DNA of 64,000 bases. Source: an uncultured Planctomycetota bacterium. GTDB taxonomy: Bacteria; Planctomycetota; PLA2; JAEUHO01. The stretch is taken from contig CAVVXN010000005.1 in NCBI GenBank assembly GCA_963752285.1, positions 1,472,001 through 1,536,000 of the forward strand. Reading direction: 5' to 3'. Under the pieces are notes generated by a model. It was not told the origin of the DNA. It did no database searches and saw only the letters and a list, made by a program, of their open reading frames with translations. How positions within the stretch are numbered: the stretch's first letter is position 1; every line of letters starts with the position of its first letter. A program made the translations under genes and the position numbers. Below are positions 1-64,000 of this stretch, in pieces.

Positions 1-2
1 GC

Positions 3-329
3 GCGCCCGATCGGCTGATCGACTTCGGGAAGACGATCGTGAACCTGGGGATCCTCAAGATCTTCAGCCTGAACCTGCTCCCCCTCCTGATGGTCGGGCT
101 CTCGCTCTGGCAGCAGCACACGATGCCGAAGCCGGCGGACGAGCAGCAGGCGCAGCAGATGCGCATGATGAAGTGGCTGCCGATCTTCTTCGCCGTGATC
201 CTCTACAACTACACGGCGGCCCTCGCGCTCTACATGGTGTTCTCGAGCGCGGTCTCCATCACGGAGAGCCGCATCGTGAAGGCCCGCGACGCGAAGGCCC
301 TGGAGGAGGCGGCCGCAGCTCCGGCGTGA
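3..329 (+). CDS. yidC: Membrane protein insertase YidC, C-terminal part (5'-truncated by window)
   Basis: NLLPLLMV..WQQ..MP...QQ..MMKWLPIFF..ILYN..AAL.LY.V.S matches the YidC/Oxa1 C-terminal TM region. Confidence 0.88.
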   Translation, partial: APDRLIDFGKTIVNLGILKIFSLNLLPLLMVGLSLWQQHTMPKPADEQQAQQMRMMKWLPIFFAVILYNYTAALALYMVFSSAVSITESRIVKARDAKALEEAAAAPA

Positions 330-359
330 CCGGTCGGCCCGCTCGCGCGGTGTGGGGGC

Positions 360-1079
360 ATGACCTCCACGTCCCCCCGCCCCCTCGACCCGCCCCGCCC
401 TCTCGACCCGCCCCGGCCCCGGCCGTCCCCGCCGGGCGCGCGCGAGGTCCACGACCGTCTCGTCCGCCTGGGGCCCGACGCACTCGCCCCCGCGGAGCTG
501 ATCGCCCTCCTCCTGCCGCGCGCCCACCCCGGCGGCGGCGCGGGACGGCGCCTCCTCGAGCGCTTCGGGAGCCTCCGCCGACTCGCGGCGGCCTCGGCAG
601 GCGAGATCCAGGCACGGGGCGGCGTCGGGCCTGCGGCGGCGACGCGTCTGGCGGCCGCGTTCGCGCTCGGCCGGGTCGTCCAGGCCGCGCCGCTCGTCCG
701 TGGCCTCGTGTTCCGGACGAGCGCCGACATCTGGCGCGCGTTCGCCCCGCGGCTCCGGGACCGGCCGAAGGAACGCTTCGTGACCGTGCTCCTCGACGGG
801 CGCCAGCGCGTGATCCGCGAGGACCTCGTGAGCGAGGGGATCCTGACGGCGAGCCTCGTCCACCCCCGCGAGGTGTTCCAGCCGGCGATCCGGGAGGCGG
901 CGAGCGCGGTCGTGCTCGTCCACAACCACCCGTCCGGCGACCCCGAGCCGAGCCCCGAGGACCTCGAGATCACGCGGCGGCTCGCCGCGGTCGGCGACCT
1001 GGTCGGAATCCGGGTGATCGATCACGTGGTGATCGGCGACCAGGGCTACGTCTCGTTCCTCGAACGCGGGCTCCTGTGA
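360..1079 (+). CDS. radC: RadC/JAB-domain protein (UPF0758)
   Basis: HhH region then E.F..LLD, VHPREVF..AI and HNHPSGDPEPSPED..IT..L...DHVVIG. Confidence 0.95.
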   Translation: MTSTSPRPLDPPRPLDPPRPRPSPPGAREVHDRLVRLGPDALAPAELIALLLPRAHPGGGAGRRLLERFGSLRRLAAASAGEIQARGGVGPAAATRLAAAFALGRVVQAAPLVRGLVFRTSADIWRAFAPRLRDRPKERFVTVLLDGRQRVIREDLVSEGILTASLVHPREVFQPAIREAASAVVLVHNHPSGDPEPSPEDLEITRRLAAVGDLVGIRVIDHVVIGDQGYVSFLERGLL

Positions 1080-1104
1080 CGGGGCCCGGCAGAGGCACGG
1101 TCGC

Positions 1105-1968
1105 TCACCGCGCGCGCGGCGTCACCTCGGGCTCGGACGGAGCGGTCGGCCTCGGCGGCGGCGCGGCGGAGGCGGACAGGTCGATCTCCGTCACCGCGTG
1201 GCAGGTGGCGCCGTCGCCCCCGCTGGAGGCGGACGCGTGGCCCGAGGCCGCGGCGGCGCCGTCGCGGCGCGAGAGACCGGGGAGGCCGCCGAGCCCCGGG
1301 AACGGACCGGTTTCGGGCGTGGCGCCGTCCCCGTCCGGCGTGACGGGACCCCGGGGGCGGTCGCCCCGGGGCGTGGCCTCCGGGCCGGACGCCGGCGCCG
1401 GCGGCGGCGCGGGCGTGAAGGTCAAAACGGCGGTCCGTGCGACGGACCGGCCCGCGCCGTCCTGGTGGAGCGCGTGGCCGAGCGACCACGAGAAGGCCCA
1501 TCCCCCGACGACGCGGGTACCGCTTCGGCCGCACGTCGCCTCGAGCCGCGACAAGAGATCGGCGCGGCGCGGGTGGTGGGCGCTCGGCGGGATCTTCCCC
1601 GAGTGCGCGTGCCCCGCGGCGGGCCTCGCCTCCGCCTCGGCCTCGTCGAGCGCCCGGAGGAGGAGCTTCTCCCACGCCTTCCCGAGCGCGGGGCTCCCCC
1701 GGTCCGTCTGCTTCTTCCCGTCGAGCGACCAGCGCTCGTACGTCTCGACGACGGGGCCGCCGTCCTTCGGGAGGAGGCGCCCGACGACCACCGACTCGAC
1801 CTCGTGGCCCCGCGCGACCGCCCAGGCCTCGGCCCGGAGGTGCGTCCCCAAGACCTCTACGCCCGTCCTGCCGCGGTTCGGGCCGGGCGACCCGTCGTCC
1901 GACCGCGCCGGGAGGGACGAAACGAGGAGGAGGAGACCCGTGAAGAGGGCCGTCGAGAGGGTTCTCAT
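1105..1968 (-). CDS. Hypothetical exported protein
   Basis: N-terminal signal peptide (MRTLSTALFTGLLLLVSSLPARS), GGAGG upstream of start; low-complexity C-terminus. Confidence 0.55.
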   Translation of the reverse strand: MRTLSTALFTGLLLLVSSLPARSDDGSPGPNRGRTGVEVLGTHLRAEAWAVARGHEVESVVVGRLLPKDGGPVVETYERWSLDGKKQTDRGSPALGKAWEKLLLRALDEAEAEARPAAGHAHSGKIPPSAHHPRRADLLSRLEATCGRSGTRVVGGWAFSWSLGHALHQDGAGRSVARTAVLTFTPAPPPAPASGPEATPRGDRPRGPVTPDGDGATPETGPFPGLGGLPGLSRRDGAAAASGHASASSGGDGATCHAVTEIDLSASAAPPPRPTAPSEPEVTPRAR

Positions 1969-2139
1969 CGCTCACCTCCGGGGCACGTACGAATCCGGGA
2001 CACATACGAACGTCGGCCGCCCGCGCGAACGTCGGCCCGCCCGCGTGGGCCGCGGGGTGGGCCCGAGGCCCGGGTCACGGGACCGCGAGCCCCCGCGCGC
2101 CCCCCGCGGCCGCCCCGGCCGGGACGACGCGCGTCCGGG

Positions 2140-3129
2140 TCAGCGCAGGGGACGGCCGCGGCGGAGGCGACGTCGGAGGACCACCCAGCGGCGCCAGTCG
2201 GCGACCGGGATCGGCGGGGTGCCCATGAAGACTTCGCCGGGGCCGTCGAGGCGGCCGTGACTCTGGAGCGCGCCGCGCGCGCCGAGGATCGTCCGCGCCC
2301 CGAGCACCGCGTCGGGCGCGAGCGCGCCCTGGGGGCCCAGCACGCTCCCGTCCTCCAGCGTCGCGCCGCCCCCGAGGCCGGCCAACGCGCAGATCACGAC
2401 GCCGTCCCCGATCGTCACGTTGTGGCCGACCTGCACGAGGTTGTCGATCTTCACCTGGTTCCCGAGCACCGTCCGCTCGAACGTCGCGCGGTCGATGGTG
2501 GTGTTCGCGCCGATGCGGACGTCGTCGCCGATCACGACCGTGCCCCGCTGCGGAAACCCGACGGGGCCCGACGTGCTCGGCTCGTACCCGAAGCCGGGCG
2601 AGCCGATCACCACGCCCGCGTGGATCTCGCCGCGCAGACCGACCGTCACGCCGGGGTAGAGGACGACGTTCGGGAAGATCCGCGTGTCGTCCCCGACCCG
2701 GCAGCCGGCGCCCACGACGACGTGCGCGCCGAGATCGACCCGCTCGCCGAGGACGGCGCCCGGCTCCACGACCGCGAACGCGCCGACGCGACACGACCCC
2801 GGGACCACGGCGTCGCTCGCGACGCTCGCCGTCGCGTGACGGCCGGGAACGGGGGGCGCGGGCGGGTGGAGCAGCGCCACCGCGCGCGCGGCGGCGAGGC
2901 GCGGGTTCTGGACGCGGATGGCCGGCCGGGAGCCCACGTCGTCGCCCGGCCGGCAGAGCACGGCGCCCGCGCGGCTCGTCGCGAGGTGGTCGAGGTGACG
3001 GGCGTCCTTGACGAAGGTCAAGTGCCGCGGCCCCGCGTCCGCGACCGGGGCGAGGTCCTCGACCTCGAAGTCCTCCGGCCCGTCGAGTCTGCCTCCGAGC
3101 GCGCGGGCGATCTCGACGAGCTTCCACAT
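2140..3129 (-). CDS. lpxD: UDP-3-O-(3-hydroxyacyl)glucosamine N-acyltransferase
   Basis: N-terminal LpxD domain, hexapeptide repeats, GSPGFGY, IGANTTIDRA, KIDNLVQVGHNV; ATG at 3129. Confidence 0.95.
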   Translation of the reverse strand: MWKLVEIARALGGRLDGPEDFEVEDLAPVADAGPRHLTFVKDARHLDHLATSRAGAVLCRPGDDVGSRPAIRVQNPRLAAARAVALLHPPAPPVPGRHATASVASDAVVPGSCRVGAFAVVEPGAVLGERVDLGAHVVVGAGCRVGDDTRIFPNVVLYPGVTVGLRGEIHAGVVIGSPGFGYEPSTSGPVGFPQRGTVVIGDDVRIGANTTIDRATFERTVLGNQVKIDNLVQVGHNVTIGDGVVICALAGLGGGATLEDGSVLGPQGALAPDAVLGARTILGARGALQSHGRLDGPGEVFMGTPPIPVADWRRWVVLRRRLRRGRPLR

Positions 3130-3131
3130 CG

Positions 3132-4372
3132 TCACATCTCCACGTCGAGCCCCACGGTGAACGAGAGGTCCAGCGGCTTCACGTCGCCCGGCGGGTCGAT
3201 CACGTCCTCGAGCTTCAACGCCACCTCCAGGTCGAACACCGAGAAGCAGGGCGTGGAGTACGAGAGCTTCAGCGTGGACTTCGAGAGGCCGACGTCGGAC
3301 AGGTCGGGGCGGAAGTCGAACCGCGCACGGAGCTTCCGCGCCTCGGCGAAGCGGTGCTCCCACTCGGCGCCGACCCATCCGCTCGGGTGCGTCGTCTCGG
3401 CGAGGCCCGTCCGGGCCTCGAAGGTCGCGCCGACGCCGACCTCGCCCTTGAGCGTGTTGCGGGCGTCGTCCACGAACGTCTTCCCCACGCCGCCCGTGAC
3501 CGCGACGCGCCGGTCGAGCTCGGCCAGCGGGTCGCGCTCGTACGTCGTCTGGAGGAAGGCAAAGGTCGTGGCGCAGATCCGGCGGTCCAGCCGGAAGAGC
3601 GCCTCGACCTTGTTCGCCGCCACGTCGCCGTCCTTCGCGCTGTACGTCCAGCCCGCGGACGCCTTCCCCCCCACGGGGTGGGCTTTCGCTCGACCTCGCC
3701 GCTCAGGTGCACGTCGAGGAAGTCGCTGTTCCCCGCGCCCAGGCCGAGCCCGAACGACCCGTGGAAGGTCCAGGCCTTCGCCGGCGCCGGCGGCGCGCAC
3801 ACGGGCGGACCGCAGCCGGTCTGCTGGTCGGCGACGGCGGCGGCCTCGACTACCCGGGCCATCTCGCCCGCGGTCGGAGTCGTCGGGGCGGCCCGGGCCC
3901 CGTCCGGTGTCGGAGGCGCGGCGAGAGGAGGGGGCGCGGCGGGGGGAGGGGGCGACGACGGCGAGGGCGCCGCCGCGGACGGCCCGGGACCGAGGGGCGG
4001 GGCCGGCGCCGGCGCGGGCGCCGCGTCGGGCCCGGCCGCCGTCCGACCGCTCTCCGTGCCCGCGCCCCCGGGCGACCGGACGAGCGGGGGCGGGAGCAGG
4101 GACACGTCGTGGACCTCGGTCCGCGGCACGCCGAGCGGCGCGCCGTCGGGCGGCTCGACGACGGTCGTGGCCCCCTCCTCGTGGACCCGTCCGCGAACCT
4201 CGCGACCGTCTTGGAGCGTCACCACGCCGAGCGGCGTGTCTTCGCCGAACGCACGAGGCGCGCCCCCGAGGAGCACGAGCGACGGCGAGATCGCAAGGGC
4301 GACGAGGAGCGCGGCGCGCGGGACGAGGCCGCCGGCCCGAGGGCAAGAGAGGGAGCGCATGACGTACCCCAC
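3132..4372 (-). pseudogene. DUF481-like outer-membrane beta-barrel protein with Pro-rich N-terminal region, split by a frameshift near 3670
   Basis: ORF 3269-4372 has the signal peptide and W..SFGLGL.AGNS; the barrel (YERD..AELD.R..TGGVG...) continues in the 3132 frame; the switch lies at a G7 run. Confidence 0.7.
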
Positions 4373-4446
4373 TCGATGGACGCACGGCGAGCGGGACGAC
4401 GACGCGGGCCCGCGTCACGAGAACGGCGACGGCCGAGGCGCGAAGC

Positions 4447-5115
4447 CTACTTCTTGCTCTGCGGGGTCATGCCCCCGAGGTTTTCCGCGAACCATCCCGT
4501 CAGGGAGTTCTTGTGGCCCTTCGTGATGCTGTCGGACACGAGTGCCGCGAAGACGCAGACCACGAAGGCCACGGCGAGGGCCAGGGTCACCCAGATCGGA
4601 GTGCGGGCTTCCTCGACCGGCCCGGCGGGACGACGACGGGCTGCGGCGGGTTGTCCCCGACGCGGCCGGTCCACGCCCATGTCCTCGATCGCCTCGGGCT
4701 CGTCGCCCGCCTCGTCCTCGGTGAAGTCGATGGGCTCCGTGGACATGCCGACGTCGCCCTGGTCGATGTACGTGTCCTGGCTCGAGATCTCGGCCGTGCG
4801 CATGCCGCCCGGCTCGTCCTCGACGAGGAGGTCGTCGGACAGCGTGTCCGCCGAACCGCCCGCGACGTTCACGGTGGGCTGGCTCTCGTCCTCGAGGCTG
4901 ATCTCGGTCAGCGAGGTGTCCGAGCTCCGGCTGCCGCGACCGGCGCGTCCGGCGAGCGCGTCGATCTCCGAGCGCTTGAAGCGCATCTGGTCGCCCTCGC
5001 GGAAGGCGCGGATCTCGCCCTCCGACACGAGGCGCTTCAACCGGTTCTCGTCGATGCTCAGCTGCCGGAGCACCTCGTCGAACGTGTAGAACTCACCGCT
5101 CTTCGACTTGGCCAC
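4447..5115 (-). CDS. Excisionase-like HTH protein with acidic linker and C-terminal TM helix
   Basis: FYTFDEVLRQL...LKRLVSEGEIRAFREG..MRFKRSEID (HTH_17-like), D/E-rich linker, hydrophobic helix near C-terminus. Confidence 0.8.
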   Translation of the reverse strand: MAKSKSGEFYTFDEVLRQLSIDENRLKRLVSEGEIRAFREGDQMRFKRSEIDALAGRAGRGSRSSDTSLTEISLEDESQPTVNVAGGSADTLSDDLLVEDEPGGMRTAEISSQDTYIDQGDVGMSTEPIDFTEDEAGDEPEAIEDMGVDRPRRGQPAAARRRPAGPVEEARTPIWVTLALAVAFVVCVFAALVSDSITKGHKNSLTGWFAENLGGMTPQSKK

Positions 5116-5225
5116 GCGCGTACTCCGTTCCGATGCCAGTGGCGGGCGCCCCGGCTCAGTGGCGGTAGAGGATGGCAGAGGCGAGCTTCCGGATCAAGGT
5201 TTCGGGGCTTCCGTCGCCCTCGATC

Positions 5226-5774
5226 CTACCGGCCCCCCGCCGGCAGGTTCACGTGCTTGGTCGGGATCTCTCCGTCGTCCGGCTTCGGGGCCCCGGTCTG
5301 CATCGCCTTCTGCCAGGCCTCCCGCATCTCGCGGGGGGTCTTCTCGCTGAGGTCCCGGTACGACTCGAGCTTCAGGTCCCACTCGATGCTGCGCGCGGCG
5401 AGCAGGCGGAGACCGCCCTTCGAGCCGGGCGCGTACTGGTAGACGCAGAGGCGGCCGAGCTCCGTGTCGAAGTAGTACACGACGCTGGCCCCGCCCCCGA
5501 TCGAGGCCGAGAGCGCGATCGACCGCCGGTTCGAGTCCGAGGTACCCCCGCCGGGGTTCACGATCCCCCGCACGCCCTCGCCCCCGCCGACGGGGTTGAC
5601 GGTCGGGCCCACCGGGACGGTGCCGGTGCCCGCGGGCCCCACCGGCGGGACGGCGACGCCCGACCCGCCCTGGGCGAACGCCGGCACCAGGCCGACCTGC
5701 GGGAGCACGAGCAAGAGGACGGTGGCGAGCCATCCGCCCGCCAGGAAGCCGACGAGGACGCCCTTGCGATCCAT
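5226..5774 (-). CDS. Hypothetical exported/membrane-anchored protein
   Basis: GGAGGA RBS, N-terminal hydrophobic segment, globular C-terminus (LCVYQY..LRLLAARSIEWDL). Confidence 0.7.
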   Translation of the reverse strand: MDRKGVLVGFLAGGWLATVLLLVLPQVGLVPAFAQGGSGVAVPPVGPAGTGTVPVGPTVNPVGGGEGVRGIVNPGGGTSDSNRRSIALSASIGGGASVVYYFDTELGRLCVYQYAPGSKGGLRLLAARSIEWDLKLESYRDLSEKTPREMREAWQKAMQTGAPKPDDGEIPTKHVNLPAGGR

Positions 5775-5851
5775 CTCTTCCTCCCGGGCCCGGTGCGACG
5801 TGGACCGGACCGCGCGACCTACCCCTGTACGGCCGGGCCCTCACGGGCGGG

Positions 5852-7399
5852 TCACGGCGCGGGGGTACCCGCCCCGTTCCCGCCGGAGGGGTCCGGGTCT
5901 TTCGACCCAGATCGCCCCTCTTCGGCCGGAAGCACCACGCGGAAGGTCGCGCCCTCGCCGACCCGGCTCTCGAGCTCGATCCGGCCGCCGTGGTTCGTGA
6001 CGATCGTGTGCGCGACCGCGAGGCCGAGCCCGCTCCCCTCGCCGACGTCCTTCGTCGTGAAGAAGAGGTCGAAGCACCGATCCTGGTCCTCCGGGGAGAG
6101 GCCGACGCCGTTGTCGGCCACCTGGAGGACCGCGTCCGTCCCGCGCCGCTCCACGCCGAGCCGGATCCAGGCCTCGGGCCGGCCGGCCACCGCGTCGGCG
6201 GCGTTGATCAACAGGTTCAGGGCGACCTGCTGAAGCTCGTGCGGGTCGCCGAACACCGAGGCCGCGCCGGGCTCCGGGAGGTCCTCCAGCAGCCGGGCGC
6301 CGCTCCGGTCGATCCGGTGTCGCGCGAGCGTGGCCGCCTTCCGGGCCACGTCCGCGAGGTCGGTCGGCCGCGGCTCGAGCCGGCGGGGGGTGAACGACAG
6401 GAACTTCTTGACCGTCTCCTCCACGCGGCCGAGCCCCTCGCCGATCAGCTCCAGGTACTCGCGCACCTTGTCGGGCGGGAGGTCGCCCCGGGCGAGCGAC
6501 CGGACCGCGTTCTTCATGCCGCCGAGGGGGTTGTTGATCTCGTGCGCCACGCCCGACGCGAGCTTTCCGGTGGCGGCGAGGCGCTGCGCGATCGCCAGGT
6601 GCTGCTCCGCCTTGCGGATGCGGCCCAGGGCCGAGAGCACGCGGTCCTCGAGGTGGGCCTGGTACTCCCCGATCTCGCGCGTCATCCGGTTGAAGGCGGA
6701 CACGGTGCGGTCGATCTCGTCGTTCGTGCCGCGCTCGAGGAGGTCGGGCGGCGCCTCGCCCCGCGCGATGCGGTCCGCGGCGTCCGCCAGCCCCGCCAGC
6801 GGGCGGACCACGGACCGCGAGACGAGCCAGAAGGCCACCGCGGAGAGCAGGACCACGCCCGCGACGAGCACCACGTACACGAGCTGGATCCCCTCGCGGC
6901 GCGCGGCCGGCGCGGTCCAACCGAGCACGATTCCCCGCCGCCCGCCTCGGTCGAGGCGCTCGGGAAGGACGAGCGCGAGCGAGTCCGACGCGGCCCACTT
7001 GCTCGGGTCCTGGCGCGCGCGCGTGAACGCGTCGATCGCCGCGTGGCGGGCCGGGCCCTCGGGCATCTCGTCCGCGTGGCCGCCCACCTCGAGGAACTCG
7101 GCCGCGTTCCACGCGTGGATCCGGCTCCTCCCCTCGACCGGGTCCTCCTCGACCACGACCAGCGTGCCGACGGCGCCCGATTCGCGAAGCGCGCGCACGA
7201 TCTCGTCCGCGTGCCGGCGGTCGCGCGCGTCGTGGGGACCGCTGAGGCCCGCCCCCAGCTCGACCAGGTCGCGCACGACCTCCGCGGACGTGGCGGGCGC
7301 GCTCTCGCCCTCGGTGTGGAGGAGGACCGTGAGGGCGAGGAAGAGGATGGCCGCGTTGAGACCCACGATCGCGGTCAGGAGCTTCGTTCGAAGCGACAT
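5852..7399 (-). CDS. Membrane sensor histidine kinase (HAMP-HisKA-HATPase)
   Basis: Two TM segments, HAMP, H-box VAHEINNPL, N-box NLLINAADA, DNGVG, FFTTK..GEGSGLGL. Confidence 0.95.
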   Translation of the reverse strand: MSLRTKLLTAIVGLNAAILFLALTVLLHTEGESAPATSAEVVRDLVELGAGLSGPHDARDRRHADEIVRALRESGAVGTLVVVEEDPVEGRSRIHAWNAAEFLEVGGHADEMPEGPARHAAIDAFTRARQDPSKWAASDSLALVLPERLDRGGRRGIVLGWTAPAARREGIQLVYVVLVAGVVLLSAVAFWLVSRSVVRPLAGLADAADRIARGEAPPDLLERGTNDEIDRTVSAFNRMTREIGEYQAHLEDRVLSALGRIRKAEQHLAIAQRLAATGKLASGVAHEINNPLGGMKNAVRSLARGDLPPDKVREYLELIGEGLGRVEETVKKFLSFTPRRLEPRPTDLADVARKAATLARHRIDRSGARLLEDLPEPGAASVFGDPHELQQVALNLLINAADAVAGRPEAWIRLGVERRGTDAVLQVADNGVGLSPEDQDRCFDLFFTTKDVGEGSGLGLAVAHTIVTNHGGRIELESRVGEGATFRVVLPAEEGRSGSKDPDPSGGNGAGTPAP

Positions 7400-7494
7400 G
7401 CGGAGCCGGGGCCCCCTGGGGAGTGCCGCCGGGGCGGGCCGAGGGCTCCTGGGCGGGGCACCTCGCGAGACGGACCCGGCCGTAGGATCATCGC

Positions 7495-9348
7495 ATGGCC
7501 GATCTCGATGCCCGCGCGGAGGCGCTGGAGATCGCCGAGGGTGCTCGGGAAGCGGCGCGGACGAAGCCCTCGCTCGCCGCCGAGATCTTCCTCGGGCGGC
7601 TCCGGGGCGAGCTGGTGGTCCCGTTCCCCGAGCAGGACCCCGCCGACCGCGAGCGTGCGACGAAGTTCCTCGAGGACCTCGAGCGCGTGCTCCGCGAGTC
7701 GATCGACCCGGACGAGGTCGATCGCACCGCCGAGGTCCCCGCGGAGGCGCTCCGGCGTCTCCACGAGATCGGCGCGTTTCGCCTGAAGGTCCCGGCGGCG
7801 TACGGCGGCCTCGGCATGAGCCAGTCGAACTACAACCGCGCCGCGGCGCTCGCGGGCTCGTGGTGCGGCAGCACCGCGATCTGGCTCTCGGGGCACCAGA
7901 GCATCGGCGTGCCGAACCCGCTCGTGCTCTTCGGCACGCCGGAGCAGAAGGCCCGCTTCCTCCCGCGTCTCGCCTCGGGCGAGCTCTCGGGCTTCGCGTT
8001 GACCGAACCCGAGGTCGGCAGCGACCCCGCCCGCATGCGCATGACCGCGACGCCCGCCGAGGGCGGCGGCTGGGTCCTCGACGGCGAGAAGCTCTGGTGC
8101 ACGAACGGGCCGGTGGCCTCCGTCCTCGTCGTGATGGCGCGCACGCCCGACCGGGTCGTAGACGGCCGCCCCCGGAAGCAGATCTCGGCGTTCCTGGTCG
8201 AGACGTCGTCGCCGGGGATCGAGTTCCCCCACCGGTGCGACTTCATGGGGTACCGCGGCATCCAGAACGGCCTCATCCGGTTCACGGGCGTCCGCGTGCC
8301 GGCCGAGAACCTGCTCTGGCGGGAGGGGCACGGACTGAAGCTCGCGTTCGTGACGCTCAACACCGGCCGCCTGACCCTCCCCGCGACGAACACCGCCGCG
8401 GCGAAGCAGTGCCTCGCGATCGTGCGCCGCTGGGCGTCCACGCGCGAACAGTGGGGCGACGTGATCGGACACCACGAGGCCGTCGCGGCGATGGTGGGCT
8501 ACATCGCGAGCCACACCTTCGCGATGGAGGCGTTCGCCGACTACACCGCGGCGCTGGCCGACGCCGGCCAGACGGACATCCGCCTCGAGGCGGCGATGGC
8601 GAAGCTCTTCTGCTCCGAGACGGGCTGGCGCGTCGCGGACCTCGCGCTCCAGGTGCGCGGCGGACGCGGCTACGAGACGACCGCCTCGCTCGCGGCGCGC
8701 GGCGAGACCCCGTTCCCCATGGAACGGCTCTTCCGCGAGGCGCGGCTCAACACGATCGTCGAGGGCTCGAGCGAGATCCTGCGTCTCTTCCTCGCGCGCG
8801 AGGCGCTGGACCCGCACCACCGGCGCGCCGGCGCGCTCCTCGATCCCAAGGCGTCGGGACCGCAGAAGGCCCTCGCGGCCGTGCGTCTCGCGATCCGCTA
8901 CGGGGCGTGGTGGGTCCAGAGCTTCCGGCCCGGAGGGGGGACGCCGGCGGCGCTCCCGTCCCGACTTCGGGGTTGGTGGCGCTTCGCGCGGCGCGACACG
9001 AGGCGCCTCGCGCGGCGCATCCTCTACGCGATGGCGGGTCACCGCGCGGGGCTGGAGCACCGGCAGGTGCTGCTCGGGCGCCTCGTGGACGAGGGCGTGG
9101 ACCTGACGGCCATGGCGATCACGCTGTCGCGCGCGGCCTCGCGCGGGGACGACGCCTCGATGGAGCTGGCCGAGGACTTCTGCCGCCACACGAAGGCGCG
9201 GATCCTGGCGCGGCGACGCCATCCCGCGCCGTTCGACCGGGGCACCACGGACGTCGGACGCGCCGTCCTCGAGGGCCGCTACCGCGCCGTCGAGTCGGGC
9301 ATCCTGCCTCACGTCCCGGAGTCGGGGGCGGAGACGAGGCGCACGTAA
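7495..9348 (+). CDS. Acyl-CoA dehydrogenase (ACAD9/VLCAD-like)
   Basis: FALTEPEVGSDP, GEKLWCTNG, LNTGRL, QVRGGRGYE, IVEGSSEILR. Confidence 0.93.
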   Translation: MADLDARAEALEIAEGAREAARTKPSLAAEIFLGRLRGELVVPFPEQDPADRERATKFLEDLERVLRESIDPDEVDRTAEVPAEALRRLHEIGAFRLKVPAAYGGLGMSQSNYNRAAALAGSWCGSTAIWLSGHQSIGVPNPLVLFGTPEQKARFLPRLASGELSGFALTEPEVGSDPARMRMTATPAEGGGWVLDGEKLWCTNGPVASVLVVMARTPDRVVDGRPRKQISAFLVETSSPGIEFPHRCDFMGYRGIQNGLIRFTGVRVPAENLLWREGHGLKLAFVTLNTGRLTLPATNTAAAKQCLAIVRRWASTREQWGDVIGHHEAVAAMVGYIASHTFAMEAFADYTAALADAGQTDIRLEAAMAKLFCSETGWRVADLALQVRGGRGYETTASLAARGETPFPMERLFREARLNTIVEGSSEILRLFLAREALDPHHRRAGALLDPKASGPQKALAAVRLAIRYGAWWVQSFRPGGGTPAALPSRLRGWWRFARRDTRRLARRILYAMAGHRAGLEHRQVLLGRLVDEGVDLTAMAITLSRAASRGDDASMELAEDFCRHTKARILARRRHPAPFDRGTTDVGRAVLEGRYRAVESGILPHVPESGAETRRT

Positions 9349-9788
9349 GTCTCGATCGAGCGGTCGCCCCGGAGCGTGCGCACCGCGAGCCGCACGACGA
9401 GGTCGAGGTCCCGCCCCCGATCGAAGTCGAGCGTGAACCTCTCGGTGCCCTCGGCGAGCCCCGGCGTGAGCGGCACGACCTCGGAGCCCGTGACGAGCCA
9501 CGCGCCGTCCGGCGGCATCACCTCCAGCGCCGCGTTGCCCCCGCGCGGTCCACGCCGCCAGTGGACCTCGACCACCGCGCGGTCCGGCGCGGGCCGGTCC
9601 ACGACCGCCGCGTCGAGCGTCCCGAGGCCGGCGTTCGGCTTTCCGCCGCACGCGAGTCGCACGGGCACGACCGTCGGCCGGCCGTCGTCGATGTGCGTGG
9701 CCGGGCCGGGGCTCCCCGACGCGAGCCCGAGGGGCGCCAGGAGGAGCAAGGGCACGCAGGCGGCGCGCAGGAGAGACGTGGTCGTCAT
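9309..9788 (-). CDS. Hypothetical exported protein
   Basis: ATG at 9788 overlaps the upstream gene's stop (ATGA); signal peptide MTTTSLLRAACVPLLLLAPLGLASG. Confidence 0.65.
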   Translation of the reverse strand: MTTTSLLRAACVPLLLLAPLGLASGSPGPATHIDDGRPTVVPVRLACGGKPNAGLGTLDAAVVDRPAPDRAVVEVHWRRGPRGGNAALEVMPPDGAWLVTGSEVVPLTPGLAEGTERFTLDFDRGRDLDLVVRLAVRTLRGDRSIETYVRLVSAPDSGT

Positions 9789-11410
9789 GGCCCCACCGTC
9801 AGCGTGTAGCCCGCCCGGTTGCCGAGCCCCGAGCAGTTGGCCTCGACGCGCACGAGGTAGTGACCGGCGGCCAGCGAAGTGGGCCCGATCTGCTCCGCCG
9901 CGCTGCCCGCGTTGGCCGAGCGTTGCAGCACCGCGCCGGACGCGTCGAGCAGCGCGAGGTTCAGGTCGTTGCCGCTCCCCGCGATCGGCGAGATGGAGAG
10001 GCCGAAGGCCACCGACGTCTGCTGCGCGAGGTTCAGGCGGTACCAGTGCGTCGCGTCGAGCGCGCGGCACGGGTTCGTCACGGTGGAGTCCACGATGCCC
10101 ACGGACGAGTCGGAGAGGGCGATCGGGGTGGGCCAGACGTCGTCGCCGACGAGGGGATACGTGATCTGCTGGTTCTCGGGCGTTTGGAGCAGCGTCGTGA
10201 CCTCGGCCGAGGAGATCGCGCCCCGCTGGACGAGGCGGTCGAGGAAGAGGCCGACGTACGGCGCGTCCACGCCGGGTACGAACGAGAGGACCGCACCGTA
10301 GAGGTCGCCCACCGGGACCGCCGCCAGGTCGCCGTCGGTGTCGGGGATGCCGCCCGTGCCGTCCGCGAGGTCCCAGACGATCTCGGCGACCGTCTCCTCG
10401 CCCCCGATGCCGCGCACGCTCTGCGGCCAGCTCTCGACGCTCTCGTCGATCTGGGTGCCCCCACTCGTCGTGACCGAGTCGATGTACCGCGCGTCCTTCC
10501 GGCACAGGCTCCCGAACCCCGTCGCCTGCCCCTCGCTCCAGGCGAGGTTCGGCTCGAGGGCCTCGCCGCTGTGCTGGCCGCCCCGGCTCAGCGAGGCCCC
10601 GAGCTGGAACTCCACGAAGTGACCGAACTCGTGCGCGATGACCGGGTCGTCGAAGTAGTCCGTGTCGCTCCCGTCGAGATTGCCCGCCGCGCCGCCGAGC
10701 AGCGTCAGCGAGCGGATGCCGTCGTCGTAGAAGCTCGTGCCGGTGGCACCGTTGTTCCCGAGGCGCGTGTACGCGTGGAGGATGGGCGGCACGATCCCCG
10801 TCGCGGTCCGGACGGTCTCCGTGCACGTGACGAGCACGTCGAGCACGCCGAAGCCGATCGAGGGGCGGCTCGAGGCCGACACGAGGTACGGGACGACGAA
10901 GTCGACGGGCGCGCCCGACCCCGCGGTGAAGGACGGCGACGTCCAGGCAAAGGCGTCCGTGCTCGTGTGGAGGTCGAACGAGGGCGGCAGCGCGTCGTGC
11001 ACCTCGACGCGCCGGAGCGGGTCGTTGTCGGTGCGGCTGAACACGCGCACCTCGAGCTGGCTCCCCGAGGGGGGCGAGGCGACCAGGCTGTACAGGCCGT
11101 TGCTGTCGGTGCTCCCCTTGGCGAAGCAGGTCCCGCCCCCGGCGAGGCCGACCTCGACGTCCGCGAACCGCGCGAGGCGGGTCTCGAGCGAGGGCCCGAG
11201 GCCGGAGTCGTCGAGCGTGAGGCGCTCGTACCGGATCGTGCCCGTGACGGTCGTGTCGGGACCGCCCCCCTGGACGCAGCTGGTGACGGGCGGCGGCGTC
11301 GGGGTGGAGGACGATCCGCCGCCGCCACACGCACCCAACGAGAACACGAACGAGACCACGATCCCCACCGCGCCGAGGCGCGCCGCCCGGACCCGGTCGT
11401 CCGCTCCCAC
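9785..11410 (-). CDS. Secreted lipoprotein metallopeptidase (HExxH) with C-terminal PPC-like domain; start uncertain (GTG 11410 or CTG 11434)
   Basis: Lipobox LGAC-GGGG, VIAHEFGH...LAWSEG, C-terminal DLNLALLD...LAAGHYLVRV. Confidence 0.8.
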   Translation of the reverse strand: MGADDRVRAARLGAVGIVVSFVFSLGACGGGGSSSTPTPPPVTSCVQGGGPDTTVTGTIRYERLTLDDSGLGPSLETRLARFADVEVGLAGGGTCFAKGSTDSNGLYSLVASPPSGSQLEVRVFSRTDNDPLRRVEVHDALPPSFDLHTSTDAFAWTSPSFTAGSGAPVDFVVPYLVSASSRPSIGFGVLDVLVTCTETVRTATGIVPPILHAYTRLGNNGATGTSFYDDGIRSLTLLGGAAGNLDGSDTDYFDDPVIAHEFGHFVEFQLGASLSRGGQHSGEALEPNLAWSEGQATGFGSLCRKDARYIDSVTTSGGTQIDESVESWPQSVRGIGGEETVAEIVWDLADGTGGIPDTDGDLAAVPVGDLYGAVLSFVPGVDAPYVGLFLDRLVQRGAISSAEVTTLLQTPENQQITYPLVGDDVWPTPIALSDSSVGIVDSTVTNPCRALDATHWYRLNLAQQTSVAFGLSISPIAGSGNDLNLALLDASGAVLQRSANAGSAAEQIGPTSLAAGHYLVRVEANCSGLGNRAGYTLTVGP

Positions 11411-11596
11411 GGCCAGGGGACGCGACGTGCTCAGGGACTCCCTCCAGGGCGAAGCGGCCAGCGTACGGCAGCACGCCGCCGAGGGGCGAGCAAGACGCGG
11501 ACCGCCGAACGGCGCCCCCGCCAGGCCCCTCACCCCGCCACCACCCGCCCCCCGTGCGATCCAGCACACCCCCACCACACCCCCCGCGCGCCCCCC

Positions 11597-12102
11597 GCGA
11601 TGCGGCGAAACCAAAGGCAAGCCGCAAGCGCGAGCCCCCAACCCGCAGCCCGCCCCGGTCCCGCCCCCTCCCCCCCGCGATGCGGCGAAGCCAAAGGCGA
11701 GCCGCAAGCACGACCCCCGCCACGCCGCGCCGCCACATCCCGCAAGCCCCCCGCGATGCGGCGAAGCCAAAGGCAAGCCGCGAGCACGACCCCCGCCACG
11801 CCGCGCCGCCAAATCCCGCAAGCCCCCCGCGATGCGGCGAAGCCAAAGGCGAGCCGCGAGCACGACCCCCGCCACGCCGCGCCGCCACATCCCGCAAGCC
11901 CCCCGCGATGCGGCGAAGCCAAAGGCGAGCCGCGAGCACGACCCCCGCCACGCCACGCCACGCCGCGCCGCCACATCCCGCAAGCCCCCCGCGATGCGGC
12001 GAAGCCAAAGGCGAGCCGCGAGCACGCCCCCCCGCCCCGCGCCGCGTCGCGCCATCCCGCAAGCCGCCCGCGATGCGGCGAAGCCAAAGGCGAGCCGCGA
12101 GC
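11597..12102. repeat. Tandem array 1: 7 hairpin units GCGATGCGGCGAAGCCAAAGGCGAGCCGCRAGC, period 76-86 bp
   Basis: Unit starts at 11597, 11677, 11753, 11829, 11905, 11991, 12070; linkers are mostly repeated. Confidence 0.95.
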
Positions 12103-12121
12103 ACGAGCCCCCCCCCGACGC

Positions 12122-12229
12122 GGGGCGGCGCGCGGAGAGGCCAAAGGAGTGGCCCTGACGACGACGCCGCGTGCGAATGCACGCAAGGAGGAGGAAGGGC
12201 CGCGAACTGGCCTCTCCGCGCGCCGCCCC
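12122..12229. repeat. Structured element copy 1 (64-nt core inside a 22-bp perfect inverted repeat)
   Basis: GGGGCGGCGCGCGGAGAGGCCA...TGGCCTCTCCGCGCGCCGCCCC; core differs by 1 nt from copies 2 and 3. Confidence 0.95.
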
Positions 12230-12230
12230 C

Positions 12231-13403
12231 CTAGCCGCCGGCGCCGCTGCCGATGGTCTCGACGAGTTTAAGAAGCGGCAAAAACAACCCCAACACGATC
12301 AAGAACACCGCCCCACCCAAAAAGATGATCAACACCGGCTCGATGATCGACGTGATCGACCCGACCGCGACGTCCACCTCCTCGTCGTAGTTGTCCGCAA
12401 CGCGGATCAGCATCTTGTCGAGCTCGCCGGTCTCCTCGCCGACGTCGATCATGTTCACGACGATGTCGTCGAAGATGCCGCTCTCGCCGAGCGGCTCGGC
12501 GATCGTGCCGCCCTCGGAGATCGAGTCGCGGACCTTGGTGAGCGCGTGGACCATGACCACGTTGCCGGCGGTGTCGCGGCAGATGTCGAGGGCCTCGAGG
12601 ATCGGCACGCCCGACGCGATCAGGGTCCCGAAGGTCCGGCTGAACCGCGCCACGACCACCTTGCGGGCGATCGGGCCGACCACGGGGAGGCGGAGCTTCA
12701 GCCGGTCGAGGAAGCGACGCCCCGGGGCCGTGCGCGCCAGGAACCGGATGCCCATGACGAACAGGATGAGGATCGCACCGAGCACGTACCACTGGTCGAT
12801 CAGGAAGCGGGAGAACGCCTGCAGGGCGCGGGTCAGTGCCGGGAGGTCGCCCGCGCCGGGGAGGCTCTGGAACACCTGTTCGAACTTCGGCACCACGAAG
12901 ATCATGATGAGGAGCAGGATCGAGAGCGTGACCGTGGCGACGACAGAGGGGTAGATCAGCGCACCCTTCACGCGGCGACGCAGGCGCTGCGACTTCTCCA
13001 TGAAGCTCGCGAGGCGGGACAGGATCACGTCGAGCACGCCGCCCGTCTCGCCGGCCTTCACCATGTTCGAGTAGAGGTTGTCGAAGACGGTGCCGTGCTT
13101 CGCCATGGCCTCGGACAGCGGCGACCCGCTCTCGACGTCCTCCGTCACGTCCACCATGACGCTCTTGAAGGGACCGCGGTCCATCTGCCCTTCGAGGATC
13201 TTCAGGCTGCGCACGATCGGGAGGCCGGCGTCCTGCAGGGTCGAGAGCTGCGTCGTGAACTCCGTGAGCGCCCGCTGCGAGACCCGCTCGCGACGGCGGC
13301 GTGCCCGCGCGGGGGCCGGCATCACGGCGGTCGTGGAGCCGCGCGACGGCGTGCCTCGCGTAGCCGTGGCGGACGTCTTCGCTCGGGCGGGGATCTTGGG
13401 CAT
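12231..13403 (-). CDS. pilC: Type IV pilus/T2SS inner-membrane platform protein (PilC/GspF)
   Basis: FTTQLSTLQDAGLPI, NMVKAGETGGVL, RFSRTFGTLIASGVPILEAL, GEETGELDKML. Confidence 0.93.
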   Translation of the reverse strand: MPKIPARAKTSATATRGTPSRGSTTAVMPAPARARRRRERVSQRALTEFTTQLSTLQDAGLPIVRSLKILEGQMDRGPFKSVMVDVTEDVESGSPLSEAMAKHGTVFDNLYSNMVKAGETGGVLDVILSRLASFMEKSQRLRRRVKGALIYPSVVATVTLSILLLIMIFVVPKFEQVFQSLPGAGDLPALTRALQAFSRFLIDQWYVLGAILILFVMGIRFLARTAPGRRFLDRLKLRLPVVGPIARKVVVARFSRTFGTLIASGVPILEALDICRDTAGNVVMVHALTKVRDSISEGGTIAEPLGESGIFDDIVVNMIDVGEETGELDKMLIRVADNYDEEVDVAVGSITSIIEPVLIIFLGGAVFLIVLGLFLPLLKLVETIGSGAGG

Positions 13404-13483
13404 CTCAATCGCTCCTGCCGGACGGGCCGGCTACGTCCCTCTCGAGGCGGTGCGCCCCGACGCGCTCGGACTCGGACCGCGCC

Positions 13484-15211
13484 TCACGCGCTGGTCTCCC
13501 TGAGGACCTCCTCGACGGTCGTGACCCCGTCGAAGATCGCCGTGAGACCCGACTCCCGCAACATCCGCATGCCCTCCCGGCGCGCCTGTTCGCGGATCGC
13601 GTCGGACGAGGCACCCTTGATCACCATATGCCGCAGCGCCTCGGAGAGAACGAGGATCTCGAAGATGCCCGTCCGCCCGCGGTACCCGCTCCCGTGGCAG
13701 GCGTCGCACCCCGTGCCGTAGGCGAAGCGCTTGCCCTTCAGGTCCTCGCGGCGCAGCCCGAGTTCCATCAGGACCTCGGGGCTCGGGTCGTAGAGCACCT
13801 TGCAGTCGCTGCAGACGGTCCGGACGAGACGCTGGGCGACGATGCCCTCGATCGTGGCGGCCACGAGGAACGCCTCGATGCCGAGGTCGAGCATACGCGT
13901 GATCGCCAGGGGGGCGTCGTTCGTGTGGAGCGTGGAGAACACCACGTGACCGGTGAGGGCCGCCTCCACGGCGATCTGGGCGGTGTCGAAGTCGCGGATC
14001 TCGCCCACCAGGATCATGTCGGGGTCCTGGCGCAGGATCGACCGGAGGCACCGGGAGTACGTGACGCCGATCTCCTCGTTCACCTGGACCTGGACGATGC
14101 CCGGCAGCTCGTACTCGACGGGGTCCTCGGTCGTGATGATCTTGACGCCCACGTCGTTCGCGTAGTTGAGCGCGGAATAGAGCGTGGTCGTCTTGCCCGA
14201 CCCGGTGGGCCCCGTCACGAGCACGATCCCGTGCGGGAGGTGGATCATCCGCTTCATGATCTCCATCTCGGCCTCGCGCAGGCCCACCTGCGTGAGGTCG
14301 AGGGCGACCACGGACTTGTCGAGCACGCGGATCACGCACGACTCGCCGAAGAGCGTCGGCAGGGTGCTCACGCGCAGGTCCACGGACCGGCCGCCGATCA
14401 TGATCTCGATGCGGCCGTCTTGCGGAAGGCGCGTCTCCGCGATGTCGAGGCCCGCCATGACCTTCACGCGGCTGATCAGGGGCAGCGAGAGGTGGCGCGG
14501 CGGCGCCTGCAGCTCGTAGAGCGCGCCGTCGACGCGGTAGCGGATCTTGAAGTCGTCCTCGAAGGGCTCGAGGTGGACGTCGGAGGCGCGGTCCCGGATG
14601 GCCTGGAAGAGGATGTACTGGAGGAGCTTGATGACCGGGGGCGAGTTCGCCATCGCCTCCGTGTCGGCGAGGTCCACCGCGTCGCCGCGGCGGGCGGGCA
14701 TCTGCCCCCCGACCTCCTCGACCATCTCGCCGACGAGCTGTTCCATCGTGCTCTGCTGGGTGCCGTAGTGCTCCTCGACCAGGCGTTTGATGTCGTCCTC
14801 GGGCGCCATCACCCCCACGACCTCGCCGCCCGTCATGAACCGCAGGTCGTCGAGCACGGTCGTGTTCTGCGGGTTGCCCAGGGCCACGACGAGCTTGGCC
14901 CCCTCGCGACGCACGGGGATGACGTGGAAGAGCTTGGCGGTCTCCGCGTCCACCGACTCGAGGAGCTCCGGTGTGAATCGGACCGACGCGAGGTCCACGA
15001 CCTCGAGCCCCGCCTGGCGGGCGAGCGCTTCTTGCAGGACCTCGTCGTCGATGTGCCCCAGCTTGATCAGGATCTGGCCGATCTGGCCGCCCCCGTCGCG
15101 CTGGCGGGCGAGCGCCTCCTGGATCATGCCCTCGTGGATCTTCCCCATCTCCTTCAGGATCTGTCCGAGGAGCTTCTTCGTGCGGGCGTAGCGGTAGGGG
15201 GCTTCAGGCAA
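13484..15211 (-). CDS. pilB: PilB/GspE-family assembly ATPase
   Basis: MshEN-like N-terminus, ASDVHLEP, GPTGSGKTTTLY, LRQDPD..LVGEIRD, TGHVVFSTLHTND, CxxC pairs. Confidence 0.92.
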   Translation of the reverse strand: MPEAPYRYARTKKLLGQILKEMGKIHEGMIQEALARQRDGGGQIGQILIKLGHIDDEVLQEALARQAGLEVVDLASVRFTPELLESVDAETAKLFHVIPVRREGAKLVVALGNPQNTTVLDDLRFMTGGEVVGVMAPEDDIKRLVEEHYGTQQSTMEQLVGEMVEEVGGQMPARRGDAVDLADTEAMANSPPVIKLLQYILFQAIRDRASDVHLEPFEDDFKIRYRVDGALYELQAPPRHLSLPLISRVKVMAGLDIAETRLPQDGRIEIMIGGRSVDLRVSTLPTLFGESCVIRVLDKSVVALDLTQVGLREAEMEIMKRMIHLPHGIVLVTGPTGSGKTTTLYSALNYANDVGVKIITTEDPVEYELPGIVQVQVNEEIGVTYSRCLRSILRQDPDMILVGEIRDFDTAQIAVEAALTGHVVFSTLHTNDAPLAITRMLDLGIEAFLVAATIEGIVAQRLVRTVCSDCKVLYDPSPEVLMELGLRREDLKGKRFAYGTGCDACHGSGYRGRTGIFEILVLSEALRHMVIKGASSDAIREQARREGMRMLRESGLTAIFDGVTTVEEVLRETSA

Positions 15212-15243
15212 GGGGGCTCACTCCCTCGGGGACGAACGACGCG

Positions 15244-16323
15244 TCACTGGATCGCCAGACCGAGCTTCTCCTTCGTACGCCGCACGTCCTGGCACTTGGA
15301 GAGGACCTGCGCCTGGTCGATCTTCCCCGCCTCGTAGAGGTCCAGGAGGTTGTCGTCGAGCAGGAACATGCCCTTCGAACGCCCGGTCTGGATGGCGCTC
15401 GGGATCTTGAACGTCTCGTTCTTCCGGATGTGGTTCTCGATGCCGGGGGTCATGGTCATGACCTCGAACGCGGCCACCCGTCCCCCGGTGTCGGACCGGG
15501 GCATCAGCACCTGCGAGATCACGGCGATCAACGACACCGACAGCTGGACGCGGACCTGCTCCTGCTGCTCGGGCGGAAACTGGTCGATGATGCGGTCCAC
15601 CGTACGGGCCGACCCGGTCGTGTGCAGCGTCCCGAACACGAGGTGGCCCGTCTCGGCGGCGGTGATCGCGGTGGCGATCGTCTCGAGGTCGCGCATCTCG
15701 CCGAGGAGGATCACGTCCGGGTCCTCGCGCAGCGCGCGGCGGATCGCCTCGGCGAAGCTCGGCACGTCGGTGCCGACCTCGCGCTGGTTCACGACGCACC
15801 GTTTGTGGTCGTGGTAGTACTCGATCGGGTCCTCGATCGTGACGATGTGGTTGTCCTGCGTCTGGTTGACGTAGTCGATCATCGTCGCGAGCGTGGTCGT
15901 CTTGCCGGACCCGGTCGGGCCCGTCACGAGGAAGAGGCCGCGCGGGCGGTTCAGGAGCTCGACCACCGCGGGGTTCAGGCCGATCTCCTCGAACGTCAGG
16001 AGCCGGTTCGGGATGAGCCGGCAGACCATCGCGTCGAACCCCTTCTGGCGGAAGACCGCGACGCGGAATCGGGCCCGGTCGGAGTGGGCGTAGCCGAAGT
16101 CGGCGCTGCCGCTCCGACGCAGCTCCTCGAGCTTCGACGGCGGGGTGATCTGCTCGATCAGGGCCGTGGTCTCGGCGGGCCCGAGCGCCGGGTGCGCGAC
16201 GTTCTTGAGGCTCCCCTGGAGCCGGATCACGGGCGGGCGACCGACCGTGATGTGGAGGTCGGACGCGTTCTTGTCCACGACGAGATCGAAGAGGCGGAGG
16301 ATGTCGGGTCCGACCAGCGGCAT
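15244..16323 (-). CDS. pilT: Pilus retraction ATPase PilT
   Basis: ASDLHITVG.PP, GPTGSGKTTTLA, TIEDPIEY, ALREDPDVILLGEMRD, AETGHLVFGTLHT; ATG at 16323. Confidence 0.95.
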   Translation of the reverse strand: MPLVGPDILRLFDLVVDKNASDLHITVGRPPVIRLQGSLKNVAHPALGPAETTALIEQITPPSKLEELRRSGSADFGYAHSDRARFRVAVFRQKGFDAMVCRLIPNRLLTFEEIGLNPAVVELLNRPRGLFLVTGPTGSGKTTTLATMIDYVNQTQDNHIVTIEDPIEYYHDHKRCVVNQREVGTDVPSFAEAIRRALREDPDVILLGEMRDLETIATAITAAETGHLVFGTLHTTGSARTVDRIIDQFPPEQQEQVRVQLSVSLIAVISQVLMPRSDTGGRVAAFEVMTMTPGIENHIRKNETFKIPSAIQTGRSKGMFLLDDNLLDLYEAGKIDQAQVLSKCQDVRRTKEKLGLAIQ

Positions 16324-16376
16324 GGTGCGATTCTCTCCTGGGGTGGAAACGAGGTTTCCGCCTGGGGGCCCGCCCC

Positions 16377-18062
16377 CTACAGGGAGGCGGCCCCGGCCGC
16401 GGCCTCCACGCCGGTCACGCGCAGGACCTCCTCGATGGTGGTGACGCCGGCGAGGATCTTGCGGACGCCGTCCTGCCGGAGGCTCCTCAGCCCGCCGGTC
16501 AGGCGCGCCTGGTCGCGGATCTCCTGGGTGCTGCCCCGCCGGAAGGCGATCTCGCGGATCTGGGGGTCCATGCTGAAGAGCTCGAAGATGCCGACGCGGC
16601 CCTTGTAGCCCTCGAACCGGCACTCGCGGCAGCCGACCGCCCGGTAGACGGTCCGACCCTCGACGTCCGAGGGCTCGAGGCCGATCCCCGCGAGCAGGGC
16701 CTCGCTCGGCACGGTCGGCTGGCGGCACGAGACGCAGAGGCGCCGGAGGAGCCGCTGTGCCATCACCGCCTGCACGGCGGTGGAGACGAGGAACGGCTTG
16801 ACCCCCATGTCGATCAGGCGGGTCAGCGCCGACGGGGCGTCGTTCGTGTGGAGCGTCGAGAAGACGAGGTGGCCCGTGAGCGCGGCCTGGATGGCGATCT
16901 CCGCCGTCTCCGCGTCGCGGATCTCCCCGACCAGGATGATGTTCGGCGCTTGGCGCAACATGGAACGGAGGATCCGGGCAAAATCCAGGCCGATCCCGTG
17001 CCGGACCTCGGCCTGGTTCACGCCCGGCAGGTGGTACTCCACCGGGTTCTCGGCCGTGATGATCTTCACGTTCGGCTTGTTGAGCCGCTTCAGGGCCGCG
17101 TAGAGGGTCGTCGTCTTGCCCGAGCCGGTCGGGCCGGTCACCAGGAAGATGCCCGTCGGCCGGCGGATGATGCGCTCGAAGCGCTCGAGGTCCTCGCCGA
17201 TGAAGCCGAGGTCCTCGAGGTCCACGAGCCCCACCTCCCGGTCGAGGAGCCGCATCACCATCGACTCGCCGGTCGTGGCCGGGAGGAGCGACACGCGGAT
17301 GTCGATCGGGCGGCCGAGGAGGCGGACGTTGATGCGCCCGTCCTGGGGCTTCCGGTGCTCGGCGATGTCCATGTGCGCCATGACCTTCAAGCGCGTCACG
17401 ACGGGCCCCGCCAGCTCCACGTCGAGGGAGTGCGCCTCGAAGCAGACGCCGTCCACCCGGTACCGGACCCGGACCCGATCGGACATGGGCTCGACGTGGA
17501 TGTCGGACGCCCGCTGGGAGAGGGCCTGCTCGAGGATCTGGTGCACCAGCCGGATGACCGGCGCCTCCTCGTCCTCCGCCTCCGCCGTGGCGCTGGCGCG
17601 TCGCCGGTCGGCCGACACCGGCTCCCCGATGCCGTACGCCTCGGCCCGGGCGTTCGCGAGCGCCGAGGTGGGCGTCACCGCGAACTGGAGCTCCCGGTTC
17701 AGGAGGAACCGGATGTCGTCCGCCGCGAACGTGACCATCGGGTCGTCCGTGGCGAGGATCAGCCGGCCGTCCTGGAGCTTCACCGGCACGATCGGGAAGT
17801 CGCTGACGACCTGCCGCGGGACGAGCTCCGCCACCTGGGGAGAGATCCGGGCGCGGGAGAGGTCCACGAACGGGAGGCGAAACTGCCGGCAGAGGGCCTT
17901 GGCGAGCTGGACCTCGTCGATGAAGCCGAGGTCCACCATGGCTTTCCCGAACTTCGTCCCGGGCGTTCGGCGCTGGTGCTCGAGGGCCTCGTTCACCTTC
18001 CGCTCGTCGACCAGGCCCATCTCCTGGAGGACCTGTCCGAGCTGCTTCTGGGCGGGCGGCAT
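16377..18062 (-). CDS. Second PilB/GspE-family ATPase
   Basis: Double MshEN-like motifs (QLGQVLQEMGLV; KFGKAMVDLGFI), Walker A, LRQAPNIILVGEIRD; ATG at 18062. Confidence 0.92.
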   Translation of the reverse strand: MPPAQKQLGQVLQEMGLVDERKVNEALEHQRRTPGTKFGKAMVDLGFIDEVQLAKALCRQFRLPFVDLSRARISPQVAELVPRQVVSDFPIVPVKLQDGRLILATDDPMVTFAADDIRFLLNRELQFAVTPTSALANARAEAYGIGEPVSADRRRASATAEAEDEEAPVIRLVHQILEQALSQRASDIHVEPMSDRVRVRYRVDGVCFEAHSLDVELAGPVVTRLKVMAHMDIAEHRKPQDGRINVRLLGRPIDIRVSLLPATTGESMVMRLLDREVGLVDLEDLGFIGEDLERFERIIRRPTGIFLVTGPTGSGKTTTLYAALKRLNKPNVKIITAENPVEYHLPGVNQAEVRHGIGLDFARILRSMLRQAPNIILVGEIRDAETAEIAIQAALTGHLVFSTLHTNDAPSALTRLIDMGVKPFLVSTAVQAVMAQRLLRRLCVSCRQPTVPSEALLAGIGLEPSDVEGRTVYRAVGCRECRFEGYKGRVGIFELFSMDPQIREIAFRRGSTQEIRDQARLTGGLRSLRQDGVRKILAGVTTIEEVLRVTGVEAAAGAASL

Positions 18063-18269
18063 GGGGCGCGATCTTCGTTCCGGGGGGGAATGCGGGGTAT
18101 AGCACGCGCCGCCCCGGCCGCGCCACGGCAGCACGGCGTTCCGCGCCCCGCAGGAGGGCCCCGCGGCCGGACGGGCCCGGGCGCGGTCTCGGGGGGAGCT
18201 CGTCCCCGCCCCCGCCTCCGGCCTACCCTCTCCGGGGCCGCGGGTCCTCGCCCGCGGGAGGAGGGAGCC

Positions 18270-19028
18270 ATGAAGACCTTGCGCCGCGCGCTCGCGCGCC
18301 GGGCCCTGCCCGTGCCCGTGCTCGTCCTGCTCCTCGCCGGCTGCGCGACCCCCCAGCCGGTCTCCCAGGTGGGGCTCAACCGCGACACCCCGCAGGCGAC
18401 GTACGAGTACTTCCGGGCGATGGCCCGGGCGAACCAGTGGGCCGGCGAGTGGTCGGTGTTCAGCCCGCACTTCAAGCAGGCGCTGAACCAGGAGGTCGGC
18501 CGCGTCGTGGACCTCGGCGACTACACCACCGCGCGGCAGACCATCGCCGGCAACGGCAACGCCGACATGCAGCTCCTGCTCCAGAGCCAGCTCGTGAACG
18601 TGCGGATGCTCGCCCCGGACCGCGCGAGCGTCACGATCTCGGCCGGGGGGCGGACGATCTCGCCGACGTTCGTCAAGCTGACGCGGTGGGAGCTCCGGAT
18701 CGAGGGCGAGGACGAGCCCGCGACCGGCTACATCACGAGCGCCGGCGACGCCGTGACCGTGAACGCCGACGGCTCGATGACGGTGCGGGTCCAGGGCGAC
18801 CCGGCCGCGGCCGCGTACCTGAGGACGATCCCGCGCGCCCGGATCGACGGGTTCGCGATCAAGTCGGAGTGGTACGTGGACGACTTCGGAGGCCTCGGCG
18901 TGGCCGTGGGCTCGGGCGCCAGCACGGCGCCGGCGCCGGGCGCCTCGGGCGGCACGCCGCCGCCGCCGCCCCCCGCCGCGCCCCTGAGTCCCGGGCCGTC
19001 CTTCCCCGGCGGCTCCCCGGACGGGTAG
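18270..19028 (+). CDS. Hypothetical lipoprotein
   Basis: GGAGGAGG RBS, lipobox LLLAGC, Pro-rich tail. Confidence 0.8.
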   Translation: MKTLRRALARRALPVPVLVLLLAGCATPQPVSQVGLNRDTPQATYEYFRAMARANQWAGEWSVFSPHFKQALNQEVGRVVDLGDYTTARQTIAGNGNADMQLLLQSQLVNVRMLAPDRASVTISAGGRTISPTFVKLTRWELRIEGEDEPATGYITSAGDAVTVNADGSMTVRVQGDPAAAAYLRTIPRARIDGFAIKSEWYVDDFGGLGVAVGSGASTAPAPGASGGTPPPPPPAAPLSPGPSFPGGSPDG

Positions 19029-19100
19029 GCGTTCGCCCGCTCTGCCGTTAGGTTCCACCGACCGCGCGCCTCGGCGGTGGGCATCACGGGAGCAACGGGC

Positions 19101-21887
19101 ATGGCGAAGTCCACGACGTCGAAGGCCGGCGAGCGCACGATCTGGCACTTCGGAGGCGGCCGGGCGGACGGCCACGCCGCGCTCCGCGACCTGCTCGGTG
19201 GAAAGGGCGCGAACCTCGCCGAGATGAGCCGGATCGGCCTGCCCGTGCCGCCCGGGTTCACGATCGCCACGACGGCGTGCCGCGAGTTCCACGACGCGGG
19301 CGGCCGCCTGACGAAGCGCATGCAGGGCGAGGTCCACCGCGCCGTCTCCCGGCTGGAGCGCGCGTCGAAGAAGCGCTGGGGCGACCCGAAGCGTCCGCTC
19401 CTGGTGTCGGTGCGCAGCGGCGCAGCGGTCAGCATGCCCGGGATGATGGACACCGTGCTGAACATCGGGCTCACGGAGGCCGTCACCGACGGTCTTGCGA
19501 GCCTGACGGGAAACCGACGGTTCGCGCTCGACGCGCGCCGCCGCCTGATCCAGATGTTCGGGAACGTCGTGGAGGGGCTCGGCCTCGAACGCTTCGAGCA
19601 CGTGTTGAGAGACGTGCAGGCGCACGTGGGCGCGCGGTCCGACACCGAGCTCGACGAGGCGGCGCTCGAGGAGGTCGTGGCCCGATACCTCACGACCTTC
19701 CGCGAAGGCACGGGTCGCGACTTCCCCGCGGAGCCCGACGCGCAGCTCGAACGCGCGATCACGGCGGTGTTCGGGTCGTGGAACGGCGCGCGCGCCGTCG
19801 AGTACCGGCGGATCCACAAGATCCGGGACCTGATCGGGACCGCCGTGAACGTGCAGTCGATGGTGTTCGGGAACCTGGGACCGAGCTCCGGAACCGGCGT
19901 GTGCTTCACGCGCGACCCCTCGACGGGCGAGAACGTGTTCTACGGCGAGTACCTCATGAACGCGCAGGGCGAGGACGTCGTCGCCGGGATCCGGACGCCG
20001 AAGTCGCTCTCGGACCTCGCCGACGAGGCGCCCCGGGTCTACCGGAAGCTCCTCCGCGTGCGCACGATGCTCGAGCGCCACTACCGCCACATGCAGGACA
20101 TCGAGTTCACGATCGAGGGCGGCACCCTCTACATCCTCCAGACCCGGAACGGCAAGACGACGGCACGGGCCTCCGTGCGGATCGCGGTCGAGATGGCGGC
20201 CCAGCGCCTGATCACGCGCGAGGAGGCGGTCCGACGCATCACGCCCGACCAGCTCGACCACCTGCTCCACCCGCAGTTCGACCGCCAGGCGGAGCGCGAC
20301 GTCCTGACGCGCGGCCTGCCCGCCAGTCCGGGGGCCGTGAGCGGCACGCTCGTGTTCACCGCGGAGCGCGCGAAGGAGCTCGCGGCGAAGGGTCAGCACG
20401 TGATCCTCTGCCGCGCGGAGACGAGCCCGGAGGACGTGGGCGGCATGCACGCGGCCGCCGGGATCCTCACCGCGACGGGGGGCATGACCTCGCACGCGGC
20501 CGTGGTCGCGCGCGGGATGGGCAAGTGCTGCGTCGTCGGGGCCGGGGAGCTCCGGATCGACGAGGACCGGCGCGAGCTCCGCGCGGGCGGCCGGTCCTTC
20601 GGCGAGGGGGACGTGCTGTCCCTCGACGGCGGCACGGGCGAGGTGATGGCCGGCTCCGTGCCCACCGTCCCGCCCGACCCGAGCGAGCACTTCACGACGC
20701 TCCTCGGGTGGACCGACAAGATGCGCCGCCTCGGCGTGCGCGCCAACGCCGACACGCCCGGCGACGCGGAGGCCGCGCGGCGGTTCGGCGCGGAGGGCAT
20801 CGGCCTCTGTCGCACCGAGCACATGTTCTTCGGCGACGAGCGGATCGCGCCGATGCGCGAGATGATCCTCGCGGAGGACGAGGCGGGCCGGCGCGCGGCC
20901 CTCGAGAAGCTCCTGCCCTTCCAGCGCGCCGACTTCGCGGGGATCTTCCGCGCGATGGACGGCCTCCCCGTGACCGTCCGCCTCCTCGACCCGCCGCTCC
21001 ACGAGTTCCTCCCCCACGACCGGGACCAGGCGACGGAGGTCGCACGCTCGATCGGCGTGGACGTCGAGGAGGTGCTGGCCCGCGCACGCCGTCTCCGCGA
21101 GATGAACCCGATGCTGGGCCACCGAGGCTGCCGGCTCGGCATCACGTACCCCGAGATCTACGAGATGCAGGTGCGTGCCATCTACGAGGCCGCGGCGGAC
21201 GAGCTGGGCGAGGGCCATCGTCCGCGACCCGAGGTGATGATCCCGCTCGTGGGTACCGCGGCGGAGCTCCGGCTCCTGAAGCACCGGCTCGAGGCCGTCG
21301 CAGTGAGCGTGCTGAAGGAGCGGAGCGCGCGACTGCCCGTCGTGTTCGGGACGATGATCGAGGTCCCGCGCGCCGCGCTCTGCGCGGCCGAGATCGCCGA
21401 GCACGCCGCGTTCTTCTCGTTCGGCACCAACGACCTGACGCAGATGACCTTCGGCTTCAGCCGCGACGACGTCGGGAGCTTCCTCCCGACCTACGTCGCG
21501 GAGAAGATCCTGCCCGACGAGCCGTTCCAGTCGATCGACGTAGACGGCGTGGGCCAGCTCGTGCGGATGGGCGTCGAGCGCGGGCGCGCGGGGCGTCCGG
21601 GCCTCAAGGTGGGCGTCTGCGGCGAGCACGGCGGCGACCCGAAGAGCATCGCCTTCTTCGACGAGGTCGGGCTCGACTACGTCTCGTGCTCGCCGTTCCG
21701 CGTGCCCGTCGCGCGCCTCGCCGCCGCCCAGGCGGCCCTTCCGTCGGTCGCCCCCTCCCGGAAGGCGACGTCCGGACCGAAGGCGGGGGCGAAGCGCAAG
21801 GCGAAGCGAACGACGACGCCCGCGGCGAGGACGAAACGTCCCGCGCGCCGGGCCGCGAAGAAGAAGCCGCGGCGCAAGGCGAAGTAG
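19101..21887 (+). CDS. ppdK: Pyruvate, phosphate dikinase
   Basis: LLGGKGANLAEM, VSVRSGA..SMPGMMDT, GGMTSHAAVVARG, GIGLCRTEHMF, SFGTNDLTQ, GVCGEHGG. Confidence 0.98.
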   Translation: MAKSTTSKAGERTIWHFGGGRADGHAALRDLLGGKGANLAEMSRIGLPVPPGFTIATTACREFHDAGGRLTKRMQGEVHRAVSRLERASKKRWGDPKRPLLVSVRSGAAVSMPGMMDTVLNIGLTEAVTDGLASLTGNRRFALDARRRLIQMFGNVVEGLGLERFEHVLRDVQAHVGARSDTELDEAALEEVVARYLTTFREGTGRDFPAEPDAQLERAITAVFGSWNGARAVEYRRIHKIRDLIGTAVNVQSMVFGNLGPSSGTGVCFTRDPSTGENVFYGEYLMNAQGEDVVAGIRTPKSLSDLADEAPRVYRKLLRVRTMLERHYRHMQDIEFTIEGGTLYILQTRNGKTTARASVRIAVEMAAQRLITREEAVRRITPDQLDHLLHPQFDRQAERDVLTRGLPASPGAVSGTLVFTAERAKELAAKGQHVILCRAETSPEDVGGMHAAAGILTATGGMTSHAAVVARGMGKCCVVGAGELRIDEDRRELRAGGRSFGEGDVLSLDGGTGEVMAGSVPTVPPDPSEHFTTLLGWTDKMRRLGVRANADTPGDAEAARRFGAEGIGLCRTEHMFFGDERIAPMREMILAEDEAGRRAALEKLLPFQRADFAGIFRAMDGLPVTVRLLDPPLHEFLPHDRDQATEVARSIGVDVEEVLARARRLREMNPMLGHRGCRLGITYPEIYEMQVRAIYEAAADELGEGHRPRPEVMIPLVGTAAELRLLKHRLEAVAVSVLKERSARLPVVFGTMIEVPRAALCAAEIAEHAAFFSFGTNDLTQMTFGFSRDDVGSFLPTYVAEKILPDEPFQSIDVDGVGQLVRMGVERGRAGRPGLKVGVCGEHGGDPKSIAFFDEVGLDYVSCSPFRVPVARLAAAQAALPSVAPSRKATSGPKAGAKRKAKRTTTPAARTKRPARRAAKKKPRRKAK

Positions 21888-22049
21888 CCCGCGCGGCCCC
21901 CCTCCGCCCGTGGGCGCCCCCTGCCGAGGAGGACGGCGGGCCTCGAGCGCCTTCGTCACGTCCTCGGGCCGGTCGGCTCGTGCGGCGCCCCCCGGCGGGA
22001 CCGGCGCCAGGGTGGGCGGCCCCTCGCGGCGCAAAGGGTCCGTCCGGAC

Positions 22050-24051
22050 TCAGCGCGGCGCGTCGTCCCCGTCGTCGGACGGCGCGCTCGGGTTCGGCAC
22101 GGCTTCGGCGGGGATCGTCACGGGGAGCGGATGGTCCCTCGTGCCGAGGTCGAACGGCCAGGGCACGCGGACGAGTTCCTTCTCGGGGGACGTGGAGGTC
22201 ACGACGAGCGCCGCGTCGGCGGCGGGGCGCTTCGGGAGCGTCACCTGGAACCTGCCGTCGCCCTCGACCTCCTGCATCTCGCCGCCTTCGGCCCCGCGGA
22301 CCTCGGCGCGGAGACCGCCCATCCCGGCGGCGGCGGGCGTGCGTCCGTCTCCGATCGTCACGAGGCCGTAGAGGACCCCTACGTCGGGCACCACGACGTC
22401 GCCGAGGTCCGTCGTCCCGCCGGGATCGCCGGCCGGCACGTCCACGACGATCTCCCCGTGGCGCACCGTCCAGACGCGGAGCTCGAGCGGCCCCGGCGCC
22501 ATCCCGTCGAGGCGGAAGCGGCCGGAGTACGAGGTGGCTCGCGGGCGCGCCCAGCCGCGGCGCCCGGACTCGACCTCCACGCCCTGCCACGGCCATCCCT
22601 GGGCCCGGACGAAGTGCACGTGGGCGTCCTCGCCGCAGTGCCACGTCGGATCGACGGCGACGACCACGCGGCCCGTGACCGTGCGACCCGCCGGGAACCG
22701 GAGCGTCACCGACGTCGCCTCGGGCGGGGGCCGAACCTCGACCTCGGCCGCGAGACTCGACGCGGCGCGCACCTCGCCGAAGAGGAGCTGCCGCCCCGCG
22801 TAGGCGGTGCCCTCGGGGAGGATCGCGTGGAGCTGGTAGCGCCCCGGCGCGAGCGCCGGCACGACGACGCGGCCCTCGTCGTCGGTCACGAGGTCCAGGA
22901 GCGGGTTGCAGTCCTGCCCGACCCACCACCCCTGCATCTCGAGAGCCTGTCCGCGGAGGAGACGAGCGAGGAGGCGGCGTTGGGTGGCTCGCGGATCGCC
23001 ATCCCACGCCGTCCTGCGCCGGGAGGCCATTGGGCTCGACGAATGGGCGATCGACCGGCTCGAGGAGGACCCGCGCGTCGCCGGCGGGCGAGCCGTCCGG
23101 CGCCCGGAGGAAAAGCTCGAGGGAGCCGTCCAGGGACTCGGGGGCCAGCGTGACCCGGATCCCCTCCTCGCCGCCGCGCCGCGCCTGGACCTCGGCCAGC
23201 GCGAACCCCCTCGCCACGACTTCGAGTCGCGTCCAGGCGTCGGCGTCGGGGTCGTCCCGCGGGGCGAGCTCGAGCCGGAAGCTCCCGTCCCCGGCCGTGA
23301 CGGTCCCCGGCGCGAAGGCCGGCTGGTCGCTCTCGAGGAACACGCCGGCGCCGGCGACCGGACGGCCCGTCTCGTCCTCGACGACGCCGCCGAACCGCAC
23401 GAGATCCCCTCTCGACGCGGAGGGGCCCCGGACGACGATCTCGCGCGGCACCGGGTCGGGCGGGCGCTGCAGCTCCAGGAAGTCCCCACCCGTGAGGTCG
23501 AGGAAGAGGGTGGCGTCGCGCCAGGCCTCGACGTCGGACCGGACGAGGTCGATCCGTCCGCTCGCCGGCACGGGTCCCCCATCGACCCAAGTGCCCGCAG
23601 CGTCGTCGTCCCGGCCCTCGTCTTCGTGACGGGTGAGGCTCCAGGATCCGATCGACGCCCCTGCGAAGCCGTCGGGCTCGAAGCCGATCGTGCCGAGCGC
23701 GTGGACGACCCGGACCGTCACGACGACGGGCCCCTCGCGCACGGGAGCCGGATCCGGGTCGGGTGTCGTGTAGACGTCCGGCGGGCTGTCGTCGGGCCAC
23801 GCGGCGCCGTCCTCGCCCGACGGTCCGTCCGAGGCGTCCGCCCCCGACGCGTCGTCGGAGTCGGCGTCCGAGGCCCGGGCCGGCTGGGGCGCGCGAGACC
23901 CTCGCCCCAGGAGCCGGGCGCGCGCGGGGCGACCGGGCCGCGGCGCGCGGTGGGGCGCGACCCCGGCGTCGCTCGGCGCAAAACGGCCAAGGCCCCAGAG
24001 GAGCAGCCCCGCGAGCGGGACGACCAGCGACAGGGCCCACCACCACCTCAT
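22050..24051 (-). pseudogene. Membrane-anchored protein with carboxypeptidase-regulatory-like (Ig) repeats, frameshifted near 23000-23040
   Basis: N-terminal half (MRWWWALS..., GVVEDETGRPVAGA, TAGDGSFRL) in one frame; C-terminal half (TDDEGRVVVPALAPGRY, GRFRLDGMAPG) in another. Confidence 0.65.
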
Positions 24052-24075
24052 CGGGACCCCCGACGAACCGAGACC

Positions 24076-24202
24076 CGGATCCTCCCTCCGAACGTCGGGG
24101 CGAGGGCGTCGCGCCGCCCGGCGGGATCGCGATGCCGGGCACCGGGCGCAGGGGAAGGACACGCCCGCGCCGAACGTCCGGCCATCCCGACCGGTCGGTC
24201 GG
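24076..24202. repeat. Degenerate ~125 bp direct repeat, copy A
   Basis: Aligns by eye with 30017-30146; last 40 nt are 35/40 identical; ends in the palindrome GACCG-GT-CGGTC. Confidence 0.8.
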
Positions 24203-24342
24203 CTTGGAAGGCCGGGGCGACGGGCGGCCGATCGCGGTCCTCGGCGGGTCACGCAACGGGCCCGGTGGCGGCACGCCCCGGTCCCGCGTGCGCAGGAGGC
24301 CGCGGCGTGCCGCGCCGGGCGGAGGGACCCCGTCGGGAGGGA

Positions 24343-25677
24343 CTACCCGCCGCACATGCGACCGAGCACCCAGTGCTGGATCGCGGCGTTCTCCACGCCA
24401 ACGACGACCAGGTCGCCCTCCGGTGAGGGCGCCGCTCCCGTGGCGGCGATGCCCCCGGCGCTCCCGTCGGTCAGGAGCTCGCCGATGCCTTCGTCGCCGA
24501 AGGAGGGGTCGAGCGCTCCGTCGGACAGCAGTCGAAGCGTGACGACCGCGAGGGACCCGTCCGCCTGCCATTGCAATCCCACGACGGTGACGGATCCGCT
24601 GGCGAGCACCAGGCCGCCGGGCGCGGGCTCGTACGAGGAGAGCGCGATCCGTGCCGAGCCACCCGAGCCGAAGTCCGACTCGACCGCGCCGTCCGCGTCG
24701 TACGCCACGATGCGGCAGCCCGACGCATCGACCCCGGTGGCGTACAGGGAACCGGTCTCGTCGCCGGCGAGGGCCCGAAGGCTGGCCCCCGTCTGGGTCA
24801 CCGTCCCGAACGACGAATCGAACATGCCGTCCGAGTCGAGCTTCACCAGCGCCCAGTGGATCCCCGCCCCGGGCAGGTCCGCCCCCAGCACGACGGCGCC
24901 GTCCGGCTGCGCGGCGAGGCACTTCGCTCTCAGGAACTCGTCGCCGACGGGGCCGGACGCGACCAGGTTCACGGTCGCGATGCCGTTCGCACCGTAGGAC
25001 GCGTCCCGCGTGCCGTCGTCGTTCAGTCGGGCCACGAAGATCGCGGAGGTCTGGGTGCTTCCCCCGTGCCTCTTTCCGCCCGACGACGTCTGGATCTTCG
25101 TGGTTCCGGCCGCGAGGACCCTCCCGCCGGTCGTGACCGCGAGCCCATCGACCTCCCCGAGTTCGAGGAACGCGACTCCGCCGTCCCCGAAGGTCGCGTC
25201 GAGCGAGCCGTCCGCGGCGAGGCGTGCGACGACGCCCCCGCGCTGCGTCGTGGTCGTCTGCTTCTTCCCACTGCCCGACGTCACCTGGACGGAGCCGTTC
25301 CCCCCCACCAGGATCCGCCCGGACGCGTCGAGGGCCACCACGGTCGCCCGTTCGCTCAGGTCCTGCCCGAACAGGGTCACGAACCCGCCGGTCCCGAAGC
25401 TGGTGTCCAGGCTGCCGTCGTCCAGGTACCTGCGGACGAGCCAGACGGTCGTCTCCCGCCCGCCGATCAGGATCCCGCTCGGAGCCGACCCCACCGCGAG
25501 GATCCGTCCGTCCGAACGGACCACCACGTCGTTCGCGAATCCCGGGGCGTCCGTGACGATCCCCCCCGTGCCGAAGTCGATGTCGACGGCCCCTGCCGTC
25601 CCCGATGCCCGGGCGACGCCGACCGCCGCCAACGTCAGCGCCAGCGCACCCCACCACATGGCCGTTTTCCGCCTCAT
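24343..25677 (-). CDS. Secreted delta-60-repeat (beta-propeller) protein
   Basis: Signal peptide; repeated DGRILAVG / [12 protein letters not shown] / [12 protein letters not shown] units. Confidence 0.88.
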
Positions 25678-25752
25678 CGTCGTCCTCTCCAGGGTTCGGG
25701 CGGGCCGACTGGGTCCGCCTCCACCAGGACACTTCGTCGCACCGGCTCCCAT

Positions 25753-25779
25753 CGGACGCGGGTACCCGCGTCCGTTCCC
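25753..25779 (-). promoter_or_regulatory. 22-bp perfect palindrome overlapping a possible ECF-type promoter facing the delta-60 gene
   Basis: CGGACGCGGGTACCCGCGTCCG at 25753-25774; the minus strand reads GGAAC-N15-CGTC. Confidence 0.45.
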
Positions 25780-25814
25780 CTCGCCCCCGACGATATTCCC
25801 CATGGAGGAGATCC

Positions 25815-26432
25815 ATGCGGGACGCTCGGCCGCTCGACTCGCCCGATGCGGAGCTGGTACGCCGCGCCCGAGAGGGCGACGAAGCGGCGTTCCGAGCCCT
25901 GTGGGAGCGTCACCGGACGAAGCTCGCCACCCTGGCGCGACGCCGCCTCCCGAGCCTTCTGAACCGCCGCATCTCCGTCTCGGACGTCGTGCAGGAGTGC
26001 TACGCCATCGCGTTCGAGCGCCTCGACGCGTTCCGCGACGAGGGCCCGGACGCGTTTCCCCGTTGGCTGCACGGCATCCTCAAGAAACGGATTCAGGATC
26101 AGCTCCGCAGCCATCTCCAGCGTCAGAAGCGCGCCGCCTCGCGCGAGGCCTCGCGGGACGCTCGACGATCGACCGGCCAGTTTCCCGCCGGCGGCGTGAC
26201 GGCCAGCGCGGTCGCCAGCCGCCGGGAGGACCGAGAGATCGTGCTCGCCGCGATCCGGGAGCTCGCGGACGATCACCGGGCGATCCTCCGCCTCGTGCAC
26301 GACGCGGGTCTCACGCTCACCGAGGCCGCGGAGCACCTCGGACGGAGCCCGGAAGCGGCGCGGAAGCTCTACACGCGTGCGATCGCGAGCCTGTCGCGCC
26401 GTCTGCCTCCGCGGGGGAGCGCCGACGCGTGA
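25815..26432 (+). CDS. ECF sigma factor
   Basis: GGAGGAG RBS; DAELVRRAREGDEAAF..L, SDVVQE, F..WL.GI, region 4 HTH. Confidence 0.92.
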   Translation: MRDARPLDSPDAELVRRAREGDEAAFRALWERHRTKLATLARRRLPSLLNRRISVSDVVQECYAIAFERLDAFRDEGPDAFPRWLHGILKKRIQDQLRSHLQRQKRAASREASRDARRSTGQFPAGGVTASAVASRREDREIVLAAIRELADDHRAILRLVHDAGLTLTEAAEHLGRSPEAARKLYTRAIASLSRRLPPRGSADA

Positions 26433-29400
26433 GCCAGGACACGGCGGCAGATGCCGTGTTCGAGGAGTGGCGCCGACGCGCCGAAGAAGGGGAAACCCTG
26501 CGCCCCGAGGACGTGCTGCGCGCCCATCCCGAGATCGCGCCGGACTTGGAGGCCCGCTTCGCCGCCCTGGCGCGTCTCGACGAAGCGCTCGGCAACACGG
26601 GCCCCCGTCCCCCTCCTCGCACCGTCGGGGGATACCGGATCCTGCGGGAGATTGCACGCGGGGGGATGGGCGTGGTCTACGAGGCGGCACAGCCCGAGCT
26701 GGGCCGCCGCGTCGCGCTGAAGGTCCTCTATCCCTCTCTCGCACCCACGCAGCGCACGGTCGAGCGCTTCCGACAGGAGGCGAAGGCCGCGGGCCGCCTG
26801 AAGCACACGAACATCGTCTCGATTCACGCGTTCGGGCAGGACGACGGCCTGTGGTACTGCGCGATGGAGCTCGTAGACGGCCCCTCCCTCGCACGGGTAC
26901 TCGACGACATGCGGCGGATCGAGGTCCAGGGGCGGCGCGAGCGCCGACGGAGCTCGGGCTCGACGTCGCTCACGGGGGTCCCCAGCGGAACGCGGGCCTA
27001 CTACGAGCGTGTGGCCTCGATGTTCGCGGAGGTGGCAGACGCGCTGCAGGAGGCGCACGGTCACGGGGTCGTCCACCGGGACGTGAAGCCCTCGAACCTG
27101 CTCCTGGACGCGGACGGTCGCCTCCGGGTGCTCGACTTCGGACTCGCCCGACTGGAAGACGCCTCGCAGACGATGACGTGCCCCGGGGACGTGGTGGGGA
27201 CGCCCCTCTACATGAGCCCGGAGCAGTTCCGAGGCGATCGAGACGCGCTGGACGGGCGAACGGACGTGTACTCCCTGGGCGTCACGATCTACGAGACGCT
27301 CGCACTGCGCCCTCCGTTCGCCGCGAGGGAACCGACGCGCCTCGCCGCACAGATCCTGACCGAGGACCCGCCGCCCGTTCGCGTGCTCGACGCGCGGATC
27401 CCACGGGACCTCGAAACCGTGGTCACGAAGGCCATCGAGAAGGACCCGCGCCGACGGTACGCGACGGCAGCCGAGCTCGCGAGGGACCTGCGCGAAGTGG
27501 CGCGAGGAGGGACGATCCAGGCTCGGCGCGTTCGACCGTGGGAGCGCGCGTGGCGCCGCGTCCGCCGGAACAAGGTCCGCACCCTGCTCGTGGCATTGGC
27601 GGCGACGGCGCTCGCCGTCGCGGCTCTCGGGTGGCGCGCGGCGCGGGTCGAGCGCACGCAGCGGATCGAGCACGAGTACGGCCGACTCCTGACCGAGGCG
27701 AGGCGTCTCCACGACCGTGCCGTGTCCGTGGACCCGAGCAGCGGCCTGGACGTCTACGGTCGAGGGGATCCCGACGCCGCGGACCGGCTCGAGAACGAGA
27801 TTCACGATCGACTGGACCGCGCCTCGGCCCTGTCCCCGAGCCGATACGAGGCGTGGCTCCTCCGAGCCACACAGCCGCTCTTCGACTCGGAGGCGACCCG
27901 GTTCTCCAGCCTGGACCACGCGCGGGCGCTCGGTCTGGGAGAGCGCACCTACTGGCAAACGCGCGGTCTGATCGCCCTGACGGCGGGGCACGTGGAGGGT
28001 GCGCTCGCGGCCCTGACCGCGTCGGAGCGTGCCGGCGGAGCCGAGGACTGGGACCACCTGCAGCTGGCGCAGCGTCTGGCGGAAGCACAGGGCGACCTCA
28101 CGAGGAGCGACGCGCTCCTCGATCGACTGATCGACAAGGGCGTCGCCTGGCCGCCGGCGCGAATCCACCTGGAGTTGAAGCGCGCGGTCAGGAGGCAGTC
28201 CCGAGGAGACGTAGAAGGCGCGATCGAGGACCTGCTCCGAGTCGAAGGGGCCTTCTCCTCGTCGGCGAGCGTCGGCCTGCGGGTCCGGATCGCGGAGCTG
28301 TGGCGGCAGGTGGGGCAGGAAGGCCGATACCGGGAATCGACGGACACCCTCCTGGCCGAGACGGCACGGACCGGGTCGGAGGACGCGTGGCAGGACCTCT
28401 TGGCCGCGGTCGCCTCCGTCCGGGACGTGCCGCTGGAGGGGCGTGCCACGAAGGCGGCCGTGGAAGCCGATCCGGACGCGGATTGGGCGAAGGCGCACCG
28501 GATCCTCTATTTGGTCCAACCCTACGAGGACCCCCGGGAGCTGGCGTCGTGGACATCCCCCGACCTCCGCTACCGCGAGGCGCTGCGCCTGATCGACGAT
28601 CTGGAGGCTCCACCGCGGGCTCCGTCGTCGAAGCAGCGCGGCTCGCTCCTCTGCTGGAGAGTGACGGCTCTCCAGCGGCTCGACCAGGCACGAGAGGCAC
28701 TGGCTGCCCTCGCGGGACCCGACGGTGAGAACCTCGAGGAGAAGGTCCGGATGACGCTGCGCGGTACGCTCCTCGTGCAGACCGGGGACGTCTCGGAGGG
28801 AATCTCGGTGCTCGAGACGGCGCGGGCGAAGTTCCCTCGGGACCACTCGGTCGTCTGCACGCTCTGCTGGAACTACCAAGCCGTCCATCGGTACGCCGAC
28901 GCGGCCCGCACCGCCGGGGAGGCGATTCTCACCGACCCCGGCTGCCTGCTCTGCCGCGAGGTGCTGGCCGAGGCTTCGATGCGGCAGGGAGACCTGCCTG
29001 GGGCGCTGCGAGCAACGGAGGAGGGGCTTGCGATCTCCTCGACGTGTGTCCGGCTGCTGGCGGTGCGAGGCGAGGTGCTCGACATGCTCGACCTGCACCG
29101 GGAGTCGGCCGACACGCTGAGCCGGCTTCTGACGACGCCGGCCGCCTGGCCACCGCTCGTGTACCTCAGCCAGGCCGAGAACCTCACGTGGTTGGGGAAG
29201 TTCCCGGAGGCGCACGCCTTGTTGCAGCGCTGGCGTGCTGACATGCCGGACGACCCGGCGGCCGACCGCCAGGAGGCGGTCACGGACACGGCGGAGGGCC
29301 ATTGGGAGCACGCCCTCGACGTCATCGGGAGGGCGCGCGCCGCGCATCCCGATCTGGACGCCTCTTGGGATGGCCTCGAGCTGACCGTGCTCCGTGCGCT

Positions 29401-29755
29401 CGATCGCGAGGAAGATGCCCGCGCGCTGGCGAAGCGCATCCTCGCCAGCCCGACCGGCCGCGATCCAGCGTCCTTGGTCTTCGCCGAGATCGCCCTCGGA
29501 CACGTGGACGTGGCCCGTGGAATGCTCGTCGCCGAGAGTCCCCCCGACGCCCCCGCCCCGGAGTTGGATGCCTACGACGCGGCCTGCGCACGCGCGCTTC
29601 TCGGTGACGACGAGTCGGCGATCGAACTGCTCGAGAAGGCCGCCGCGGCAGGTTGGGTCTGGCCCCCCTACTGGGCGCCGGACCCCGATCTGGAACGAGT
29701 CTGGAACGACCCGCGATTCGTCCGGCTGCGGCGCGAGCACAGCCAGGTTCGCTGA
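26429..29755 (+). CDS. Hanks-type Ser/Thr protein kinase with TM helix and C-terminal TPR-like region
   Basis: GTGA overlap with the sigma stop; RGGMGVVY, VALK, HRDVKPSN, DFG, GTPLYMSPE. Confidence 0.93.
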   Translation: MSQDTAADAVFEEWRRRAEEGETLRPEDVLRAHPEIAPDLEARFAALARLDEALGNTGPRPPPRTVGGYRILREIARGGMGVVYEAAQPELGRRVALKVLYPSLAPTQRTVERFRQEAKAAGRLKHTNIVSIHAFGQDDGLWYCAMELVDGPSLARVLDDMRRIEVQGRRERRRSSGSTSLTGVPSGTRAYYERVASMFAEVADALQEAHGHGVVHRDVKPSNLLLDADGRLRVLDFGLARLEDASQTMTCPGDVVGTPLYMSPEQFRGDRDALDGRTDVYSLGVTIYETLALRPPFAAREPTRLAAQILTEDPPPVRVLDARIPRDLETVVTKAIEKDPRRRYATAAELARDLREVARGGTIQARRVRPWERAWRRVRRNKVRTLLVALAATALAVAALGWRAARVERTQRIEHEYGRLLTEARRLHDRAVSVDPSSGLDVYGRGDPDAADRLENEIHDRLDRASALSPSRYEAWLLRATQPLFDSEATRFSSLDHARALGLGERTYWQTRGLIALTAGHVEGALAALTASERAGGAEDWDHLQLAQRLAEAQGDLTRSDALLDRLIDKGVAWPPARIHLELKRAVRRQSRGDVEGAIEDLLRVEGAFSSSASVGLRVRIAELWRQVGQEGRYRESTDTLLAETARTGSEDAWQDLLAAVASVRDVPLEGRATKAAVEADPDADWAKAHRILYLVQPYEDPRELASWTSPDLRYREALRLIDDLEAPPRAPSSKQRGSLLCWRVTALQRLDQAREALAALAGPDGENLEEKVRMTLRGTLLVQTGDVSEGISVLETARAKFPRDHSVVCTLCWNYQAVHRYADAARTAGEAILTDPGCLLCREVLAEASMRQGDLPGALRATEEGLAISSTCVRLLAVRGEVLDMLDLHRESADTLSRLLTTPAAWPPLVYLSQAENLTWLGKFPEAHALLQRWRADMPDDPAADRQEAVTDTAEGHWEHALDVIGRARAAHPDLDASWDGLELTVLRALDREEDARALAKRILASPTGRDPASLVFAEIALGHVDVARGMLVAESPPDAPAPELDAYDAACARALLGDDESAIELLEKAAAAGWVWPPYWAPDPDLERVWNDPRFVRLRREHSQVR

Positions 29756-30016
29756 CCCCATTCCGAACGCGTCCCGTCCGCGAGAGCACGTTGGAGGGCC
29801 GGCGGGGAGGCCCGACCGCATCCACGGGGGAGTGGCTGTCGAAGGCATCGCACCACGTGCTCGGCGTCGTCATGGACCTCGCCGGGCGCGGTCGGGTTCG
29901 GCACCACGTCGCGGAAGACGGTCGCGCGGAACGGATGGCTCTCCGAGCCGAGGTCGAAGGGGGAGAGCACGCAGGCGCGCTCTTTCTCGCGCAACCGAGG
30001 GAGACCCACGGAGTCG

Positions 30017-30146
30017 CGGATCGTCTCTCGGAACGCCGGGGGGGGGCGGCGTCGCCCTGCACCTTCGGATCGCTCTGCCGAGGAGCCAGGCGCCGTAAGA
30101 GGCCGAGCCCGCGCCGAAGGTCCGGCGGTCTTGACCGGTCGGTCGG
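30017..30146. repeat. Degenerate ~125 bp direct repeat, copy B
   Basis: Homologous to 24076-24202 in the same orientation. Confidence 0.8.
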
Positions 30147-30192
30147 GACGGGGGGCAAGTGCCGCGGGCGGCTTCCCGCGGCCCGCGGCGTG

Positions 30193-30606
30193 TCACGCCC
30201 CCGGCGCGACGGCGAGGCGGGTCGCGAACATCCAGAACTGACCCTCGGGGTCCGTCGCGCAGTACATGCGGTCGCCCCAGGGCTGGTCGGCCGGCTCGAG
30301 GAGGACGATCGCGCCGCCCTCGCGCGCCCGCTCGCAGTGCGCGTCCACGTCGTCCACGAAGACGTAGACCCCGGCGTGGAGCTTGGGGAGGGAGGAGGCC
30401 TTCGCGACGCGGTTCAGCCCGCCCTCGCCTGCGTGGCCGAGCATGAGGAGGGCCGAGCCGTGCAGGAGCTGCGCGTGCTCGATCCCCCCGCCGGGCGCGG
30501 GGGCGGTGAAGGCGACGGAGAAGCCGAACGCCTTCTCGAGGAAGCGGACGGCCGCTTCGACGTCGGCGTAGAAGAGGTACGGGGCGAGGCTCGGGGCGGG
30601 CGGCAT
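30193..30606 (-). CDS. VOC/glyoxalase family protein
   Basis: PYLFYADVEAA..FL.KAFGF, VDDVDAHCERA..GA, DQPWGDR..DPEG..W. Confidence 0.92.
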   Translation of the reverse strand: MPPAPSLAPYLFYADVEAAVRFLEKAFGFSVAFTAPAPGGGIEHAQLLHGSALLMLGHAGEGGLNRVAKASSLPKLHAGVYVFVDDVDAHCERAREGGAIVLLEPADQPWGDRMYCATDPEGQFWMFATRLAVAPGA

Positions 30607-30658
30607 GGCCGCCAGACTATCCCAACACCCCTCGGCGCGTCCTCGGGATCCACCCGGG

Positions 30659-31621
30659 TCAGATCGGGACGTCCACCTGGGAGACGACGCTGGTCACGAT
30701 CGCCTCCCGCTCGTCTCCCGCGCCCTCGGTCTCGAACCCGGTGCCGATGAGCCGGTGCGCCAGCACCGGCACGGCGAGGGCCTTCACGTCGTCGGGGAGG
30801 ACGTAGGAACGCCCCGCGAGGAAGGCGTGCGCCTGGGAGGCGCGCGTGAGCGCCACGCTGCCCCGCGGGCTCGCCCCCACCGCGAGCTGGCGGTGGCCGC
30901 GGGTCTTCCGCACCACGGCCAGCAGGTAGTCGAGGACCGGCTCCTCGACGCGCACCGCCCGGACGGCGGTCTGCAGACGCTTCACGTCCATGACCGTGAT
31001 GACCGGCTTCAGGTCCGTGAGCGGGTGTTGGAGCCGTTGGGAGAGGACGACCGCCTTCTCGTCCTCCTGAGAGGGGTACCCGATCCGCACGCGGAGCATG
31101 AAGCGGTCGAGCTGGCTCTCGGGAAGCGGGTACGTGCCCTCGAACTCGTACGGGTTCTGCGTCGCGACGACGAAGAACGGCTCGGGCAGCGGGTGCGACG
31201 ACCGGTCCACCGTGACCTGCGCGTCGTTCATGGCCTCGAGGAGCGCCGACTGCGTCCGCGGCGTCGCACGGTTGATCTCGTCGGCCAGGAGGACGTTCGT
31301 GAAGATCGGACCCGGCTTGAACTCGAAGAGGCCCGTCCGCTGGTCGTAGACCGAGACCCCGAGGATGTCGCTCGGGAGCAGGTCGGGCGTGAACTGGACC
31401 CGACGGAAGTCGCCGTCGAGCGAGCGGGCCACGCTCTTCGCGAGAACCGTCTTCCCGACGCCCGGCACGTCTTCGAGCAGGACGTGGCCGCCGGCGAGGA
31501 GTCCGGTCAGGACGGCGCGCACCACGTCGGGCTTCCCGAGGAACACGCGTCCGACGTTCTTCTGCAGCGCGGTGACGAGGGGGATCAGGTCGCTCGTGCT
31601 CGGCGCGGTGGCCTCGGTCAT
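30659..31621 (-). CDS. moxR: MoxR-family AAA+ ATPase
   Basis: HVLLEDVPGVGKT, RVQFTPDLLPSD, DEINRATPRTQSALLEAM, ATQNP.E.EGTYPLPE.QLDRF. Confidence 0.95.
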   Translation of the reverse strand: MTEATAPSTSDLIPLVTALQKNVGRVFLGKPDVVRAVLTGLLAGGHVLLEDVPGVGKTVLAKSVARSLDGDFRRVQFTPDLLPSDILGVSVYDQRTGLFEFKPGPIFTNVLLADEINRATPRTQSALLEAMNDAQVTVDRSSHPLPEPFFVVATQNPYEFEGTYPLPESQLDRFMLRVRIGYPSQEDEKAVVLSQRLQHPLTDLKPVITVMDVKRLQTAVRAVRVEEPVLDYLLAVVRKTRGHRQLAVGASPRGSVALTRASQAHAFLAGRSYVLPDDVKALAVPVLAHRLIGTGFETEGAGDEREAIVTSVVSQVDVPI

Positions 31622-32397
31622 CGATCCCCCTCCTCCTTCGCGAGCCGCGCGGCGACCTCCTCGCTCACGTCGAGGTTCGTGGTCACCGACTGCACGTCGT
31701 CGTTCTCCTCGAGGAGCGCCTGGAGGCGCATCACGCTCCGCGCGGTGTCCTCGTCGGCCTCCACGAGCGATCGCGGGCTCATCTCGAGCTCGGCGCTCGA
31801 GGTCTCGATGCCGGCGTCCCCGAGCGCCTGCTTCACGGCCTCGAGATCGGCAACTCCGCAGGTCACGACGAAGCGTCCGCCTTCGTCGCCGAGGTCCTGG
31901 TGGACGACGTCCTCGGCGCCGGCGTCGATCACGACCTCGAGGATCCGTTCCTCGGTGACCTGCTCGTCGGCGATCTCGACGCGCCCGCGGCGCTCGAACA
32001 TCCACGACACGGAGCCGCTCGCGCCGATCCGCCCCCCGTTGCGGTCGAGGGTCGCGCGGATCTCGGGCGCCGTCCGGTTCCGGTTGTCGGTGAGCGCCTC
32101 GATCAGGAGCGCGACCCCGCCGGGCCCGTAGGCCTCGTACGTGACGTCGGCAAACTGGTCCTCGCCCCCCGCGCCCGACGTCTTGTCGATCAGCCGCTGG
32201 ATCGTGTCCTTCGGCATGTTCGCCGCCCGAGCCTTCTCGACGGCGTACTGCAGCTTCAAGTTGTCGCGCAAAGTCGGCCCAGCCTGCTTCACGGCAGCCT
32301 GGATCAACCGCGAGAGCTTGTTGAATTGCTTCCCGCGCTTGACGTCCACGCGCGCCTTCGCCCGCATGATGTTCGCGAAGTGGCTGTGGCCGGCCAT
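31618..32397 (-). CDS. yebC: YebC/PmpR family protein
   Basis: MAGHS...I..K, YEAYGPGGVA, TDNRNRT, GSVSWMFERRG. Confidence 0.96.
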   Translation of the reverse strand: MAGHSHFANIMRAKARVDVKRGKQFNKLSRLIQAAVKQAGPTLRDNLKLQYAVEKARAANMPKDTIQRLIDKTSGAGGEDQFADVTYEAYGPGGVALLIEALTDNRNRTAPEIRATLDRNGGRIGASGSVSWMFERRGRVEIADEQVTEERILEVVIDAGAEDVVHQDLGDEGGRFVVTCGVADLEAVKQALGDAGIETSSAELEMSPRSLVEADEDTARSVMRLQALLEENDDVQSVTTNLDVSEEVAARLAKEEGDR

Positions 32398-32440
32398 GAC
32401 CCATCATGATACCGCCGGCCCCCTTCCCCACCGCCCCCCC

Positions 32441-33066
32441 GCGACGCGGCGCCGCCCAAGGCGGCCCCGCAAGCGCACGCCCCCCCGCGCGATGCGGCGC
32501 CGCCAAAGGCGGCCCCGCGAGCCCACGCCCCCTCCGCGCGATGCGGCGCCGCCAAAGGCGGCCCCGCGAGCCCCCCATCGCCACACGCGACGCGGCGAGG
32601 CCGAAGGCCGACGCCGCAAGCGCACGCCCCCTCCGCGCGACGCGGCGCCGCCAAAGGCGGCCCCGCGAGCCCCCCATCGCCACACGCGACGCGGCGAGGC
32701 CGAAGGCCGACGCCGCAAGCGCACGCCCCCTCCGCGCGACGCGGCGCCGCCCAAGGCGGCCCCGCGAGCCCCCCATCGCCACACGCGACGCGGCGAGGCC
32801 GAAGGCCGACGCCGCAAGCGCACGCCCCCTCCGCGCGACGCGGCGCCGCCCAAGGCGGCCCCGCGAGCCCCCCATCGCCACACGCGACGCGGCGAGGCCG
32901 AAGGCCGACGCCGCAAGCGCACGCCCCCTCCGCGCGACGCGGCGCCGCCAAAGGCGGCCCCGCGAGCCCCCCATCGCCGCACGCGACGCGGCGAGGCCGA
33001 AGGCCGACGCCGCAAGCGCACGCCCCCTCCGCGCGACGCGGCGCCGCCCAAGGCGGCCCCGCGAGC
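32441..33066. repeat. Tandem array 2: 13 hairpin units of two alternating types (A, B), 99-bp AB period
   Basis: A=GCGAYGCGGCGCCGCCMAAGGCGGCCCCGCRAGC (8 copies); B=GCGACGCGGCGAGGCCGAAGGCCGACGCCGCAAGC (5 copies at 32587, 32686, 32785, 32884, 32983). Confidence 0.95.
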
Positions 33067-33092
33067 CCCCCCGCCCAACCGCCCGCACGCGA

Positions 33093-33194
33093 CCGGCGCG
33101 CTGAGAGGCCAAAGGAGTGGCCATGACGACGACGCCGCGTGCGAATGCACGCAAGGAGGAGGAAGGGCCGCGAACTGGCCTCTCAGCGCGCCGG
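33093..33194. repeat. Structured element copy 2 (64-nt core inside a 19-bp perfect inverted repeat)
   Basis: CCGGCGCGCTGAGAGGCCA...TGGCCTCTCAGCGCGCCGG. Confidence 0.95.
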
Positions 33195-33196
33195 GC

Positions 33197-33595
33197 CTAG
33201 CGCTTGGAGAATTGGAAGCGGGCCCTGGCACCACGCTGGCCGTACTTCTTCCGCTCCTTGGCCCGCGCGTCGCGGGTCAGGTAGCCGGCGCTCCGCAGCG
33301 AACCCTCGAACGTCGGGTTCGCGCTCGCGAGCGCGCGGGCGAGGCCGTGCCGGACCGCGTCCGCCTGGCCCTGGACGCCGCCGCCGCGGACGGAGACGTG
33401 GACGTCGTAGCTCGAGTCCGTACCGGTGAGCCGGAGGGGCTGACGGACGGCGAGGCGTGCGGCGTGCGTGGGGAAGTGCTCGCTCCAGTCGCGACGGTTC
33501 ACCGTCATCTGGCCCGAGCCGGACATGATCCGGACCCGCGCGACCGCCTTCTTCCGGCGGCCCACTCCGCGCACGAACTCCGATCGCTCCACCAT
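33197..33595 (-). CDS. rpsI: 30S ribosomal protein S9
   Basis: GRRKKAVARV, GGG..GQADAVRHG, LTRDAR.KERKKYG, QFSKR. Confidence 0.98.
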   Translation of the reverse strand: MVERSEFVRGVGRRKKAVARVRIMSGSGQMTVNRRDWSEHFPTHAARLAVRQPLRLTGTDSSYDVHVSVRGGGVQGQADAVRHGLARALASANPTFEGSLRSAGYLTRDARAKERKKYGQRGARARFQFSKR

Positions 33596-33599
33596 CGGG

Positions 33600-34064
33600 C
33601 TACTCCTGGTCGCCGGCCGGGCCGAAGGACAGCGGCTCGGGCTTCTGCGCGTGGTGCCGGTGATGCTCGTCCTTGTACACCTTGAGCTTCCTCAGCATGT
33701 GTCGGCCGAGGGTCGTCTTGGGGAGCATCCTGCGGACGGCCAGACGGACGATGTCCTCGGGGTGCTTCGACCGCATCTGCTCGAAGGACTCCTCGACCAG
33801 CCCGCCGGGGTAGCCGGTGTGGCGACGGTAGACCTTCTTCTCGGCCTTCCGCCCCGTCACGACGACCTGGGCGGCGTTCGTGACGACGACGAAGTCGCCC
33901 GTGTCGGCGTGCGGTGTGTACGAGGGCTTGTGCTTGCCCATGAGCACGCGCGCGATGCCGGCCGCCATGCGGCCCAGGCGTTCACGGGAGGCGTCCACGA
34001 CGAACCACGTCGCGTGGGCGCGGTCGGTCGAGGCGAGCGTCGTTCGGTTCATGGCGTCTTGCAT
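33600..34064 (-). CDS. rplM: 50S ribosomal protein L13 (start 34064 or 34052)
   Basis: WFVVDA...LGR, GKHKPSYTPH.DTGDFVVV.NA, HTGYPGGL, MLPK. Confidence 0.98.
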   Translation of the reverse strand: MQDAMNRTTLASTDRAHATWFVVDASRERLGRMAAGIARVLMGKHKPSYTPHADTGDFVVVTNAAQVVVTGRKAEKKVYRRHTGYPGGLVEESFEQMRSKHPEDIVRLAVRRMLPKTTLGRHMLRKLKVYKDEHHRHHAQKPEPLSFGPAGDQE

Positions 34065-34182
34065 GGGAGACCCGGAGGGAAGCGCCCGAAGGTACGGCGA
34101 GGCGCCGGTCGGTCAAGCGGGGGTGGCGCGGAGAGGGCCCGAATCCGTGTCGCCGGGGGCCGGCCCCCCGGGTCCGGCCCCC

Positions 34183-35832
34183 CTAGCGGGTCCCGGCCGG
34201 CCAGGTCACCACGAAGGCCGGGGTCTCGCGCTCGCCCTCGATTTCCACGTCCAGGGCGGGGACCCGCCCGACCCGCACGTCCTTGGGCGCGACCTCACCC
34301 CTCAGGAGCGCCAGGGCCGCGCCCCCGCGCGGGTCCTCGCGCTCGCCGGGGACCACGCCCGTGGCGAGCTGCTCCCGTACGACCCACCCGCGTTCGCCGG
34401 GTCCGAGCTCGACCCGGCCGCCGGCGTCCAGGTCCAGGCCCAGGGTGCGGACGATCCCTCCGCCGCGCCAGTGGACCTCGCCCTGCCAGCCCGCCGAGGA
34501 GGCCTCGAGGAGGACGGCCTCCACCCGGCGGCCGCCGCCGCCGCCGAGGTCCAGGAGCACGCCTGTGACGGCGAGCCCCGGGCCCGACGGCACGATCCAG
34601 AGCAGGCCGACGGACGCCGCGACCGCGGGGCCGGCGAGGACGAGGACGCGGAACAGGCCCCGTCGCGCGAGCCGGTCGAGGATCCCGACGACGAGCGCAT
34701 AGGCGAGGAGGAGGACGCCCGCCGCGCGGTGGTCCGCGGGGTGGCGCGCCCCGGCGGAGGAGAGGGCCGCCGCGGCGGCGCGCGCCGCGGACGGCCCGTC
34801 GTCGAACGCGGTCGAGAGGCGCGGTCGCCACCCGCCCTCGCCAAGGATCCCGATCGCGTCCGACGCGGACCCTGCGCGCACGACGCGACCCAGGCCGAAG
34901 TCGCGCGCGGACTCCGGGCCAACCTCGCGGGACGCGCCCGCCCGGCCGAGGAGGGCGCCGAGGCGAACCGGCATCGCCTCGGGGCCCGCGGTCGTGACGA
35001 GGAGCCCGCCGCGACGCACGAAGCTCGCCACCTCCTCGGCCCAGCGCGGGCCGTCGGGGTCGGCGTCGTCCCACGCGCCGGGCAGGAGGACGGCCGCGTC
35101 GAACGCGTCGAGCTCGAGCGAAGACGGGAACGGAGCCTCCGGCGCGGGGACGAACGTCGCCGCGAGGCCCTCCACGACCGAGGGGGCGGCCGGGCCGCCG
35201 AGGAGCAGGACCCGCGGGCGAGGACCCTCGCGCGCGCCGCGCGGCGCGGGGACCAGCCACGGACCCGGACCCGACGCGAGCGGCGAGGTCGCCACGACGA
35301 CGGGCGCGCCCTGGAAGGGGCCGACGGGCGGCGTCGTGTCGGACGGGCGGGTCGGCGTGGACCGCGCGTCGCGGATCCGGACGGAGGGCGCGAGCCACCC
35401 GCCGGGCACGATCTCGCGCGCCGCGTGGCCGAGCACGAGGTTCCCCCCCAGGAGGACGAGGACCGCCACGGCGAGACGCCGCGCCCACGCGCGCGGCAGC
35501 GCGGCGACGCTCGTCGCGAGCGCGAGGAGGACCCACCAGCCGGCGCCGGGGAGAGCGAGGACGTCTCGGGGCGATGGCGTGCCGGCGAGGCCGAACACGA
35601 CGAACGGGGCCACGGCGACGACGAGCGCCAAGACGCGCCGCGGCCCCGCCGCATCCGGGCCCGAGAGCCAGGGCACGACGGCGAGCGCGAAGAGGGCGGT
35701 CAGGACCAGCACGAAGACGAGGAGCCCGTGCGGCCCCGACGGGAGCAGCCCGATCGGCACGAGTCCCGTGGCGGAGAGCACGGGGGCCGCGAGGAGGACC
35801 AAGAGGACGGGCAGGGCGAGGTCGCGGCTCAC
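34183..35832 (-). CDS. Hypothetical multi-pass membrane protein with soluble domain
   Basis: GTG overlaps the ftsQ-like stop (GTGA); about 5 N-terminal TMs, a soluble region (FVRRGGLLV..; DFGLGRVV), then 2 more TMs. Confidence 0.7.
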   Translation of the reverse strand: MSRDLALPVLLVLLAAPVLSATGLVPIGLLPSGPHGLLVFVLVLTALFALAVVPWLSGPDAAGPRRVLALVVAVAPFVVFGLAGTPSPRDVLALPGAGWWVLLALATSVAALPRAWARRLAVAVLVLLGGNLVLGHAAREIVPGGWLAPSVRIRDARSTPTRPSDTTPPVGPFQGAPVVVATSPLASGPGPWLVPAPRGAREGPRPRVLLLGGPAAPSVVEGLAATFVPAPEAPFPSSLELDAFDAAVLLPGAWDDADPDGPRWAEEVASFVRRGGLLVTTAGPEAMPVRLGALLGRAGASREVGPESARDFGLGRVVRAGSASDAIGILGEGGWRPRLSTAFDDGPSAARAAAAALSSAGARHPADHRAAGVLLLAYALVVGILDRLARRGLFRVLVLAGPAVAASVGLLWIVPSGPGLAVTGVLLDLGGGGGRRVEAVLLEASSAGWQGEVHWRGGGIVRTLGLDLDAGGRVELGPGERGWVVREQLATGVVPGEREDPRGGAALALLRGEVAPKDVRVGRVPALDVEIEGERETPAFVVTWPAGTR

Positions 35833-36803
35833 CGGGGGACGGGACTCTCGCGCGCCTCCTCGGGGAGCCGATACCGCACGTCGATCGCGCTGCGCGAGGA
35901 CGCCGCGCGGCGGGAGAGGAGGACGCCCAGTCGCCACCGCTTCGTCGCGTAGTCGTCCTCGCCCGCCACGGCCTCGATGGCGCGCTCGGTTCGGCCCCAC
36001 TCGATCGGCGTCCCGTCGTCGAGGATCAGACGCACCTCGCCCTTGCGCCGCCGCTCGGGCGCCGCGGGAAACGAGCCGACGTCGATCGTCTCGACGCGGA
36101 GGCGGCCCGAGAGGTCGCGGTAGAGCGCGGCGCCGACGCGCGCGGCGGCGAGCCCCTCGAGGATCTGCTCGTCGCGGTCCTCCCACGCCTGGCCGGCGTA
36201 GCGCGGCGGCGCCGCACGGACACCGACCACCTTCGGCAGCGGGATCCGGAGGCGGCGGAGCCAGTACGCGTAGACGCGTTCGTCGAGGCGTCGCGCGTCC
36301 GACGAGACGAGGACCCAGCCGATCCTCGGCGCGGACACCCTGAACCACGCCGCGGGACGACGGGGGACGATCTGGACACGCGCCTCGTCGGGGTAGCGGA
36401 TCACGACCGAGGTGACGGACTGCACCATGGGGTGCCGCGCCACGGCCTCGCGCACGTGGGCTTCGGCCGCCGGGTCGAAGACCGACGCCGCCGGGAACGA
36501 GAGCGAGCGCGGGTCGTTCAGCGACCGCCACACGAGCGGGCCGATCGCGGGGTCGAGGCCGACGTAGTGGACGTTCGCGGGGCCGATCCGGTAGGCGCGG
36601 ATCTGGTACGCGTACGCGCGCGCGCCCCGGAGGACCAGGCCGACGGCCAGCAGCGCGACGGCGACGGTGGTCAGGCGCGCGAGCCACCGCCCGGCCGGGG
36701 ACGAGAGGAGCGCCGCGAGGCGCGCGAGGTACCCGGGCGGAGGAGAGGAGCGGGCCATGACGTAGGGGCGAACGTCTCCCTTCGGCTCAGGGTTCGCCTC
36801 CAT
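35829..36803 (-). CDS. ftsQ: FtsQ/DivIB-like cell division protein
   Basis: Single TM, POTRA-like HPMVQSVTSVVIRYPDEARVQIVPRRPAA, C-terminal IEWG...IDVRY; position after murB. Confidence 0.7.
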   Translation of the reverse strand: MEANPEPKGDVRPYVMARSSPPPGYLARLAALLSSPAGRWLARLTTVAVALLAVGLVLRGARAYAYQIRAYRIGPANVHYVGLDPAIGPLVWRSLNDPRSLSFPAASVFDPAAEAHVREAVARHPMVQSVTSVVIRYPDEARVQIVPRRPAAWFRVSAPRIGWVLVSSDARRLDERVYAYWLRRLRIPLPKVVGVRAAPPRYAGQAWEDRDEQILEGLAAARVGAALYRDLSGRLRVETIDVGSFPAAPERRRKGEVRLILDDGTPIEWGRTERAIEAVAGEDDYATKRWRLGVLLSRRAASSRSAIDVRYRLPEEARESPVPR

Positions 36804-36869
36804 GATCTCGGTCGGTCGCGAGCGGGGACCGCTGAAGGGCCGGCGCGCGGGGCGCCCGGCGCCGGGCCG

Positions 36870-37748
36870 TCAGCGCCAGACGCGGACCTCGAGCTCCAGG
36901 TCCACCCCGTGGCGGTCGCGGACGGCCGCGCGCACCTCCTCGATCAGGCGCAGCACGTCCTCGCCGGAGGCATGCTGGTCGTTCACGATGAAGTTCGCGT
37001 GGCGGTCCGAGACCACGGCGCCACCCTCCCGGCGTCCCTTCAGGCCCGCGGCGTCGATCAGGCGGCCCGCGGAGGTACCCGGCGGGTTCTTGAAGACGCA
37101 GCCCGCGCTCCAGGAGGAGAGCGGCTGCGAGCGCTGCTTCTCCGCGCGCGCCTCGTCGTAGACGCGGCGGAGGAGGACGAGGTCGGCCTGCGGGTCGCGG
37201 CGGAACGTCGCGCCGGTGACGAGGGCGTCTCCGAAGGGGCTTCGTCGGTAGCCGAAGTCGGCGGCGGTGACGCGCCTCGTGAAGCGACGACCGTCCGCGT
37301 CCACGGCCTCGACCTCGCGGAGGGCGTCGGCGACGCAGCCGAACCGTCCGCCCGCGTTCATCGCGACGGCGCCGCCGACGGTCCCGGGGATGCCGGGGCA
37401 GCCGGCGAGCGCGGGCACGCCGTGGGAGAGCGCGAGGCGGACGAGCGCCGGGAAGGGCACGCCCGCGCCGGCGCGCACGCGGTCGCCCTCGACCTCGACC
37501 CGCCGGAGGCGCCGCGTGTCCACGACGGCGCCCGCGAGGGTCCCCGACAGCACGACGAGGTTCGACCCCCCGCCCAGCGCTCGCCACGGGACGCCGTGCC
37601 GGCGGCAGAGGCGCACCGCCTCGGCGGCCTCCTCCGCGGAGGTCGGCTCGAAGAGCCACTCGGGCGTGCCGCCGACCCGGAGCGAGGTGCGCTCCGCGAG
37701 GCGGACCGCGCGGGCGCGGGCCTCAGCGAAGGCGGTCGGCCAGACCAC
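36870..37748 (-). CDS. murB: UDP-N-acetylmuramate dehydrogenase
   Basis: LGGGSNL, GIPGTVGGAVAMNAG, FGYRRS, SAGCVFKNP, HANFIVN. Confidence 0.96.
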   Translation of the reverse strand: MVWPTAFAEARARAVRLAERTSLRVGGTPEWLFEPTSAEEAAEAVRLCRRHGVPWRALGGGSNLVVLSGTLAGAVVDTRRLRRVEVEGDRVRAGAGVPFPALVRLALSHGVPALAGCPGIPGTVGGAVAMNAGGRFGCVADALREVEAVDADGRRFTRRVTAADFGYRRSPFGDALVTGATFRRDPQADLVLLRRVYDEARAEKQRSQPLSSWSAGCVFKNPPGTSAGRLIDAAGLKGRREGGAVVSDRHANFIVNDQHASGEDVLRLIEEVRAAVRDRHGVDLELEVRVWR

Positions 37749-39306
37749 GAGATACCTCGTCCACGTCGCCCGCCCCCATCGTGACGACCACGTCGCCCGG
37801 TCGAACGCTCTTCGCGCCGTGCTTCACCACCGCCTGGAGGTCGGGGAACGAGGTGGCGTGGCCCCTCGCCTCGACGATCCGGGACGCAAGGTCGGCAGAC
37901 GACACGCTTCTCTGCTCCTCGTCCGTGTCGCGCGCGAAGTAGATCGGCGCGAGCCACACCTCGTCCGCTTCGGCCAGCGCCGTCGCGAACTCGGGGAGGA
38001 GGCGCCGCGTGCGGCTCGCCTGGTGGGGTTGGAACACGACGACCAGCCGGCGCCCGGGGTAGCGGCCGCGGAGCGCGCCGAGGGTCGCGCGGATCTCGGC
38101 TGGGTGGTGCCCGTAGTCGTCGAGGACGAGCACGCCGCAAAGGTCCGCGACGCGCTCGAGCCGGCGGCCGACGCCGGGGAAGACCTGGAACGCGCGGGCC
38201 ACCTCCTCGAGGTCCAGCCCCGCGGCCACGAGCGCGGCGGCCGCCGCGGCCGCGTCGAGCGCGTAGTGCGCGCCGAGGAGCGGCACCTCCAGGCGCACGG
38301 ACCGCCGGTCGCGTCGCCGCAGGAGGAACCGCTGGCGATGGCCCGACGCCGAGGGCTCCGCGTCGAGCACGCGCCAGGTCGCGCCCGCGCCGGTGCCGTG
38401 CGTCTCGACGGGTGCGCGGACGCGGGGGTCGCTCTGGAACGTGGCGCCGTGCGCCTCGCCCACGATGAGCACGCCCTCGCGCGGAACCCGCGCGGCGAAC
38501 GAGAGGAACGCCTCCTCGATCTCGGCGAGGTCGCGGTAGTAGTCGAGGTGGTCGAGGTCCACGTTCAGCACGACGCCGACGCGCGGCACGTGCTCGAGAA
38601 AGCTCCGGTCGTACTCGCACGCCTCCGCCACGAAGTGCTCGCCGCGGCCGCTCCGCGCCCCGCTCCCGACGCCCGAGAGCGACCCGCCGATCACGTAGCT
38701 CGGGTCGCGGCCCGCGTGGAGGAGGCCCCACGCGACGAGGGCGGTGGTGGTGGTCTTGCCGTGGCAGCCGGCGATCGAGATGCCGCGGCGGTCGGACATC
38801 AGGGCGCCGAGCAGGCGCGCGTACTTCCACGTCGCGATGCCGCGGCGGCGCGCCTCCTGGAGGCGGGGGTGGGCCAGCGGGACGGCGGCGGAGGCGACGA
38901 CGAGGTCCACGTCGTCGGGGATCGGCTGGTCGTCCGTACCGACCACGACCCCGACGCGGGCCAGGCGTTCGGCCCGCGGGCCGGGAGCGCGGTCGGCCCC
39001 GCCCGCGAGGAGGCCGCGCGCGGCGAGGATCTCGGCGACCGCGCTCATGCCCGCGCCTTCGACGCCCAGGAGCCACACGCGGCGGCTCGCGTCGAGGCCG
39101 CCGGCGGCGGCGGCCGGGAGCGGGCCCGGCCCCGGGGGGTCCGAGCGGGCGGGGGGCGGGTCGGGGGCGGACACGGGGGGCGGCGGCGTCCTCGGGCTCG
39201 TCTCGGCGGACAGCATCGGCGGGGAGGACGACATCGTCCTCGACGTGGACCGGGCGGGAGGGAACGGGGGCTCGTCGGGAGCGCACGGGACTCGATCGAC
39301 GATCAT
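37723..39306 (-). CDS. murC: UDP-N-acetylmuramate--L-alanine ligase (start 39306 or 39234)
   Basis: GVEGAGMSAVA, AGCHGKTTTT, EACEYDRSF, DDYGHHPAEI, VFQPHQ.SRT, MGAGD. Confidence 0.95.
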   Translation of the reverse strand: MIVDRVPCAPDEPPFPPARSTSRTMSSSPPMLSAETSPRTPPPPVSAPDPPPARSDPPGPGPLPAAAAGGLDASRRVWLLGVEGAGMSAVAEILAARGLLAGGADRAPGPRAERLARVGVVVGTDDQPIPDDVDLVVASAAVPLAHPRLQEARRRGIATWKYARLLGALMSDRRGISIAGCHGKTTTTALVAWGLLHAGRDPSYVIGGSLSGVGSGARSGRGEHFVAEACEYDRSFLEHVPRVGVVLNVDLDHLDYYRDLAEIEEAFLSFAARVPREGVLIVGEAHGATFQSDPRVRAPVETHGTGAGATWRVLDAEPSASGHRQRFLLRRRDRRSVRLEVPLLGAHYALDAAAAAAALVAAGLDLEEVARAFQVFPGVGRRLERVADLCGVLVLDDYGHHPAEIRATLGALRGRYPGRRLVVVFQPHQASRTRRLLPEFATALAEADEVWLAPIYFARDTDEEQRSVSSADLASRIVEARGHATSFPDLQAVVKHGAKSVRPGDVVVTMGAGDVDEVSRGLADRLR

Positions 39307-40445
39307 GCAGGGGCACCTCGGTCCCGGGCGGCAGAGGGGACCCTCCCTCCGATCGATCGGACGAGATCGGCGGCGACTCGACCGGCACCGCCACGCGGGG
39401 ACCGCGGCGCCCGCGCGGACATCTCGCGCCGGCGCGCGTGGTCCAGGAGGAGCGGCACGACGTCCCTCGCGACGCGCTCCGGCGAGAGGTCCTTCTCGTC
39501 GAGCAAGACCGCGGCGCCCGGCGCCACCAGCCGCCGGGCGTTCTCGTACTGCTGGCGGTCGGCGTGGTGCGGGTACGGCACCAGGACGGCCGGAACGCGG
39601 GTCGCCTCGAGTTCCTGGACGGTGAGCGCGCCCCCGCGGCAGACGACCAGGTCCGCGGTGGCGTACGCCACGTCCATGTCGGCCACGAACGGGACGACGC
39701 GGTGGGGCACGCGCGCGGCCCGGTAGGCCGCCTCGACGCCCTCGCCGCTCCCGCCGACCTGGTGGAGCACCTGGATCCGCGCGCCGAGGGACGGGTCGGC
39801 TCGGGCGGCGAGGAGGACGCCCTCGGAGAGCGCGACGTTCAACGCGCGCGCGCCGAGGCTCCCGCCGGTCACGAGGAGGGTCAGGCGTCCGGGCACGAGC
39901 CCGAAGCGCGAGGGATCGCAAAGCCCGTGGCCGATCCGCCCCCGGAGGATCGGGCCGACGACCGTGGTGTGGACCCGCGCCGGCAGCGCCGCGCGCGCCT
40001 CGGCGCGGGCGAGGTACACGCGGCGCGCGAGCGGAGCGAGCAGCCGGACGGCGGCCCCCGGGCGTTCGTCGGACGCGAGGAGGTCGAGGGGGACGCGGCG
40101 GAGCCAGGCGGCCAGGGCCAGGGGCACGCACGGCCAGCCGCCGAGCGCGACCACGGCGCGGGGTCGGACCCGCGCGAGGAGCCGCGTCGCGGCCACGACC
40201 GCGCCGACCAGCCGGGGCGCGAAGAGGGCGAGGGGCACGGGGCGGCGCACGAGCCGCGGCGCGGCCGAACGGTAGCGCGTCTCGCCCGGCGGGAACCATG
40301 CCGCCTCCGACGCGGTCCCCGGCGTCGCGAACGCCGCCGTGGCCCCGATCCGCCGCAGCGCGTCCGCGACCGCGAACCCGGGCGCGAGGTGCCCGACGGT
40401 CCCTCCGCCCACGAACAAGACGTCGATCGGCACGGGTGTCCCCAC
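39303..40445 (-). CDS. murG: Lipid II GlcNAc transferase
   Basis: GGGTVGHLAPG, GGSLGARALN, DLVVCRGGALTV.E, PYP...DRQQYENA. Confidence 0.93.
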   Translation of the reverse strand: MGTPVPIDVLFVGGGTVGHLAPGFAVADALRRIGATAAFATPGTASEAAWFPPGETRYRSAAPRLVRRPVPLALFAPRLVGAVVAATRLLARVRPRAVVALGGWPCVPLALAAWLRRVPLDLLASDERPGAAVRLLAPLARRVYLARAEARAALPARVHTTVVGPILRGRIGHGLCDPSRFGLVPGRLTLLVTGGSLGARALNVALSEGVLLAARADPSLGARIQVLHQVGGSGEGVEAAYRAARVPHRVVPFVADMDVAYATADLVVCRGGALTVQELEATRVPAVLVPYPHHADRQQYENARRLVAPGAAVLLDEKDLSPERVARDVVPLLLDHARRREMSARAPRSPRGGAGRVAADLVRSIGGRVPSAARDRGAPA

Positions 40446-40505
40446 GCGGTGCCCGTCCTTCGTATCACGCGGCGCGCCGCGGGGGGCGCGGGCGGCCGAG
40501 CGTGG

Positions 40506-41669
40506 TCAGGACCAGGGCTCGTCGCCCGCGGCGGCGGCCGTGCGGCGCGCGACGTTCACCAGGAGGCCGACGGCGATCGAGACGACGATCAGGTTGCTCC
40601 CACCCTTCGAGAGGAACGGGAGCGGGATGCCCTTCGTCGGGGCGACGTCGGTTACGACGGCGACGTTGATCAGCGCCTGGAACGCGACGACGAACACGGC
40701 GGCCGCCGCGAGGTACGAGGCGAAGGGACCGACGACGCGCGCGTACCACGCGAGCCGACTGCCGAACCACGTGAAGAGCATGAACGCGACGAGCACGGCG
40801 GCGCAGCCGAGGAAGCCCAGCTCCTCGCCGATGAGCGCGAACACGAAGTCGGTGTGGATCTCGGGCACGAACCCGAGCTTCTGCGTGCCGGCCCCGAGGC
40901 CCACGCCCAGGAGCCCGCCGCTCCCGATGGCGACGAGCGCCTCGTGCACCTGGACCCCCGTGCCCGCGAGGCGCTCGCGCACGTGCGCGAAACGCGTGTA
41001 GGCGTAGAAGAGCAGGACCGGGGTGGCGGTGACGGCGAAGGGGATCACCCGCGTCGGGCGGATCCCGGCGAGGGCGAGGAGCACCGCCGCCTCCGCCACC
41101 ACGAAGAGCGACGTGCCGAGGTCGGGCTCGAGGAGGACGAGCGCGGCGCCGAGGCCCACGGGGGCGAGGAGCGCGCCGAGCGGCGGCGAGGAGCCGAAGC
41201 GGACGTCCTCCTCGCGCCGGGCGAGGCGCTCGGCGAGGTAGAGGGCGAGCGCCAGCTTCAGCACCTCGCTCGGCTGGATCGAGAACCCCGCGATTCGGAT
41301 CCAGCGGGTCGCTCCGTTGCTCGTGTGCCCCGCCACGAGGACGAAGGCGAGGACCACGAGCACGGTCGCGAGCCCCGGCACCGCGACGCGGCGAAGCCAC
41401 TCGAGCGGCACGGCGCTCGCGGCCCACCCGGCCAGCGCGGCGAGGAACACCCACTGGAGCTGCGTCGCGAGCAGGAAGTTCGCGTCGCCGCTCGGGTGGC
41501 CCGTGAGACCTCGGACGCTGCTCCACGAGTACAGCATCACGAAGCCCAGGACCGTGAGCCCCACGGCCATCGCGAGAACGATGCGGCCGGCCGCGAGCGC
41601 GAGGCGCCCGACGGCGGCGCGCGGGCGCAGCATGTCGAACGCGGCGGGGGTCGAGAGCGCGTGCGCCAC
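40506..41669 (-). CDS. ftsW: SEDS peptidoglycan polymerase FtsW
   Basis: NGATRWI, QPSE.LK, EPDLGT, PEIHTDF.F..IGEELG, PTKGIPLPFLSKGGS. Confidence 0.95.
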   Translation of the reverse strand: MAHALSTPAAFDMLRPRAAVGRLALAAGRIVLAMAVGLTVLGFVMLYSWSSVRGLTGHPSGDANFLLATQLQWVFLAALAGWAASAVPLEWLRRVAVPGLATVLVVLAFVLVAGHTSNGATRWIRIAGFSIQPSEVLKLALALYLAERLARREEDVRFGSSPPLGALLAPVGLGAALVLLEPDLGTSLFVVAEAAVLLALAGIRPTRVIPFAVTATPVLLFYAYTRFAHVRERLAGTGVQVHEALVAIGSGGLLGVGLGAGTQKLGFVPEIHTDFVFALIGEELGFLGCAAVLVAFMLFTWFGSRLAWYARVVGPFASYLAAAAVFVVAFQALINVAVVTDVAPTKGIPLPFLSKGGSNLIVVSIAVGLLVNVARRTAAAAGDEPWS

Positions 41670-41675
41670 GCGGGG

Positions 41676-43052
41676 TCACCTCATCTTGAGAGAAGCCAAC
41701 GCGGCCAGCACGCAGATCACGGAGACGATCCAGAACCGGACCGTTACCTTGTTCTCGTGCCATCCCAGGTGCTGGTAGTGGTGGTGGAGGGGCGCGCAAC
41801 GGAACCAACGCCGACCCGTCGCGGCGGGGTCGCCTCGGCGGCGGGCCGCGCGGCGGGTCCCCTTGAACCACGTGCGCTGCCAGATCACGGAACCCGCCTC
41901 CGCGACGAAGAGCCCGCCCGCGAGGGCGAGCGTGAGCTCGTGGCGGAGCGCCACCGCGAGCACGCCGAGGATGCCCCCGATCGAGAGCGAGCCCGTGTCG
42001 CCCATGATCACCTCGGCGGGATAGGAGTTGAACCAGAGGAACCCCATCGCCCCGCCGGCGAGCGCCGCCGCGATCACGGCGAGCTCGCCGGCCTCGGGCA
42101 CGTAGAAGAGCTGGAGCTCGCCCGAGAAGTCCACGCGCCCGACGACGTACGCGATCGTCGCGAAGGCGAGGGCCACCGTGCCGGTGACGCCGATCGCGAG
42201 GCCGTCGAGGCCGTCGGTCAGGTTCACCGCGTTGCTCGCGCCGACGATCACGAGGATGCCGAGGGGGATGAACAGGAGGCCGAGGTCGATCGCGACGCCC
42301 TTGAAGAAAGGCACCTGCAGGTCCGCGCGGTGGTGGTCCCGGGGGTCGGGCCACGGCCGGGGCACCTGGATCTCGCGTCCCACCGGCGGGTCGTACGCGC
42401 GCCCCTCCGGCGTCACCATCCGGTTGTAGCGCGCGAGCTCGAGCGCGCGCCCGGGGCTGCCGAGCGTCGAGGCCGCGAGCGATGCCCACGTGGCGCCGGG
42501 CCCCACCGGCACGTGCGTCGTCCACGCGGCGTAGGGATTCGGCTTCACGCGGGGGCCGCGAAACGCCGGGAGCTGGTCGTCGGCGCTGCCCAGGCCGTAC
42601 AGCGCCGCGATCGTCACGAACGCGATCGCGAGCTGTCCCCCGAGCTTCTGCGCCTCCTTCATCCCGGGTGAGCGGGGATCCCTCAGCTTCTTGAAGTCGT
42701 CGAGCGCGCCGAGGACGCCGAAGGCGAGGAACGAGAGGATCACGATCCACGTGTATGCGTTGTCGAGCCGCGCGAAGAGCAGCGAGGACAGCCCCACGCC
42801 CACCAGGAGGATCACGCCGCCCATCGTCGGCACGGACGCCTTGCGCTGGCGCTCGGCGTCCACCTTCGCGTCGCCGGTCGTGACGAAGCCCTGGACCTTC
42901 TTCCGCTTCAGGGCCTCGACGACACCGGGCCCTACGACCGTGGCGATCAGGAACGCGAGGATCGCGGCGAAGGCCGCGCGGAAGGTGATGTACGAGAAGA
43001 GCCGAAACCCCGACACGACCTCCTTCAGCGGAACGAACAGGTGGTAGAACAT
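41676..43052 (-). CDS. mraY: Phospho-N-acetylmuramoyl-pentapeptide transferase with a LysM-like loop insertion
   Basis: PTMGG, GALDDF.K, SNAVNLTDGLDGLA, MGDTGSL, APLHHH. Confidence 0.96.
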   Translation of the reverse strand: MFYHLFVPLKEVVSGFRLFSYITFRAAFAAILAFLIATVVGPGVVEALKRKKVQGFVTTGDAKVDAERQRKASVPTMGGVILLVGVGLSSLLFARLDNAYTWIVILSFLAFGVLGALDDFKKLRDPRSPGMKEAQKLGGQLAIAFVTIAALYGLGSADDQLPAFRGPRVKPNPYAAWTTHVPVGPGATWASLAASTLGSPGRALELARYNRMVTPEGRAYDPPVGREIQVPRPWPDPRDHHRADLQVPFFKGVAIDLGLLFIPLGILVIVGASNAVNLTDGLDGLAIGVTGTVALAFATIAYVVGRVDFSGELQLFYVPEAGELAVIAAALAGGAMGFLWFNSYPAEVIMGDTGSLSIGGILGVLAVALRHELTLALAGGLFVAEAGSVIWQRTWFKGTRRAARRRGDPAATGRRWFRCAPLHHHYQHLGWHENKVTVRFWIVSVICVLAALASLKMR

Positions 43053-43074
43053 GCGGGGTTTGGGGTTCTGCCGC

Positions 43075-44517
43075 TCAGGCGCGCCGGTCTCCGATGCGGG
43101 GAGAGCTCAGGGCTTCGCCCGCCGCCTCGGCGAGCGACTCCTCGACGTGCTGGACGAGGCGCTCGAGCGCGAGACCGCGCGAGGCCTTGAACAGCCACGC
43201 GTCGCCCGGCTTCGGCACGAACGGCAGCACCTCGAGCGCCGCCTCGACGGTCGGGTGCCACGCCACCGAGCCCGCCGGCATCCCGATCGCGTGCGCGGCG
43301 CGCGCCACCGTCTCGGCGTGGCGCCCTACCGCCCAGAGCAGGTCGATCTTCGCGTTCGCGATCTTGCGGCCGAGGGACTCGTGGTGGGCTTGGGCCTCGT
43401 CCCCGAGCTCGAGCATGTCGCCGACCACGGCCACGCGCCGCCCCGAGCAGGGCCGCGCGGACAGCTCGAGGATCGCCGCCTCCATGCTGCGGGGGTTCGC
43501 GTTGTACGCGTCGTTCACGAGCGTCACGTCGGAGATCACCTGGCGGCTCATCCGCATCGGCGGCGCCTCGTAGCGCGTGAGGGCCTGCTGGATCTCCACG
43601 GGCTCCTGGCCGAGCCAGAGGCCGACCGCCACCGCCGCCAACGCGTTGGCGACGTTGTGCATGCCGAGGGACGGGACCTCCATCGCCATGCGCCCGTACA
43701 GGTAGAAGCCGATGCCGTCGGGCGTCGCGTACGCGTTCGTGCCGTACACGTCCGCGTCCTCCCAGGTCCCGTAGGTGACGAGGTGACAGGCGACGCTCTC
43801 CATCGCCTCCCGGCACCAGTAGTTGTCGGCGTTCAGGACGGCCGCGCCGTCGTCGGGGAGGCTCGCGAAGAGGTTCGACTTCTCCTCCATCACCCCGCGC
43901 ACCGTCTTCAGCCCCTCCAGGTGCGCGTGCTCGACGTTCGTCAGGACCCCCACCGTCGGGCGCGCGATGCCCGCGAGGTACGCGATCTCGCCGGGCGCGT
44001 TCGTGCCGATCTCGACGACGCAGGCGCGGCTCTCGGTGCTCATCTCGAGGAGGGTCAGCGGCACCCCGATCTCGTTGTTGTACGAGGCGCGGCTCGCCAC
44101 GACGTCCGCGCCGAGCACGTGCCGGATCATCTCCTTGACGGTCGTCTTGCCGCAGGACCCGGTGACGCCGACGACCGGCACGTCGAACTGGCTGCGGTAC
44201 CAACGGGCGAGGTCTCCGAGCGCGCGCGTCGTGTCCCGCACGACGACGACGTTGGCGGGCGTGCGGGCGAAGTCCGCGTCGCGCGCGGCGAGCGAGAACG
44301 CGGCGCCCGCGAGGAACGCCTTCTCGACGAACGCGTGGGCGTCGTGGCGCTTGCCCCGGATCGGGACGAAGAGCGAGCCGGCCGGCACCTCCCGGCTGTC
44401 GATCGTGACGGCGGGGATGAGCGGATCGCCCTCCACCGGGCCGGCGAGGTGTCCGCCGGTCGCGCGCAGCAGGTCGGAGAGTCGGATCGGTTGCATGGTG
44501 GCCCTCGCTTCGTTCAT
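43075..44517 (-). CDS. murF: UDP-MurNAc-tripeptide--D-Ala-D-Ala ligase (start 44517 or 44496)
   Basis: VTGSCGKTTVKE, YNNEIGVPLTL, NDAYNANP.SM, GDMLELG, KASRG. Confidence 0.96.
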   Translation of the reverse strand: MNEARATMQPIRLSDLLRATGGHLAGPVEGDPLIPAVTIDSREVPAGSLFVPIRGKRHDAHAFVEKAFLAGAAFSLAARDADFARTPANVVVVRDTTRALGDLARWYRSQFDVPVVGVTGSCGKTTVKEMIRHVLGADVVASRASYNNEIGVPLTLLEMSTESRACVVEIGTNAPGEIAYLAGIARPTVGVLTNVEHAHLEGLKTVRGVMEEKSNLFASLPDDGAAVLNADNYWCREAMESVACHLVTYGTWEDADVYGTNAYATPDGIGFYLYGRMAMEVPSLGMHNVANALAAVAVGLWLGQEPVEIQQALTRYEAPPMRMSRQVISDVTLVNDAYNANPRSMEAAILELSARPCSGRRVAVVGDMLELGDEAQAHHESLGRKIANAKIDLLWAVGRHAETVARAAHAIGMPAGSVAWHPTVEAALEVLPFVPKPGDAWLFKASRGLALERLVQHVEESLAEAAGEALSSPRIGDRRA

Positions 44518-46034
44518 CCGCCTCGGGAACGCGCGGCGCCTCGGACGGCGCGGAGGCGGAGCGCGGCGCGCACCTCCTCCGCGTCGTCGAAGGGCACCGT
44601 CCGCGTGCCCAGGATCTGGTACGTCTCGTGGCCCTTGCCCGCGACGAGCACGGTCCCGCCCGGGGGCGCCTCGCGGATCGCCCGCTGGATGGCCTCGCGC
44701 CGGTCCACGATCTCGGTCACGTGCACGGACGCGCCGGGCGTCAGGCCCGCGCGCATCTCCGCGAGGATGGCCGAGGGGTCCTCGGTCCGTGGGTTGTCGC
44801 TGGTCAGGAGCACGCGATCGCTCGCCTCGGCCGCGGCCCGCGCCATGCGCGGCCGCTTCGTGCGGTCGCGGTCGCCGCCGCACCCGACGACGGTGGTCAG
44901 GTGCTCGGCGCCGACCTCGCGCAGGAAGAGGAGCACGGCGCGGAGCGCCTCCTCGGTGTGCGCGTAGTCCACGAACACCGTGAGGTCGCCGGCCGGCTGC
45001 ACGCGCTCGAGGCGCCCCGGCACGCCCGCGAGCGACGCGGCGCCACGCGCGGCGAGGGCCGGGTCTACGCCGAGCGCGCGGGCGGCGCCCACGGCGCACG
45101 CGAGGTTGATCGCGTTGTGCCTCCCGACGAGCGGCGTCTCGACCTCGATCTCGACCTCGCCGTCCACGCGGAGCGTGAACGCGGTGCCCGAGAGCGAGAG
45201 ACGTACGTTCCCGACCGCGAGGTCGGCGTCGGGTCCTGTCCCGACGGTGAGGACGCGCGCGGGCGTCATGCCCACCAGGGAACGGCCGCGCGCGTCGTCC
45301 ACGACGAGGACCGCGGTCGCCGACACGTCGAGCGCGGTGAAGAGGCGGGCCTTCGCCCGGAAGTACGCGTCCTCGTCGGCGTGGTAGTCGAGGTGGTCGC
45401 GGCCGAGGTTCGTGAAGACGCCGGCAGAGAAGGAGAGGCCCGCGACGCGACCCTGGTCGAGCGCGTGGCTCGACACCTCGAGGACCGCCGCTCGGCTCCC
45501 CGCGTCCGTCGCGGCCGCGAGGAGACGGCGGAGCTCGAGCAGTCCGGGCGTCGTGTTGTGCGCGGGTCGCCGGTCGCCCGGCGCGATCTCGTGCGCGACG
45601 GTGCCCAGCACGCTCGTCGGGACCCCGGCCCCGCGCAGCGCGGCGGCCGTCAGCCAGGCGGTCGTCGTCTTGCCCTTGGTGCCGGTGACGCCGACGAGCG
45701 ACGTCGTGGTCTCGGGTCGTCCGTAGACGTGCTCCGCCGCGGCGAGGAGCGCGGCCTCCACGTCGGGGACGCGCAGGTGGGGCACGGAGACGGGGAGGTC
45801 CACGTCCGTCACGACGAACGCCGCGCCGCGGTCGAGCGCGTCCTTCGCGTGGTCGAGCCCGTCGCCGCCTGGCCCGCGCCGGGCGACGAAGAGCTGGCCC
45901 GCCTCCACGCGGCGCGAGTCGTCCTCGACCCCCGTCGCCCGGCGGTCGGGCGGGGTCGCCACGAGCCGTCCGCCGAGCGCCTCGGCCCACGCGGCCGCGG
46001 TCGCCGGAGCGCGTTCCTGTGCGCGCACGGTCAC
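44514..46034 (-). CDS. murE: UDP-MurNAc-dipeptide--meso-DAP ligase
   Basis: GVTGTKGKTTT, EVSSHAL.Q.R, VDYAHT, GCGGDRD..KR, DNPR (DAP-type), AGKGHE. Confidence 0.96.
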   Translation of the reverse strand: MTVRAQERAPATAAAWAEALGGRLVATPPDRRATGVEDDSRRVEAGQLFVARRGPGGDGLDHAKDALDRGAAFVVTDVDLPVSVPHLRVPDVEAALLAAAEHVYGRPETTTSLVGVTGTKGKTTTAWLTAAALRGAGVPTSVLGTVAHEIAPGDRRPAHNTTPGLLELRRLLAAATDAGSRAAVLEVSSHALDQGRVAGLSFSAGVFTNLGRDHLDYHADEDAYFRAKARLFTALDVSATAVLVVDDARGRSLVGMTPARVLTVGTGPDADLAVGNVRLSLSGTAFTLRVDGEVEIEVETPLVGRHNAINLACAVGAARALGVDPALAARGAASLAGVPGRLERVQPAGDLTVFVDYAHTEEALRAVLLFLREVGAEHLTTVVGCGGDRDRTKRPRMARAAAEASDRVLLTSDNPRTEDPSAILAEMRAGLTPGASVHVTEIVDRREAIQRAIREAPPGGTVLVAGKGHETYQILGTRTVPFDDAEEVRAALRLRAVRGAARSRGG

Positions 46035-47887
46035 CTGCCCTCCTCCAGGCCCGGCGCCGCGCCCTCGTCGAGGGCCCGCCCGTCCAGATAGGCGAGACTT
46101 CGCTCGAGGATCTGGCGCGCCGCCGGCGCGGCGACGCTCCCGCCGTAGGGCTTGACCCCGGTCACGGGGTCCGGCGCTTCGCGATCGACCTGGGCCATGA
46201 CGAGTACCGCGAGCCGGGGACGGTCGCGAGGCGCGAACCCGGCGAACCCGGCGATCTGCCAGGTTGTCCTCTGGATCTCCGCGGTGCCCGTCTTCCCCGC
46301 GACCTCGATGTCCGCGCCCTCGAACGCCTCGTGGGCGGTGCCGTCCTCCACCGTGTCGGCGAGTCCCTGCCGAACGAGCGCGAGGTCCTGCGGGCGACGG
46401 CACACGGGCGGAAGGTCCCGGCGCCCGCCGCCGTGCCCGGGGAGGAGGGTGGGACGGACGACGCGCGCGTCGTCGCGGGCCAGCGCCGCGAAGATGGAGA
46501 GGAGACGGAGGGGCGAGATCGCGAAGCCCTGCCCGAACGCGAACCCGAGCGTCGGGAAGAGCGGGTTCCTCGAGGACGTGTCCACCGTCACGGGCTCGGA
46601 ACGCGAGAGCTCGATGCCGGTCGGGCCCGAGAAGCCGAGGTCCTCGAACAGGGCGAACGCGGCGGCGGGGTCCCGGTCGGCCGCCGGCGTGCCGTCCGGC
46701 CGGAGCGCCATGAGCCGCCAGAGGAGCTCGGAGACGCCGACGTTGCTCGAGTGGCCGATGATGCGGACGACCGTGCCCGCGCCGTCGTCCTCGCCGTTCG
46801 CGTGGACGTCGTGCACCAGGCGAGACGCGCCGTGCCACTCGAAGCGTTTCTCGGCCGGCAGGTCGATGCGCTCGTCTCGTCCGACCACGCCGAGGCCCAA
46901 GGCACGCGCGGCGACGAGCGGCTTGAAGATCGAGCCGGGCGGCCAGGTGCCGGTGACCGCGACGTCGAAGCCACGGCCCGACGCACCGGCGTGCCGGTTC
47001 GCCATCGCCAACACCTCGCCCGAGCCGGGGACGAGGACGATCGCCGTGGCCGCGCGCGGCGACCACCGCGACTGGAGCTCGTCGAGCGCGGACTCGACGT
47101 AGTGCTGCACGACGACGTCGAGCGTCAGGCGGACGTCGCGCCCCTCCACGAGGAGCGGATCGACCGCGAGCGCGGAGCGGAACGTCGGCGACGTGCCGCC
47201 CGAGTGCGCGACCGGCACGGTCATCCGGCCACCCCGGAGCGCGGCGTCGAGCGAACGCTCGAGACCCCCGCCGGCGCGGCCCCGCTCGGCCGACGGCGCC
47301 AGCCCGAGCACGTCGATCGCGTAGTCGCCGTTCGGGTACGTCCGACGTTCCCCCACCGACACCTTGAGCCCCTTCAGGTCGGCGGCGAGCGTCTCGGTGA
47401 ACGTCGTGAGCCCGAGGAGCACGGAGACGACGCGTTCGTCCTCGATCTCGTAGCGGAGCGGACGGTGCCGGCACCCCGCCGGCGCGGACCGGATGGCGGC
47501 CGCGATCGAACGCCCGCCGTCGTCGTCGTCGAGCACGAGGGCGAGCCGGCGCGCGAACGCCTCGGGGTCGCCCAACAGCGAGGGGTCCACGGCCACGGAG
47601 AGCACGCGGCGGCTCGACGCGAGCACGCGACCGCGCCGGTCGAGGAGGCGACCACGGAGGCCGCGGAACGTGACGCGCGCGTCGTGCCCGTGCGCCGCGG
47701 CGTGGCGCCACGTGGCCGCGTCCACGAGCTGGAGCTTCCCGAGGCGGCCGAGGAGCACCAGGAAGAGCACGAGCAGCGCGCCGAAGACGAAGTTCATCCG
47801 GAACCGCTGGACGGCCTCCAGGTTGCGCCGCATCTGCCCGACCGGCACGCTCCGCGGGAGTCGGGGCGTGGTCTTCTGCGCGCTCAC
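46031..47887 (-). CDS. ftsI: Class B penicillin-binding protein FtsI
   Basis: TM anchor, RG.LLDR.G, SxxK (GSIFKP), SSN, KTG; dcw position. Confidence 0.9.
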   Translation of the reverse strand: MSAQKTTPRLPRSVPVGQMRRNLEAVQRFRMNFVFGALLVLFLVLLGRLGKLQLVDAATWRHAAAHGHDARVTFRGLRGRLLDRRGRVLASSRRVLSVAVDPSLLGDPEAFARRLALVLDDDDGGRSIAAAIRSAPAGCRHRPLRYEIEDERVVSVLLGLTTFTETLAADLKGLKVSVGERRTYPNGDYAIDVLGLAPSAERGRAGGGLERSLDAALRGGRMTVPVAHSGGTSPTFRSALAVDPLLVEGRDVRLTLDVVVQHYVESALDELQSRWSPRAATAIVLVPGSGEVLAMANRHAGASGRGFDVAVTGTWPPGSIFKPLVAARALGLGVVGRDERIDLPAEKRFEWHGASRLVHDVHANGEDDGAGTVVRIIGHSSNVGVSELLWRLMALRPDGTPAADRDPAAAFALFEDLGFSGPTGIELSRSEPVTVDTSSRNPLFPTLGFAFGQGFAISPLRLLSIFAALARDDARVVRPTLLPGHGGGRRDLPPVCRRPQDLALVRQGLADTVEDGTAHEAFEGADIEVAGKTGTAEIQRTTWQIAGFAGFAPRDRPRLAVLVMAQVDREAPDPVTGVKPYGGSVAAPAARQILERSLAYLDGRALDEGAAPGLEEGR

Positions 47888-48183
47888 TCGCCCTCCCCCC
47901 CGCGCGCGGCATCGGTTCCCGTCTCGGCGGTCGCCCTGGGGGCGACGTCGGGGTCCGGCTCCCCCCGGAGTCGGCGGTCGCGCTCCTCGAGGAGGGTCCG
48001 CGGCGACAGCTCGGTCGCGAGGCGCGCCTCGGCCTCCCGGACCTGCTTCGCGAGACCGTCGCGGCGGCGCATCTCGTCCCAGACCTGCTGTTCGAGGCGT
48101 CGGAGCTCGCCCTGCTGCCGGACGCCGACCAGCACCGTCCCCACGACGGCCAGCAACACGGCCATGGACGTCAACGTCCGCAT
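47884..48183 (-). CDS. ftsL: FtsL-like small TM/coiled-coil protein
   Basis: Lies between rsmH and ftsI; TM followed by a coiled coil ending ELSPRTL. Confidence 0.65.
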   Translation of the reverse strand: MRTLTSMAVLLAVVGTVLVGVRQQGELRRLEQQVWDEMRRRDGLAKQVREAEARLATELSPRTLLEERDRRLRGEPDPDVAPRATAETGTDAARGGEGE

Positions 48184-48193
48184 GCGCTCCTCG

Positions 48194-49132
48194 TCACGCT
48201 CCCTCGCCCTCGGCCACCGACTCCAACCGTTCGAACGCCCTCAGCCGCGCCGGCCGCGCCCGCCGGTTTCGGCGCACCTCGGCGTCGCTCGGCCGGAGCG
48301 GCTTCTTCGTCCTGACCCGCCCCCATCCCCGCCGTCCCGCCTCGCGGAACGCCTCCTTCACGATCCGGTCTTCCAACCGGTGGAAGGAGATCGCGACGAC
48401 CCGCCCGCCGGGCGCCACCTCGGCGAGCGCCGCGGCGACCCCTCGCTCCACGTGGAGGAGCTCGTCGTTCACGGCGATCCTGAGCGCCTGGAAGCTCCGC
48501 GTGGCCGGGTCGTGCCGCCCGGTCCTGAGCGCGGCGCGTCGGACGACCTCGGCGAGCGTCCCCGCGTCGGCGATCGGCCGCGCGCGAACGATCGCGCGCG
48601 CCACCGCACGGGCGCGGGGCTCCTCGCCGTAGCGGTGGAGCAGCTCGGCGAGCGCCTCCACCTCCAGGTGGTTCACGAGATCCAGAGCGGTGGGCCCCTC
48701 CGCGGTCGGGTCGAAGCGCATGTCGGCGCCTTCCCCCGCGCGCTGGAACGAGAACCCCCGCGCCGGGTCGTCGAGCTGGAACGACGAGAGGCCCAGGTCG
48801 AGGAGCACGCCGTCGGGCGCCGACGCCCCCTCGCGCCGCAGGACCTCCGCGAGGTCCGCGTACGACGCGTGGACGAGGCGCACCCGCGCACCGAAGCGCG
48901 CGAGGACCTCCCCGGCGAGCACCAGCGCCCGCGGGTCCCGGTCGATGCCGAGGAGCTCCGCGCCGACGGTCCGGTCGAGGATGGCGGCGGCGTGCCCGCC
49001 GAGCCCGACCGTCCCGTCCACGACGAGCCGCGGCCGCCCGGCCGGCAGGTCCCCGAGGAGGTGCTCGAGCACCTCCTCCACCATGACGGGTCGATGGATG
49101 GGTTGAGAAAGATCGTCCCGGGCCGGGGCCAT
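48194..49132 (-). CDS. rsmH: 16S rRNA m4C1402 methyltransferase
   Basis: VDGTVGLGGHA, DLGLSSFQLD...RGFSF, FQALRIAVNDEL, ISFHRLEDRIVK. Confidence 0.97.
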   Translation of the reverse strand: MAPARDDLSQPIHRPVMVEEVLEHLLGDLPAGRPRLVVDGTVGLGGHAAAILDRTVGAELLGIDRDPRALVLAGEVLARFGARVRLVHASYADLAEVLRREGASAPDGVLLDLGLSSFQLDDPARGFSFQRAGEGADMRFDPTAEGPTALDLVNHLEVEALAELLHRYGEEPRARAVARAIVRARPIADAGTLAEVVRRAALRTGRHDPATRSFQALRIAVNDELLHVERGVAAALAEVAPGGRVVAISFHRLEDRIVKEAFREAGRRGWGRVRTKKPLRPSDAEVRRNRRARPARLRAFERLESVAEGEGA

Positions 49133-49147
49133 CCCGGCTCGGCCCCC

Positions 49148-49573
49148 CTAGCCCTGCTCCCCCGCGGCAGGCGGGCGGAGCGCGGCGGCGAGCCGTTCCT
49201 CCCACGCCGGGGGGTCCCAGAGCTCGAGGTAGGTGTTCATTCCCGCGATGCGGACCTGGCCCGACGGGAAGTGGGCGAGGAATCGCTTCGGCAGGGTGAT
49301 CCGTCCGGGCCCCTTGAGCTCCACCTCCTCCGCGTTCTGGAAGAAGAGGCGGCGCTGGTCCTGGGAGCCCTCGAAGCGGTTGGGGACCTGGGAGCTCGCC
49401 AGCGCCTCGTAGACGTGGGCCGGATAGGCCTCGAGGCACGGAGCGTCCACGCTCGGGACGAGGTAGAGGCGCCCCTCGGACTCCGCCTGGATGCGGTGCG
49501 CGAAGGTGGCGGGGACGACCAGTCGGTCCTTTCCGTCGATCCGATGGTCGCGATAGCCCGTGAGCGGTGTCAT
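49148..49573 (-). CDS. mraZ: dcw regulator MraZ
   Basis: G...HRIDGKDRLVVPA.F, second repeat GRITLP, G.NTYLELWD...W; first gene of the cluster. Confidence 0.9.
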   Translation of the reverse strand: MTPLTGYRDHRIDGKDRLVVPATFAHRIQAESEGRLYLVPSVDAPCLEAYPAHVYEALASSQVPNRFEGSQDQRRLFFQNAEEVELKGPGRITLPKRFLAHFPSGQVRIAGMNTYLELWDPPAWEERLAAALRPPAAGEQG

Positions 49574-49604
49574 CGGACTCCTGCCCGCCTCTCTGGTCCC
49601 GTGC

Positions 49605-49640
49605 GACAGAAGATTACACTTTGTGACACCTCGTGCAACC
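49605..49640 (-). promoter_or_regulatory. Possible MraZ operator (10-bp periodic boxes) in the AT-richer dcw promoter
   Basis: + strand GACAG/TACAC/GACAC/GCAAC at 49605, 49615, 49625, 49635. Confidence 0.45.
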
Positions 49641-49975
49641 GGCAATTCAGCGTCTCGACACGCCGTCGTAAGTATCTGCCACACAATCACTTGTGAATGC
49701 GAACGGATACGATACACAACCGTGCGTGACACCCAGATTCGTGTGGAATCGCTGTGGAGCGAAGCCGCAAGTCGCGAGGCGACAACGGGTTGCGAGGGCG
49801 GCACGACCGTCGGGTCACGCAGCGCCCCGCGGGCCCGCGCCGGGTGGGCCCGAGGCGGCCCGCGGCTTCGCCGGGGCCGACGCGGAGCGTGCGGGCGACC
49901 GGCCGGCGGCGCGTCGGCGCCGGCGCGCGCTCGGCCGGTGTTCGGCCTCCCTCCCCCGCCGCCGTACCATCCCGA

Positions 49976-50107
49976 CCCCGCGCGCGCGAGGACGGTCACG
50001 CCCTGGAGGGTCGGACGGCCCGAACCGGGTCAGGTCCGGAAGGAAGCAGCCCTAAGGGTTCGACCCGACGTCTCCCGGTCCCCGTGACCGTCCTCCCGGG
50101 CGCGGGG
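49976..50107 (+). ncRNA. ffs: Signal recognition particle RNA (4.5S)
   Basis: Domain IV motif GTCAGGTCCGGAAGGAAGCAGC; closing stem GAGGACGGTCACG/CGTGACCGTCCTC; -10-like TACCAT at 49965. Confidence 0.95.
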
Positions 50108-50205
50108 CGCTGAGGGGCCAGTTCGCGGCCCTTCCTCCTCCTTGCGTGCATTCGCACGCGGCGTCGTCGTCATGGCCACTCCTTTGGCCCCTCAGCGCCC
50201 CGCGC
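50100..50205. repeat. Structured element copy 3 (inverted relative to copies 1 and 2; 21-bp perfect inverted repeat)
   Basis: GCGCGGGGCGCTGAGGGGCCA...TGGCCCCTCAGCGCCCCGCGC; core is the exact reverse complement of copy 2. Confidence 0.95.
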
Positions 50206-50226
50206 CGCGCGTGGGGTGGGGCGGGG

Positions 50227-50456
50227 GCTCGCGGCTTCGGCCTTCGGCCTTGCCGCGTCGCGGGGTGGGCGGGCGGCTCGCGGCTTCGGCCTTCGGCCTT
50301 GCCGCGTCGCGGGGTGGGCGCGGGGCTCGCGGCTTCGGCCTTCGGCCTTGCCGCGTCGCGGGGCCGGCGCGGGGCTCGCGGCTTCGGCCTTCGGCCTTGC
50401 CGCGTCGCGGGGTGGGCGGGGGCTCGCGGCTTCGGCCTTCGGCCTTGCCGCGTCGC
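50227..50456. repeat. Tandem array 3: 5 identical 35-nt hairpin units, period 48-49 bp
   Basis: GCTCGCGGCTTCGGCCTTCGGCCTTGCCGCGTCGC at 50227, 50276, 50325, 50374, 50422 with G-rich 13-14 nt linkers. Confidence 0.95.
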
Positions 50457-50491
50457 GGGGCGGGGGCGGGGCGGGGGGGCGGGAGTGGGGG

Positions 50492-50938
50492 TTAGTCGCG
50501 AACGAGGTTGGGCGTGCCGTCTTTTCGCGCTTTGAAGATCCGGGTGCGGATCTCCATCACGCGGCCCTTGACGCGCGGGTGCTCTTGGAGGACGGCCTCG
50601 GTCTTTTGGAAGAAGGTCGGGCGGAGTTCTCGGATCTTGGGGAGGTGTTCCTCGACCACGGCGTACGTGAAGAGGCCTTCGTCGCAGGCGTCGAGGTAGA
50701 CGTCGGGGTGCAGCATCCCGCGCACGACGAAGGACGCCGCGAGCTCCCAGTAGCCGACGACCTGCCGCAGGTACGCGTTCTGCGGGTGGTCGTGGGCCAG
50801 GATCGGCTGGATCTCCTCCCAGCTCTTGAGGAAGAGCTGGTTCGCGACCATGTCGCGCGCCTCGCGCAGGCGCGCCTCGCGTCGCAGCTCGTAGAGCTTC
50901 ATCGCGATCCACGCGTCGCGCATGCCGGGTCGTCGCAT
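50492..50938 (-). CDS. Conserved hypothetical protein (DUF4760-like)
   Basis: KLYELRRE..LREAR...RQVVGYWELAAS.V..G; GGAGG RBS. Confidence 0.75.
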   Translation of the reverse strand: MRRPGMRDAWIAMKLYELRREARLREARDMVANQLFLKSWEEIQPILAHDHPQNAYLRQVVGYWELAASFVVRGMLHPDVYLDACDEGLFTYAVVEEHLPKIRELRPTFFQKTEAVLQEHPRVKGRVMEIRTRIFKARKDGTPNLVRD

Positions 50939-51087
50939 CGCCGTTCCTCCGGTCTCTCGGCTCAGGGCATCCTAGCCCGGATGACCCATGAGGCACGCGG
51001 CGTGCTCGACGGAAGCGTCGGTGCAAGCCCGAGTTGCGATCGCGAGAAGATCACGCCTCCGCCTACAGGCGCGTGATGTACGAGGGT

Positions 51088-52143
51088 TCATGAGTTATGC
51101 GGGCTGGGCGTCGAGCACTCGCCGGCGAGCTGTGCCAGCCCCTCGGGCGGACCGACGGCCACCAGCACGTCGCCCGGCTCGAGCTCGAGCTCGGGGTCGG
51201 GGTTGTACCGTACGTTGTCCTCGCGGGTCTTCACCACCGCCACCACGGTCACGCCGTAGCGCTGCCGGATCGTCGTGTCGCGGAGCCGCTGGTGCACGAG
51301 CGGGCTCCCCGCGCGGACCGGGATCTCCTCGAGTCGGACCTTCACGCCGTGCGCGCTGTCGAGGAACTCGGCCAGGTGCGGCCGCGCGACCCGACGCGCC
51401 ATGTTCACGGCGCCGATCGTGTACGGCGACACGACGTAGTTCGCGCCGGCGGCCTTCAGCTTGGACTCCGCGGACGGGTCGCGCGCCATCGTGATCACCG
51501 GGACGTCGCGACGGATCTCCTGCGCGGTGAGGGCGACGTACACGTTCGCCGCGTCCGAGTCGAGCGTGCTGATCACCGCGCGCGCGTGGTGGATGCCGGC
51601 CTGCACGAGGCTCGTGTCCTCGGTCGCGTCCGCCTGGAGGGCCAGGTGGCCCGACGACTCGGCCTGCGAGACCTTGTCCGCGTCGGTCTCGAGGATCGCG
51701 TGGTCGAGGCCGTCCTTGTCGAGCTCCGCCGCCACGAGCTGCCCGAACCGGCCGAACCCGCAGACGATCACGTGATTTCGAAGCGCTCTGATGTCGCGTT
51801 CCATGCGCCGCCGTCCGATCGCCTCGCGCAGACGCCCCTCGACGAGGAACGCGGCGAGGAAGGAGAGGGTCACGACGAAGAGGCCGACCCCGACCGTCAG
51901 GAAGAAGAGGTTGAAGAGTCGGCCGCCGAGGCTGTGCGTGAGGTCCTGGTACCCCACGGTGCTCAGCGTGATCATCGTCTGGTAGAGCGCGTCGAGCGGG
52001 CCGAGGCCCTCGAAGACGACGTAGCCGACGGTGCCGAGCGGCACCAGCAGCACGACGACCAAGAGCAGGTTCGTCGGCTTGCGGGCGAAGAGCCACTCCA
52101 GCCAGCGCCCGCCCTTGTGTGACTTCGACCTCGCCGCCGCCAT
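51088..52143 (-). CDS. Potassium channel with RCK (TrkA-N/TrkA-C) domains
   Basis: Pore motif TLSTVGY, HVIVCGFGRFG, TrkA-C NPDP..LEPGDVLV. Confidence 0.93.
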   Translation of the reverse strand: MAAARSKSHKGGRWLEWLFARKPTNLLLVVVLLVPLGTVGYVVFEGLGPLDALYQTMITLSTVGYQDLTHSLGGRLFNLFFLTVGVGLFVVTLSFLAAFLVEGRLREAIGRRRMERDIRALRNHVIVCGFGRFGQLVAAELDKDGLDHAILETDADKVSQAESSGHLALQADATEDTSLVQAGIHHARAVISTLDSDAANVYVALTAQEIRRDVPVITMARDPSAESKLKAAGANYVVSPYTIGAVNMARRVARPHLAEFLDSAHGVKVRLEEIPVRAGSPLVHQRLRDTTIRQRYGVTVVAVVKTREDNVRYNPDPELELEPGDVLVAVGPPEGLAQLAGECSTPSPHNS

Positions 52144-52221
52144 GCAGGGTCAGTATCGCCGCGCCGGACCGCGGGCGATAGACGGAGGGATCGGCGCGGC
52201 CCGCGCCGGCGGCGTAGAGGG

Positions 52222-52313
52222 TGGCGGAGAGGACAGGATTCGAACCTGCGGTACGGCGTGAACCGTACACGTGCTTTCCAAGCACGCGCCTTCGACCGCT
52301 CGGCCACCTCTCC
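52222..52313 (-). tRNA. tRNA-Ser(GGA)
   Basis: GGAGAGG acceptor stem, anticodon arm CGTGC-TTGGAAA-GCACG, long variable arm, GGTTCGAATCC, encoded CCA. Confidence 0.97.
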
Positions 52314-52385
52314 GCACGGGTTGGGGCGGAGAGGATAGCGCCGCCTCCGGCCCGCGCCCGCTCCCGGCCGGGGGGTGCCCCCCGG

Positions 52386-53894
52386 TCACGGACCGCGTCG
52401 GAAGATGCCCGAGCCCGCTCCACTGACGGGCGCGCGGTAGAGGATCACGCCGCTGGCCGTCGTGGAGCGCCAGGCGGGGTCGTTCGCGAACGTGTCGCCT
52501 CCGCCCGGGATCGTGTAGCCCGCGCGGGCGGTGGTGTAGATCCCCACCCCCCGGAGCTCCCAGAAGAGGCCCGTCTCCCCGCTCGGCTGGAGGAGGTTCG
52601 AGAAGGCCAGGTTCCCCCCCGCCGACGCGTCCACGAGCCCCTCGACGTTGAGGCCCGGGAAGATCGGGCCGAACGACTGGCTGTCCCCGCCGGGCGCCGG
52701 ACGGCCGTCGAACACGGGCAGACCGAGCGTCACGGCCGTCGTCGAGAAGTCGATCGCCTCGAGCGAGAACACGGCGAAGGAGGCGGGCGCGCCGAGGAGC
52801 GAGGCCTGGAACAGCGGGTGGGCCGCGCCGCGCTGGTTCCGGAGCCACGCGAGCGACCCCAGCGTCTCGTTGGCCAGCGACTCGAGGTCGCCCTGGCGCG
52901 CGACGCGGTAGTCGGGCTGCCCGGGGATCCCGTAGAGGAGGTAGTCGTCACCGCCGTCGGAGACCGCCTCGTAGAGCACCGTGGTCGTCGAGGACCCCGG
53001 ATACACCAGCAGGGGCTGGAACGCGGGGAGGCTCGCGAGCACGTCGGGCGGGAGGAGGTCGTCGCCCTCGGCCGCCACCTCCCCGAAGGTGAAGCTCCCG
53101 ACGGTCCCCGTGTAGATGCCGAGGGTGGCCCCGATGTCGGTGCGCTCTGCGATGAAGGCGAAGACGGTCCCGGACGCGTCCACGTCGGCCGCGTACACGC
53201 TCGCGACGTTCAGCGCGCCGGGCAGCGGGTCGCCGGTGCCGACGAGGCGGGCGAGGCCCGTCCCGTCCGCGTTCACCCGCCAGAACGCGCTCTCGAGCAC
53301 GTCGGTCGCGCCCTCGAAGAACACGCCCGTCACCGCGCCGAGGTGGATCGCGCGCGCCTCGAACGAGACGAGCGTGCCCGAGATCGACGTGGAGGACATG
53401 TCGGTCCCGGTGTAGATCGCGCCGTGGACCTCGGTGGCGACGCCCGTGTCCACGCGCGCCGTCACGAGTCCCGCGTCGGCCGTCACGCTCCCGTTCACGT
53501 CCACGAGCGCAAGCACGACGCCGGTCGAGTTGATCCAGACGTGCCGGATCGGGCCGATCGACCCGACGCCGAGGTCGGGGGCGGGATCGCCCTGTGCGAA
53601 CACGCGGATCAACGCGCCCGCGGGGCTCGCGGCGTACGCCACGTCGCCGAGCCCCGTGGTCGGCGCGACGAACACCGACCAGCCTCCGTCCGCCACCGCC
53701 ATGGGCGGCGCGGTGGGGAACGCGCCGAAGAGCCCCGCGCCGCCGGGCGCGGTGGCGCCCTCGAGCGCCAGCGTCCGTCCGACGCCGGGCTGGGCCGGCG
53801 TGTTCGACGAGGAGGAGCCGCCGCCACCGCACCCGACGAGCGGGGCGACGACCAGAGCGACGAACCCGACGAGCGAGATCCGGACGACGCGCAT
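52386..53894 (-). CDS. Secreted lipoprotein with beta-rich tandem repeats
   Basis: Lipobox LVGC-GGGG; repeated (A)xxGDPxP units and SGxxAF motifs. Confidence 0.75.
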   Translation of the reverse strand: MRVVRISLVGFVALVVAPLVGCGGGGSSSSNTPAQPGVGRTLALEGATAPGGAGLFGAFPTAPPMAVADGGWSVFVAPTTGLGDVAYAASPAGALIRVFAQGDPAPDLGVGSIGPIRHVWINSTGVVLALVDVNGSVTADAGLVTARVDTGVATEVHGAIYTGTDMSSTSISGTLVSFEARAIHLGAVTGVFFEGATDVLESAFWRVNADGTGLARLVGTGDPLPGALNVASVYAADVDASGTVFAFIAERTDIGATLGIYTGTVGSFTFGEVAAEGDDLLPPDVLASLPAFQPLLVYPGSSTTTVLYEAVSDGGDDYLLYGIPGQPDYRVARQGDLESLANETLGSLAWLRNQRGAAHPLFQASLLGAPASFAVFSLEAIDFSTTAVTLGLPVFDGRPAPGGDSQSFGPIFPGLNVEGLVDASAGGNLAFSNLLQPSGETGLFWELRGVGIYTTARAGYTIPGGGDTFANDPAWRSTTASGVILYRAPVSGAGSGIFRRGP

Positions 53895-53955
53895 GGGGAC
53901 CCTCCCGAGCCGAGCGGGCGGTTCTACCCCCGGCCACCGGGCCGGACGAGCGCGG

Positions 53956-54990
53956 CTACCGGTACGACTCGTTGATCTCCTCGAGCGCCTCCCGGGGCGG
54001 GCGAACCTCCGACTGGGGTCGGGTCGCCAGGGGCTCCTCCACCAGGTGGAGCACGTCGTGGAACGTGGACTGCTCCTCGGACACGTAGAAGATCCCGGTC
54101 AGGTACTCGTCCGCCTCGATGCCCTTCCGGAGCAGCGCGAGGGCCGCGGCCTTGTCGCGCGGGTCGTGCCCCTGTCCCACGCGGCGCACGACGATCACGC
54201 CACCGTCCGGCATGGGCACGCGGATCGCCTCGTGCTCGCTCGTCTCCACCTCGGGGTGGTCCCACGCGGGCACGAAGCCCACCTCGTGGATCGGGCCCGC
54301 GTGCTCCCGGCCCCAGTCGTACGAACGCGTGGATCCCTCGTGGTTGTTGAACGTGACGCAGGGACTCATCACGTCGAGGACGGCCAGCCCGCGATGCGCG
54401 ATGGCGCCCTTCAGGATCTCCAGGAACTGCTTCCGGTCGGCCGAAAAGCTCCGGGCGACGTACGTGGCGCCGAGCTGGACGGCGAGGGTGCACAGGTCGA
54501 TGGCCGTGAGGTCCTGGACCGTGCCGTCCTTCAGGCGCGCGCCCTTCTCGGACGTGGCCGAGAACTGGCCCTTCGTCAGGCCGTACACCCCGTTGTTCTC
54601 CACGATGTAGATCAAGGGGAGGTTGCGGCGCACCATGTGGACGAACTGCCCGATCCCGATCGACGCGGTGTCGCCGTCGCCCGAGACGCCGATGCCGACG
54701 AGGCCGCGGTTCGCGAGGAGCGCGCCCGTGGCCACGGAGGGCATGCGGCCGTGCACGGCGTTGAACCCCCACGCGCGCGACAGGAAGTACGCCGGCGTCT
54801 TGCTCGAGCAGCCGATGCCCGAGAGCTTCGCGACGCGGTGCGGCTCGATGCCCATCTCGTAGAACGCCTGGATGATCGCGTTCGAGATCACGTCGTGCCC
54901 GCACCCCTTGCACAGGGTGGAGACGCCGCCCTTGTAGTCGGCGAGCGGGAGACCGATGTGATTCGTGCGCGCGGCAGCGGGAGCGGCCAT
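53956..54990 (-). CDS. 2-oxoacid:ferredoxin oxidoreductase beta subunit
   Basis: STLCKGCGHD, SGIGCSSK, HGR, TPP motif GDGD...ENNGVYGLTKGQ.S, SPCVTFN. Confidence 0.95.
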   Translation of the reverse strand: MAAPAAARTNHIGLPLADYKGGVSTLCKGCGHDVISNAIIQAFYEMGIEPHRVAKLSGIGCSSKTPAYFLSRAWGFNAVHGRMPSVATGALLANRGLVGIGVSGDGDTASIGIGQFVHMVRRNLPLIYIVENNGVYGLTKGQFSATSEKGARLKDGTVQDLTAIDLCTLAVQLGATYVARSFSADRKQFLEILKGAIAHRGLAVLDVMSPCVTFNNHEGSTRSYDWGREHAGPIHEVGFVPAWDHPEVETSEHEAIRVPMPDGGVIVVRRVGQGHDPRDKAAALALLRKGIEADEYLTGIFYVSEEQSTFHDVLHLVEEPLATRPQSEVRPPREALEEINESYR

Positions 54991-56900
54991 CAGTCCTCCT
55001 GGTTCGTCGCGCCAGCGGGAGCGCCGTCCACGGCCGCCCCCACGGCGACCGCGCGGTGCGAGGGCACGCACGCGCCCCCCGTCTCGGCAGTGGCGATCTG
55101 CTCGACCACGGTGGCGGCGTCGAGCGGGAGACCGTCGTAGTGGAGGACCGACCTGAGCCGGGTCGCGACCTCCGGGAAGTCCATCGTGAGCATCTTCGCG
55201 AGCTGCGCGTCGCGGTTCTGCTCGACCACGTACACGCGCTCGTGCGCCTCGAGCCACGCCCGCACCGAGTCCGCGAACGGGAACGCGCGCACCCTCAGGT
55301 AGTCCGTCTCGATGCCCGGCGTCTCGCGGAGCTGGTCGCGCGCCTCCTCGACCGCCTGGTGCGACGTGCCGTAGGCGAGCACGCCGACGCGGCTCCCCCG
55401 GTCGTCCCGGACCGGCGCCGGCAGGAGGTCCTTCGCGCCGTCGAGCTTCCGCGCGAGGCGGTCCATGTTGCGGGCGTACACGTTGCCGTCCTCGCTGTAG
55501 CGGGCGTTCTCGTCGTGCCCCGACCCGCGCGTGAAGTACGCCCCGCGCCCGCCCGGCGTGCCCGGGAGCGTCCGGTACGGGACGCCGTCGCCGTCCACGT
55601 CCTTGTAGCGACCCCACGCCTCCATCCGGGCGAGCGACTCGGCGTCGAGCACCTTGCCGCGCGAGATGGGAGCCTCGGGGTAGCGAAGGGGGTCCGACAT
55701 CCAGAGGTTCATGCCGAGGTCGAGGTCGGTCATCACGAAGACGGGCGTCTGCAGGTGCTCCGCGAGCTCGAACGCCTCGATCGTGAGCTCGTACGCCTCC
55801 GTGACGTCCGCGGGGTAGATGCAGGGGTGCCGGCAGTCGCCGTGCGACAGGTACGCGGTCTTGAGGACGTCGCCCTGCATCGTGCGCGTGGGCAGTCCGG
55901 TGCTCGGGCCCGTGCGCTGGACGTCGAAGATCACGGCCGGGAGCTCCGAGAAGTACCCGAGCCCCACGAACTCGCTCATCAGGCTGATGCCCGGGCCCGA
56001 GGTGGCGGTCATGGACCGCGCGCCCGCCCAGCCGGCGCCGAGGGCCATGCCGACCGCGGCGAGCTCGTCCTCGGCCTGCACGATCGCGAGGTTCGTGCGG
56101 CCGGTCTCGCGGTCGGTGCGATACCGCTCCGCGAGGTCCGTGATGGCCTCGGCCAGGCTCGAGGACGGGGTGATCGGGTACCAGCTCACGACCGTGACGC
56201 CCGCGAAGAGCGCTCCGATCGCGGCGGCGGTGTTGCCGTCGATCAGAATCTTGCCGTTCGTGAGCGCGCGGCGCTCCACCCGGACGGGCGGGCGCTCCGC
56301 CACGTTCTCCCCGACCCAGCGGCGTCCGGCGGCGACGGCGTCGCGGTTCAGGGCGAGGGCCTTGGGCTTCGTGCGGAAGGCCTTGTCGAGGGCGCGCTCG
56401 ATCTCCTCGGGCTCGATGCCGAGCATCTCGCCGATCACGCCCACGTAGATCATGTTCACCACGAGCTTGCGGAGCGCGACCGGCTCGCAGACCTCGCGCA
56501 CGAGGTCCGAGAACGGCACGGGGACCAGACGGACGTCGTCGCGCACGCGCTCGAGCTTGAGCCCGGCCTCGTAGACCACGGTCGTCGAGGGCTTGACGCC
56601 CCGGACGTCGGCCTCGGCCGTCTGCGGGTTCATGCAGACGAGCACGTCCACGTCGGGGTGGCGCGCGACGTACCCGTCCTCGTCCACGCGGATCGTGAAC
56701 CAGGTCGGGAGGCCTTGGATGTTGCTCGGGAAGAGGTTCTTCCCGGACACCGGCAGGCCCATCTGGAACAGCGCCCTCAGGAGGGTGTTGTTCGCCGTCT
56801 GGCTGCCCGAGCCGTTGACGGTCGCGACCTGGATGCTCAGACGGTTCGACCGGACGTCGGAGCCGACGTCGGCCGCCGCCGCGCGCTGGGGTTCGGGCAT
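54990..56900 (-). CDS. 2-oxoacid:ferredoxin oxidoreductase alpha subunit
   Basis: NGSGSQTAN, YPITPSS, QAEDELAA, TATSGPGISLM, QRTGPSTGLPTRT.QGD. Confidence 0.95.
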   Translation of the reverse strand: MPEPQRAAAADVGSDVRSNRLSIQVATVNGSGSQTANNTLLRALFQMGLPVSGKNLFPSNIQGLPTWFTIRVDEDGYVARHPDVDVLVCMNPQTAEADVRGVKPSTTVVYEAGLKLERVRDDVRLVPVPFSDLVREVCEPVALRKLVVNMIYVGVIGEMLGIEPEEIERALDKAFRTKPKALALNRDAVAAGRRWVGENVAERPPVRVERRALTNGKILIDGNTAAAIGALFAGVTVVSWYPITPSSSLAEAITDLAERYRTDRETGRTNLAIVQAEDELAAVGMALGAGWAGARSMTATSGPGISLMSEFVGLGYFSELPAVIFDVQRTGPSTGLPTRTMQGDVLKTAYLSHGDCRHPCIYPADVTEAYELTIEAFELAEHLQTPVFVMTDLDLGMNLWMSDPLRYPEAPISRGKVLDAESLARMEAWGRYKDVDGDGVPYRTLPGTPGGRGAYFTRGSGHDENARYSEDGNVYARNMDRLARKLDGAKDLLPAPVRDDRGSRVGVLAYGTSHQAVEEARDQLRETPGIETDYLRVRAFPFADSVRAWLEAHERVYVVEQNRDAQLAKMLTMDFPEVATRLRSVLHYDGLPLDAATVVEQIATAETGGACVPSHRAVAVGAAVDGAPAGATNQED

Positions 56901-57038
56901 GGTTCGCCTCGGCGAGGGGGGGCAGCCCCGGGTGGTCGCCGGCTCCGTGACGGATCGAGCGCCCGGGATGTGAAAACCGGCAGGCCGTCGGCCCGCCGGC
57001 CCGGCGATTGTACGGACGCGTGGGAGGGGGTCGCGGTC

Positions 57039-58544
57039 TCACGCCCCCCCGCGCAGGACCGCCCGAGTCGGCGTTGGCGCGGCGGGTCCGACCGCCCCGC
57101 GGAGCGCGGCCTGGCGCGCGCGCAGGCGGCCCATTCGCTCGACCTCCGTCCGGCTCGGGACCTCGAGCGGCCCCGCCTCGACCCAGCGACGCGCCGTGTC
57201 GAGGAGCGTCCGTTCGCCCGCGCGCTCGAGGTGCGCGAGCAGCGCCGCGCCGCGCGCCGTCGCGTCGCTCCCGCCGACGAGCCGGACGGGGGCCGCCGCG
57301 GCGGCCGCGACGCCCGCGCGCCAGACCTCCGCGCGGGCCCCGCCGCCGGTGATCCGCACCTCCGCGACCGTCTGGCCGTCCGCGCGGAAGAGCTCGATCG
57401 TCTCGCCGAGCGCCGCGGCCACGCCGTCCAGGACGGCGCGCGCGAAGTGCACGGGACCGTGCGCAGGAGAGAGGCCGGCGAACGCGCCCCGCGCCCCGGG
57501 GTCGGGCACGGGGCTCCGCTCGCCCTCGAGCGAGGGGAGGAACGTGGGCACGTCCTCCTCCGGGGGGAGGTCGGCCGCCCGACGAATCACCGCCTCGACC
57601 GGCGTCGCGCCCCCGAACGCGAGATCGCGGACCCAGACGAGCGCGCGACCGGCCGCGAGCACGACGCCGGTCCCCGCCACCCGCCGCGCGCCGACCGTGT
57701 CGCCGGAGACGAGGCCCGCGCGCACGCGCCGGCGCGGGACGACGCCGATCACGGTCCCCGAGGTCCCGAGGGTCACGGCGAGTACGCCCGGGTCCAGCGC
57801 GCCGAGCGCGAGCTGCGCGGCCTCGTTGTCGCCGGCGCCCGCCACCACGGGGATCCCGGCGGGCAGCCCGGTCTCGGCGGCGGCCTCGGGCGAGACCGGG
57901 CCGCGGCGCCCGCGGGGGTCGAGGACGGGGGGCAGGAGGCGCGGCGGGAGGCCGAGGCCGCGCGCGGCGTCGGCCGACCACCCCCGCCGCCGCGGGTCGT
58001 AGCACGGGAGGGTCGAGGCCTCGGTGCGGTCGGTGGCGAGCCCTCCGGTCAGGCGGAGCCCGAGCCAGTCCTTCGCGAAGAGGAGCGCGCGGGCGCGGTT
58101 CGCGTCGTCGGGTCGCGTCCGCACGAGGCGACGCCACTTGGGGAGGAGGTGCCCGGGGAGCGAGGCGGGTCTCGGCCGTCCGCCGCGGCGAGCGGCGAGG
58201 GCGTCGAGCTCCGCCGCCTCCACGGACGCCCGTGCGTCGGCCCAGATCACGGCCCGCCCGAGGGGCCGGCCGACATCGTCGAGGAGGAGGAGGGCGTGCT
58301 TCTGCCCCGTCAGCCCGACCGCGGCCACCTCGGCGCCGACCGCGGCGTCGAGGCAGGCCCGAACGGCGTGCCGAACCGCCGTCCACCAGGCCCAGGGATC
58401 CTGCTCGGCGGCGCCCGGCTCGGGGCACGCGAGCCCGAGGGGGGCATCGGACGCCGCCAGGACCGCGCCCGCGCCGTCCACGAGGACCGCCTTCACCGCG
58501 GAGGTCCCGAGGTCGATCCCGAGGGTGGCCGGCACGCGGTCCAT
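57039..58544 (-). CDS. FGGY carbohydrate kinase (xylulokinase-like)
   Basis: GIDLGTSAVKA, EQDP..WW, GAGDN.A, LGTSG, GERSP, TGGGAR. Confidence 0.88.
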   Translation of the reverse strand: MDRVPATLGIDLGTSAVKAVLVDGAGAVLAASDAPLGLACPEPGAAEQDPWAWWTAVRHAVRACLDAAVGAEVAAVGLTGQKHALLLLDDVGRPLGRAVIWADARASVEAAELDALAARRGGRPRPASLPGHLLPKWRRLVRTRPDDANRARALLFAKDWLGLRLTGGLATDRTEASTLPCYDPRRRGWSADAARGLGLPPRLLPPVLDPRGRRGPVSPEAAAETGLPAGIPVVAGAGDNEAAQLALGALDPGVLAVTLGTSGTVIGVVPRRRVRAGLVSGDTVGARRVAGTGVVLAAGRALVWVRDLAFGGATPVEAVIRRAADLPPEEDVPTFLPSLEGERSPVPDPGARGAFAGLSPAHGPVHFARAVLDGVAAALGETIELFRADGQTVAEVRITGGGARAEVWRAGVAAAAAAPVRLVGGSDATARGAALLAHLERAGERTLLDTARRWVEAGPLEVPSRTEVERMGRLRARQAALRGAVGPAAPTPTRAVLRGGA

Positions 58545-58639
58545 CTCGCGTCGAGGGTACCGGCTCCGCCGCCGGGCCGGAGGACTCGGTCCCCGGGTAC
58601 CGGGGCCCGCGCGAAGCGCCCGATCCGTACAATCCGCCC

Positions 58640-60499
58640 GTGCGCGGCGCGGCCCTCCTCCTCCTCTCCGCCTTCCTCGTCTGCCTCGCCGGACCCCGGG
58701 CCGCCGCCGATGCCGCCGAGGCGCCCGCGGCGTGGCGCGACGCCGCCGGGCTCGCCCGGATGCTCTCCGACGCGTGCGACGCGGTCGAGCAGGTCTCGGG
58801 CGCGCGGTTCCGCCGTCGACCGGACGTGCGGATCTCCACGCAGGCCGACGTCGAGCAGCTGCTCGCGGCGCAGACCGAGGGGCAGCGGGGCATGCTCGAG
58901 ACGACGCCCGACCGCTCGCGGGCCTTCCTCGCGTACTACGACCCGCCGCGCCTCGAGGTGCACGTCCTCCCCGACCAGATCGCGGCGGTGGCGGCCGCCC
59001 TCGGCGCGCCGGAGCTGCTCGACGAGGACGTGCTCCGGGTCGTCCTCGTGCACGAGGCCACGCACGCCCTCGACTTCCAGCGCTTCGCCGAGCAGTGGGT
59101 CCTCGCGTGCTGCTCCGCCTCCGACGAGCGACTCGCGACGGAGGCGGCCCTCGAGGGCCACGCGCAGCTCGTGGCGGAGGAGGTGGCCCGTCGGTGGGGC
59201 ATCGAGCGCGCGTTCGAGACGCTGACGCGCCTCTACTCGGGGGCGTACGCGCCCCCGGGCACGGAACGGGGCAGCCCGGGCTTCGACCAGGAGGCCGCGT
59301 TCACGTACCTGCAGGGCGCGGCGTTCATGCGGGCGGTCGCCGACGCGAAGGGACCGGAGGGCGTGGCCACGGCGCTGGAGGACCCGCCGTGCGAGACGCG
59401 CGTGGTGGACCGTCCCGCGCTCTGGCTCGACCCGGCGCTCCGGGACGGGGAGCCCGACCTCCAGGCCGTGCTCGAGGTGTTCCGTCCCCTCTCGACGCGA
59501 CCCGGATGGGCCGTCTCGAAGTGGCGGATGCTCGGGCCGGCCCCGGCGCTCCTGGGTGGCGAGACCGCGCCGGACGGGAAGCCGCTCGTCCCCTACGTGG
59601 ACGACCACGGCCTCTACGCCGGGTCGGCCGACGGCAACCGCTACCTGAACGTCTTCCTCGCCACGTGGGCGAACGAAGCGGACGCCCAGCGATTCGCGGA
59701 CGCGCTTCTCCGGATCGACCGTGCGCGGGACCGCGAGCCGGGCTGGCAGACGGCCGCGCGCGCGGACGGCGCGGGGACCGAGCACGCGCTCGTCGGCTTC
59801 ACGTCGTGGCGCCGGGCGGCGACGGGAGGGCCGGACACCGAGATGGCGATCCAGGTCGCGCGCGTCGGGCGGAACGTGATGGAGGTGACCGCCTTCGGCC
59901 TGCCGGCCGCCGAGCGTCCCGCCCAGGCGAAGACGGTGGACCTCGCGGCGCGCCTCCTCCTGGCCCCCCCCACCACGGCCTGCGCCGTCGCGCTCCGCGC
60001 GGAGGTGAAGGACCTCCTCGCGGCGCGCGAGGACCGCGACATGGACGGGGCCCGACTGATCCTGCGCGACCTGCTCCCCTCCGGGCAGGACCTCCGACGC
60101 GTCGTCCGGCGCCCGTACGCGGGCGCGTTCGAGAGCGGCTACGACGGGCTCCGTCTGGCGCTCCGGACGACGGAGGTCACGAACGCCACCGTGCTGGCCG
60201 CGCTCCGCGGCGTCGGGAAGGACGCGCGCGTGCGCGCATGGGGCGCGACGACGGAGGACCTCGCGACGGGCCGCGGCCACGCGTCGCGCTTCCCGGACGA
60301 GATGCGCGCGTTCGCGCGCGACGTGGCCGCGCCCGGCACGCAGTGGATCGTGCTCGTCACCACGCCGACCGAGGGCGGGCCCGAGACGACCTGGACCTGC
60401 TTCGTCCGCCTCGCCGACCGCTTCCTCTGGATCCGCGACCCCTGGCGCGTGACGGGACTCCCGACGATCTCGACGACGGTGTCGGCGACGTCGCGCTGA
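58640..60499 (+). CDS. Exported hypothetical protein with zincin-like HExxH motif
   Basis: GTG start, signal peptide, LVHEATHALDFQRF...ALEGHA. Confidence 0.75.
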   Translation: MRGAALLLLSAFLVCLAGPRAAADAAEAPAAWRDAAGLARMLSDACDAVEQVSGARFRRRPDVRISTQADVEQLLAAQTEGQRGMLETTPDRSRAFLAYYDPPRLEVHVLPDQIAAVAAALGAPELLDEDVLRVVLVHEATHALDFQRFAEQWVLACCSASDERLATEAALEGHAQLVAEEVARRWGIERAFETLTRLYSGAYAPPGTERGSPGFDQEAAFTYLQGAAFMRAVADAKGPEGVATALEDPPCETRVVDRPALWLDPALRDGEPDLQAVLEVFRPLSTRPGWAVSKWRMLGPAPALLGGETAPDGKPLVPYVDDHGLYAGSADGNRYLNVFLATWANEADAQRFADALLRIDRARDREPGWQTAARADGAGTEHALVGFTSWRRAATGGPDTEMAIQVARVGRNVMEVTAFGLPAAERPAQAKTVDLAARLLLAPPTTACAVALRAEVKDLLAAREDRDMDGARLILRDLLPSGQDLRRVVRRPYAGAFESGYDGLRLALRTTEVTNATVLAALRGVGKDARVRAWGATTEDLATGRGHASRFPDEMRAFARDVAAPGTQWIVLVTTPTEGGPETTWTCFVRLADRFLWIRDPWRVTGLPTISTTVSATSR

Positions 60500-60640
60500 G
60501 GACCCGAGGGGGCGAACCCAGGCGAAGGCCCGCGGGCGCTTCCTTGCGGACGCCCCCGCCGCGCGACGGCACGCGCGCTCGTGCTCGGGACCCGAACCGG
60601 GACCGTGACCGTGGTGGGTCTTCGTGCCGGTCCGCCCGGC

Positions 60641-61858
60641 TCACTGCCCCGCCCCCACGGCTCCCACCGGCCCCACCGCCCCCGCCGGCCCGCAGCGCGA
60701 CAGCGCCAGCAGCGTGTAGCCCGTGCCGTACGGCTTGTGGTAGCGGTAGAGCTGGTAGTCCCACCACGAGCCGTCGGGCTCCTGGAGCGGGACCAGGCGG
60801 TCGGCGATCGCGTGGCGGTGGTGCTCCCGGGCGTCCGGGGGGACGTGGTCGAGGAGCAGGCTCGCGTACGCGTACCCGTAGAGGAAGAAGTAGCCGGAGT
60901 TCTGGAACCAGGACTCGTGCGGGATCGGGTACTTCCGGGCGATCGCGAGGAAGTGGCCGTGCCGATCGAGACGGTCGAGCGCGTCCACGAGCCTCGTCTC
61001 GGCCACCTTCTCGCCCGAGGCGACGAGGCAGGCGAGGCAGGCGGGCGTGCGCGCGAGGCTCCCCATCGGGTGGTTCACGCCGCGCGGCACCCTCGGGTCC
61101 AGCGTGAACGAGTACGCGTACGCACCGCCGGGGAGCCGGCACGCGTGGATCAGCGCCACGCCGCGGCGCACCATGCGGCCGGGCACCTCGATGCCCTGCT
61201 TCTCGATGTCGGCGAGGGCGACGAGCACGGCGGCCGTCGTGAAGCTGGTGGCGTAGCCGTAGCTCGGGGTCTGCGTCTGCGCGTTGAAGTCGTAGTAGCC
61301 CCAGCCCCCGTCCACGTACTCGTAGTGCTGCAGCAGGCGAACCGCCTCGCGCGCCGCGGCCTCGAGCCGCGCGCGCCGCACCGGATCGTGCTCGAGCGGG
61401 AGGAGCGCCGCGAAGGCCTCCAGCGCGTAGGCGTGCGCCCAGGTGTTGTAGACGACGTCGGGCGCCGCGCGCTTCGCCGCGTGGTGGAGGACGAGCCAGT
61501 CTTCGCCCTTCCGGATCGCCGCCCGGGTCCCGGGGCGGTCGTCGTGCGCGGCGACGAGGCCCGCCACCGCGAGCCCGGAGGTCCCCACCTGGTACGCGTC
61601 GTAGGCCGCGCGCCCCGGCGCGTAGATGTCCACGGTCAGCGTGGGCGCGGTCGAGCCCCACGAGCCGTCCGCGTTCTGGCTCTCGACGAGGAAGTCCACG
61701 CCGCGGGTGATCGCCGCCGCGACCTCCTCGTCCGTGACGTGCCGCTTCGGGACGGGCGCCTCGGGGGCCGTCGCGTCGGGCCGGGCCAGGACCGGCGCCG
61801 CGTCCGCGGCGCCGAGCGCGAGACCGAGCGCGAGGAGCCCGGGGAGCACGCGCCTCAC
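60641..61858 (-). CDS. Exported prenyltransferase/squalene-oxidase-repeat protein
   Basis: GTGA coupling, signal peptide, QW-like repeats (SQNADGSW, DGGWGY, QEPDGSWWD). Confidence 0.85.
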   Translation of the reverse strand: MRRVLPGLLALGLALGAADAAPVLARPDATAPEAPVPKRHVTDEEVAAAITRGVDFLVESQNADGSWGSTAPTLTVDIYAPGRAAYDAYQVGTSGLAVAGLVAAHDDRPGTRAAIRKGEDWLVLHHAAKRAAPDVVYNTWAHAYALEAFAALLPLEHDPVRRARLEAAAREAVRLLQHYEYVDGGWGYYDFNAQTQTPSYGYATSFTTAAVLVALADIEKQGIEVPGRMVRRGVALIHACRLPGGAYAYSFTLDPRVPRGVNHPMGSLARTPACLACLVASGEKVAETRLVDALDRLDRHGHFLAIARKYPIPHESWFQNSGYFFLYGYAYASLLLDHVPPDAREHHRHAIADRLVPLQEPDGSWWDYQLYRYHKPYGTGYTLLALSRCGPAGAVGPVGAVGAGQ

Positions 61859-63297
61859 GGCTTCTCCTCGGGGGCGTTCACGCGCACGACCTGCCCCTCG
61901 GTGAGCCCGTCCAGGATCCGGACCCGGCCGTCGTCGCCCTTCTCCCCGACCTTCACCTCGTGGGGCACCGGCTTCCCGTCCTCGACCACCCACACGGTGG
62001 ACCGCCCGTCCTTCGTGCGGATCGCGGACGCGGGCACCGTCAGGGCCGCTTCCTCGTGCTGCCACGTGATCTTCGCCTTCGCGGACCCGCCGGGGACGAG
62101 GCGCGTGTCGGTCGCCGTGAGGGCCACCACGACCGACACCTGACCGCCCTGCACCACGGGCACGACCGACTCGACCTTGCCGGGGAGCGTGAGCTCGGGG
62201 GCGATCGCCGGTACGACCTCGCACGCGAGCCCCGTCCGGAGCTTGTCGAGGTCCTTCTCGGCGACGGCCGTCTCGAGTCGCACGTCGCCCCTCGTGAAGA
62301 TCGTGTAGAGCACCTGACCGGGCTTCACGCTGCCGCCCGAGGAGAGCAGCCGGGTCATCGCGCCGACGTCCTGCCACTTGCCGTCCTGGAAGCGACCGGG
62401 CACCGCGTACCCGTCGGTCGGCGCGACGACGCGGAGGTGGTCCACGTCCTGCCGGAGCTGCCCGAGCCGCGACTTCTGGCGGCCGAGGTCGTCGCGCGCC
62501 TTGTCGAGGGCGAGCCCCGCCAGATCGAGGTCGTACTGCGACCCGGCCTTCCACGACGCGAGGTCCTCGCGCCGCTGGCTCGCGTCCATCTCGAGGTTCT
62601 TCTCCTGGTCGGGGAGCTCGACCTCCAGGAACGTACGGTTGTGGTCGCGGGCGAGGTCGAGGTAGCGACGCGCACGGTCGAGGGAGCGACGCGCGCGCTT
62701 GAGGACGATCTCCTCCGTGTCCTCGATCAGGTCGTCCGACTTGTACATCTTCTCGAGCTGTTCGAGCTCGTCGGCCTGCTCCTGGACGCGGTCCCCCTGC
62801 GCCTGGAGGCCGAGCTCCGCCTGCGCGATGCGCTGCGGCTTCTCCTCCTCGCGGAAGCGCTCGAGCGCCGCGTCGGCACGGCGGGCCTTCTCCTCGAGAT
62901 CCTGCGTCCGGAGGTCGGTCGCCTCCTTCTTGTGGCGCGTGTCCGTCTCGAGCTTCTCCAGGCGGGTGCGCGCGGCGGTGAGCTCCCGCTCGGCGTCCCG
63001 GAGCTGCCGCGTGGCCTCCTCCTCCTGGAACCGCACGAGGACCTCGCCCTTGCGTACGGCCTTGGCGGGCGCCGCCTCCACGACCTCGAGGGGCCCGCCG
63101 TAGACGTCGCCTTCGAACGACACCTCGACGGCGTCGGCGGGCGCCAGGGTGCCGCTCACGTCGAGCGAGGCCGAGAACGGGCGCACGCCGAGCGTCTCGG
63201 TCGCGTTCGGGTCGTCCGCGGCGCGGGCCGGGTCGGGCCTCGCGAGGAGCGACACGGCGACGAGGGCGAGGAGCAGCGGACGGGCGATCTGGCGCAT
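61855..63297 (-). CDS. HlyD/RND membrane-fusion (periplasmic adaptor) protein with long coiled coil
   Basis: Signal peptide, VRKGEVLV, coiled coil, VVAPTDG, VPASAI...GLTEGQVV. Confidence 0.85.
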   Translation of the reverse strand: MRQIARPLLLALVAVSLLARPDPARAADDPNATETLGVRPFSASLDVSGTLAPADAVEVSFEGDVYGGPLEVVEAAPAKAVRKGEVLVRFQEEEATRQLRDAERELTAARTRLEKLETDTRHKKEATDLRTQDLEEKARRADAALERFREEEKPQRIAQAELGLQAQGDRVQEQADELEQLEKMYKSDDLIEDTEEIVLKRARRSLDRARRYLDLARDHNRTFLEVELPDQEKNLEMDASQRREDLASWKAGSQYDLDLAGLALDKARDDLGRQKSRLGQLRQDVDHLRVVAPTDGYAVPGRFQDGKWQDVGAMTRLLSSGGSVKPGQVLYTIFTRGDVRLETAVAEKDLDKLRTGLACEVVPAIAPELTLPGKVESVVPVVQGGQVSVVVALTATDTRLVPGGSAKAKITWQHEEAALTVPASAIRTKDGRSTVWVVEDGKPVPHEVKVGEKGDDGRVRILDGLTEGQVVRVNAPEEKP

Positions 63298-63400
63298 CGA
63301 CGGCCTCCCGGGGACGGAAGCGCCCTTGATACCCGGCCCGAGGGGCGCGTGAGAGAGGAGACCCGCGCGCGTCGCCCTCCTCCCGGCTAGCCTCCGCCGG

Positions 63401-64000
63401 ATGGAGTGGCGATCGGCGATCTCGACCGGGCCGGAGCTGGACCGCGTGATCGACGAGGTCCTCTCGGGTCTCGCGGACGCCGGGGGCCTGGGGCCGGACC
63501 GGCCCGCCGACCTCGCGTTCTGCTTCGTGGGGATGGAGCACCGCGGGGGCGTGGAGCACCTCCTCGAGCGCCTCGCCGTCGGTCTCGGGCGACCCGCGCT
63601 CCTCGGCTGCACGGCCAGCGGCGTGATCGCCGCCGGGCGGGAGCTCGAGTACGCGCCGGCGCTCGCGGTGCTCGCCGGCCGACTGCCGGGCGCGGCCGTG
63701 CACGCCTTCCACCTGACGGAAGCGGACCTCCCCGACGCCGACGCGTCGCCGCGGGCGTGGCACGAGGCGCTCGGCGTGTCGCCCGCCGACGAGCCGTCGT
63801 TCGTGGTGGTCCCGGACCCCCTCACGTTCCCGGCGGACCGTCTCCTCGCGGGGCTCGACTACGCCTGGCCGGGCGCCGTGACCCTCGGCGCGCTCGCGAG
63901 CGGCGCCACGCGGCCCGGGGCGCAGGCACTCTTCCTCGGCCCGCGCGTGCTCCGCGGCGGGGCGGTCGGCGTCGCGTTGATGGGTGACGTCGCGCTCCGG
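63401..64000 (+). CDS. FIST N-terminal domain protein (3'-truncated; not in ORF track)
   Basis: Hand translation: MEWRSAIST...DLAFCFV...LLGCTASGVI...PDPLTFPADRLLAGL...GALASG. Confidence 0.85.
   Translation, partial: MEWRSAISTGPELDRVIDEVLSGLADAGGLGPDRPADLAFCFVGMEHRGGVEHLLERLAVGLGRPALLGCTASGVIAAGRELEYAPALAVLAGRLPGAAVHAFHLTEADLPDADASPRAWHEALGVSPADEPSFVVVPDPLTFPADRLLAGLDYAWPGAVTLGALASGATRPGAQALFLGPRVLRGGAVGVALMGDVALR

Follow-up and report, generated by a model that had tools for sequence, protein, structure and literature searches.

Structured, non-coding repeats behind stop codons in a family of uncultured Planctomycetia: probable copies of a MITE family

Repeats that abut stop codons in a GC-rich genome are familiar from mycobacteria, whose MIRU minisatellites, tandem repeats of 40–100 bp, occupy intergenic sites, are oriented like the genes and, it is said, contain small in-frame ORFs that couple translation. 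The arrays described here resemble them as tandem repeats between genes, in gene orientation and at stop codons of a GC-rich genome, but each is tied to a hairpin head, and their periods of 49, 76 and 99 nt leave no common frame, unlike in the MIRUs. A preference for short target motifs is known as well: Correia and RUP elements produce a TA duplication, and IS630 prefers CTAG.

Other described repeats come close in their build. Pneumococcal BOX elements have the order boxA-boxB(n)-boxC, and in the S. suis variants described in PMC3049150 other terminal modules enclose the same boxB. The same source describes SPRITE, a pneumococcal repeat of ~105 nt resembling a Rho-independent terminator. As presented there, SPRITE shares with our head the length, the long stem and the strong enrichment near coding-sequence 3' ends; its stem is followed by a U-rich tract, whereas the head has none and contains conserved internal loops. 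REP/BIME elements, by the criterion given in PMC3733652, are 20–40-nt hairpins with an unpaired GTAG or CGTC tag.

Three composite loci in the window

The window, that is the whole stretch of 64,000 nt analysed, belongs to a source genome of 4.6 Mb with 73% GC. Its relevant features, with the evidence for each (TRF, Tandem Repeats Finder run on the window), are as follows.

11583–12122, minus strand: linker and array A, 7 hairpin units, period 76 with 6.9 copies (TRF, unit count, ORF map)
12123–12233, minus strand: head copy A, a three-helix hairpin of ~110 nt (exact core, covariance model R1 with 125 bits, alignment)
12231–12233, minus strand: TAG stop of the pilC-type gene, ahead of head A
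12231–13430, minus strand: pilC-type gene, T2SSF (GC3-filtered ORF; Pfam T2SSF, E = 3e-63)
31618–32397, minus strand: YebC/TACO1-family gene, co-directional, beginning right past array B (Pfam)
32440–33071, minus strand: array B, 13 hairpins in which two types alternate, period 99 with 6.4 copies and two hairpins per period (TRF, unit count)
33091–33201, minus strand: head copy B (exact core, alignment, covariance model with 127.8 bits)
33197–33595, minus strand: rpsI, ribosomal protein S9, with its native C-terminus ...FSKR and the stop TAG (Pfam)
49993–50087, plus strand: small SRP RNA gene (Rfam RF00169, 48.7 bits)
50095–50205, plus strand: head copy C (exact core, fold, alignment, covariance model)
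50204–50472, plus strand: array C, 5 hairpin units, period 49 with 5.5 copies, ending in G-runs (TRF, unit count)
50492–50971, minus strand: DUF4760 gene, convergent, its rare TAA stop abutting the G-rich end of array C (Pfam)

The interval of head A takes in 6 flanking nt and hence the pilC TAG. Array A is G-rich on the minus strand, which is the sense strand, and is followed by a co-directional gene; array B occupies the rpsI–yebC spacer. A preliminary description of this DNA had ascribed one architecture to the three loci, a head and behind it 7, 13 or 5 hairpin units, numbers with which the motif count agrees. Its statements that at all three loci transcription from upstream would pass through the head before the G-rich strand, and that the window holds no transposase, reverse transcriptase or Cas family, also held, the latter in a comparison of 37 window ORFs with Pfam. 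The placement of the head 1–2 nt past the pilC and rpsI stops proved right for the locus-specific outer pairs only, the conserved stem starting 3–5 nt after the TAG. The proposed overlap of a head with the SRP RNA was not borne out, since the first paired head base (50100) lies 12 nt beyond the end of the Rfam match. The extended terminal helix of the SRP RNA, as read from the sequence, stops ~4 nt before head C, which begins a few nt past it.

The three heads share an exact core of 57 nt (12156–12212 and 33124–33180, minus strand; 50116–50172, plus strand), for which 100 shuffles gave 0 matches and which is identical in nine head copies of the source genome. At the gathering threshold, Rfam recognised only tRNA and SRP RNA in the window, and four head loci gave 0 matches at E up to 1; the suggested check for a catalogued family thus returned no match. 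Heads and arrays also generate spurious long ORFs, such as frames of 276 and 831 codons through array B.

Copies and insertion sites in the source genome and its relatives

From three copies in 64 kb, many had been predicted genome-wide, and 26 heads, falling into sequence subfamilies, were indeed found in the source genome. With gene calls that are crude (GC3 filter), 21 of the 26 lie in sense orientation behind the stop of a co-oriented gene, 0–11 nt after it or overlapping it, a sense bias of 21 versus at most 3. Locus-specific sequence of 1 to 11 nt separates the stop from the conserved stem. The stops just upstream of 14 heads are TAG (8), TAA (3) and TGA (3), whereas genome-wide these codons make up 23%, 0.8% and 76% of stops, respectively (TAR enrichment, p = 2.7e-5).

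A downstream hairpin array is carried by 21 of the 26 heads, and every array in this genome stands beside a head (16/16 clusters of at least three units; 95/95 type-I units), in support of the earlier claim that arrays amplify locally. The units are GC hairpins, of which at least six types can be told apart by sequence; they are joined head-to-tail and laid out as CTCGCGG-hairpin-CCGCRTCGCGGGG (no 5' GTAG; CGTC 3' of a GC-only stem). The array fades into G-runs, and no conserved, boxC-like 3' module was found in the source genome. In all other genomes inspected, the heads are without such arrays. The ancestral unit was thus not a head joined to an array, and the arrays are private to the species of the source genome.

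The head was found only in one family of uncultured Planctomycetia. It occurs in 24 of 28 other genomes of this family, with 1–93 copies each, the remaining four giving no head match, and in none of 11 genomes of the sister family; within one genome the copies hardly differ, and between genomes they have diverged. In a comparison of empty and filled sites made between species, not strains, head sites are not conserved between congeneric species: all five syntenic head sites of a congeneric genome are without a head in the source genome, and the rpsI–yebC spacer measures 61 nt in the former versus ~800 nt in the latter. Behind rpsI, a head is present in one of 23 other family genomes, the congeneric genome and 21 others being empty there, and this arrangement arose in two genera. 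For the rpsI–head stretch a search for RNA data sets found none, and four DNA contig sets compared with it yielded only short fragments of that and other copies, with no empty site bridged. A metagenome scan with the core motif of the source genome gave 0 matches, and the single match to an end motif of the CAZPOZ01 type, in coding-looking sequence without a head, was taken as chance. In the literature on REP or MITE in Planctomycetes we found no description of the head element.

In the relatives, the head makes up the core of a longer element of about 245–247 nt, bounded by terminal inverted repeats and target-site duplications, with ends of the form CAACGCCACCAAG...CTTGGTGGCCATG or TGTGCCGTGCC...GGACA. 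In the CAZPOZ01 record set, the element of ~247 nt has terminal inverted repeats of ~20 bp, CAnnGCCACCAAGnTAGG, at both ends, and is flanked by a target duplication of 11 bp with TGA at its centre; of 28 assessable copies, 23 have flanking 11-mers that agree at 9 or more of 11 positions, and in 12 of these the agreement is complete. The terminal inverted repeats of the congeneric genome are TGTGCC.../...GGACA, and its element has [C/G]TAG on both sides, a 4-bp NTAG duplication; the two 4-mers agree fully in 5 of 14 assessable copies, and most of the remainder are one or two changes from CTAG. These boundary tests were restricted to copies with recognisable end motifs (28/45 and 14/23, respectively). 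The stop of a real gene stands at the element boundary in 36/45, 18/23 and 18/20 copies of three relatives (78–90%), in both orientations, and only 10–33% of such motifs outside genes are stop codons, as estimated on the source genome as a proxy. Antisense and sense heads, relative to the adjacent gene, are about equally frequent (19:15 and 6:7), and no reading frame is conserved in the head copies. The polarity claimed to be fixed is thus nearly so in the source genome and not in the relatives, where stop codons are approached in either orientation; docking at 3' ends is therefore best explained by a preference for stop-codon-like targets together with tolerance, rather than by a polarity inherent in the family.

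The source genome itself departs from this form. A k-mer search of the left flank against 1.5 kb downstream returned only 7- to 12-mers of chance size in place of a target duplication, except for 14-mers at three tandem heads (C5:1771531–1772006), which reflect their 182-nt repeat. No sequence homologous to the arms of the congeneric or CAZPOZ01 elements was found there; neither a conserved right terminus nor outer terminal inverted repeats of the composites were found, and the head has only its own inverted arms of ~20 bp. Enrichment of TA/NTAG at the right ends (11/19) is suggestive only.

Explanations for the spread of the head

These observations make it probable that the three repeats are copies of a non-coding, stop-codon-docking MITE family spread by a transposase supplied in trans. 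The targets of the putative transposase would be short AT-containing motifs: in some lineages NTAG, in another the 11-bp TGA-centred site. In genomes of 73% GC, a sizeable minority of such sites outside genes would be real stop codons, and insertions elsewhere would mostly be harmful, so that the surviving copies would stand directly behind genes. The lineage of the source genome would carry a derived form without recognisable arms, spread to 26 sites, in which a hairpin just downstream of the head would have been expanded repeatedly by local duplication, presumably slippage or unequal exchange, into a boxA-boxB(n)-like composite. Because that genome shows no target duplication, no arms like those of the relatives and no conserved right terminus, we infer transposition for its form; selection presumably accounts for its sense bias. 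Co-transcription probably makes the element a strong 3'-UTR hairpin, which may incidentally stabilise or end transcripts. Further features fit the MITE reading less well: a palindromic target does not predict the sense bias, which is missing in the relatives, a variable number of locus-specific nucleotides between stop and stem is unusual for a fixed transposon end, and the search for a transposase with ends like those of the element found none.

The head folds with energies of −75 to −81 kcal/mol (z = −7.6 to −8.9). Across 16 genomes its stems covary, with double changes in 22 of 33 pairs (score 0.333 versus 0.123 shuffled), and the unpaired CUUCCUCCUCCU, GUCGUCGUC and CCUCC motifs are conserved. 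A fourth small helix (GGCG/CGUC) predicted by RNAalifold showed no covariation and many unpaired cells and was dropped. The conserved part of the element is this internal three-helix core, the termini and the duplication length varying between lineages; in MITEs the pattern is usually the reverse, and conservation of the core above the termini hints that the core has a function. A bolder form of the MITE reading, which we regard as doubtful, is that selection has maintained the core as a portable module throughout the genera of the family while the transposon chassis was swapped (4-bp NTAG versus 11-bp TGA-centred). It would direct or favour insertion at stop codons, or serve as a 3'-end cassette retained by the host (a hairpin with anti-Shine-Dalgarno-like loops), and in the source genome would nucleate G-rich hairpin minisatellites in transcribed orientation.

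The same conservation, and the retention of the core despite lineage-specific termini, would suit a host-serving RNA module of mRNA 3' ends, be it a mobile terminator, a stabiliser or a translation-linked regulator. Its long hairpin would begin within the footprint of the terminating ribosome, its unpaired, anti-Shine-Dalgarno-like CCUCC would bind ribosome-binding sites or a protein, and its copies would persist by benefiting each gene. The 21 sense heads at stops in the source genome, including those of rpsI and pilC, the head adjoining the SRP RNA and the origin of a head behind rpsI in two genera agree with this reading. We nevertheless consider it unlikely, given that antisense heads are about as frequent as sense ones in the relatives, that sites differ between species, that four of 28 same-family genomes have no head match and that Rfam found nothing even at E = 1. 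Moreover, the non-Watson–Crick stem pairs of the sense strand show no excess of G.U over A.C (8:11, 14:27 and 34:48) and so give no usable indication of the strand of action, which, together with the mixed orientation in the relatives, fits a constraint at the DNA level. An intrinsic, Rho-independent terminator was rejected as well: the GC-rich stem is present, but in the window loci and head copies no U-tract or T-run follows it, the 3' arm being followed by sequence of the GTCGCGTGCGG type.

Movement as single-stranded DNA, in the manner of a REP/REPIN or IS200/IS605-type element served by an HUH (Y1, RAYT-like) or rolling-circle (Y2, IS91-like) enzyme, would account for three traits of the source genome: the lack of a duplication, a fixed orientation and a dependence on hairpins. 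The composites there indeed have outer ends without target duplication or terminal inverted repeats and a strong orientation bias, their stems are conserved by structure and not by sequence, and the genome encodes one Y1_Tnp and four Y2_Tnp genes. This mechanism is nonetheless quite improbable. The earlier suggestion that a RAYT/IS200-type HUH gene might be linked to some copies found no support, the single Y1_Tnp gene being flanked by the unrelated repeat TCGACTCCCGACCCAGATTTTCG, and the ends of the IS91-like Y2_Tnp element of 2354 bp, defined in the congeneric genome, are unrelated to the head. The relatives have clear direct target duplications, the spacing of 0 to 11 nt from the stop offers no fixed target tetranucleotide of the IS200/IS605 kind, and the units are without the GTAG or CGTC tag as given in PMC3733652. 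DDE_3 genes are present too, again with unrelated ends; no partner insertion sequence with matching ends was found at the DDE_3, Y1_Tnp and Y2_Tnp loci searched, most of the relatives being fragmented assemblies of hundreds of contigs.

A small protein encoded on the reverse strand of the head is scarcely credible: GGAG, a 5- to 7-nt spacer and ATG ACG ACG ACG would give MTTTPR..., and a Shine-Dalgarno-like motif with an ATG recurs there in most copies and genera, but the ATG is altered in 7 of 26 copies of the source genome (CAGG in 6, CACG in 1), the frame runs antisense into the stop of the neighbouring gene, and it is not kept downstream because the inner loop measures 4, 5, 6, 7 or 10 nt between genera. 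An integron attC site, a SECIS or read-through signal, a bridge or guide RNA and a ribozyme were rejected on the dispersal of copies behind housekeeping genes, the use of all three stop codons, the lack of loop–target complementarity and the lack of a ribozyme match in Rfam.

Significance and comparison with known systems

Read as a MITE, the element offers a natural example of how the taste of a transposon for AT-containing motifs in a very GC-rich genome may come to look like homing to stop codons; the 11-bp target duplication of one relative has the stop codon at its very centre, in either orientation. A folded core that is conserved and covaries across the family while the ends differ offers a direct way to test for selection on MITE cores. 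For annotation, knowledge of the family would explain spurious ORFs and inflated intergenic spacers such as that behind rpsI, and heads and arrays probably break assemblies of uncultured Planctomycetia. Should the transposase come to light, an integrase centred on stop codons would be a useful tool.

The preliminary description had placed the repeats in a non-autonomous family like REP, BIME or ERIC. As a non-coding, multi-copy element (26 heads), the head does belong to the REP/ERIC/MITE world, but it is not a GTAG/CGTC REP and has no HUH linkage. With REP/BIME and the REPIN-RAYT system, as described in PMC3733652, it shares GC-rich extragenic hairpins, clusters behind genes and compensatory stem changes. 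It differs from that description in its three helices and ~110 nt, in having neither tag nor RAYT linkage, and in its head-to-tail array units, REP dimers being mostly inverted. Correia/CREE, RUP and ERIC, as presented in PMC3184786, are likewise elements of 100–250 nt with terminal inverted repeats, long stem-loops, lineage bursts and no transposase gene. A further likeness lies in short duplications of the target that include TA. The present element differs from them in its conserved internal core, its lineage-specific termini and duplications (4 bp versus 11 bp), its position at stop codons in most copies of the relatives, and a form in the source genome without detectable terminal repeats or duplications.

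In build the element resembles BOX, which PMC3049150 and PMC3184786 describe as small, non-coding, multi-copy, tightly folded, enriched downstream of genes and probably mobilised in trans, and as modular: an internal module of ~45 nt is repeated in tandem a variable number of times and occurs with different terminal modules. The element has no sequence relation to BOX, so that the likeness is one of analogy only, and its host is a GC-rich member of the Planctomycetia. Its array follows a conserved hairpin and fades into G-runs without a boxC-like end, its units are GC hairpins of several sequence types, and its orientation in the source genome is almost always sense. We read it as a new MITE family, unusually structured and with a BOX-like build; in kind it belongs with elements that are already familiar, and it does not represent a new type of system.

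Heads and hairpin arrays of the window and its genome

The preliminary description of three related loci in the window was borne out, as all three share an identical 57-nt core, for which the chance expectation is none, at the following positions.

12156-12212 (-), core behind the pilC-type gene
33124-33180 (-), core behind rpsI
50116-50172 (+), core beside the SRP RNA gene

Each core is embedded in a ~110-nt sequence (the head) predicted to form a long hairpin (-75 to -81 kcal/mol, z ~ -8), and a linker of 21-27 nt joins it to a tandem array of hairpin units with periods of 76, 99 and 49, respectively; the claimed counts of 7, 13 and 5 units were confirmed. The claimed polarity, with the head read first and then the G-rich array strand, likewise held, since the head was co-oriented with the gene 5′ of it (pilC-type, rpsI or SRP RNA) at all three loci, and the G-rich strand of the array is thus the sense strand. 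The proposed overlap of the head with the SRP RNA was absent, the two simply abutting.

The arrays hold open long reading frames of 276, 831 and 837 codons, which would be mis-called as genes or gene extensions.

32404-33234 (-), array-spanning frame
30659-33154 (-), array-spanning frame
9785-12298 (-), array-spanning frame

Hairpins of type-I arrays, including the one at 32440-33071, occur most often in two variants, GGCCGCC...GGCGGCG and GCCCGCC...GGCGGGG, which are distinguished by a compensatory exchange of G-C for C-G and share a G.G mismatch at the identical stem position. The window of this planctomycete genome also carries a division/cell-wall gene cluster at 36873-49147 (-), with mraW, a PBP transpeptidase, Mur ligases, an mraY-type gene, ftsW and murB, which appears ordinary.

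Throughout G000, the genome holding the window (4.64 Mb, 73% GC, five contigs, reported 89% complete), 26 heads were detected by BLAST and a covariance model. Based on crude gene calls (stop-to-stop frames, GC3 about 0.8-0.98, GC3 > GC1 > GC2), a co-oriented gene precedes 21 of the 26; its stop lies 5′ of the stem in 14 (12 at 0-11 nt, two at 23-30 nt), and in the other seven the gene ends on a TGA within the 5′ arm of the head (CTGAG). Of the remaining five heads, one lies beside SRP RNA, one is degenerate, one belongs to a convergent pair and two are inner members of a triple tandem. The 14 stops 5′ of the stem comprised eight TAG, three TAA and three TGA, versus 23% TAG, 0.8% TAA and 76% TGA over 2694 crudely called genes (TAG plus TAA excess, p = 2.7e-5). 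Arrays in G000 are invariably tied to a head: each of the 16 clusters with at least three units is preceded by a head on its own strand, the commonest unit matches at 95 sites, every one of them in a head-linked array, and 21 of the 26 heads carry an array when relaxed matches and three diverged heads with other hairpin types are included.

Two tandem paralogous genes at C3:155538 and C3:157856 share the tail ...FQWQLAL; the final codons and TGA of one are formed by the 5′ arm of a head, and the other also ends in CTGA, with a complete head 23 nt 3′ of the stop. A similar partial 5′-arm duplication was seen 5′ of the head at locus L058/L039.

Pairing and distribution of the head

RNAalifold predicted 33 pairs from the 26 G000 copies, with compensatory changes in 17, and when 22 copies drawn from 16 other genomes were compared, 22 of the 33 were changed on both sides. 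In this 22-copy alignment, which was fitted to the model and so favours the structure, the covariation score was 0.333, compared with 0.123 for shuffled alignments (0/500 shuffles reached 0.333) and 0.05-0.08 for slid partners. Support extended to three helices (outer stem, ~20 bp; middle helix, 3 bp; inner hairpin, 6 bp) but not to a fourth, small one. The most conserved letters are the unpaired CUUCCUCCUCCU, GUCGUCGUC(A/C)UG and CCUCC, stretches that we take to resemble the anti-Shine-Dalgarno sequence.

Non-Watson-Crick pairs on the sense strand exhibited no G.U excess (G.U versus A.C, 8:11, 14:27 and 34:48), both orientations are tolerated in relatives, neither a U-tract 3′ of the stem nor an Rfam match was found, and a reverse-strand SD-ATG frame was not conserved. 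The pairing constraint thus looks DNA-level or strand-neutral; the transcribed hairpin may have a further role in G000.

The first covariance model of the head, R1, matched 16 of 24 other same-family genomes, 0/11 of the sister family and 0/5 of other families of the phylum, and the cross-genus model R2 matched 24 of 28 within the family, with 1-93 copies per genome, and still 0/11 of the sister family. An exact-motif scan over all prokaryotes, one genome per species, returned 71 loci, all of them in four MAG records with Planctomycetia, Planctomycetales or Planctomycetota as title. Copies are near-uniform inside one genome and different between genomes, which is the pattern of lineage-specific bursts.

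The longer element in relatives and its form in G000

In relatives, the flanks of many copies place the head at the core of a longer element. In the CAZPOZ01 record set, from a relative, a ~247-nt unit is delimited by inverted ends (CAACGCCACCAAG... and ...CTTGGTGGCCATG), and the host sequence next to it is directly repeated: among the 28 of 45 copies that were assessable (both end motifs and full flanks), the flanking 11-mers, centred on TGA or TCA, matched at no fewer than 9 of 11 positions in 23 and perfectly in 12. In the congeneric genome G001, a ~245-nt unit has [C/G]TAG on either side; the flanking 4-mers agree fully in 5 of 14 assessable copies and otherwise mostly lie one or two changes from CTAG, and one GTAG/GTAG pair favours a duplication over a palindromic end.

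The boundary motif in relatives is usually a real stop codon, which in most CAZPOZ01 copies ends exactly 30 nt 5′ of the head on the sense side or lies 96 nt 3′ of it on the antisense side.

Stop codons at the element boundary in relatives
CAZPOZ01: 45 copies; sense only 19; antisense only 15; both 2; neither 9
G001: 23 copies; sense only 6; antisense only 7; both 5; neither 5
DATLLK01: 20 copies; sense only 5; antisense only 6; both 7; neither 2

Since stops make up 10-33% of TGAG, CTGAG or CTAG sites outside called genes, with G000 sequence as a proxy and incomplete gene calls, they are over-represented at the boundaries; this excess could stem from a wider target preference or from removal of harmful insertions.

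G001, G009 and G013 contain head-to-tail runs of entire elements, as would be expected if every insertion recreates the target motif. Runs of 3-5 whole heads or elements were located as follows.

G013 C38:43242-44010, period 164
G009 C4:333482-334064, period about 200-270
G001 C7:187537-188108, 243 nt
G000 C5:1771531-1772006, 182 nt

Several G001 elements (L115, L116, L122, L123, L126) lie 3′ of a second conserved sequence of ~40 nt, GGCCGCGCGATT..GTTCGTGGGTCGTGCAGG, which represents an additional repeat family or else a longer form of the element.

Nothing corresponding to the relatives' arms is present at G000 heads, and comparison of the left flank with the sequence up to 1.5 kb away gave no duplication. 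The 0-11 nt between stop and conserved stem differ even inside one subfamily, and the outermost stem pairs vary among copies but remain complementary. Orientation is 21 sense versus at most 3 otherwise, from which relatives differ. The composites of head and array have no common right end, the arrays fading into G-runs; TA, rare in G000 (0.83% of positions), is found no more than 20 nt from the right end in 11/19 composites versus ~29% expected, an enrichment that is suggestive only.

The commonest unit (95 copies in G000) is absent from 25 other family genomes. Diverged G000 heads carry arrays of different hairpins, so array growth characterises the elements of this lineage in general rather than reflecting descent from a single array. 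Hairpin type correlates only partially with head subfamily, and the two-hairpin 99-nt period common to the rpsI locus and C5:236471 suggests that composites can be copied whole.

Turnover, transposases and known systems

At the five G001 head sites whose flanks both map together in G000, G000 is headless. G001 has a 61-nt rpsI-yebC spacer and a TGA rpsI stop, and G000 has a TAG stop followed by the head and 13 hairpins; a head behind rpsI was present in just one of 23 other family genomes, G019. These comparisons are between species at 70-76% DNA identity, where exact empty-site junctions are not alignable.

Among the Y1_Tnp, DDE_3 and Y2_Tnp genes considered, no partner transposase of the head element was identified. 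G000 encodes one Y1_Tnp, one DDE_3 and four IS91-like Y2_Tnp, the last including the following loci.

C1:7884-9660, IS91-like Y2_Tnp
C5:299500-315500, IS91-like Y2_Tnp

The sole Y1_Tnp (HUH) gene (364 codons; region C1:102035-105358, also C1:97520-97720 and 104076-104181) was rejected as partner, since the inverted copies on its two sides belong to another, AT-richer repeat, TCGACTCCCGACCCAGATTTTCG, which also forms short tandem arrays nearby and is a second, unrelated family of the type with inverted repeats flanking a tyrosine transposase. The 2354-bp IS91-like element of G001, with four identical copies (three at contig ends), was likewise dismissed, its ends being unrelated to the head. 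In a Pfam search, rolling-circle Y2_Tnp genes numbered four in G000, eight in G001 and zero in 14 control genomes.

Identity with GTAG/CGTC REPs (PMC3733652) was rejected, and literature searches listed no such element for Planctomycetes. The relatives' elements show the usual MITE characters as given in PMC3184786, and the head is a family-wide MITE core. We rate the whole as a new, unusually organised MITE family, a real feature and not a new class of system. According to PMC3049150, its head-array build resembles pneumococcal BOX elements, composed of boxA, a tandem boxB array and boxC, with the same boxB surrounded by other terminal modules in S. suis, and the placement of the head resembles that of SPRITE, near 3′ ends.

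Follow-up and report, generated by a model that had tools for sequence, protein, structure and literature searches.

The window (the whole stretch of DNA that was analysed, 64,000 nt from an uncultured Planctomycetota bacterium) contains three copies of a long hairpin. All three have a common layout when viewed along their purine-rich strand, which carries the motif AAGGAG: a tandem array lies on the 5' side and the end of an opposite-strand gene on the 3' side. The AAGGAG strand is the + strand of the window for copy 1 and the - strand for copy 3. Copy 1 (12122..12229, +) comprises 108 bases that are predicted to form a rod-like hairpin, in which a 64-nt core (12144-12207) lies inside a perfect 22-bp closing stem made of the 5' arm (12122-12143) and the 3' arm (12208-12229). 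It is joined on its 5' side to a tandem array of 6.9 hairpin units of 76 nt (11583..12122, +), and the TAG stop of a convergent gene of the type II secretion protein F family (12231..13403, -; PF00482, E 3e-63) is found 2 nt past its 3' arm. Copy 2 (33093..33194, +; core 33112-33175, 19-bp arms) is preceded by an array of 6.4 units of 99 nt, in which two hairpin types alternate and which fills the spacer between rpsI and yebC (32440..33071, +). Its 3' arm lies 3 nt from the TAG stop, within a CTAG, of rpsI, the gene for ribosomal protein S9 (33197..33595, -; PF00380, E 1.1e-45). Copy 3 (50099..50206, -; core 50121-50184, 22-bp arms) has an array of 5.5 units of 49 nt on its 5' side (50204..50472, -) and starts about 11 nt past the 3' end of the signal recognition particle (SRP) RNA gene (49993..50087, +; RF00169, 48.7 bits).

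The array period thus differs between the three loci (76, 99 and 49 nt). Despite these locus-specific periods, the minisatellites of the window share the frame motifs CGCGA[CT]GCGGC ... GCCGCGAGC. On the strand that is purine-rich in the big hairpin, their internal loops are rich in purines as well (GA/GAA) and their spacers are rich in C. A scan of the window at the Rfam gathering threshold returned only the SRP RNA and a tRNA gene (52225-52313, -; RF00005, 58.9 bits), which is unrelated to the hairpin.

A 52-nt inner part of the hairpin occurs three times as an exact match in the window, at 12156-12207 (+), 33124-33175 (+) and 50121-50172 (-), and none of 100 dinucleotide-preserving shuffles gave such a match. 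Copies 2 and 3 have the same 64-nt core, from which that of copy 1 departs by one base (C for A before TGACG), as the first-pass annotation had reported. Each copy is predicted to fold into one long rod of -73 to -91 kcal/mol (-90.7 kcal/mol for copy 1), which is far more stable than shuffled sequences on both strands (z -6.5 to -9.6; copy 1, z -9.6). The other features described in that annotation, namely the compensated closing stems, the inner stem, the apical hairpin GCGTGC-GAAT-GCACGC and the stretch GACGACGAC opposite GGAGGAGGA, were all found in the window copies, so that sequence and fold are as described. Two details changed: the stem lengths had been given as 22, 19 and 21 bp, of which the first two hold and the third is 22 bp, and the closing stems had been regarded as specific to each locus. 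We find instead that the arms are homologous between loci; they are diverged forms, with subfamily variants, of one arm with the consensus CGGCGCGCTGAG(A/G)GGCC(A/C), which is common to most copies in the genome and partly to other genera. A core inserted into the loops of older, locus-specific terminators was rejected as an origin on the basis of this homology between loci and genera.

In the whole assembly (4.64 Mb in 5 contigs, 73% G+C), we detected 26 hairpin copies with at most 8 mismatches to the 52-mer, 14 of them with an identical 52-mer. A search with nhmmer recovered the same 26 copies (E <= 4e-17), and the next match had an E-value of 0.47. The orientation of the copies flips within 17 kb on one contig. 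A tandem array is present on the 5' side of 21 of the 26 copies, and three of the remaining five make up a 183-nt tandem array of their own. The unit period ranges from 42 to 211 nt over the genome and the unit sequence differs by locus. Conversely, 19 of the 22 arrays in which the unit motif CCGCGAG occurs at least twice adjoin a hairpin. An all-against-all blastn comparison of the array ends in this genome revealed no conserved far end beyond the arrays; on the other side, the 3' arm itself is the right end of the element.

Two further loci stand out. The most diverged copy (G000:C5:1132013-1132125; 7 mismatches) has no array and overlaps a prepilin-type gene at the gene's 5' end. In frame, it would provide a long leader ending ...RQQAG/FTLLEVM; it may be an exapted copy. 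At G000:C3:155350-158140, a tandem pair of paralogous genes without a Pfam match (about 532 and 545 aa) has a hairpin and an array after each gene, and the last codons and TGA stop of one of them lie inside the 3' arm of its hairpin.

We compared the covariation of paired positions to shuffled controls in three sets of copies. Among the 26 copies of this genome, 94.1% of the cells were paired compared to 83.6% in shuffles, and 18 of the 35 pairs change on both sides. The corresponding values were 92.5% and 72.0% (31 of 35 pairs) across genera, in a set of 34 model matches that covers loci of 16 other genomes and both strands of the own copy, and 92.4% and 76.4% (29 of 35 pairs) for 90 copies from metagenome-assembled genomes (MAGs). 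In each set, none of 500 shuffles reached the observed value, a significance that is overstated since the copies are related. Alignments A2 to A5 were fitted to the structure of the model. Slid controls for the 26 own copies paired at 33-47%. The suggestion of the first-pass annotation that the structure is selected is thus supported by covariation beyond shuffles within the genome, across genera and in the MAG copies.

The same annotation had offered a second possibility, in which one arm is copied from the other during insertion or repair. Such a mechanical origin, by template switching in the palindrome or flank copying, would make the arms complementary and leave the fold unselected. It would fit the observations that most copies have arms that pair perfectly over 18-22 bp and that the palindrome extends 3-5 nt past the shared arm into the gene end in a few. 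It does not explain the cross-genus covariation of isolated pairs and of the inner and apical stems, nor the switch from G·A to G-C pairs and the predominance of G·U over A·C pairs (3:1 to 4:1) that are described below. Furthermore, the arms fall into shared subfamilies that are homologous across loci and genomes rather than derived from flanks, and a sister genome of the same genus (G001) has an empty site with nothing like an arm in it. Arm copying is thus already largely refuted, and we consider it highly improbable.

The fold is a rod. Its three stems are connected through a helix made of tandem G·A/A·G pairs with Watson-Crick pairs in between. The purine stretches read 5'-U-GA-N-GA-N-GA-C opposite 5'-G-GA-N'-GA-N'-GA-A, such that each GA is positioned against a GA. 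The isolated N-N' pairs between them flip without any one-sided change in the cross-genus set (GC 18, CG 13, AU 1, other 1 for one pair; CG 17, GC 16 for the second). In the MAG set, 79 and 87 of 88 sequences, respectively, have complementary bases at these two pairs; as the search pattern left both sides free as S, these flips are not a search artefact. In two genera, one G·A/A·G unit is swapped for G-C/C-G, which argues that the GA dinucleotides indeed oppose each other. The 12 G·A columns contain no non-consensus cell among 300 in 25 copies, and one among 312 when the most diverged copy is added. Elsewhere in the hairpins of this genome, non-consensus cells amount to 20% in the outer stem, 5% in the inner stems and 5.4% at other unpaired positions. 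The loops vary in size: the apical loop has 4-10 nt depending on the genus, and the basal loop has 5x4 nt here and about 3x2 nt in relatives.

Relatives carry GGACGACGA in the purine run, with compensating changes on the opposite side. Both this substitution and the pairing of the purine runs as tandem G·A run counter to the proposal of the first-pass annotation that the GGA repeats are CsrA-like binding sites. An RNA that titrates CsrA/RsmA was rejected on the same grounds, as GGA lies inside the G·A helix and changes to GGACGACGA; in addition, no CsrA gene (PF02599) was found in any of five hairpin-bearing genomes searched, which are 55-89% complete. The occurrence of GGACGACGA in relatives also led us to discard a mimic of the anti-Shine-Dalgarno sequence on the complement (CCUCC). 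A small ORF (AAGGAG-N5-ATG, MTTTPRANARKEEEG...) was rejected as well: its start is ATG, CTG or GTG among the copies, and the apical loop lengths of 4-10 nt break the frame after the conserved ATG between genera.

The two strands of the hairpin are not equivalent. An A·C pair on the AAGGAG strand corresponds to a wobble pair on the complement, and tandem G·A becomes U·C/C·U on the other strand. On the AAGGAG strand, G·U pairs outnumber A·C pairs in three alignments (47:12, 69:23 and 49:15). Predicted folding energies also favour this strand over its complement: among 109 distinct copies, it is the more stable one in 104 with RNA parameters (mean -7.0 kcal/mol) and in 98 when DNA parameters are used. 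Judged from these sequence comparisons, it is the AAGGAG single strand that is constrained to fold, a point that we count among those shown.

We next consider where the copies are located relative to genes. At least 15 of the 26 copies have a gene end close by: 8-52 nt separate the end of their core from the stop codon of an intact convergent gene or from the SRP RNA 3' end. The 14 neighbouring genes that we scanned are unrelated housekeeping genes whose domains extend to the C-terminus. In this genome, a hairpin's purine strand nearly always lies antisense to the gene that it abuts, in agreement with the first-pass annotation, which had placed the element on the strand opposite the neighbouring transcript. 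The tetranucleotide CTAG is very rare, with 630 occurrences in 4.64 Mb, and TAG accounts for 23% of the stops of 1366 confident ORFs. Six of the 26 copies have a CTAG no more than 64 nt from the core on the 3' side, compared to 0.23 expected (P 8.5e-8), and in 14 of 26 a TA is present within 47 nt of the core, compared to 8.3 expected (P 0.016). Several genes here stop at the TGA of the 3' arm's CTGAG, with no TA at the junction.

This position would also fit a host cis element at mRNA 3' ends, in which hairpin and arrays, transcribed along with the neighbouring gene, would stop RNA polymerase or block 3' exonucleases and thereby insulate convergent or successive genes. Such roles have been proposed for REP/BIME, ERIC, Correia and SPRITE repeats in the accounts given in PMC3049150 and PMC2649163. 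In addition to the proximity to gene ends, the stems are very stable on both strands, and one composite occupies the intra-operon spacer between rpsI and yebC. However, there is no T run past the stem on either strand in the 26 copies, by which an intrinsic (Rho-independent) terminator was rejected. In this genome, the constrained strand is the antisense one, such that U·C/C·U mismatches would take the place of the conserved G·A pairs in the mRNA, and a plain terminator leaves the invariant G·A units unexplained. The orientations in G001 relative to the hit gene, which are about equal (five and five, see below), also argue against this role. We thus consider a host element of mRNA 3' ends unlikely.

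The hairpin is widespread in one family. Our covariance model (R1) matched 17 of the 24 other genomes searched within the family, the highest counts being 43, 43 and 69 matches per genome, and had no match in 16 more distant relatives (11 genomes of a sister family and 5 other families of the phylum). An exact degenerate pattern, searched in 185,579 species genomes, was found in 82 stretches from 13 MAG assemblies, of which 12 are labelled Planctomycetota or Planctomycetia and one Alphaproteobacteria. The latter (G041, a MAG of 56-59% G+C) contains four copies with A/T-rich, fully compensated stems in which the G·A core and the apical hairpin are kept. These four copies (L246-L249) have a common left boundary, ..GGACT/GCACGCAG.. 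(here and below, a slash marks a junction), and beside or within the outer arm of two of them there is a terminator hairpin of the classical kind, with a T run. PF07596, which we used as a phylum marker for G041, had no match anywhere searched and is thus uninformative on its phylum. In total, the core was seen in at least four contexts: in a unit with terminal inverted repeats, linked to arrays, in tandem hairpin arrays and in the 56-59% G+C MAG.

Hairpin positions differ between genomes. At the rpsI loci of 22 relatives, no model match was better than E 0.013, compared to 1e-27 for the own locus. In the sister genome G001, the spacer between rpsI and yebC has 62 nt and is an empty site, whereas it contains about 780 nt of hairpin and array here. 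G019, which belongs to another genus and lies outside the set of 22 relatives (L051), has a copy just past the TAA stop of rpsI; the stop lies about 15 nt to the right of the hairpin and the C-terminus, read from the sequence, is ARFQFSKR. This copy suggests either that sites of one kind are used repeatedly or that the insertion is polymorphic.

The hairpin of G001 is part of a defined repeat unit. The unit comprises about 225 bp, which start with CTA/GTGTCCTG..., continue with about 75 nt that include a small hairpin and with the 112-nt hairpin, and end with ...GGCACGGCACAC/TAG. It has imperfect terminal inverted repeats and CTAG on both sides, often on a TAG stop codon. Among 25 copies with a recognisable left end, the left junction is cta/G in 15; among 21 copies, the right junction is C/tag in 12 and C/tac in one. 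TA is present at both junctions in seven copies, and in the two cases with CTAC this variant stands at each end of the unit. Well-supported genes use the junction TAG as their stop codon at the right end of five copies and at the left end of five, so that there is no orientation bias toward the hit gene in G001. Other genera have the same unit plan with their own imperfect terminal repeats. Searching this genome for the relatives' terminal repeats yielded no pattern match, and a second search gave matches at chance level only. In G001, the hairpin unit is often bordered at its right end by repeats of another family (GAGCCTGCACGACCCACGAACGG...ATCGCGCGGCCCTCGTGTCC...; loci L103, L104, L110, L113, L116, L128, L134 and L136).

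A further possibility is a free-standing gene for a small structured RNA: read from the AAGGAG strand under its own promoter and with a protein as partner, it would merely ride on various carriers. A core that is conserved above any flank and occurs in at least four contexts is in line with such a gene, and the strand asymmetry fits. Yet the copies have no common promoter-like motif upstream, a scan of seven loci from five genomes against Rfam at E <= 1 found only the SRP RNA, and 26-69 near-identical genes would be unusual for one RNA. Furthermore, short variants of the G001 repeat exist that lack the hairpin. A small RNA gene is thus an improbable explanation.

In G001, the C-terminal remnant of an IS630-family transposase gene (PF13358) ends with ...GGTCAGGACAC/TAG, which corresponds to the 11 terminal bases of the repeat's left end; the transposase link is thus one of 11 identical bases beside a single remnant. 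According to table 1 of PMC2577343, the IS630 target is TA within CTAG, and IS5 is described in PMC5493358 as duplicating Py-T-A-Pu, mostly CTAG. IS630-family genes are present in 6 of the 24 family genomes and were not seen in the two hairpin-richest ones, which are 55-57% complete. None of 18 IS630-family loci from 41 genomes had a model match in or beside the transposase gene, and the IS630 ends in G005, G012 and G017 did not match the local repeat ends. As other possible parents, IS5/IS4-type genes (PF01609) are present in G001, none with matching ends, and no DUF4096 (PF13340) gene was found.

Alternatively, the repeats might be moved as single-stranded DNA by a tyrosine (HUH) transposase that recognises the strand-specific non-canonical hairpin, similarly to REPINs. 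The strand-specific fold would suit this mechanism, as would the long hairpin, the compensated changes and the tandem clusters, which are described for REPINs in PMC3116915, and the genome contains one PF01797 gene. This sole match (C1:103535-103858, in a 364-aa ORF; G000:C1:102035-105358, L057) is of the Y1 IS200/RAYT-like type. However, the gene is far from any hairpin copy and is flanked by inverted repeats of its own (TCGACTCCCGACCCAGATTTTCG), which are different. Moreover, CTAG or TA appears duplicated on both sides in relatives, while HUH transposition makes no such duplication, and the orientation of copies flips within 17 kb on one contig. Mobilisation by an HUH transposase is thus quite improbable. 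The Y1 gene and its TCGACTCCCGACCCAGATTTTCG repeats constitute a second, separate repeat system in the genome.

We conclude that the hairpin is probably the conserved centre of small, non-coding, interspersed repeats that resemble MITEs (miniature transposable elements with inverted repeats) and belong to one family of uncultured Planctomycetota. The copies would have spread via a DDE transposase, either of the IS630 type, with TA within CTAG as the target, or of the IS5 type, with duplication of CTAG. In a genome of 73% G+C, the rare CTAG would commonly overlap TAG stop codons, where insertions are tolerated, and the element may abut gene ends for this reason. The perfect compensation of the arms would reflect selection for the fold along active or retained copy lineages, as in REPINs, with no templating by the flanks. 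In this genome, the terminal repeats of the relatives would have been lost and the hairpin fused on its 5' side to locally amplified minisatellites, comparable to boxB in the pneumococcal BOX element. The fold itself is most likely a protein ligand, as RNA or as single-stranded DNA, that would be needed for the persistence of the repeat. As no terminal repeats and no conserved far end were found here and a TA is near the core in only 14 of 26 copies, IS630-type insertion in this genome is an extrapolation from the relatives.

Two observations fit less well with MITE-like repeats. Cut-and-paste transposition by a DDE enzyme gives no obvious reason why a strand-specific internal fold should outlast the ends, and neutral insertion into the palindromic CTAG does not predict the near-constant antisense orientation in this genome. 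Alternatively, the rod, with its apical hairpin, three to four stacked G·A units and covarying spacers, could be a new class of ligand, as RNA or single-stranded DNA, with a dedicated protein partner. It would be kept by purifying selection at dozens of loci and passed between unrelated carriers and, in view of the four copies in the MAG labelled Alphaproteobacteria, even between unrelated genomes. The repeat would be merely its vehicle, and it might have a role at gene ends, e.g. in marking, insulating or processing. We regard this as rather unlikely.

As a MITE-like family, the repeats account for the composites of hairpin and minisatellite found at 21 of the genome's 26 hairpins, among them the ones that follow rpsI and the SRP RNA gene. 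They also illustrate how, at very high G+C content, an element that seeks CTAG comes to be placed right at stop codons. For uncultured Planctomycetota, small interspersed repeats appear to be undescribed; a full-text literature search gave only a survey of REPs that mentions the phylum. The unusual feature is how conservation is distributed: the internal, strand-specific G·A helix stays invariant, whereas the stems and ends vary and even the carrier does. A pattern as clean as this opens both a binding partner and a function in transposition to direct testing.

Lastly, we compared the element to known systems. MITEs, non-autonomous derivatives of DDE transposons that are mobilised by transposases of the IS630/Tc1-mariner or IS5 type, are likewise short, non-coding, tightly folding multi-copy elements, and they have terminal inverted repeats, as do the units of G001 and of other genera; for one MITE, RUP of Streptococcus pneumoniae, these repeats are described as resembling those of IS630-Spn1 (PMC3049150). 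Further points of likeness are that positions vary by genome and that, in G001, TA or CTAG appears duplicated at both ends and 11 terminal bases are common with the IS630-family remnant. Unlike in MITEs, conservation is highest in an internal, structured core that is not palindromic; the termini differ between genera and are missing in this genome, and no intact cognate transposase was identified.

TA duplication is known from the Correia elements of Neisseria as well. These elements (CREE/NEMIS) resemble the present ones as interspersed, gene-adjacent repeats of about 100-150 bp with inverted repeats and a conserved core, and their RNA hairpins are described as bound or cut by RNase III (PMC2649163; PMC3049150). 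They are unrelated in sequence and phylum, and in contrast to them the hairpin repeats show no IHF or promoter motifs and have a conserved, strand-specific tandem G·A helix. REPINs and the REP-RAYT system share several of the hairpin's features: about 100 nt in length, frequent compensatory changes, an extragenic position at gene ends, tandem clusters and a population of copies within one genome, as described in PMC3116915 and PMC3733652. Each REP palindrome has a GTAG or CGTC tag at one end (PMC3733652), whereas GTAG was not seen at the hairpin base here; CGTC occurs on the complement of array units. The present element further differs in that the only Y1 transposase gene is flanked by another repeat, in the apparent target duplications of relatives and in its conserved part, which is apical and not at the hairpin base. 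The BOX element of S. pneumoniae (boxA, variable tandem boxB, boxC), as described in PMC3049150, is also a composite of a conserved terminal module and variable tandem hairpin units. The composites here differ by having a single conserved module on one side only and units whose sequence and period vary by locus, and there is no sequence similarity to BOX.

The G·A helix can be compared to tandem sheared G·A motifs. The likeness lies in 5'-GA-3' against 5'-GA-3' beside C-G pairs, invariant while neighbours covary. Such motifs are known from k-turns, GA-rich internal loops and mini-hairpins of the d(GCGAAGC) type. In comparison, three to four units are stacked here at a spacing of 3 nt in one helix. 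The canonical 3-nt bulge of a k-turn is absent, and none of the five genomes searched contained an L7Ae-family gene (PF01248). Taken together, the element resembles familiar mobile repeats and is not a new system; what is new is a stacked G·A helix that is conserved more tightly than the ends and in several contexts.

Follow-up and report, generated by a model that had tools for sequence, protein, structure and literature searches.

Genes that adjoin a repeated intergenic element in the genome of an uncultured Planctomycetota bacterium (PLA2; JAEUHO01) carry a genuine excess of silent T on one strand. The element consists of a hairpin module and a G-rich tandem array. The strand that gains T is the G-rich strand of the array, which is also the sense strand of the gene upstream of the hairpin and is referred to here as E+.

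The sequence is from a metagenome-assembled genome (MAG), GCA_963752285.1, with a completeness of 89%. The window, i.e., the whole stretch of 64,000 nt that was analysed, represents positions 1,472,001–1,536,000 of contig CAVVXN010000005.1. All statistics come from this one MAG and rest on approximately 20 loci and on genes that we called ourselves; the zones and finer subdivisions were picked after viewing the data. The gene calls yield 3332 genes with approximate starts; analyses of 3' ends rest on stop codons alone. The genome is very GC-rich, with a third-position GC above 90%. TTG, TTT, CTT and AAA each represent about 2.5% of their synonymous set genome-wide, and the codons that make up the patches described below have overall a background of 2.5–8% of their synonymous sets.

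The hairpin module, the tandem array and three copies in the window

The hairpin module is approximately 97 nt in length and is present in 26 copies in the genome. Its position is highly regular: for 21 of the 26 copies, the distance to a stop codon is -10 to +34 nt, and the orientation is the same throughout. The fold of copy 1 has a z-score of -8.7 to -10. Module stems display 683 Watson-Crick pairs, 48 G.U pairs on E+ and 6 A.C pairs, and there are paired C>G and G>C compensatory changes. The module is thus multi-copy, extragenic and located after genes, with a structure that is kept by compensatory change, as in a REP/BIME-like palindrome. Its inner core is conserved across genera, and modules combine with further small hairpin repeats into mosaics. 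The termini are inverted repeats, and no target-site duplication is evident by eye in the printed flanks, one side of which is occupied by the array. Stop codons adjoining the module are TAG in 8 cases, TAA in 3 and TGA in 10, compared with a genome usage of 24%, 1.5% and 74.5%, respectively. In two related genomes, termed G001 and G008, the adjoining stop is TAG in 13 of 15 and 10 of 11 cases.

A tandem array of 180–780 nt is situated 3' of the hairpin. Its composition on E+ is approximately 50% G, 33% C, 15% T and 2% A. The element as a whole is best explained as a 3'-UTR-type repeat, where a stable hairpin directly after the stop codon is followed by the tandem array. The constant gene-to-hairpin orientation and the predominance of G.U over A.C pairs (48:6) suggest that the element is transcribed with E+ as the sense strand. 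A search of the whole window against Rfam at gathering thresholds detected only tRNA and SRP RNA; the module and the arrays have no match.

Copy 1 (positions 12129–12225, minus strand) is read in the sense of a pilC-like gene for an inner-membrane platform protein (12231–13403, minus strand; Pfam T2SSF, E = 3e-63), so that E+ is the minus strand; the TAG stop of this gene is 6 nt from the blastn hit to the module. Tandem array 1, at 11583–12122, has a period of 76 with 6.9 copies and is G-rich on the minus strand. The pilC-like gene has a patch of T-rich silent codons at positions 12267–12332 on the minus strand, which are codons -12 to -33 from the stop. It contains 11 T-type codons (six TTG, two TTT, two CTT and one GGT), and AAA. 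The cluster of 11 T-type and 0 A-type codons per 25 codons ranks in the top eight of the per-gene maxima across the 3332 genes. Eight of the nine Leu codons in the last 39 codons are changed, and the four ATC codons inside the patch are all unaltered. On the opposite side of array 1, a lipoprotein-like gene on the minus strand (the peptidase-side gene, 9785–11410, with a weak PPC-domain match) reads TTG GGT GCG TGT at 11330–11345 in its 5' part. This patch is weak and is not significant alone, with three T-type codons in codons 21–40. A sigma-70 promoter embedded in the pilC patch was considered and dropped, as the consensus scan was empty.

Copy 2 (33097–33193, minus strand) begins 4 nt past the TAG stop of its upstream gene, which encodes ribosomal protein S9 (33197–33595, minus strand; Pfam). 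Array 2 (32440–33071) has a period of 99 with 6.4 copies and is also G-rich on the minus strand. The S9 flank is weak, with T-type codons numbering two in the last 20 codons and three in the last 40. The yebC gene (Pfam YebC) has T-type codons at 32230–32328 on the minus strand, i.e., in codons 24–56, and codons 31–56 include TTG, GCT, GCT, ACT, TTG, TTG and GCT.

Copy 3 (50103–50198) is inverted and lies on the plus strand, which is E+ at this locus. It starts 16 nt after the end of the SRP RNA gene (49993–50087, plus strand; Rfam RF00169, 48.7 bits). Array 3 and a G-run tail are at 50204–50491, with a period of 49 and 5.5 copies up to position 50472, and are G-rich on the plus strand. The facing gene (50492–50938, minus strand; Pfam DUF4760) has a patch of A-type silent codons in its 3' end at 50501–50650; its codons 97–139 include GAA, CGA, GAA, CAA, CAA, AAA, CGA and AAA, which read as T on the plus strand.

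Judged from their orthologues, the pilC, yebC and DUF4760 patches are recently acquired (derived), because the orthologues encode the same amino acids by C- or G-ending codons. In the last 45 codons of pilC, 27 of the 28 readable relatives have fewer T-type codons, 14 have none and the same-genus orthologue has one. At codons 31, 34, 39, 47 and 56 of yebC, orthologues for the most part use CTG/CTC, GCG/GCC and the like. The GAA, CAA and AAA at DUF4760 codons 97, 104, 111, 118, 136 and 139 correspond to GAG, CAG and AAG in the same-genus orthologue. This polarisation is limited to three genes, and the relatives have 67–78% protein identity; polarisation at four-fold sites was judged unreliable because of the low protein identity and the saturation of C/G third positions.

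An earlier note on this DNA, made from the sequence alone, had listed codons at the pilC, peptidase, yebC and DUF4760 flanks, and all of these are present, far beyond chance. The flip in polarity that it described at the inverted copy 3 holds as well, since the A-type codons of the minus-strand DUF4760 gene are T on the plus strand. Its statement that the proteins stay intact agrees with the comparison of pilC, yebC and DUF4760 to their orthologues, where the changes are silent and the conserved protein sequence is kept. The comparison with orthologues that it had proposed gives the T- and A-type states as derived in these three genes.

Polarity, extent and specificity of the silent-site bias

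The bias is found genome-wide when counted by locus. In genes upstream of the hairpin, T-type codons at codons 10–30 from the stop are at 2.71 compared with 0.96 in controls (P = 8e-7), and A-type codons are at 0.57 compared with 0.82. Genes downstream of the array show the bias according to their orientation. Convergent genes have A-type codons at 4.67 versus 2.92 in controls (P = 0.017) and T-type codons at 1.44 versus 3.63 (P = 0.009), and co-directional genes have T-type codons at 5.15 versus 3.22 (P = 0.0017). Over the 21 upstream genes, T-type codons make up 12.6% of the last 20, compared with 4.4% genome-wide, and beyond 40 codons there is no excess. A comparison with 729 control genes whose downstream spacer is 150 nt or longer also gives P = 8e-7. 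Variants in 20 arrays relative to the unit consensus, read on E+, consist of 47 C>T (17.9 per 1000 C) and 14 G>A (3.5 per 1000 G). A one-strand excess of C>T at free sites is present in all three kinds of flank and in the arrays, with the exception of the last 10 codons before the hairpin.

A skew of G over C and of T over A is present on E+ whichever way the affected gene faces. The third-position skew of G over C reaches approximately 80 codons past the arrays, and it is greater in codons 0–80 than in codons 120–280 in 17 of the 20 array-side genes, whether co-directional or convergent (Wilcoxon P = 1e-4). When the comparison is confined to four-fold sites and to codons 10–80, the skew is +0.142 compared with -0.056; the difference of 0.198 compares with a resampling null that has a mean of -0.007 and an sd of 0.039. 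The skew thus persists when the first 10 codons are removed and when four-fold sites alone are used. Most of the C lost from E+ is replaced by G and less of it by T. The disfavoured T-ending codons are two- to five-fold higher in the flanks despite the G-ending options at four-fold sites.

The last 10 codons (30 nt) before the hairpin have the reverse bias, where G is lost and C is kept. Four-fold sites there have G at 0.08 and C at 0.78; at two-fold sites, T is present at 0 of 43 C/T sites and A at 9 of 21 A/G sites. This C-rich, G-poor stretch is only about 30 nt long. The ends of convergent genes and the array are also C-rich in their own sense. Avoidance of G before the hairpin is probably a second, separate layer that represents an RNA constraint, because G008, where the hairpin occurs without arrays, displays it in a weaker form (G beside the hairpin is 0.25 versus 0.445).

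The footprint is not a general effect of repeats or long spacers. That proposal was rejected, as the footprint is lacking both in control genes with gaps of at least 150 nt and at the loci of repeat families 2 (30 loci), 3 and 4. Genes next to repeat family 0 have low GC throughout rather than locally, and other strongly GC-skewed intergenic regions, outside the hairpin/array family, show at most a small shift of up to +0.09. The T-enrichment is absent in G001 (15 genes) and G008 (11 genes), and no comparable arrays were seen beside the hairpin in the G001 flanks or in the four G008 loci inspected. Other genera have too few module copies for replication. Exact-pattern scans for the module core gave 0 loci in genome contigs and 0 in metagenome contigs, and a looser pattern gave one metagenome contig of 1.7 kb; among these, no independent array-bearing relative was found.

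The earlier note had placed the effect on the G-rich array strand, and the genome-wide polarity does follow the array strand and not the gene strand. Its estimate of roughly 100–250 bp is close to the decay seen here within about 30–240 bp: approximately 240 bp beyond the array, on the side towards which transcription would run, and approximately 30–110 bp behind the hairpin. Two of the checks it suggested came out in its favour, in that control genes and repeat families 2, 3 and 4 lack the bias and that third positions show a local skew linked to element orientation. Its description of the change as C>T on the array strand is correct only in part: T is raised and A is not, but G is also raised and most of the lost C has become G.

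Mutation, selection and other explanations

The reading that we favour over selection on the transcript, still tentatively, is strand-asymmetric mutation on a displaced E+ strand by way of an R-loop and deamination. Transcription of the upstream gene would pass through the G-rich array, and the G-rich RNA would re-anneal to the C-rich template to form an R-loop. E+, as the strand displaced, may also fold into G-quadruplexes; it would then be single-stranded more often, and its cytosines would deaminate to uracil and be read as T, with the template protected. Only silent sites would record the bias, because amino acid changes would be purged by purifying selection, and sites free to do so would move towards G, which keeps a GC ending and is immune to deamination. 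It is also possible, with greater reserve, that the transcribed G-rich arrays act as strand-specific local mutators, where R-loop or G-quadruplex exposure has rewritten silent sites of neighbouring genes (pilC, yebC, ribosomal protein genes and others) over 30–240 bp. Several observations speak against a pure deamination process. Most of the lost C has gone to G, for which an extra mutation-selection argument is needed, and the 30 nt beside the hairpin are biased in reverse. Context-free deamination would not predict that the Leu codons of pilC are changed and its ATC codons kept, and the near-saturated pilC patch would demand a very large rise in local rate. Effect size is uncorrelated with array length (Spearman -0.31, P = 0.19), and tolerance of G.U pairs in a functional RNA could also yield the asymmetries of the arrays and stems.

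Selection on the transcript, where the flanks are shaped for proper folding or action of the 3'-UTR hairpin and array, is a somewhat less probable cause, although it could yield many of the same features. In one form, C is avoided in E+ RNA near G-rich segments, against mis-pairing or against Rho loading on the read-through transcript. In another, the C-rich, G-poor RNA of the opposite sense (the array and convergent 3' ends) and the last 30 nt before the hairpin serve as sites of Rho loading, or as stretches without structure, upstream of a pause hairpin. Ribosomes nearing a hairpin at the stop codon could also be slowed by rare T-ending codons 10–30 codons before the stop. The zones are sharply bounded and depend on position with respect to the hairpin, whose structure is kept in the gene sense, as the compensatory changes and the excess of G.U over A.C pairs show. 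Convergent genes and the last 10 upstream codons share a rise of C and a fall of G on the sense strand where T is not raised, and A at two-fold A/G sites is 0.30 and 0.43, respectively. Four-fold G has gone mostly to C and not to A, as expected from the best G-free codon choice, and the hairpin-side avoidance of G recurs in the array-free G008. However, a single E+ signature (G over C, T over A) spans arrays, sense 5' ends, antisense 3' ends and upstream genes, for which selection would need several separate reasons, and the rise of disfavoured T-ending codons where G-ending alternatives are available is not what it would favour. The patches also lack the consensus of a sigma-70-type promoter or an intrinsic terminator, as scans of 11300–12700 and 49900–50800 found neither. 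A preference in target site, i.e., insertion beside gene ends that were already AT-rich or had a TA-containing stop, would make the footprint older than the element. TAG and TAA stops are enriched beside the module here, and TAG in G001 and G008, and the terminal inverted repeats resemble those of a miniature transposable element. It is nonetheless improbable as an account of the footprint: the patches are derived in this lineage, extremes such as that of pilC are rare in the genome, the elements of G001 and G008 occupy similar sites and have no T-enrichment beside them, and a palindromic TA target cannot account for an orientation-anchored skew that reaches 240 bp on the far side of an array of 300–800 nt. 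The least probable explanation, and a very remote one, is an artefact of MAG consensus errors near repeats or of bias in our gene calls. The incomplete MAG and approximate gene starts would allow for it. The best-matching sequencing runs contain 0.33 and 0.30 of the sampled words (RNA runs about 0.06–0.07 each), and their contigs are 2–3x deep, with no cover at 12240–12290 and no usable polymorphism at that depth. Unitigs from two runs, 2–3x deep and possibly of the same sample, match 12291–12441 and 12316–12466 exactly. Assembly error is unlikely as a cause because the 11 T-type changes in pilC and the AAA are all silent and the independent unitigs are identical; the conserved protein is retained, 3'-end analyses need stop codons only, and the skew survives both restrictions of the sites used.

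If the footprint is mutational, these loci would provide a natural, sequence-only readout of the places and the strand at which DNA becomes single-stranded in the living cells of an uncultured bacterium. An intergenic repeat could then locally override the force that holds third-position GC above 90%, and the long-standing question of whether R-loops or G-quadruplexes shape bacterial genome evolution would become testable at the scale of single genes. If selection is responsible, a 3'-UTR hairpin and array would impose an unusually strong, position-specific constraint on silent sites, with a bearing on annotation, codon-usage models and the regulation of neighbouring genes by REP-like elements. 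In either case, clusters of rare codons at gene ends in GC-rich genomes can mark adjacent structured repeats and not horizontal transfer.

Comparison with known systems

REP/BIME elements of enterobacteria are extragenic 3'-UTR palindromes that stabilise upstream mRNA, attenuate transcription together with Rho and, when very near to the stop codon, hinder translation termination. The element described here is similar in that a multi-copy stable hairpin is found directly after stop codons in one orientation, with mosaics and compensatory changes. It differs in its longer module (approximately 97 nt), in an inner core common to several genera, and in the long, strongly G-skewed tandem arrays that follow the module. 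To our knowledge, no flanking codon footprint of REP/BIME has been described, and full-text literature searches, which returned general literature only, gave no description of an element-centred strand footprint in bacteria, REP/BIME flanks included. MITEs, e.g., Correia elements, are approximately 100 nt with terminal inverted repeats and are found in dozens of copies beside genes at TA-containing sites. The module shares this length, the terminal inverted repeats, the copy number of dozens, the position adjacent to genes and the TA-containing sites, but its orientation is fixed to the upstream gene, a tandem array is present on one side, and no target-site duplication is seen by eye in the printed flanks.

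In strand-asymmetric deamination, the non-template or displaced strand loses C and gains T, which produces strand-anchored skews of G over C and of T over A, and G-rich RNA would be expected to form R-loops. Strand-asymmetric deamination of cytosine linked to transcription, and GC skew tied to R-loops, are treated in two reviews (PMC10030826, PMC2031905). The footprint described here has the same loss of C and gain of T, the same skews anchored to E+, and an extension along what appears to be the direction of transcription. It is, however, local, covering tens of bp to approximately 240 bp around a repeated intergenic element, whereas the known cases involve whole genes or replichores. It also enters convergent genes, where it affects the template strand, and at one gene end, that of pilC, it is near saturation.

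The hairpin module and its array

Each of the three element copies in the window consists of a module of about 97 nt (positions 12129–12225, 33097–33193 and 50103–50198) with a tandem array on one side, at 11583–12122 (period 76), 32440–33071 (period 99) and 50204–50472 (period 49), respectively. The module folds as a long hairpin, with -86 to -91 kcal/mol and z-scores of -8.7 to -10 in the three window copies, and matches no family in Rfam. The source genome (4.64 Mb in five contigs, 73% GC, estimated completeness 89%) has 26 copies by blastn, 23 of them outside the window. Of the 26 modules, 21 have the end of a called gene at -10 to +34 nt, and the order is invariably gene, hairpin, array; the gene-sense strand, on which the array is G-rich, is termed E+. 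The five remaining modules are two extra tandem copies, one inverted partner, one diverged copy (81% identity) and window copy 3, which sits behind an SRP RNA gene (49993–50087, Rfam RF00169). Here 16 nt separate the RNA gene from the module (49993–50198), thus the element is also found behind a non-coding RNA gene. Other arrangements are three tandem modules about 183 nt apart (contig C5, 1771539–1771999) and two modules inverted around one array (contig C1, 410952–411622).

The 33 stem pairs of 23 aligned modules give 683 Watson-Crick cells, 48 G-U cells on E+ and 6 A-C cells, which would read as G-U on the opposite strand, and there are many compensatory changes in the stems. The pairing fits a putative RNA hairpin within the upstream gene's 3' UTR; a C>T bias on E+ would yield the same asymmetry of G-U versus A-C. 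The outer stem is variable, with co-varying positions, and encloses an invariant inner core that includes CCTTCCTCCTCCTT on E+; the opposite strand reads a strong Shine-Dalgarno-like AAGGAGGAGGAAGG. Across other genera of the same family, the inner core (module positions 27–73) is conserved at about 80–87% identity. It has a match in 11 of 41 searched genomes, with 22 matches in G001, a genome of the same genus, and 18 in the related genome G008.

Silent codons in the flanking genes

All gene statistics are based on 3332 genes from a purpose-made codon log-odds caller, covering 85% of the genome; 3'-end analyses rest on stop codons alone, and called 5' ends are approximate. T-type silent codons are TTG, TTA and any NNT codon with a synonymous NNC counterpart; in convergent genes, A-type codons read as T on E+. 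In 1367 long training ORFs, rare codons hold the following shares of their synonymous sets: 2.5% for TTG (Leu), 2.6% each for CTT (Leu), TTT (Phe) and AAA (Lys), 4.9% for CAA (Gln), 6.8% for CGA (Arg) and 8.2% for GAA (Glu).

The earlier note had quoted rare codons beside the window copies, and all are found in the pilC-like, yebC, DUF4760 and peptidase-side genes. The pilC-like gene (Pfam T2SSF) has six TTG, two TTT, two CTT, GGT and AAA at codons -12 to -33 from the stop (12267–12332). With 11 T-type and no A-type codons in 25, this patch is among the genome's eight highest per-gene maxima, and the gene has a background of only 5.1% T-type codons, unlike most other genes of the top eight. 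There are seven T-type codons within codons 31–56 of yebC and eight A-type codons within codons 97–139 of the DUF4760 gene. The peptidase-side TTG GGT GCG TGT is present, but is weak as a stand-alone patch. The most extreme internal clusters of the genome are in a long module-ended gene (C1, 748528–752121): one at codon 770 has 16 T-type among 25 codons, one at codon 629 has 15 A-type among 25, and they are 1.2–1.7 kb away from the module.

The pilC tail was compared with the loci of 29 relatives, of which 28 were readable. Identical amino acids are encoded there by CTG, CTC, TTC and GGC. In the last 45 codons, 27 of 28 relatives have fewer than 11 T-type codons (14 have none, the same-genus genome one), and the sole locus exceeding 11 has a GC of 59%. 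The module is absent from the 110 nt downstream of pilC in all readable relatives. In 13 orthologues of yebC, the codons at positions 31, 34, 39, 47 and 56, T-type here, mostly end in C or G, and positions 97, 104, 111, 118, 136 and 139 of the DUF4760 gene are GAA, CAA or AAA versus GAG, CAG or AAG in the same-genus orthologue. Polarised by these orthologues, the three patches are derived. It is most improbable that the footprint is an artefact. In pilC the 11 T-type changes and AAA are all silent and lie in a conserved membrane segment. Unitigs from two public runs match 12291–12441 and 12316–12466 without difference, at a depth of 2–3x and from runs that may be the source sample; positions 12240–12290 are barely covered.

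T-type codons make up 12.6% of the final 20 codons in the 21 upstream genes versus 4.4% in all other genes (A-type 6.2% versus 4.3%), and there is no excess past 40 codons from the stop. Summed over the final 40 codons, T-type codons number 74 versus 33.8 expected (resampling P=7e-5), or 54 versus 30.6 minus the two strongest loci (P=0.005), and A-type codons 32 versus 30.7. Compared to 729 control genes followed at the 3' end by a gap of 150 nt or more, T is 2.52 versus 1.07 (P=8e-7) and A 1.24 versus 0.95 (P=0.13); at least two T-type codons are present at codons 10–30 from the stop in 15 of 21 loci versus 22% of controls. On the array side, thirteen co-directional genes have T-type 5.15 versus 3.22 (P=0.0017) and A-type 1.92 versus 2.48, and nine convergent genes have, over 80 codons, A-type 4.67 versus 2.92 (P=0.017) and T-type 1.44 versus 3.63 (P=0.009). 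Since T-type codons are raised in upstream and co-directional genes and A-type codons in convergent genes, the polarity follows element orientation, as the earlier note had claimed; T on E+ is up in all three flanks and A is not.

A second pattern is found next to the hairpin at 15 loci with the stop before the module. Four-fold G is 0.08 in the last 10 codons (controls 0.41) and 0.33 in codons 10–20 (controls 0.43); the corresponding values are 0.78 (0.48) and 0.42 (0.48) for C, and 0.08 (0.06) and 0.22 (0.05) for T. T at two-fold C/T sites is 0/43 (0.095) and 9/34 (0.066), A at two-fold A/G sites 9/21 (0.11) and 3/23 (0.09), and T-type codons overall 4% (5.9%) and 23% (4.8%). In all 21 upstream genes the third-position G count of the last 10 codons is 2.14 versus 4.09 (P=3e-7, locus level); the codon zones were set post hoc, after the data were seen, and their P values are nominal. 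None of the 44 Leu codons within 20 codons of the stop is CTG, versus 28% in controls. A weaker version is present in G008, where four-fold G is 0.445 further in and 0.25 over the last 10 codons. This avoidance of G is probably a separate constraint at the RNA level.

Skew around the arrays and in related genomes

Third-position G>C skew on E+ in codons 0–20, 20–40, 40–80 and beyond is +0.07, +0.13, -0.02 and -0.11 to -0.17 in co-directional genes (genome baseline about -0.10), and +0.30, +0.17, +0.23 and about +0.02 to +0.05 in convergent genes (baseline about +0.09). It is higher in codons 0–80 than in codons 120–280 in 17 of 20 array-side genes (Wilcoxon P=1e-4). At four-fold sites, with the first 10 codons omitted, the skew is +0.142 near versus -0.056 far and positive in 15 of 20 genes (P=0.0027); the difference of 0.198 compares with a mean of -0.007 and sd of 0.039 when all long genes are resampled as a null. 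Four-fold T on E+ is about doubled near arrays (57/966 versus 56/1923 sites), and four-fold A is not (23/966 versus 37/1923). The non-coding arrays, with about 50% G, 33% C, 15% T and 2% A on E+ (20 parsable arrays), carry the same asymmetry as the flanking third positions: variants from the unit consensus include 47 C>T (17.9 per 1000 C) and 14 G>A (3.5 per 1000 G).

None of three further intergenic repeat families (30, 10 and 8 loci) has the footprint; a fourth (88 loci) sits among genes that are GC-poor along their whole length. Strongly skewed intergenic regions outside the family shift by at most +0.09. There are also 17 short intergenic regions with array-type sequence and without the module; gene 3' ends facing them have, per 20 codons, A-type 1.40 versus 0.84 and T-type 0.52 versus 1.00.

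G001 has a related element that directly follows TAG at 13 of 15 sites (loci L061–L079); its hairpin is about 65 nt further on, and the flanks inspected show no arrays. T-type codons make up 6.7% of the final 20 codons versus 3–6% deeper in the gene, and the A excess is not found in convergent genes. At 10 of 11 G008 loci the hairpin starts 3–12 nt past the stop, and at the other 37 nt past it; a G-skewed array is not seen at four inspected loci, and T-type codons are 3.6% in codons 10–20. Thus, among the three genomes compared, T-enrichment is limited to the one with arrays. TAG is also the neighbouring stop in 10 of 11 G008 loci (L033, L044, L121–L132). Stops beside the module in the source genome are TAG (8), TAA (3) and TGA (10), several TGAs being inside the module's own GCTGAG. 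The stop-codon counts suggest a TA or TAG target, or an element that supplies the stop codon.

Possible causes of the footprint

The earlier note had proposed a local mutator, and a putative strand-asymmetric mutational cause is the reading that we tentatively favour from these sequence patterns. It is favoured because one regional signature, anchored to element orientation, spans non-coding arrays, sense 5' ends, antisense 3' ends and upstream gene ends, raises disfavoured T-ending codons, is confined to the genome with arrays and reaches farther on the side towards which transcription presumably runs. Selection on the transcript, through insulation of hairpin folding, Rho loading or its avoidance, or interplay of ribosome and hairpin at the stop codon, could account for much of the same pattern, and is a possible though rather unlikely cause. 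A target-site preference of the element is an improbable one.

Several observations count against deamination as the pure form of a mutational cause, or leave it open. Most lost C is replaced by G, the bias is reversed beside the hairpin, the ATC codons of pilC are unchanged, and the effect is independent of array length. As general phenomena, strand-asymmetric deamination and R-loop-linked skew are established, and hairpins of the REP/BIME type occur in 3' UTRs. A silent-site footprint centred on an element was not found described for bacteria in a full-text literature search, which gave general literature only.
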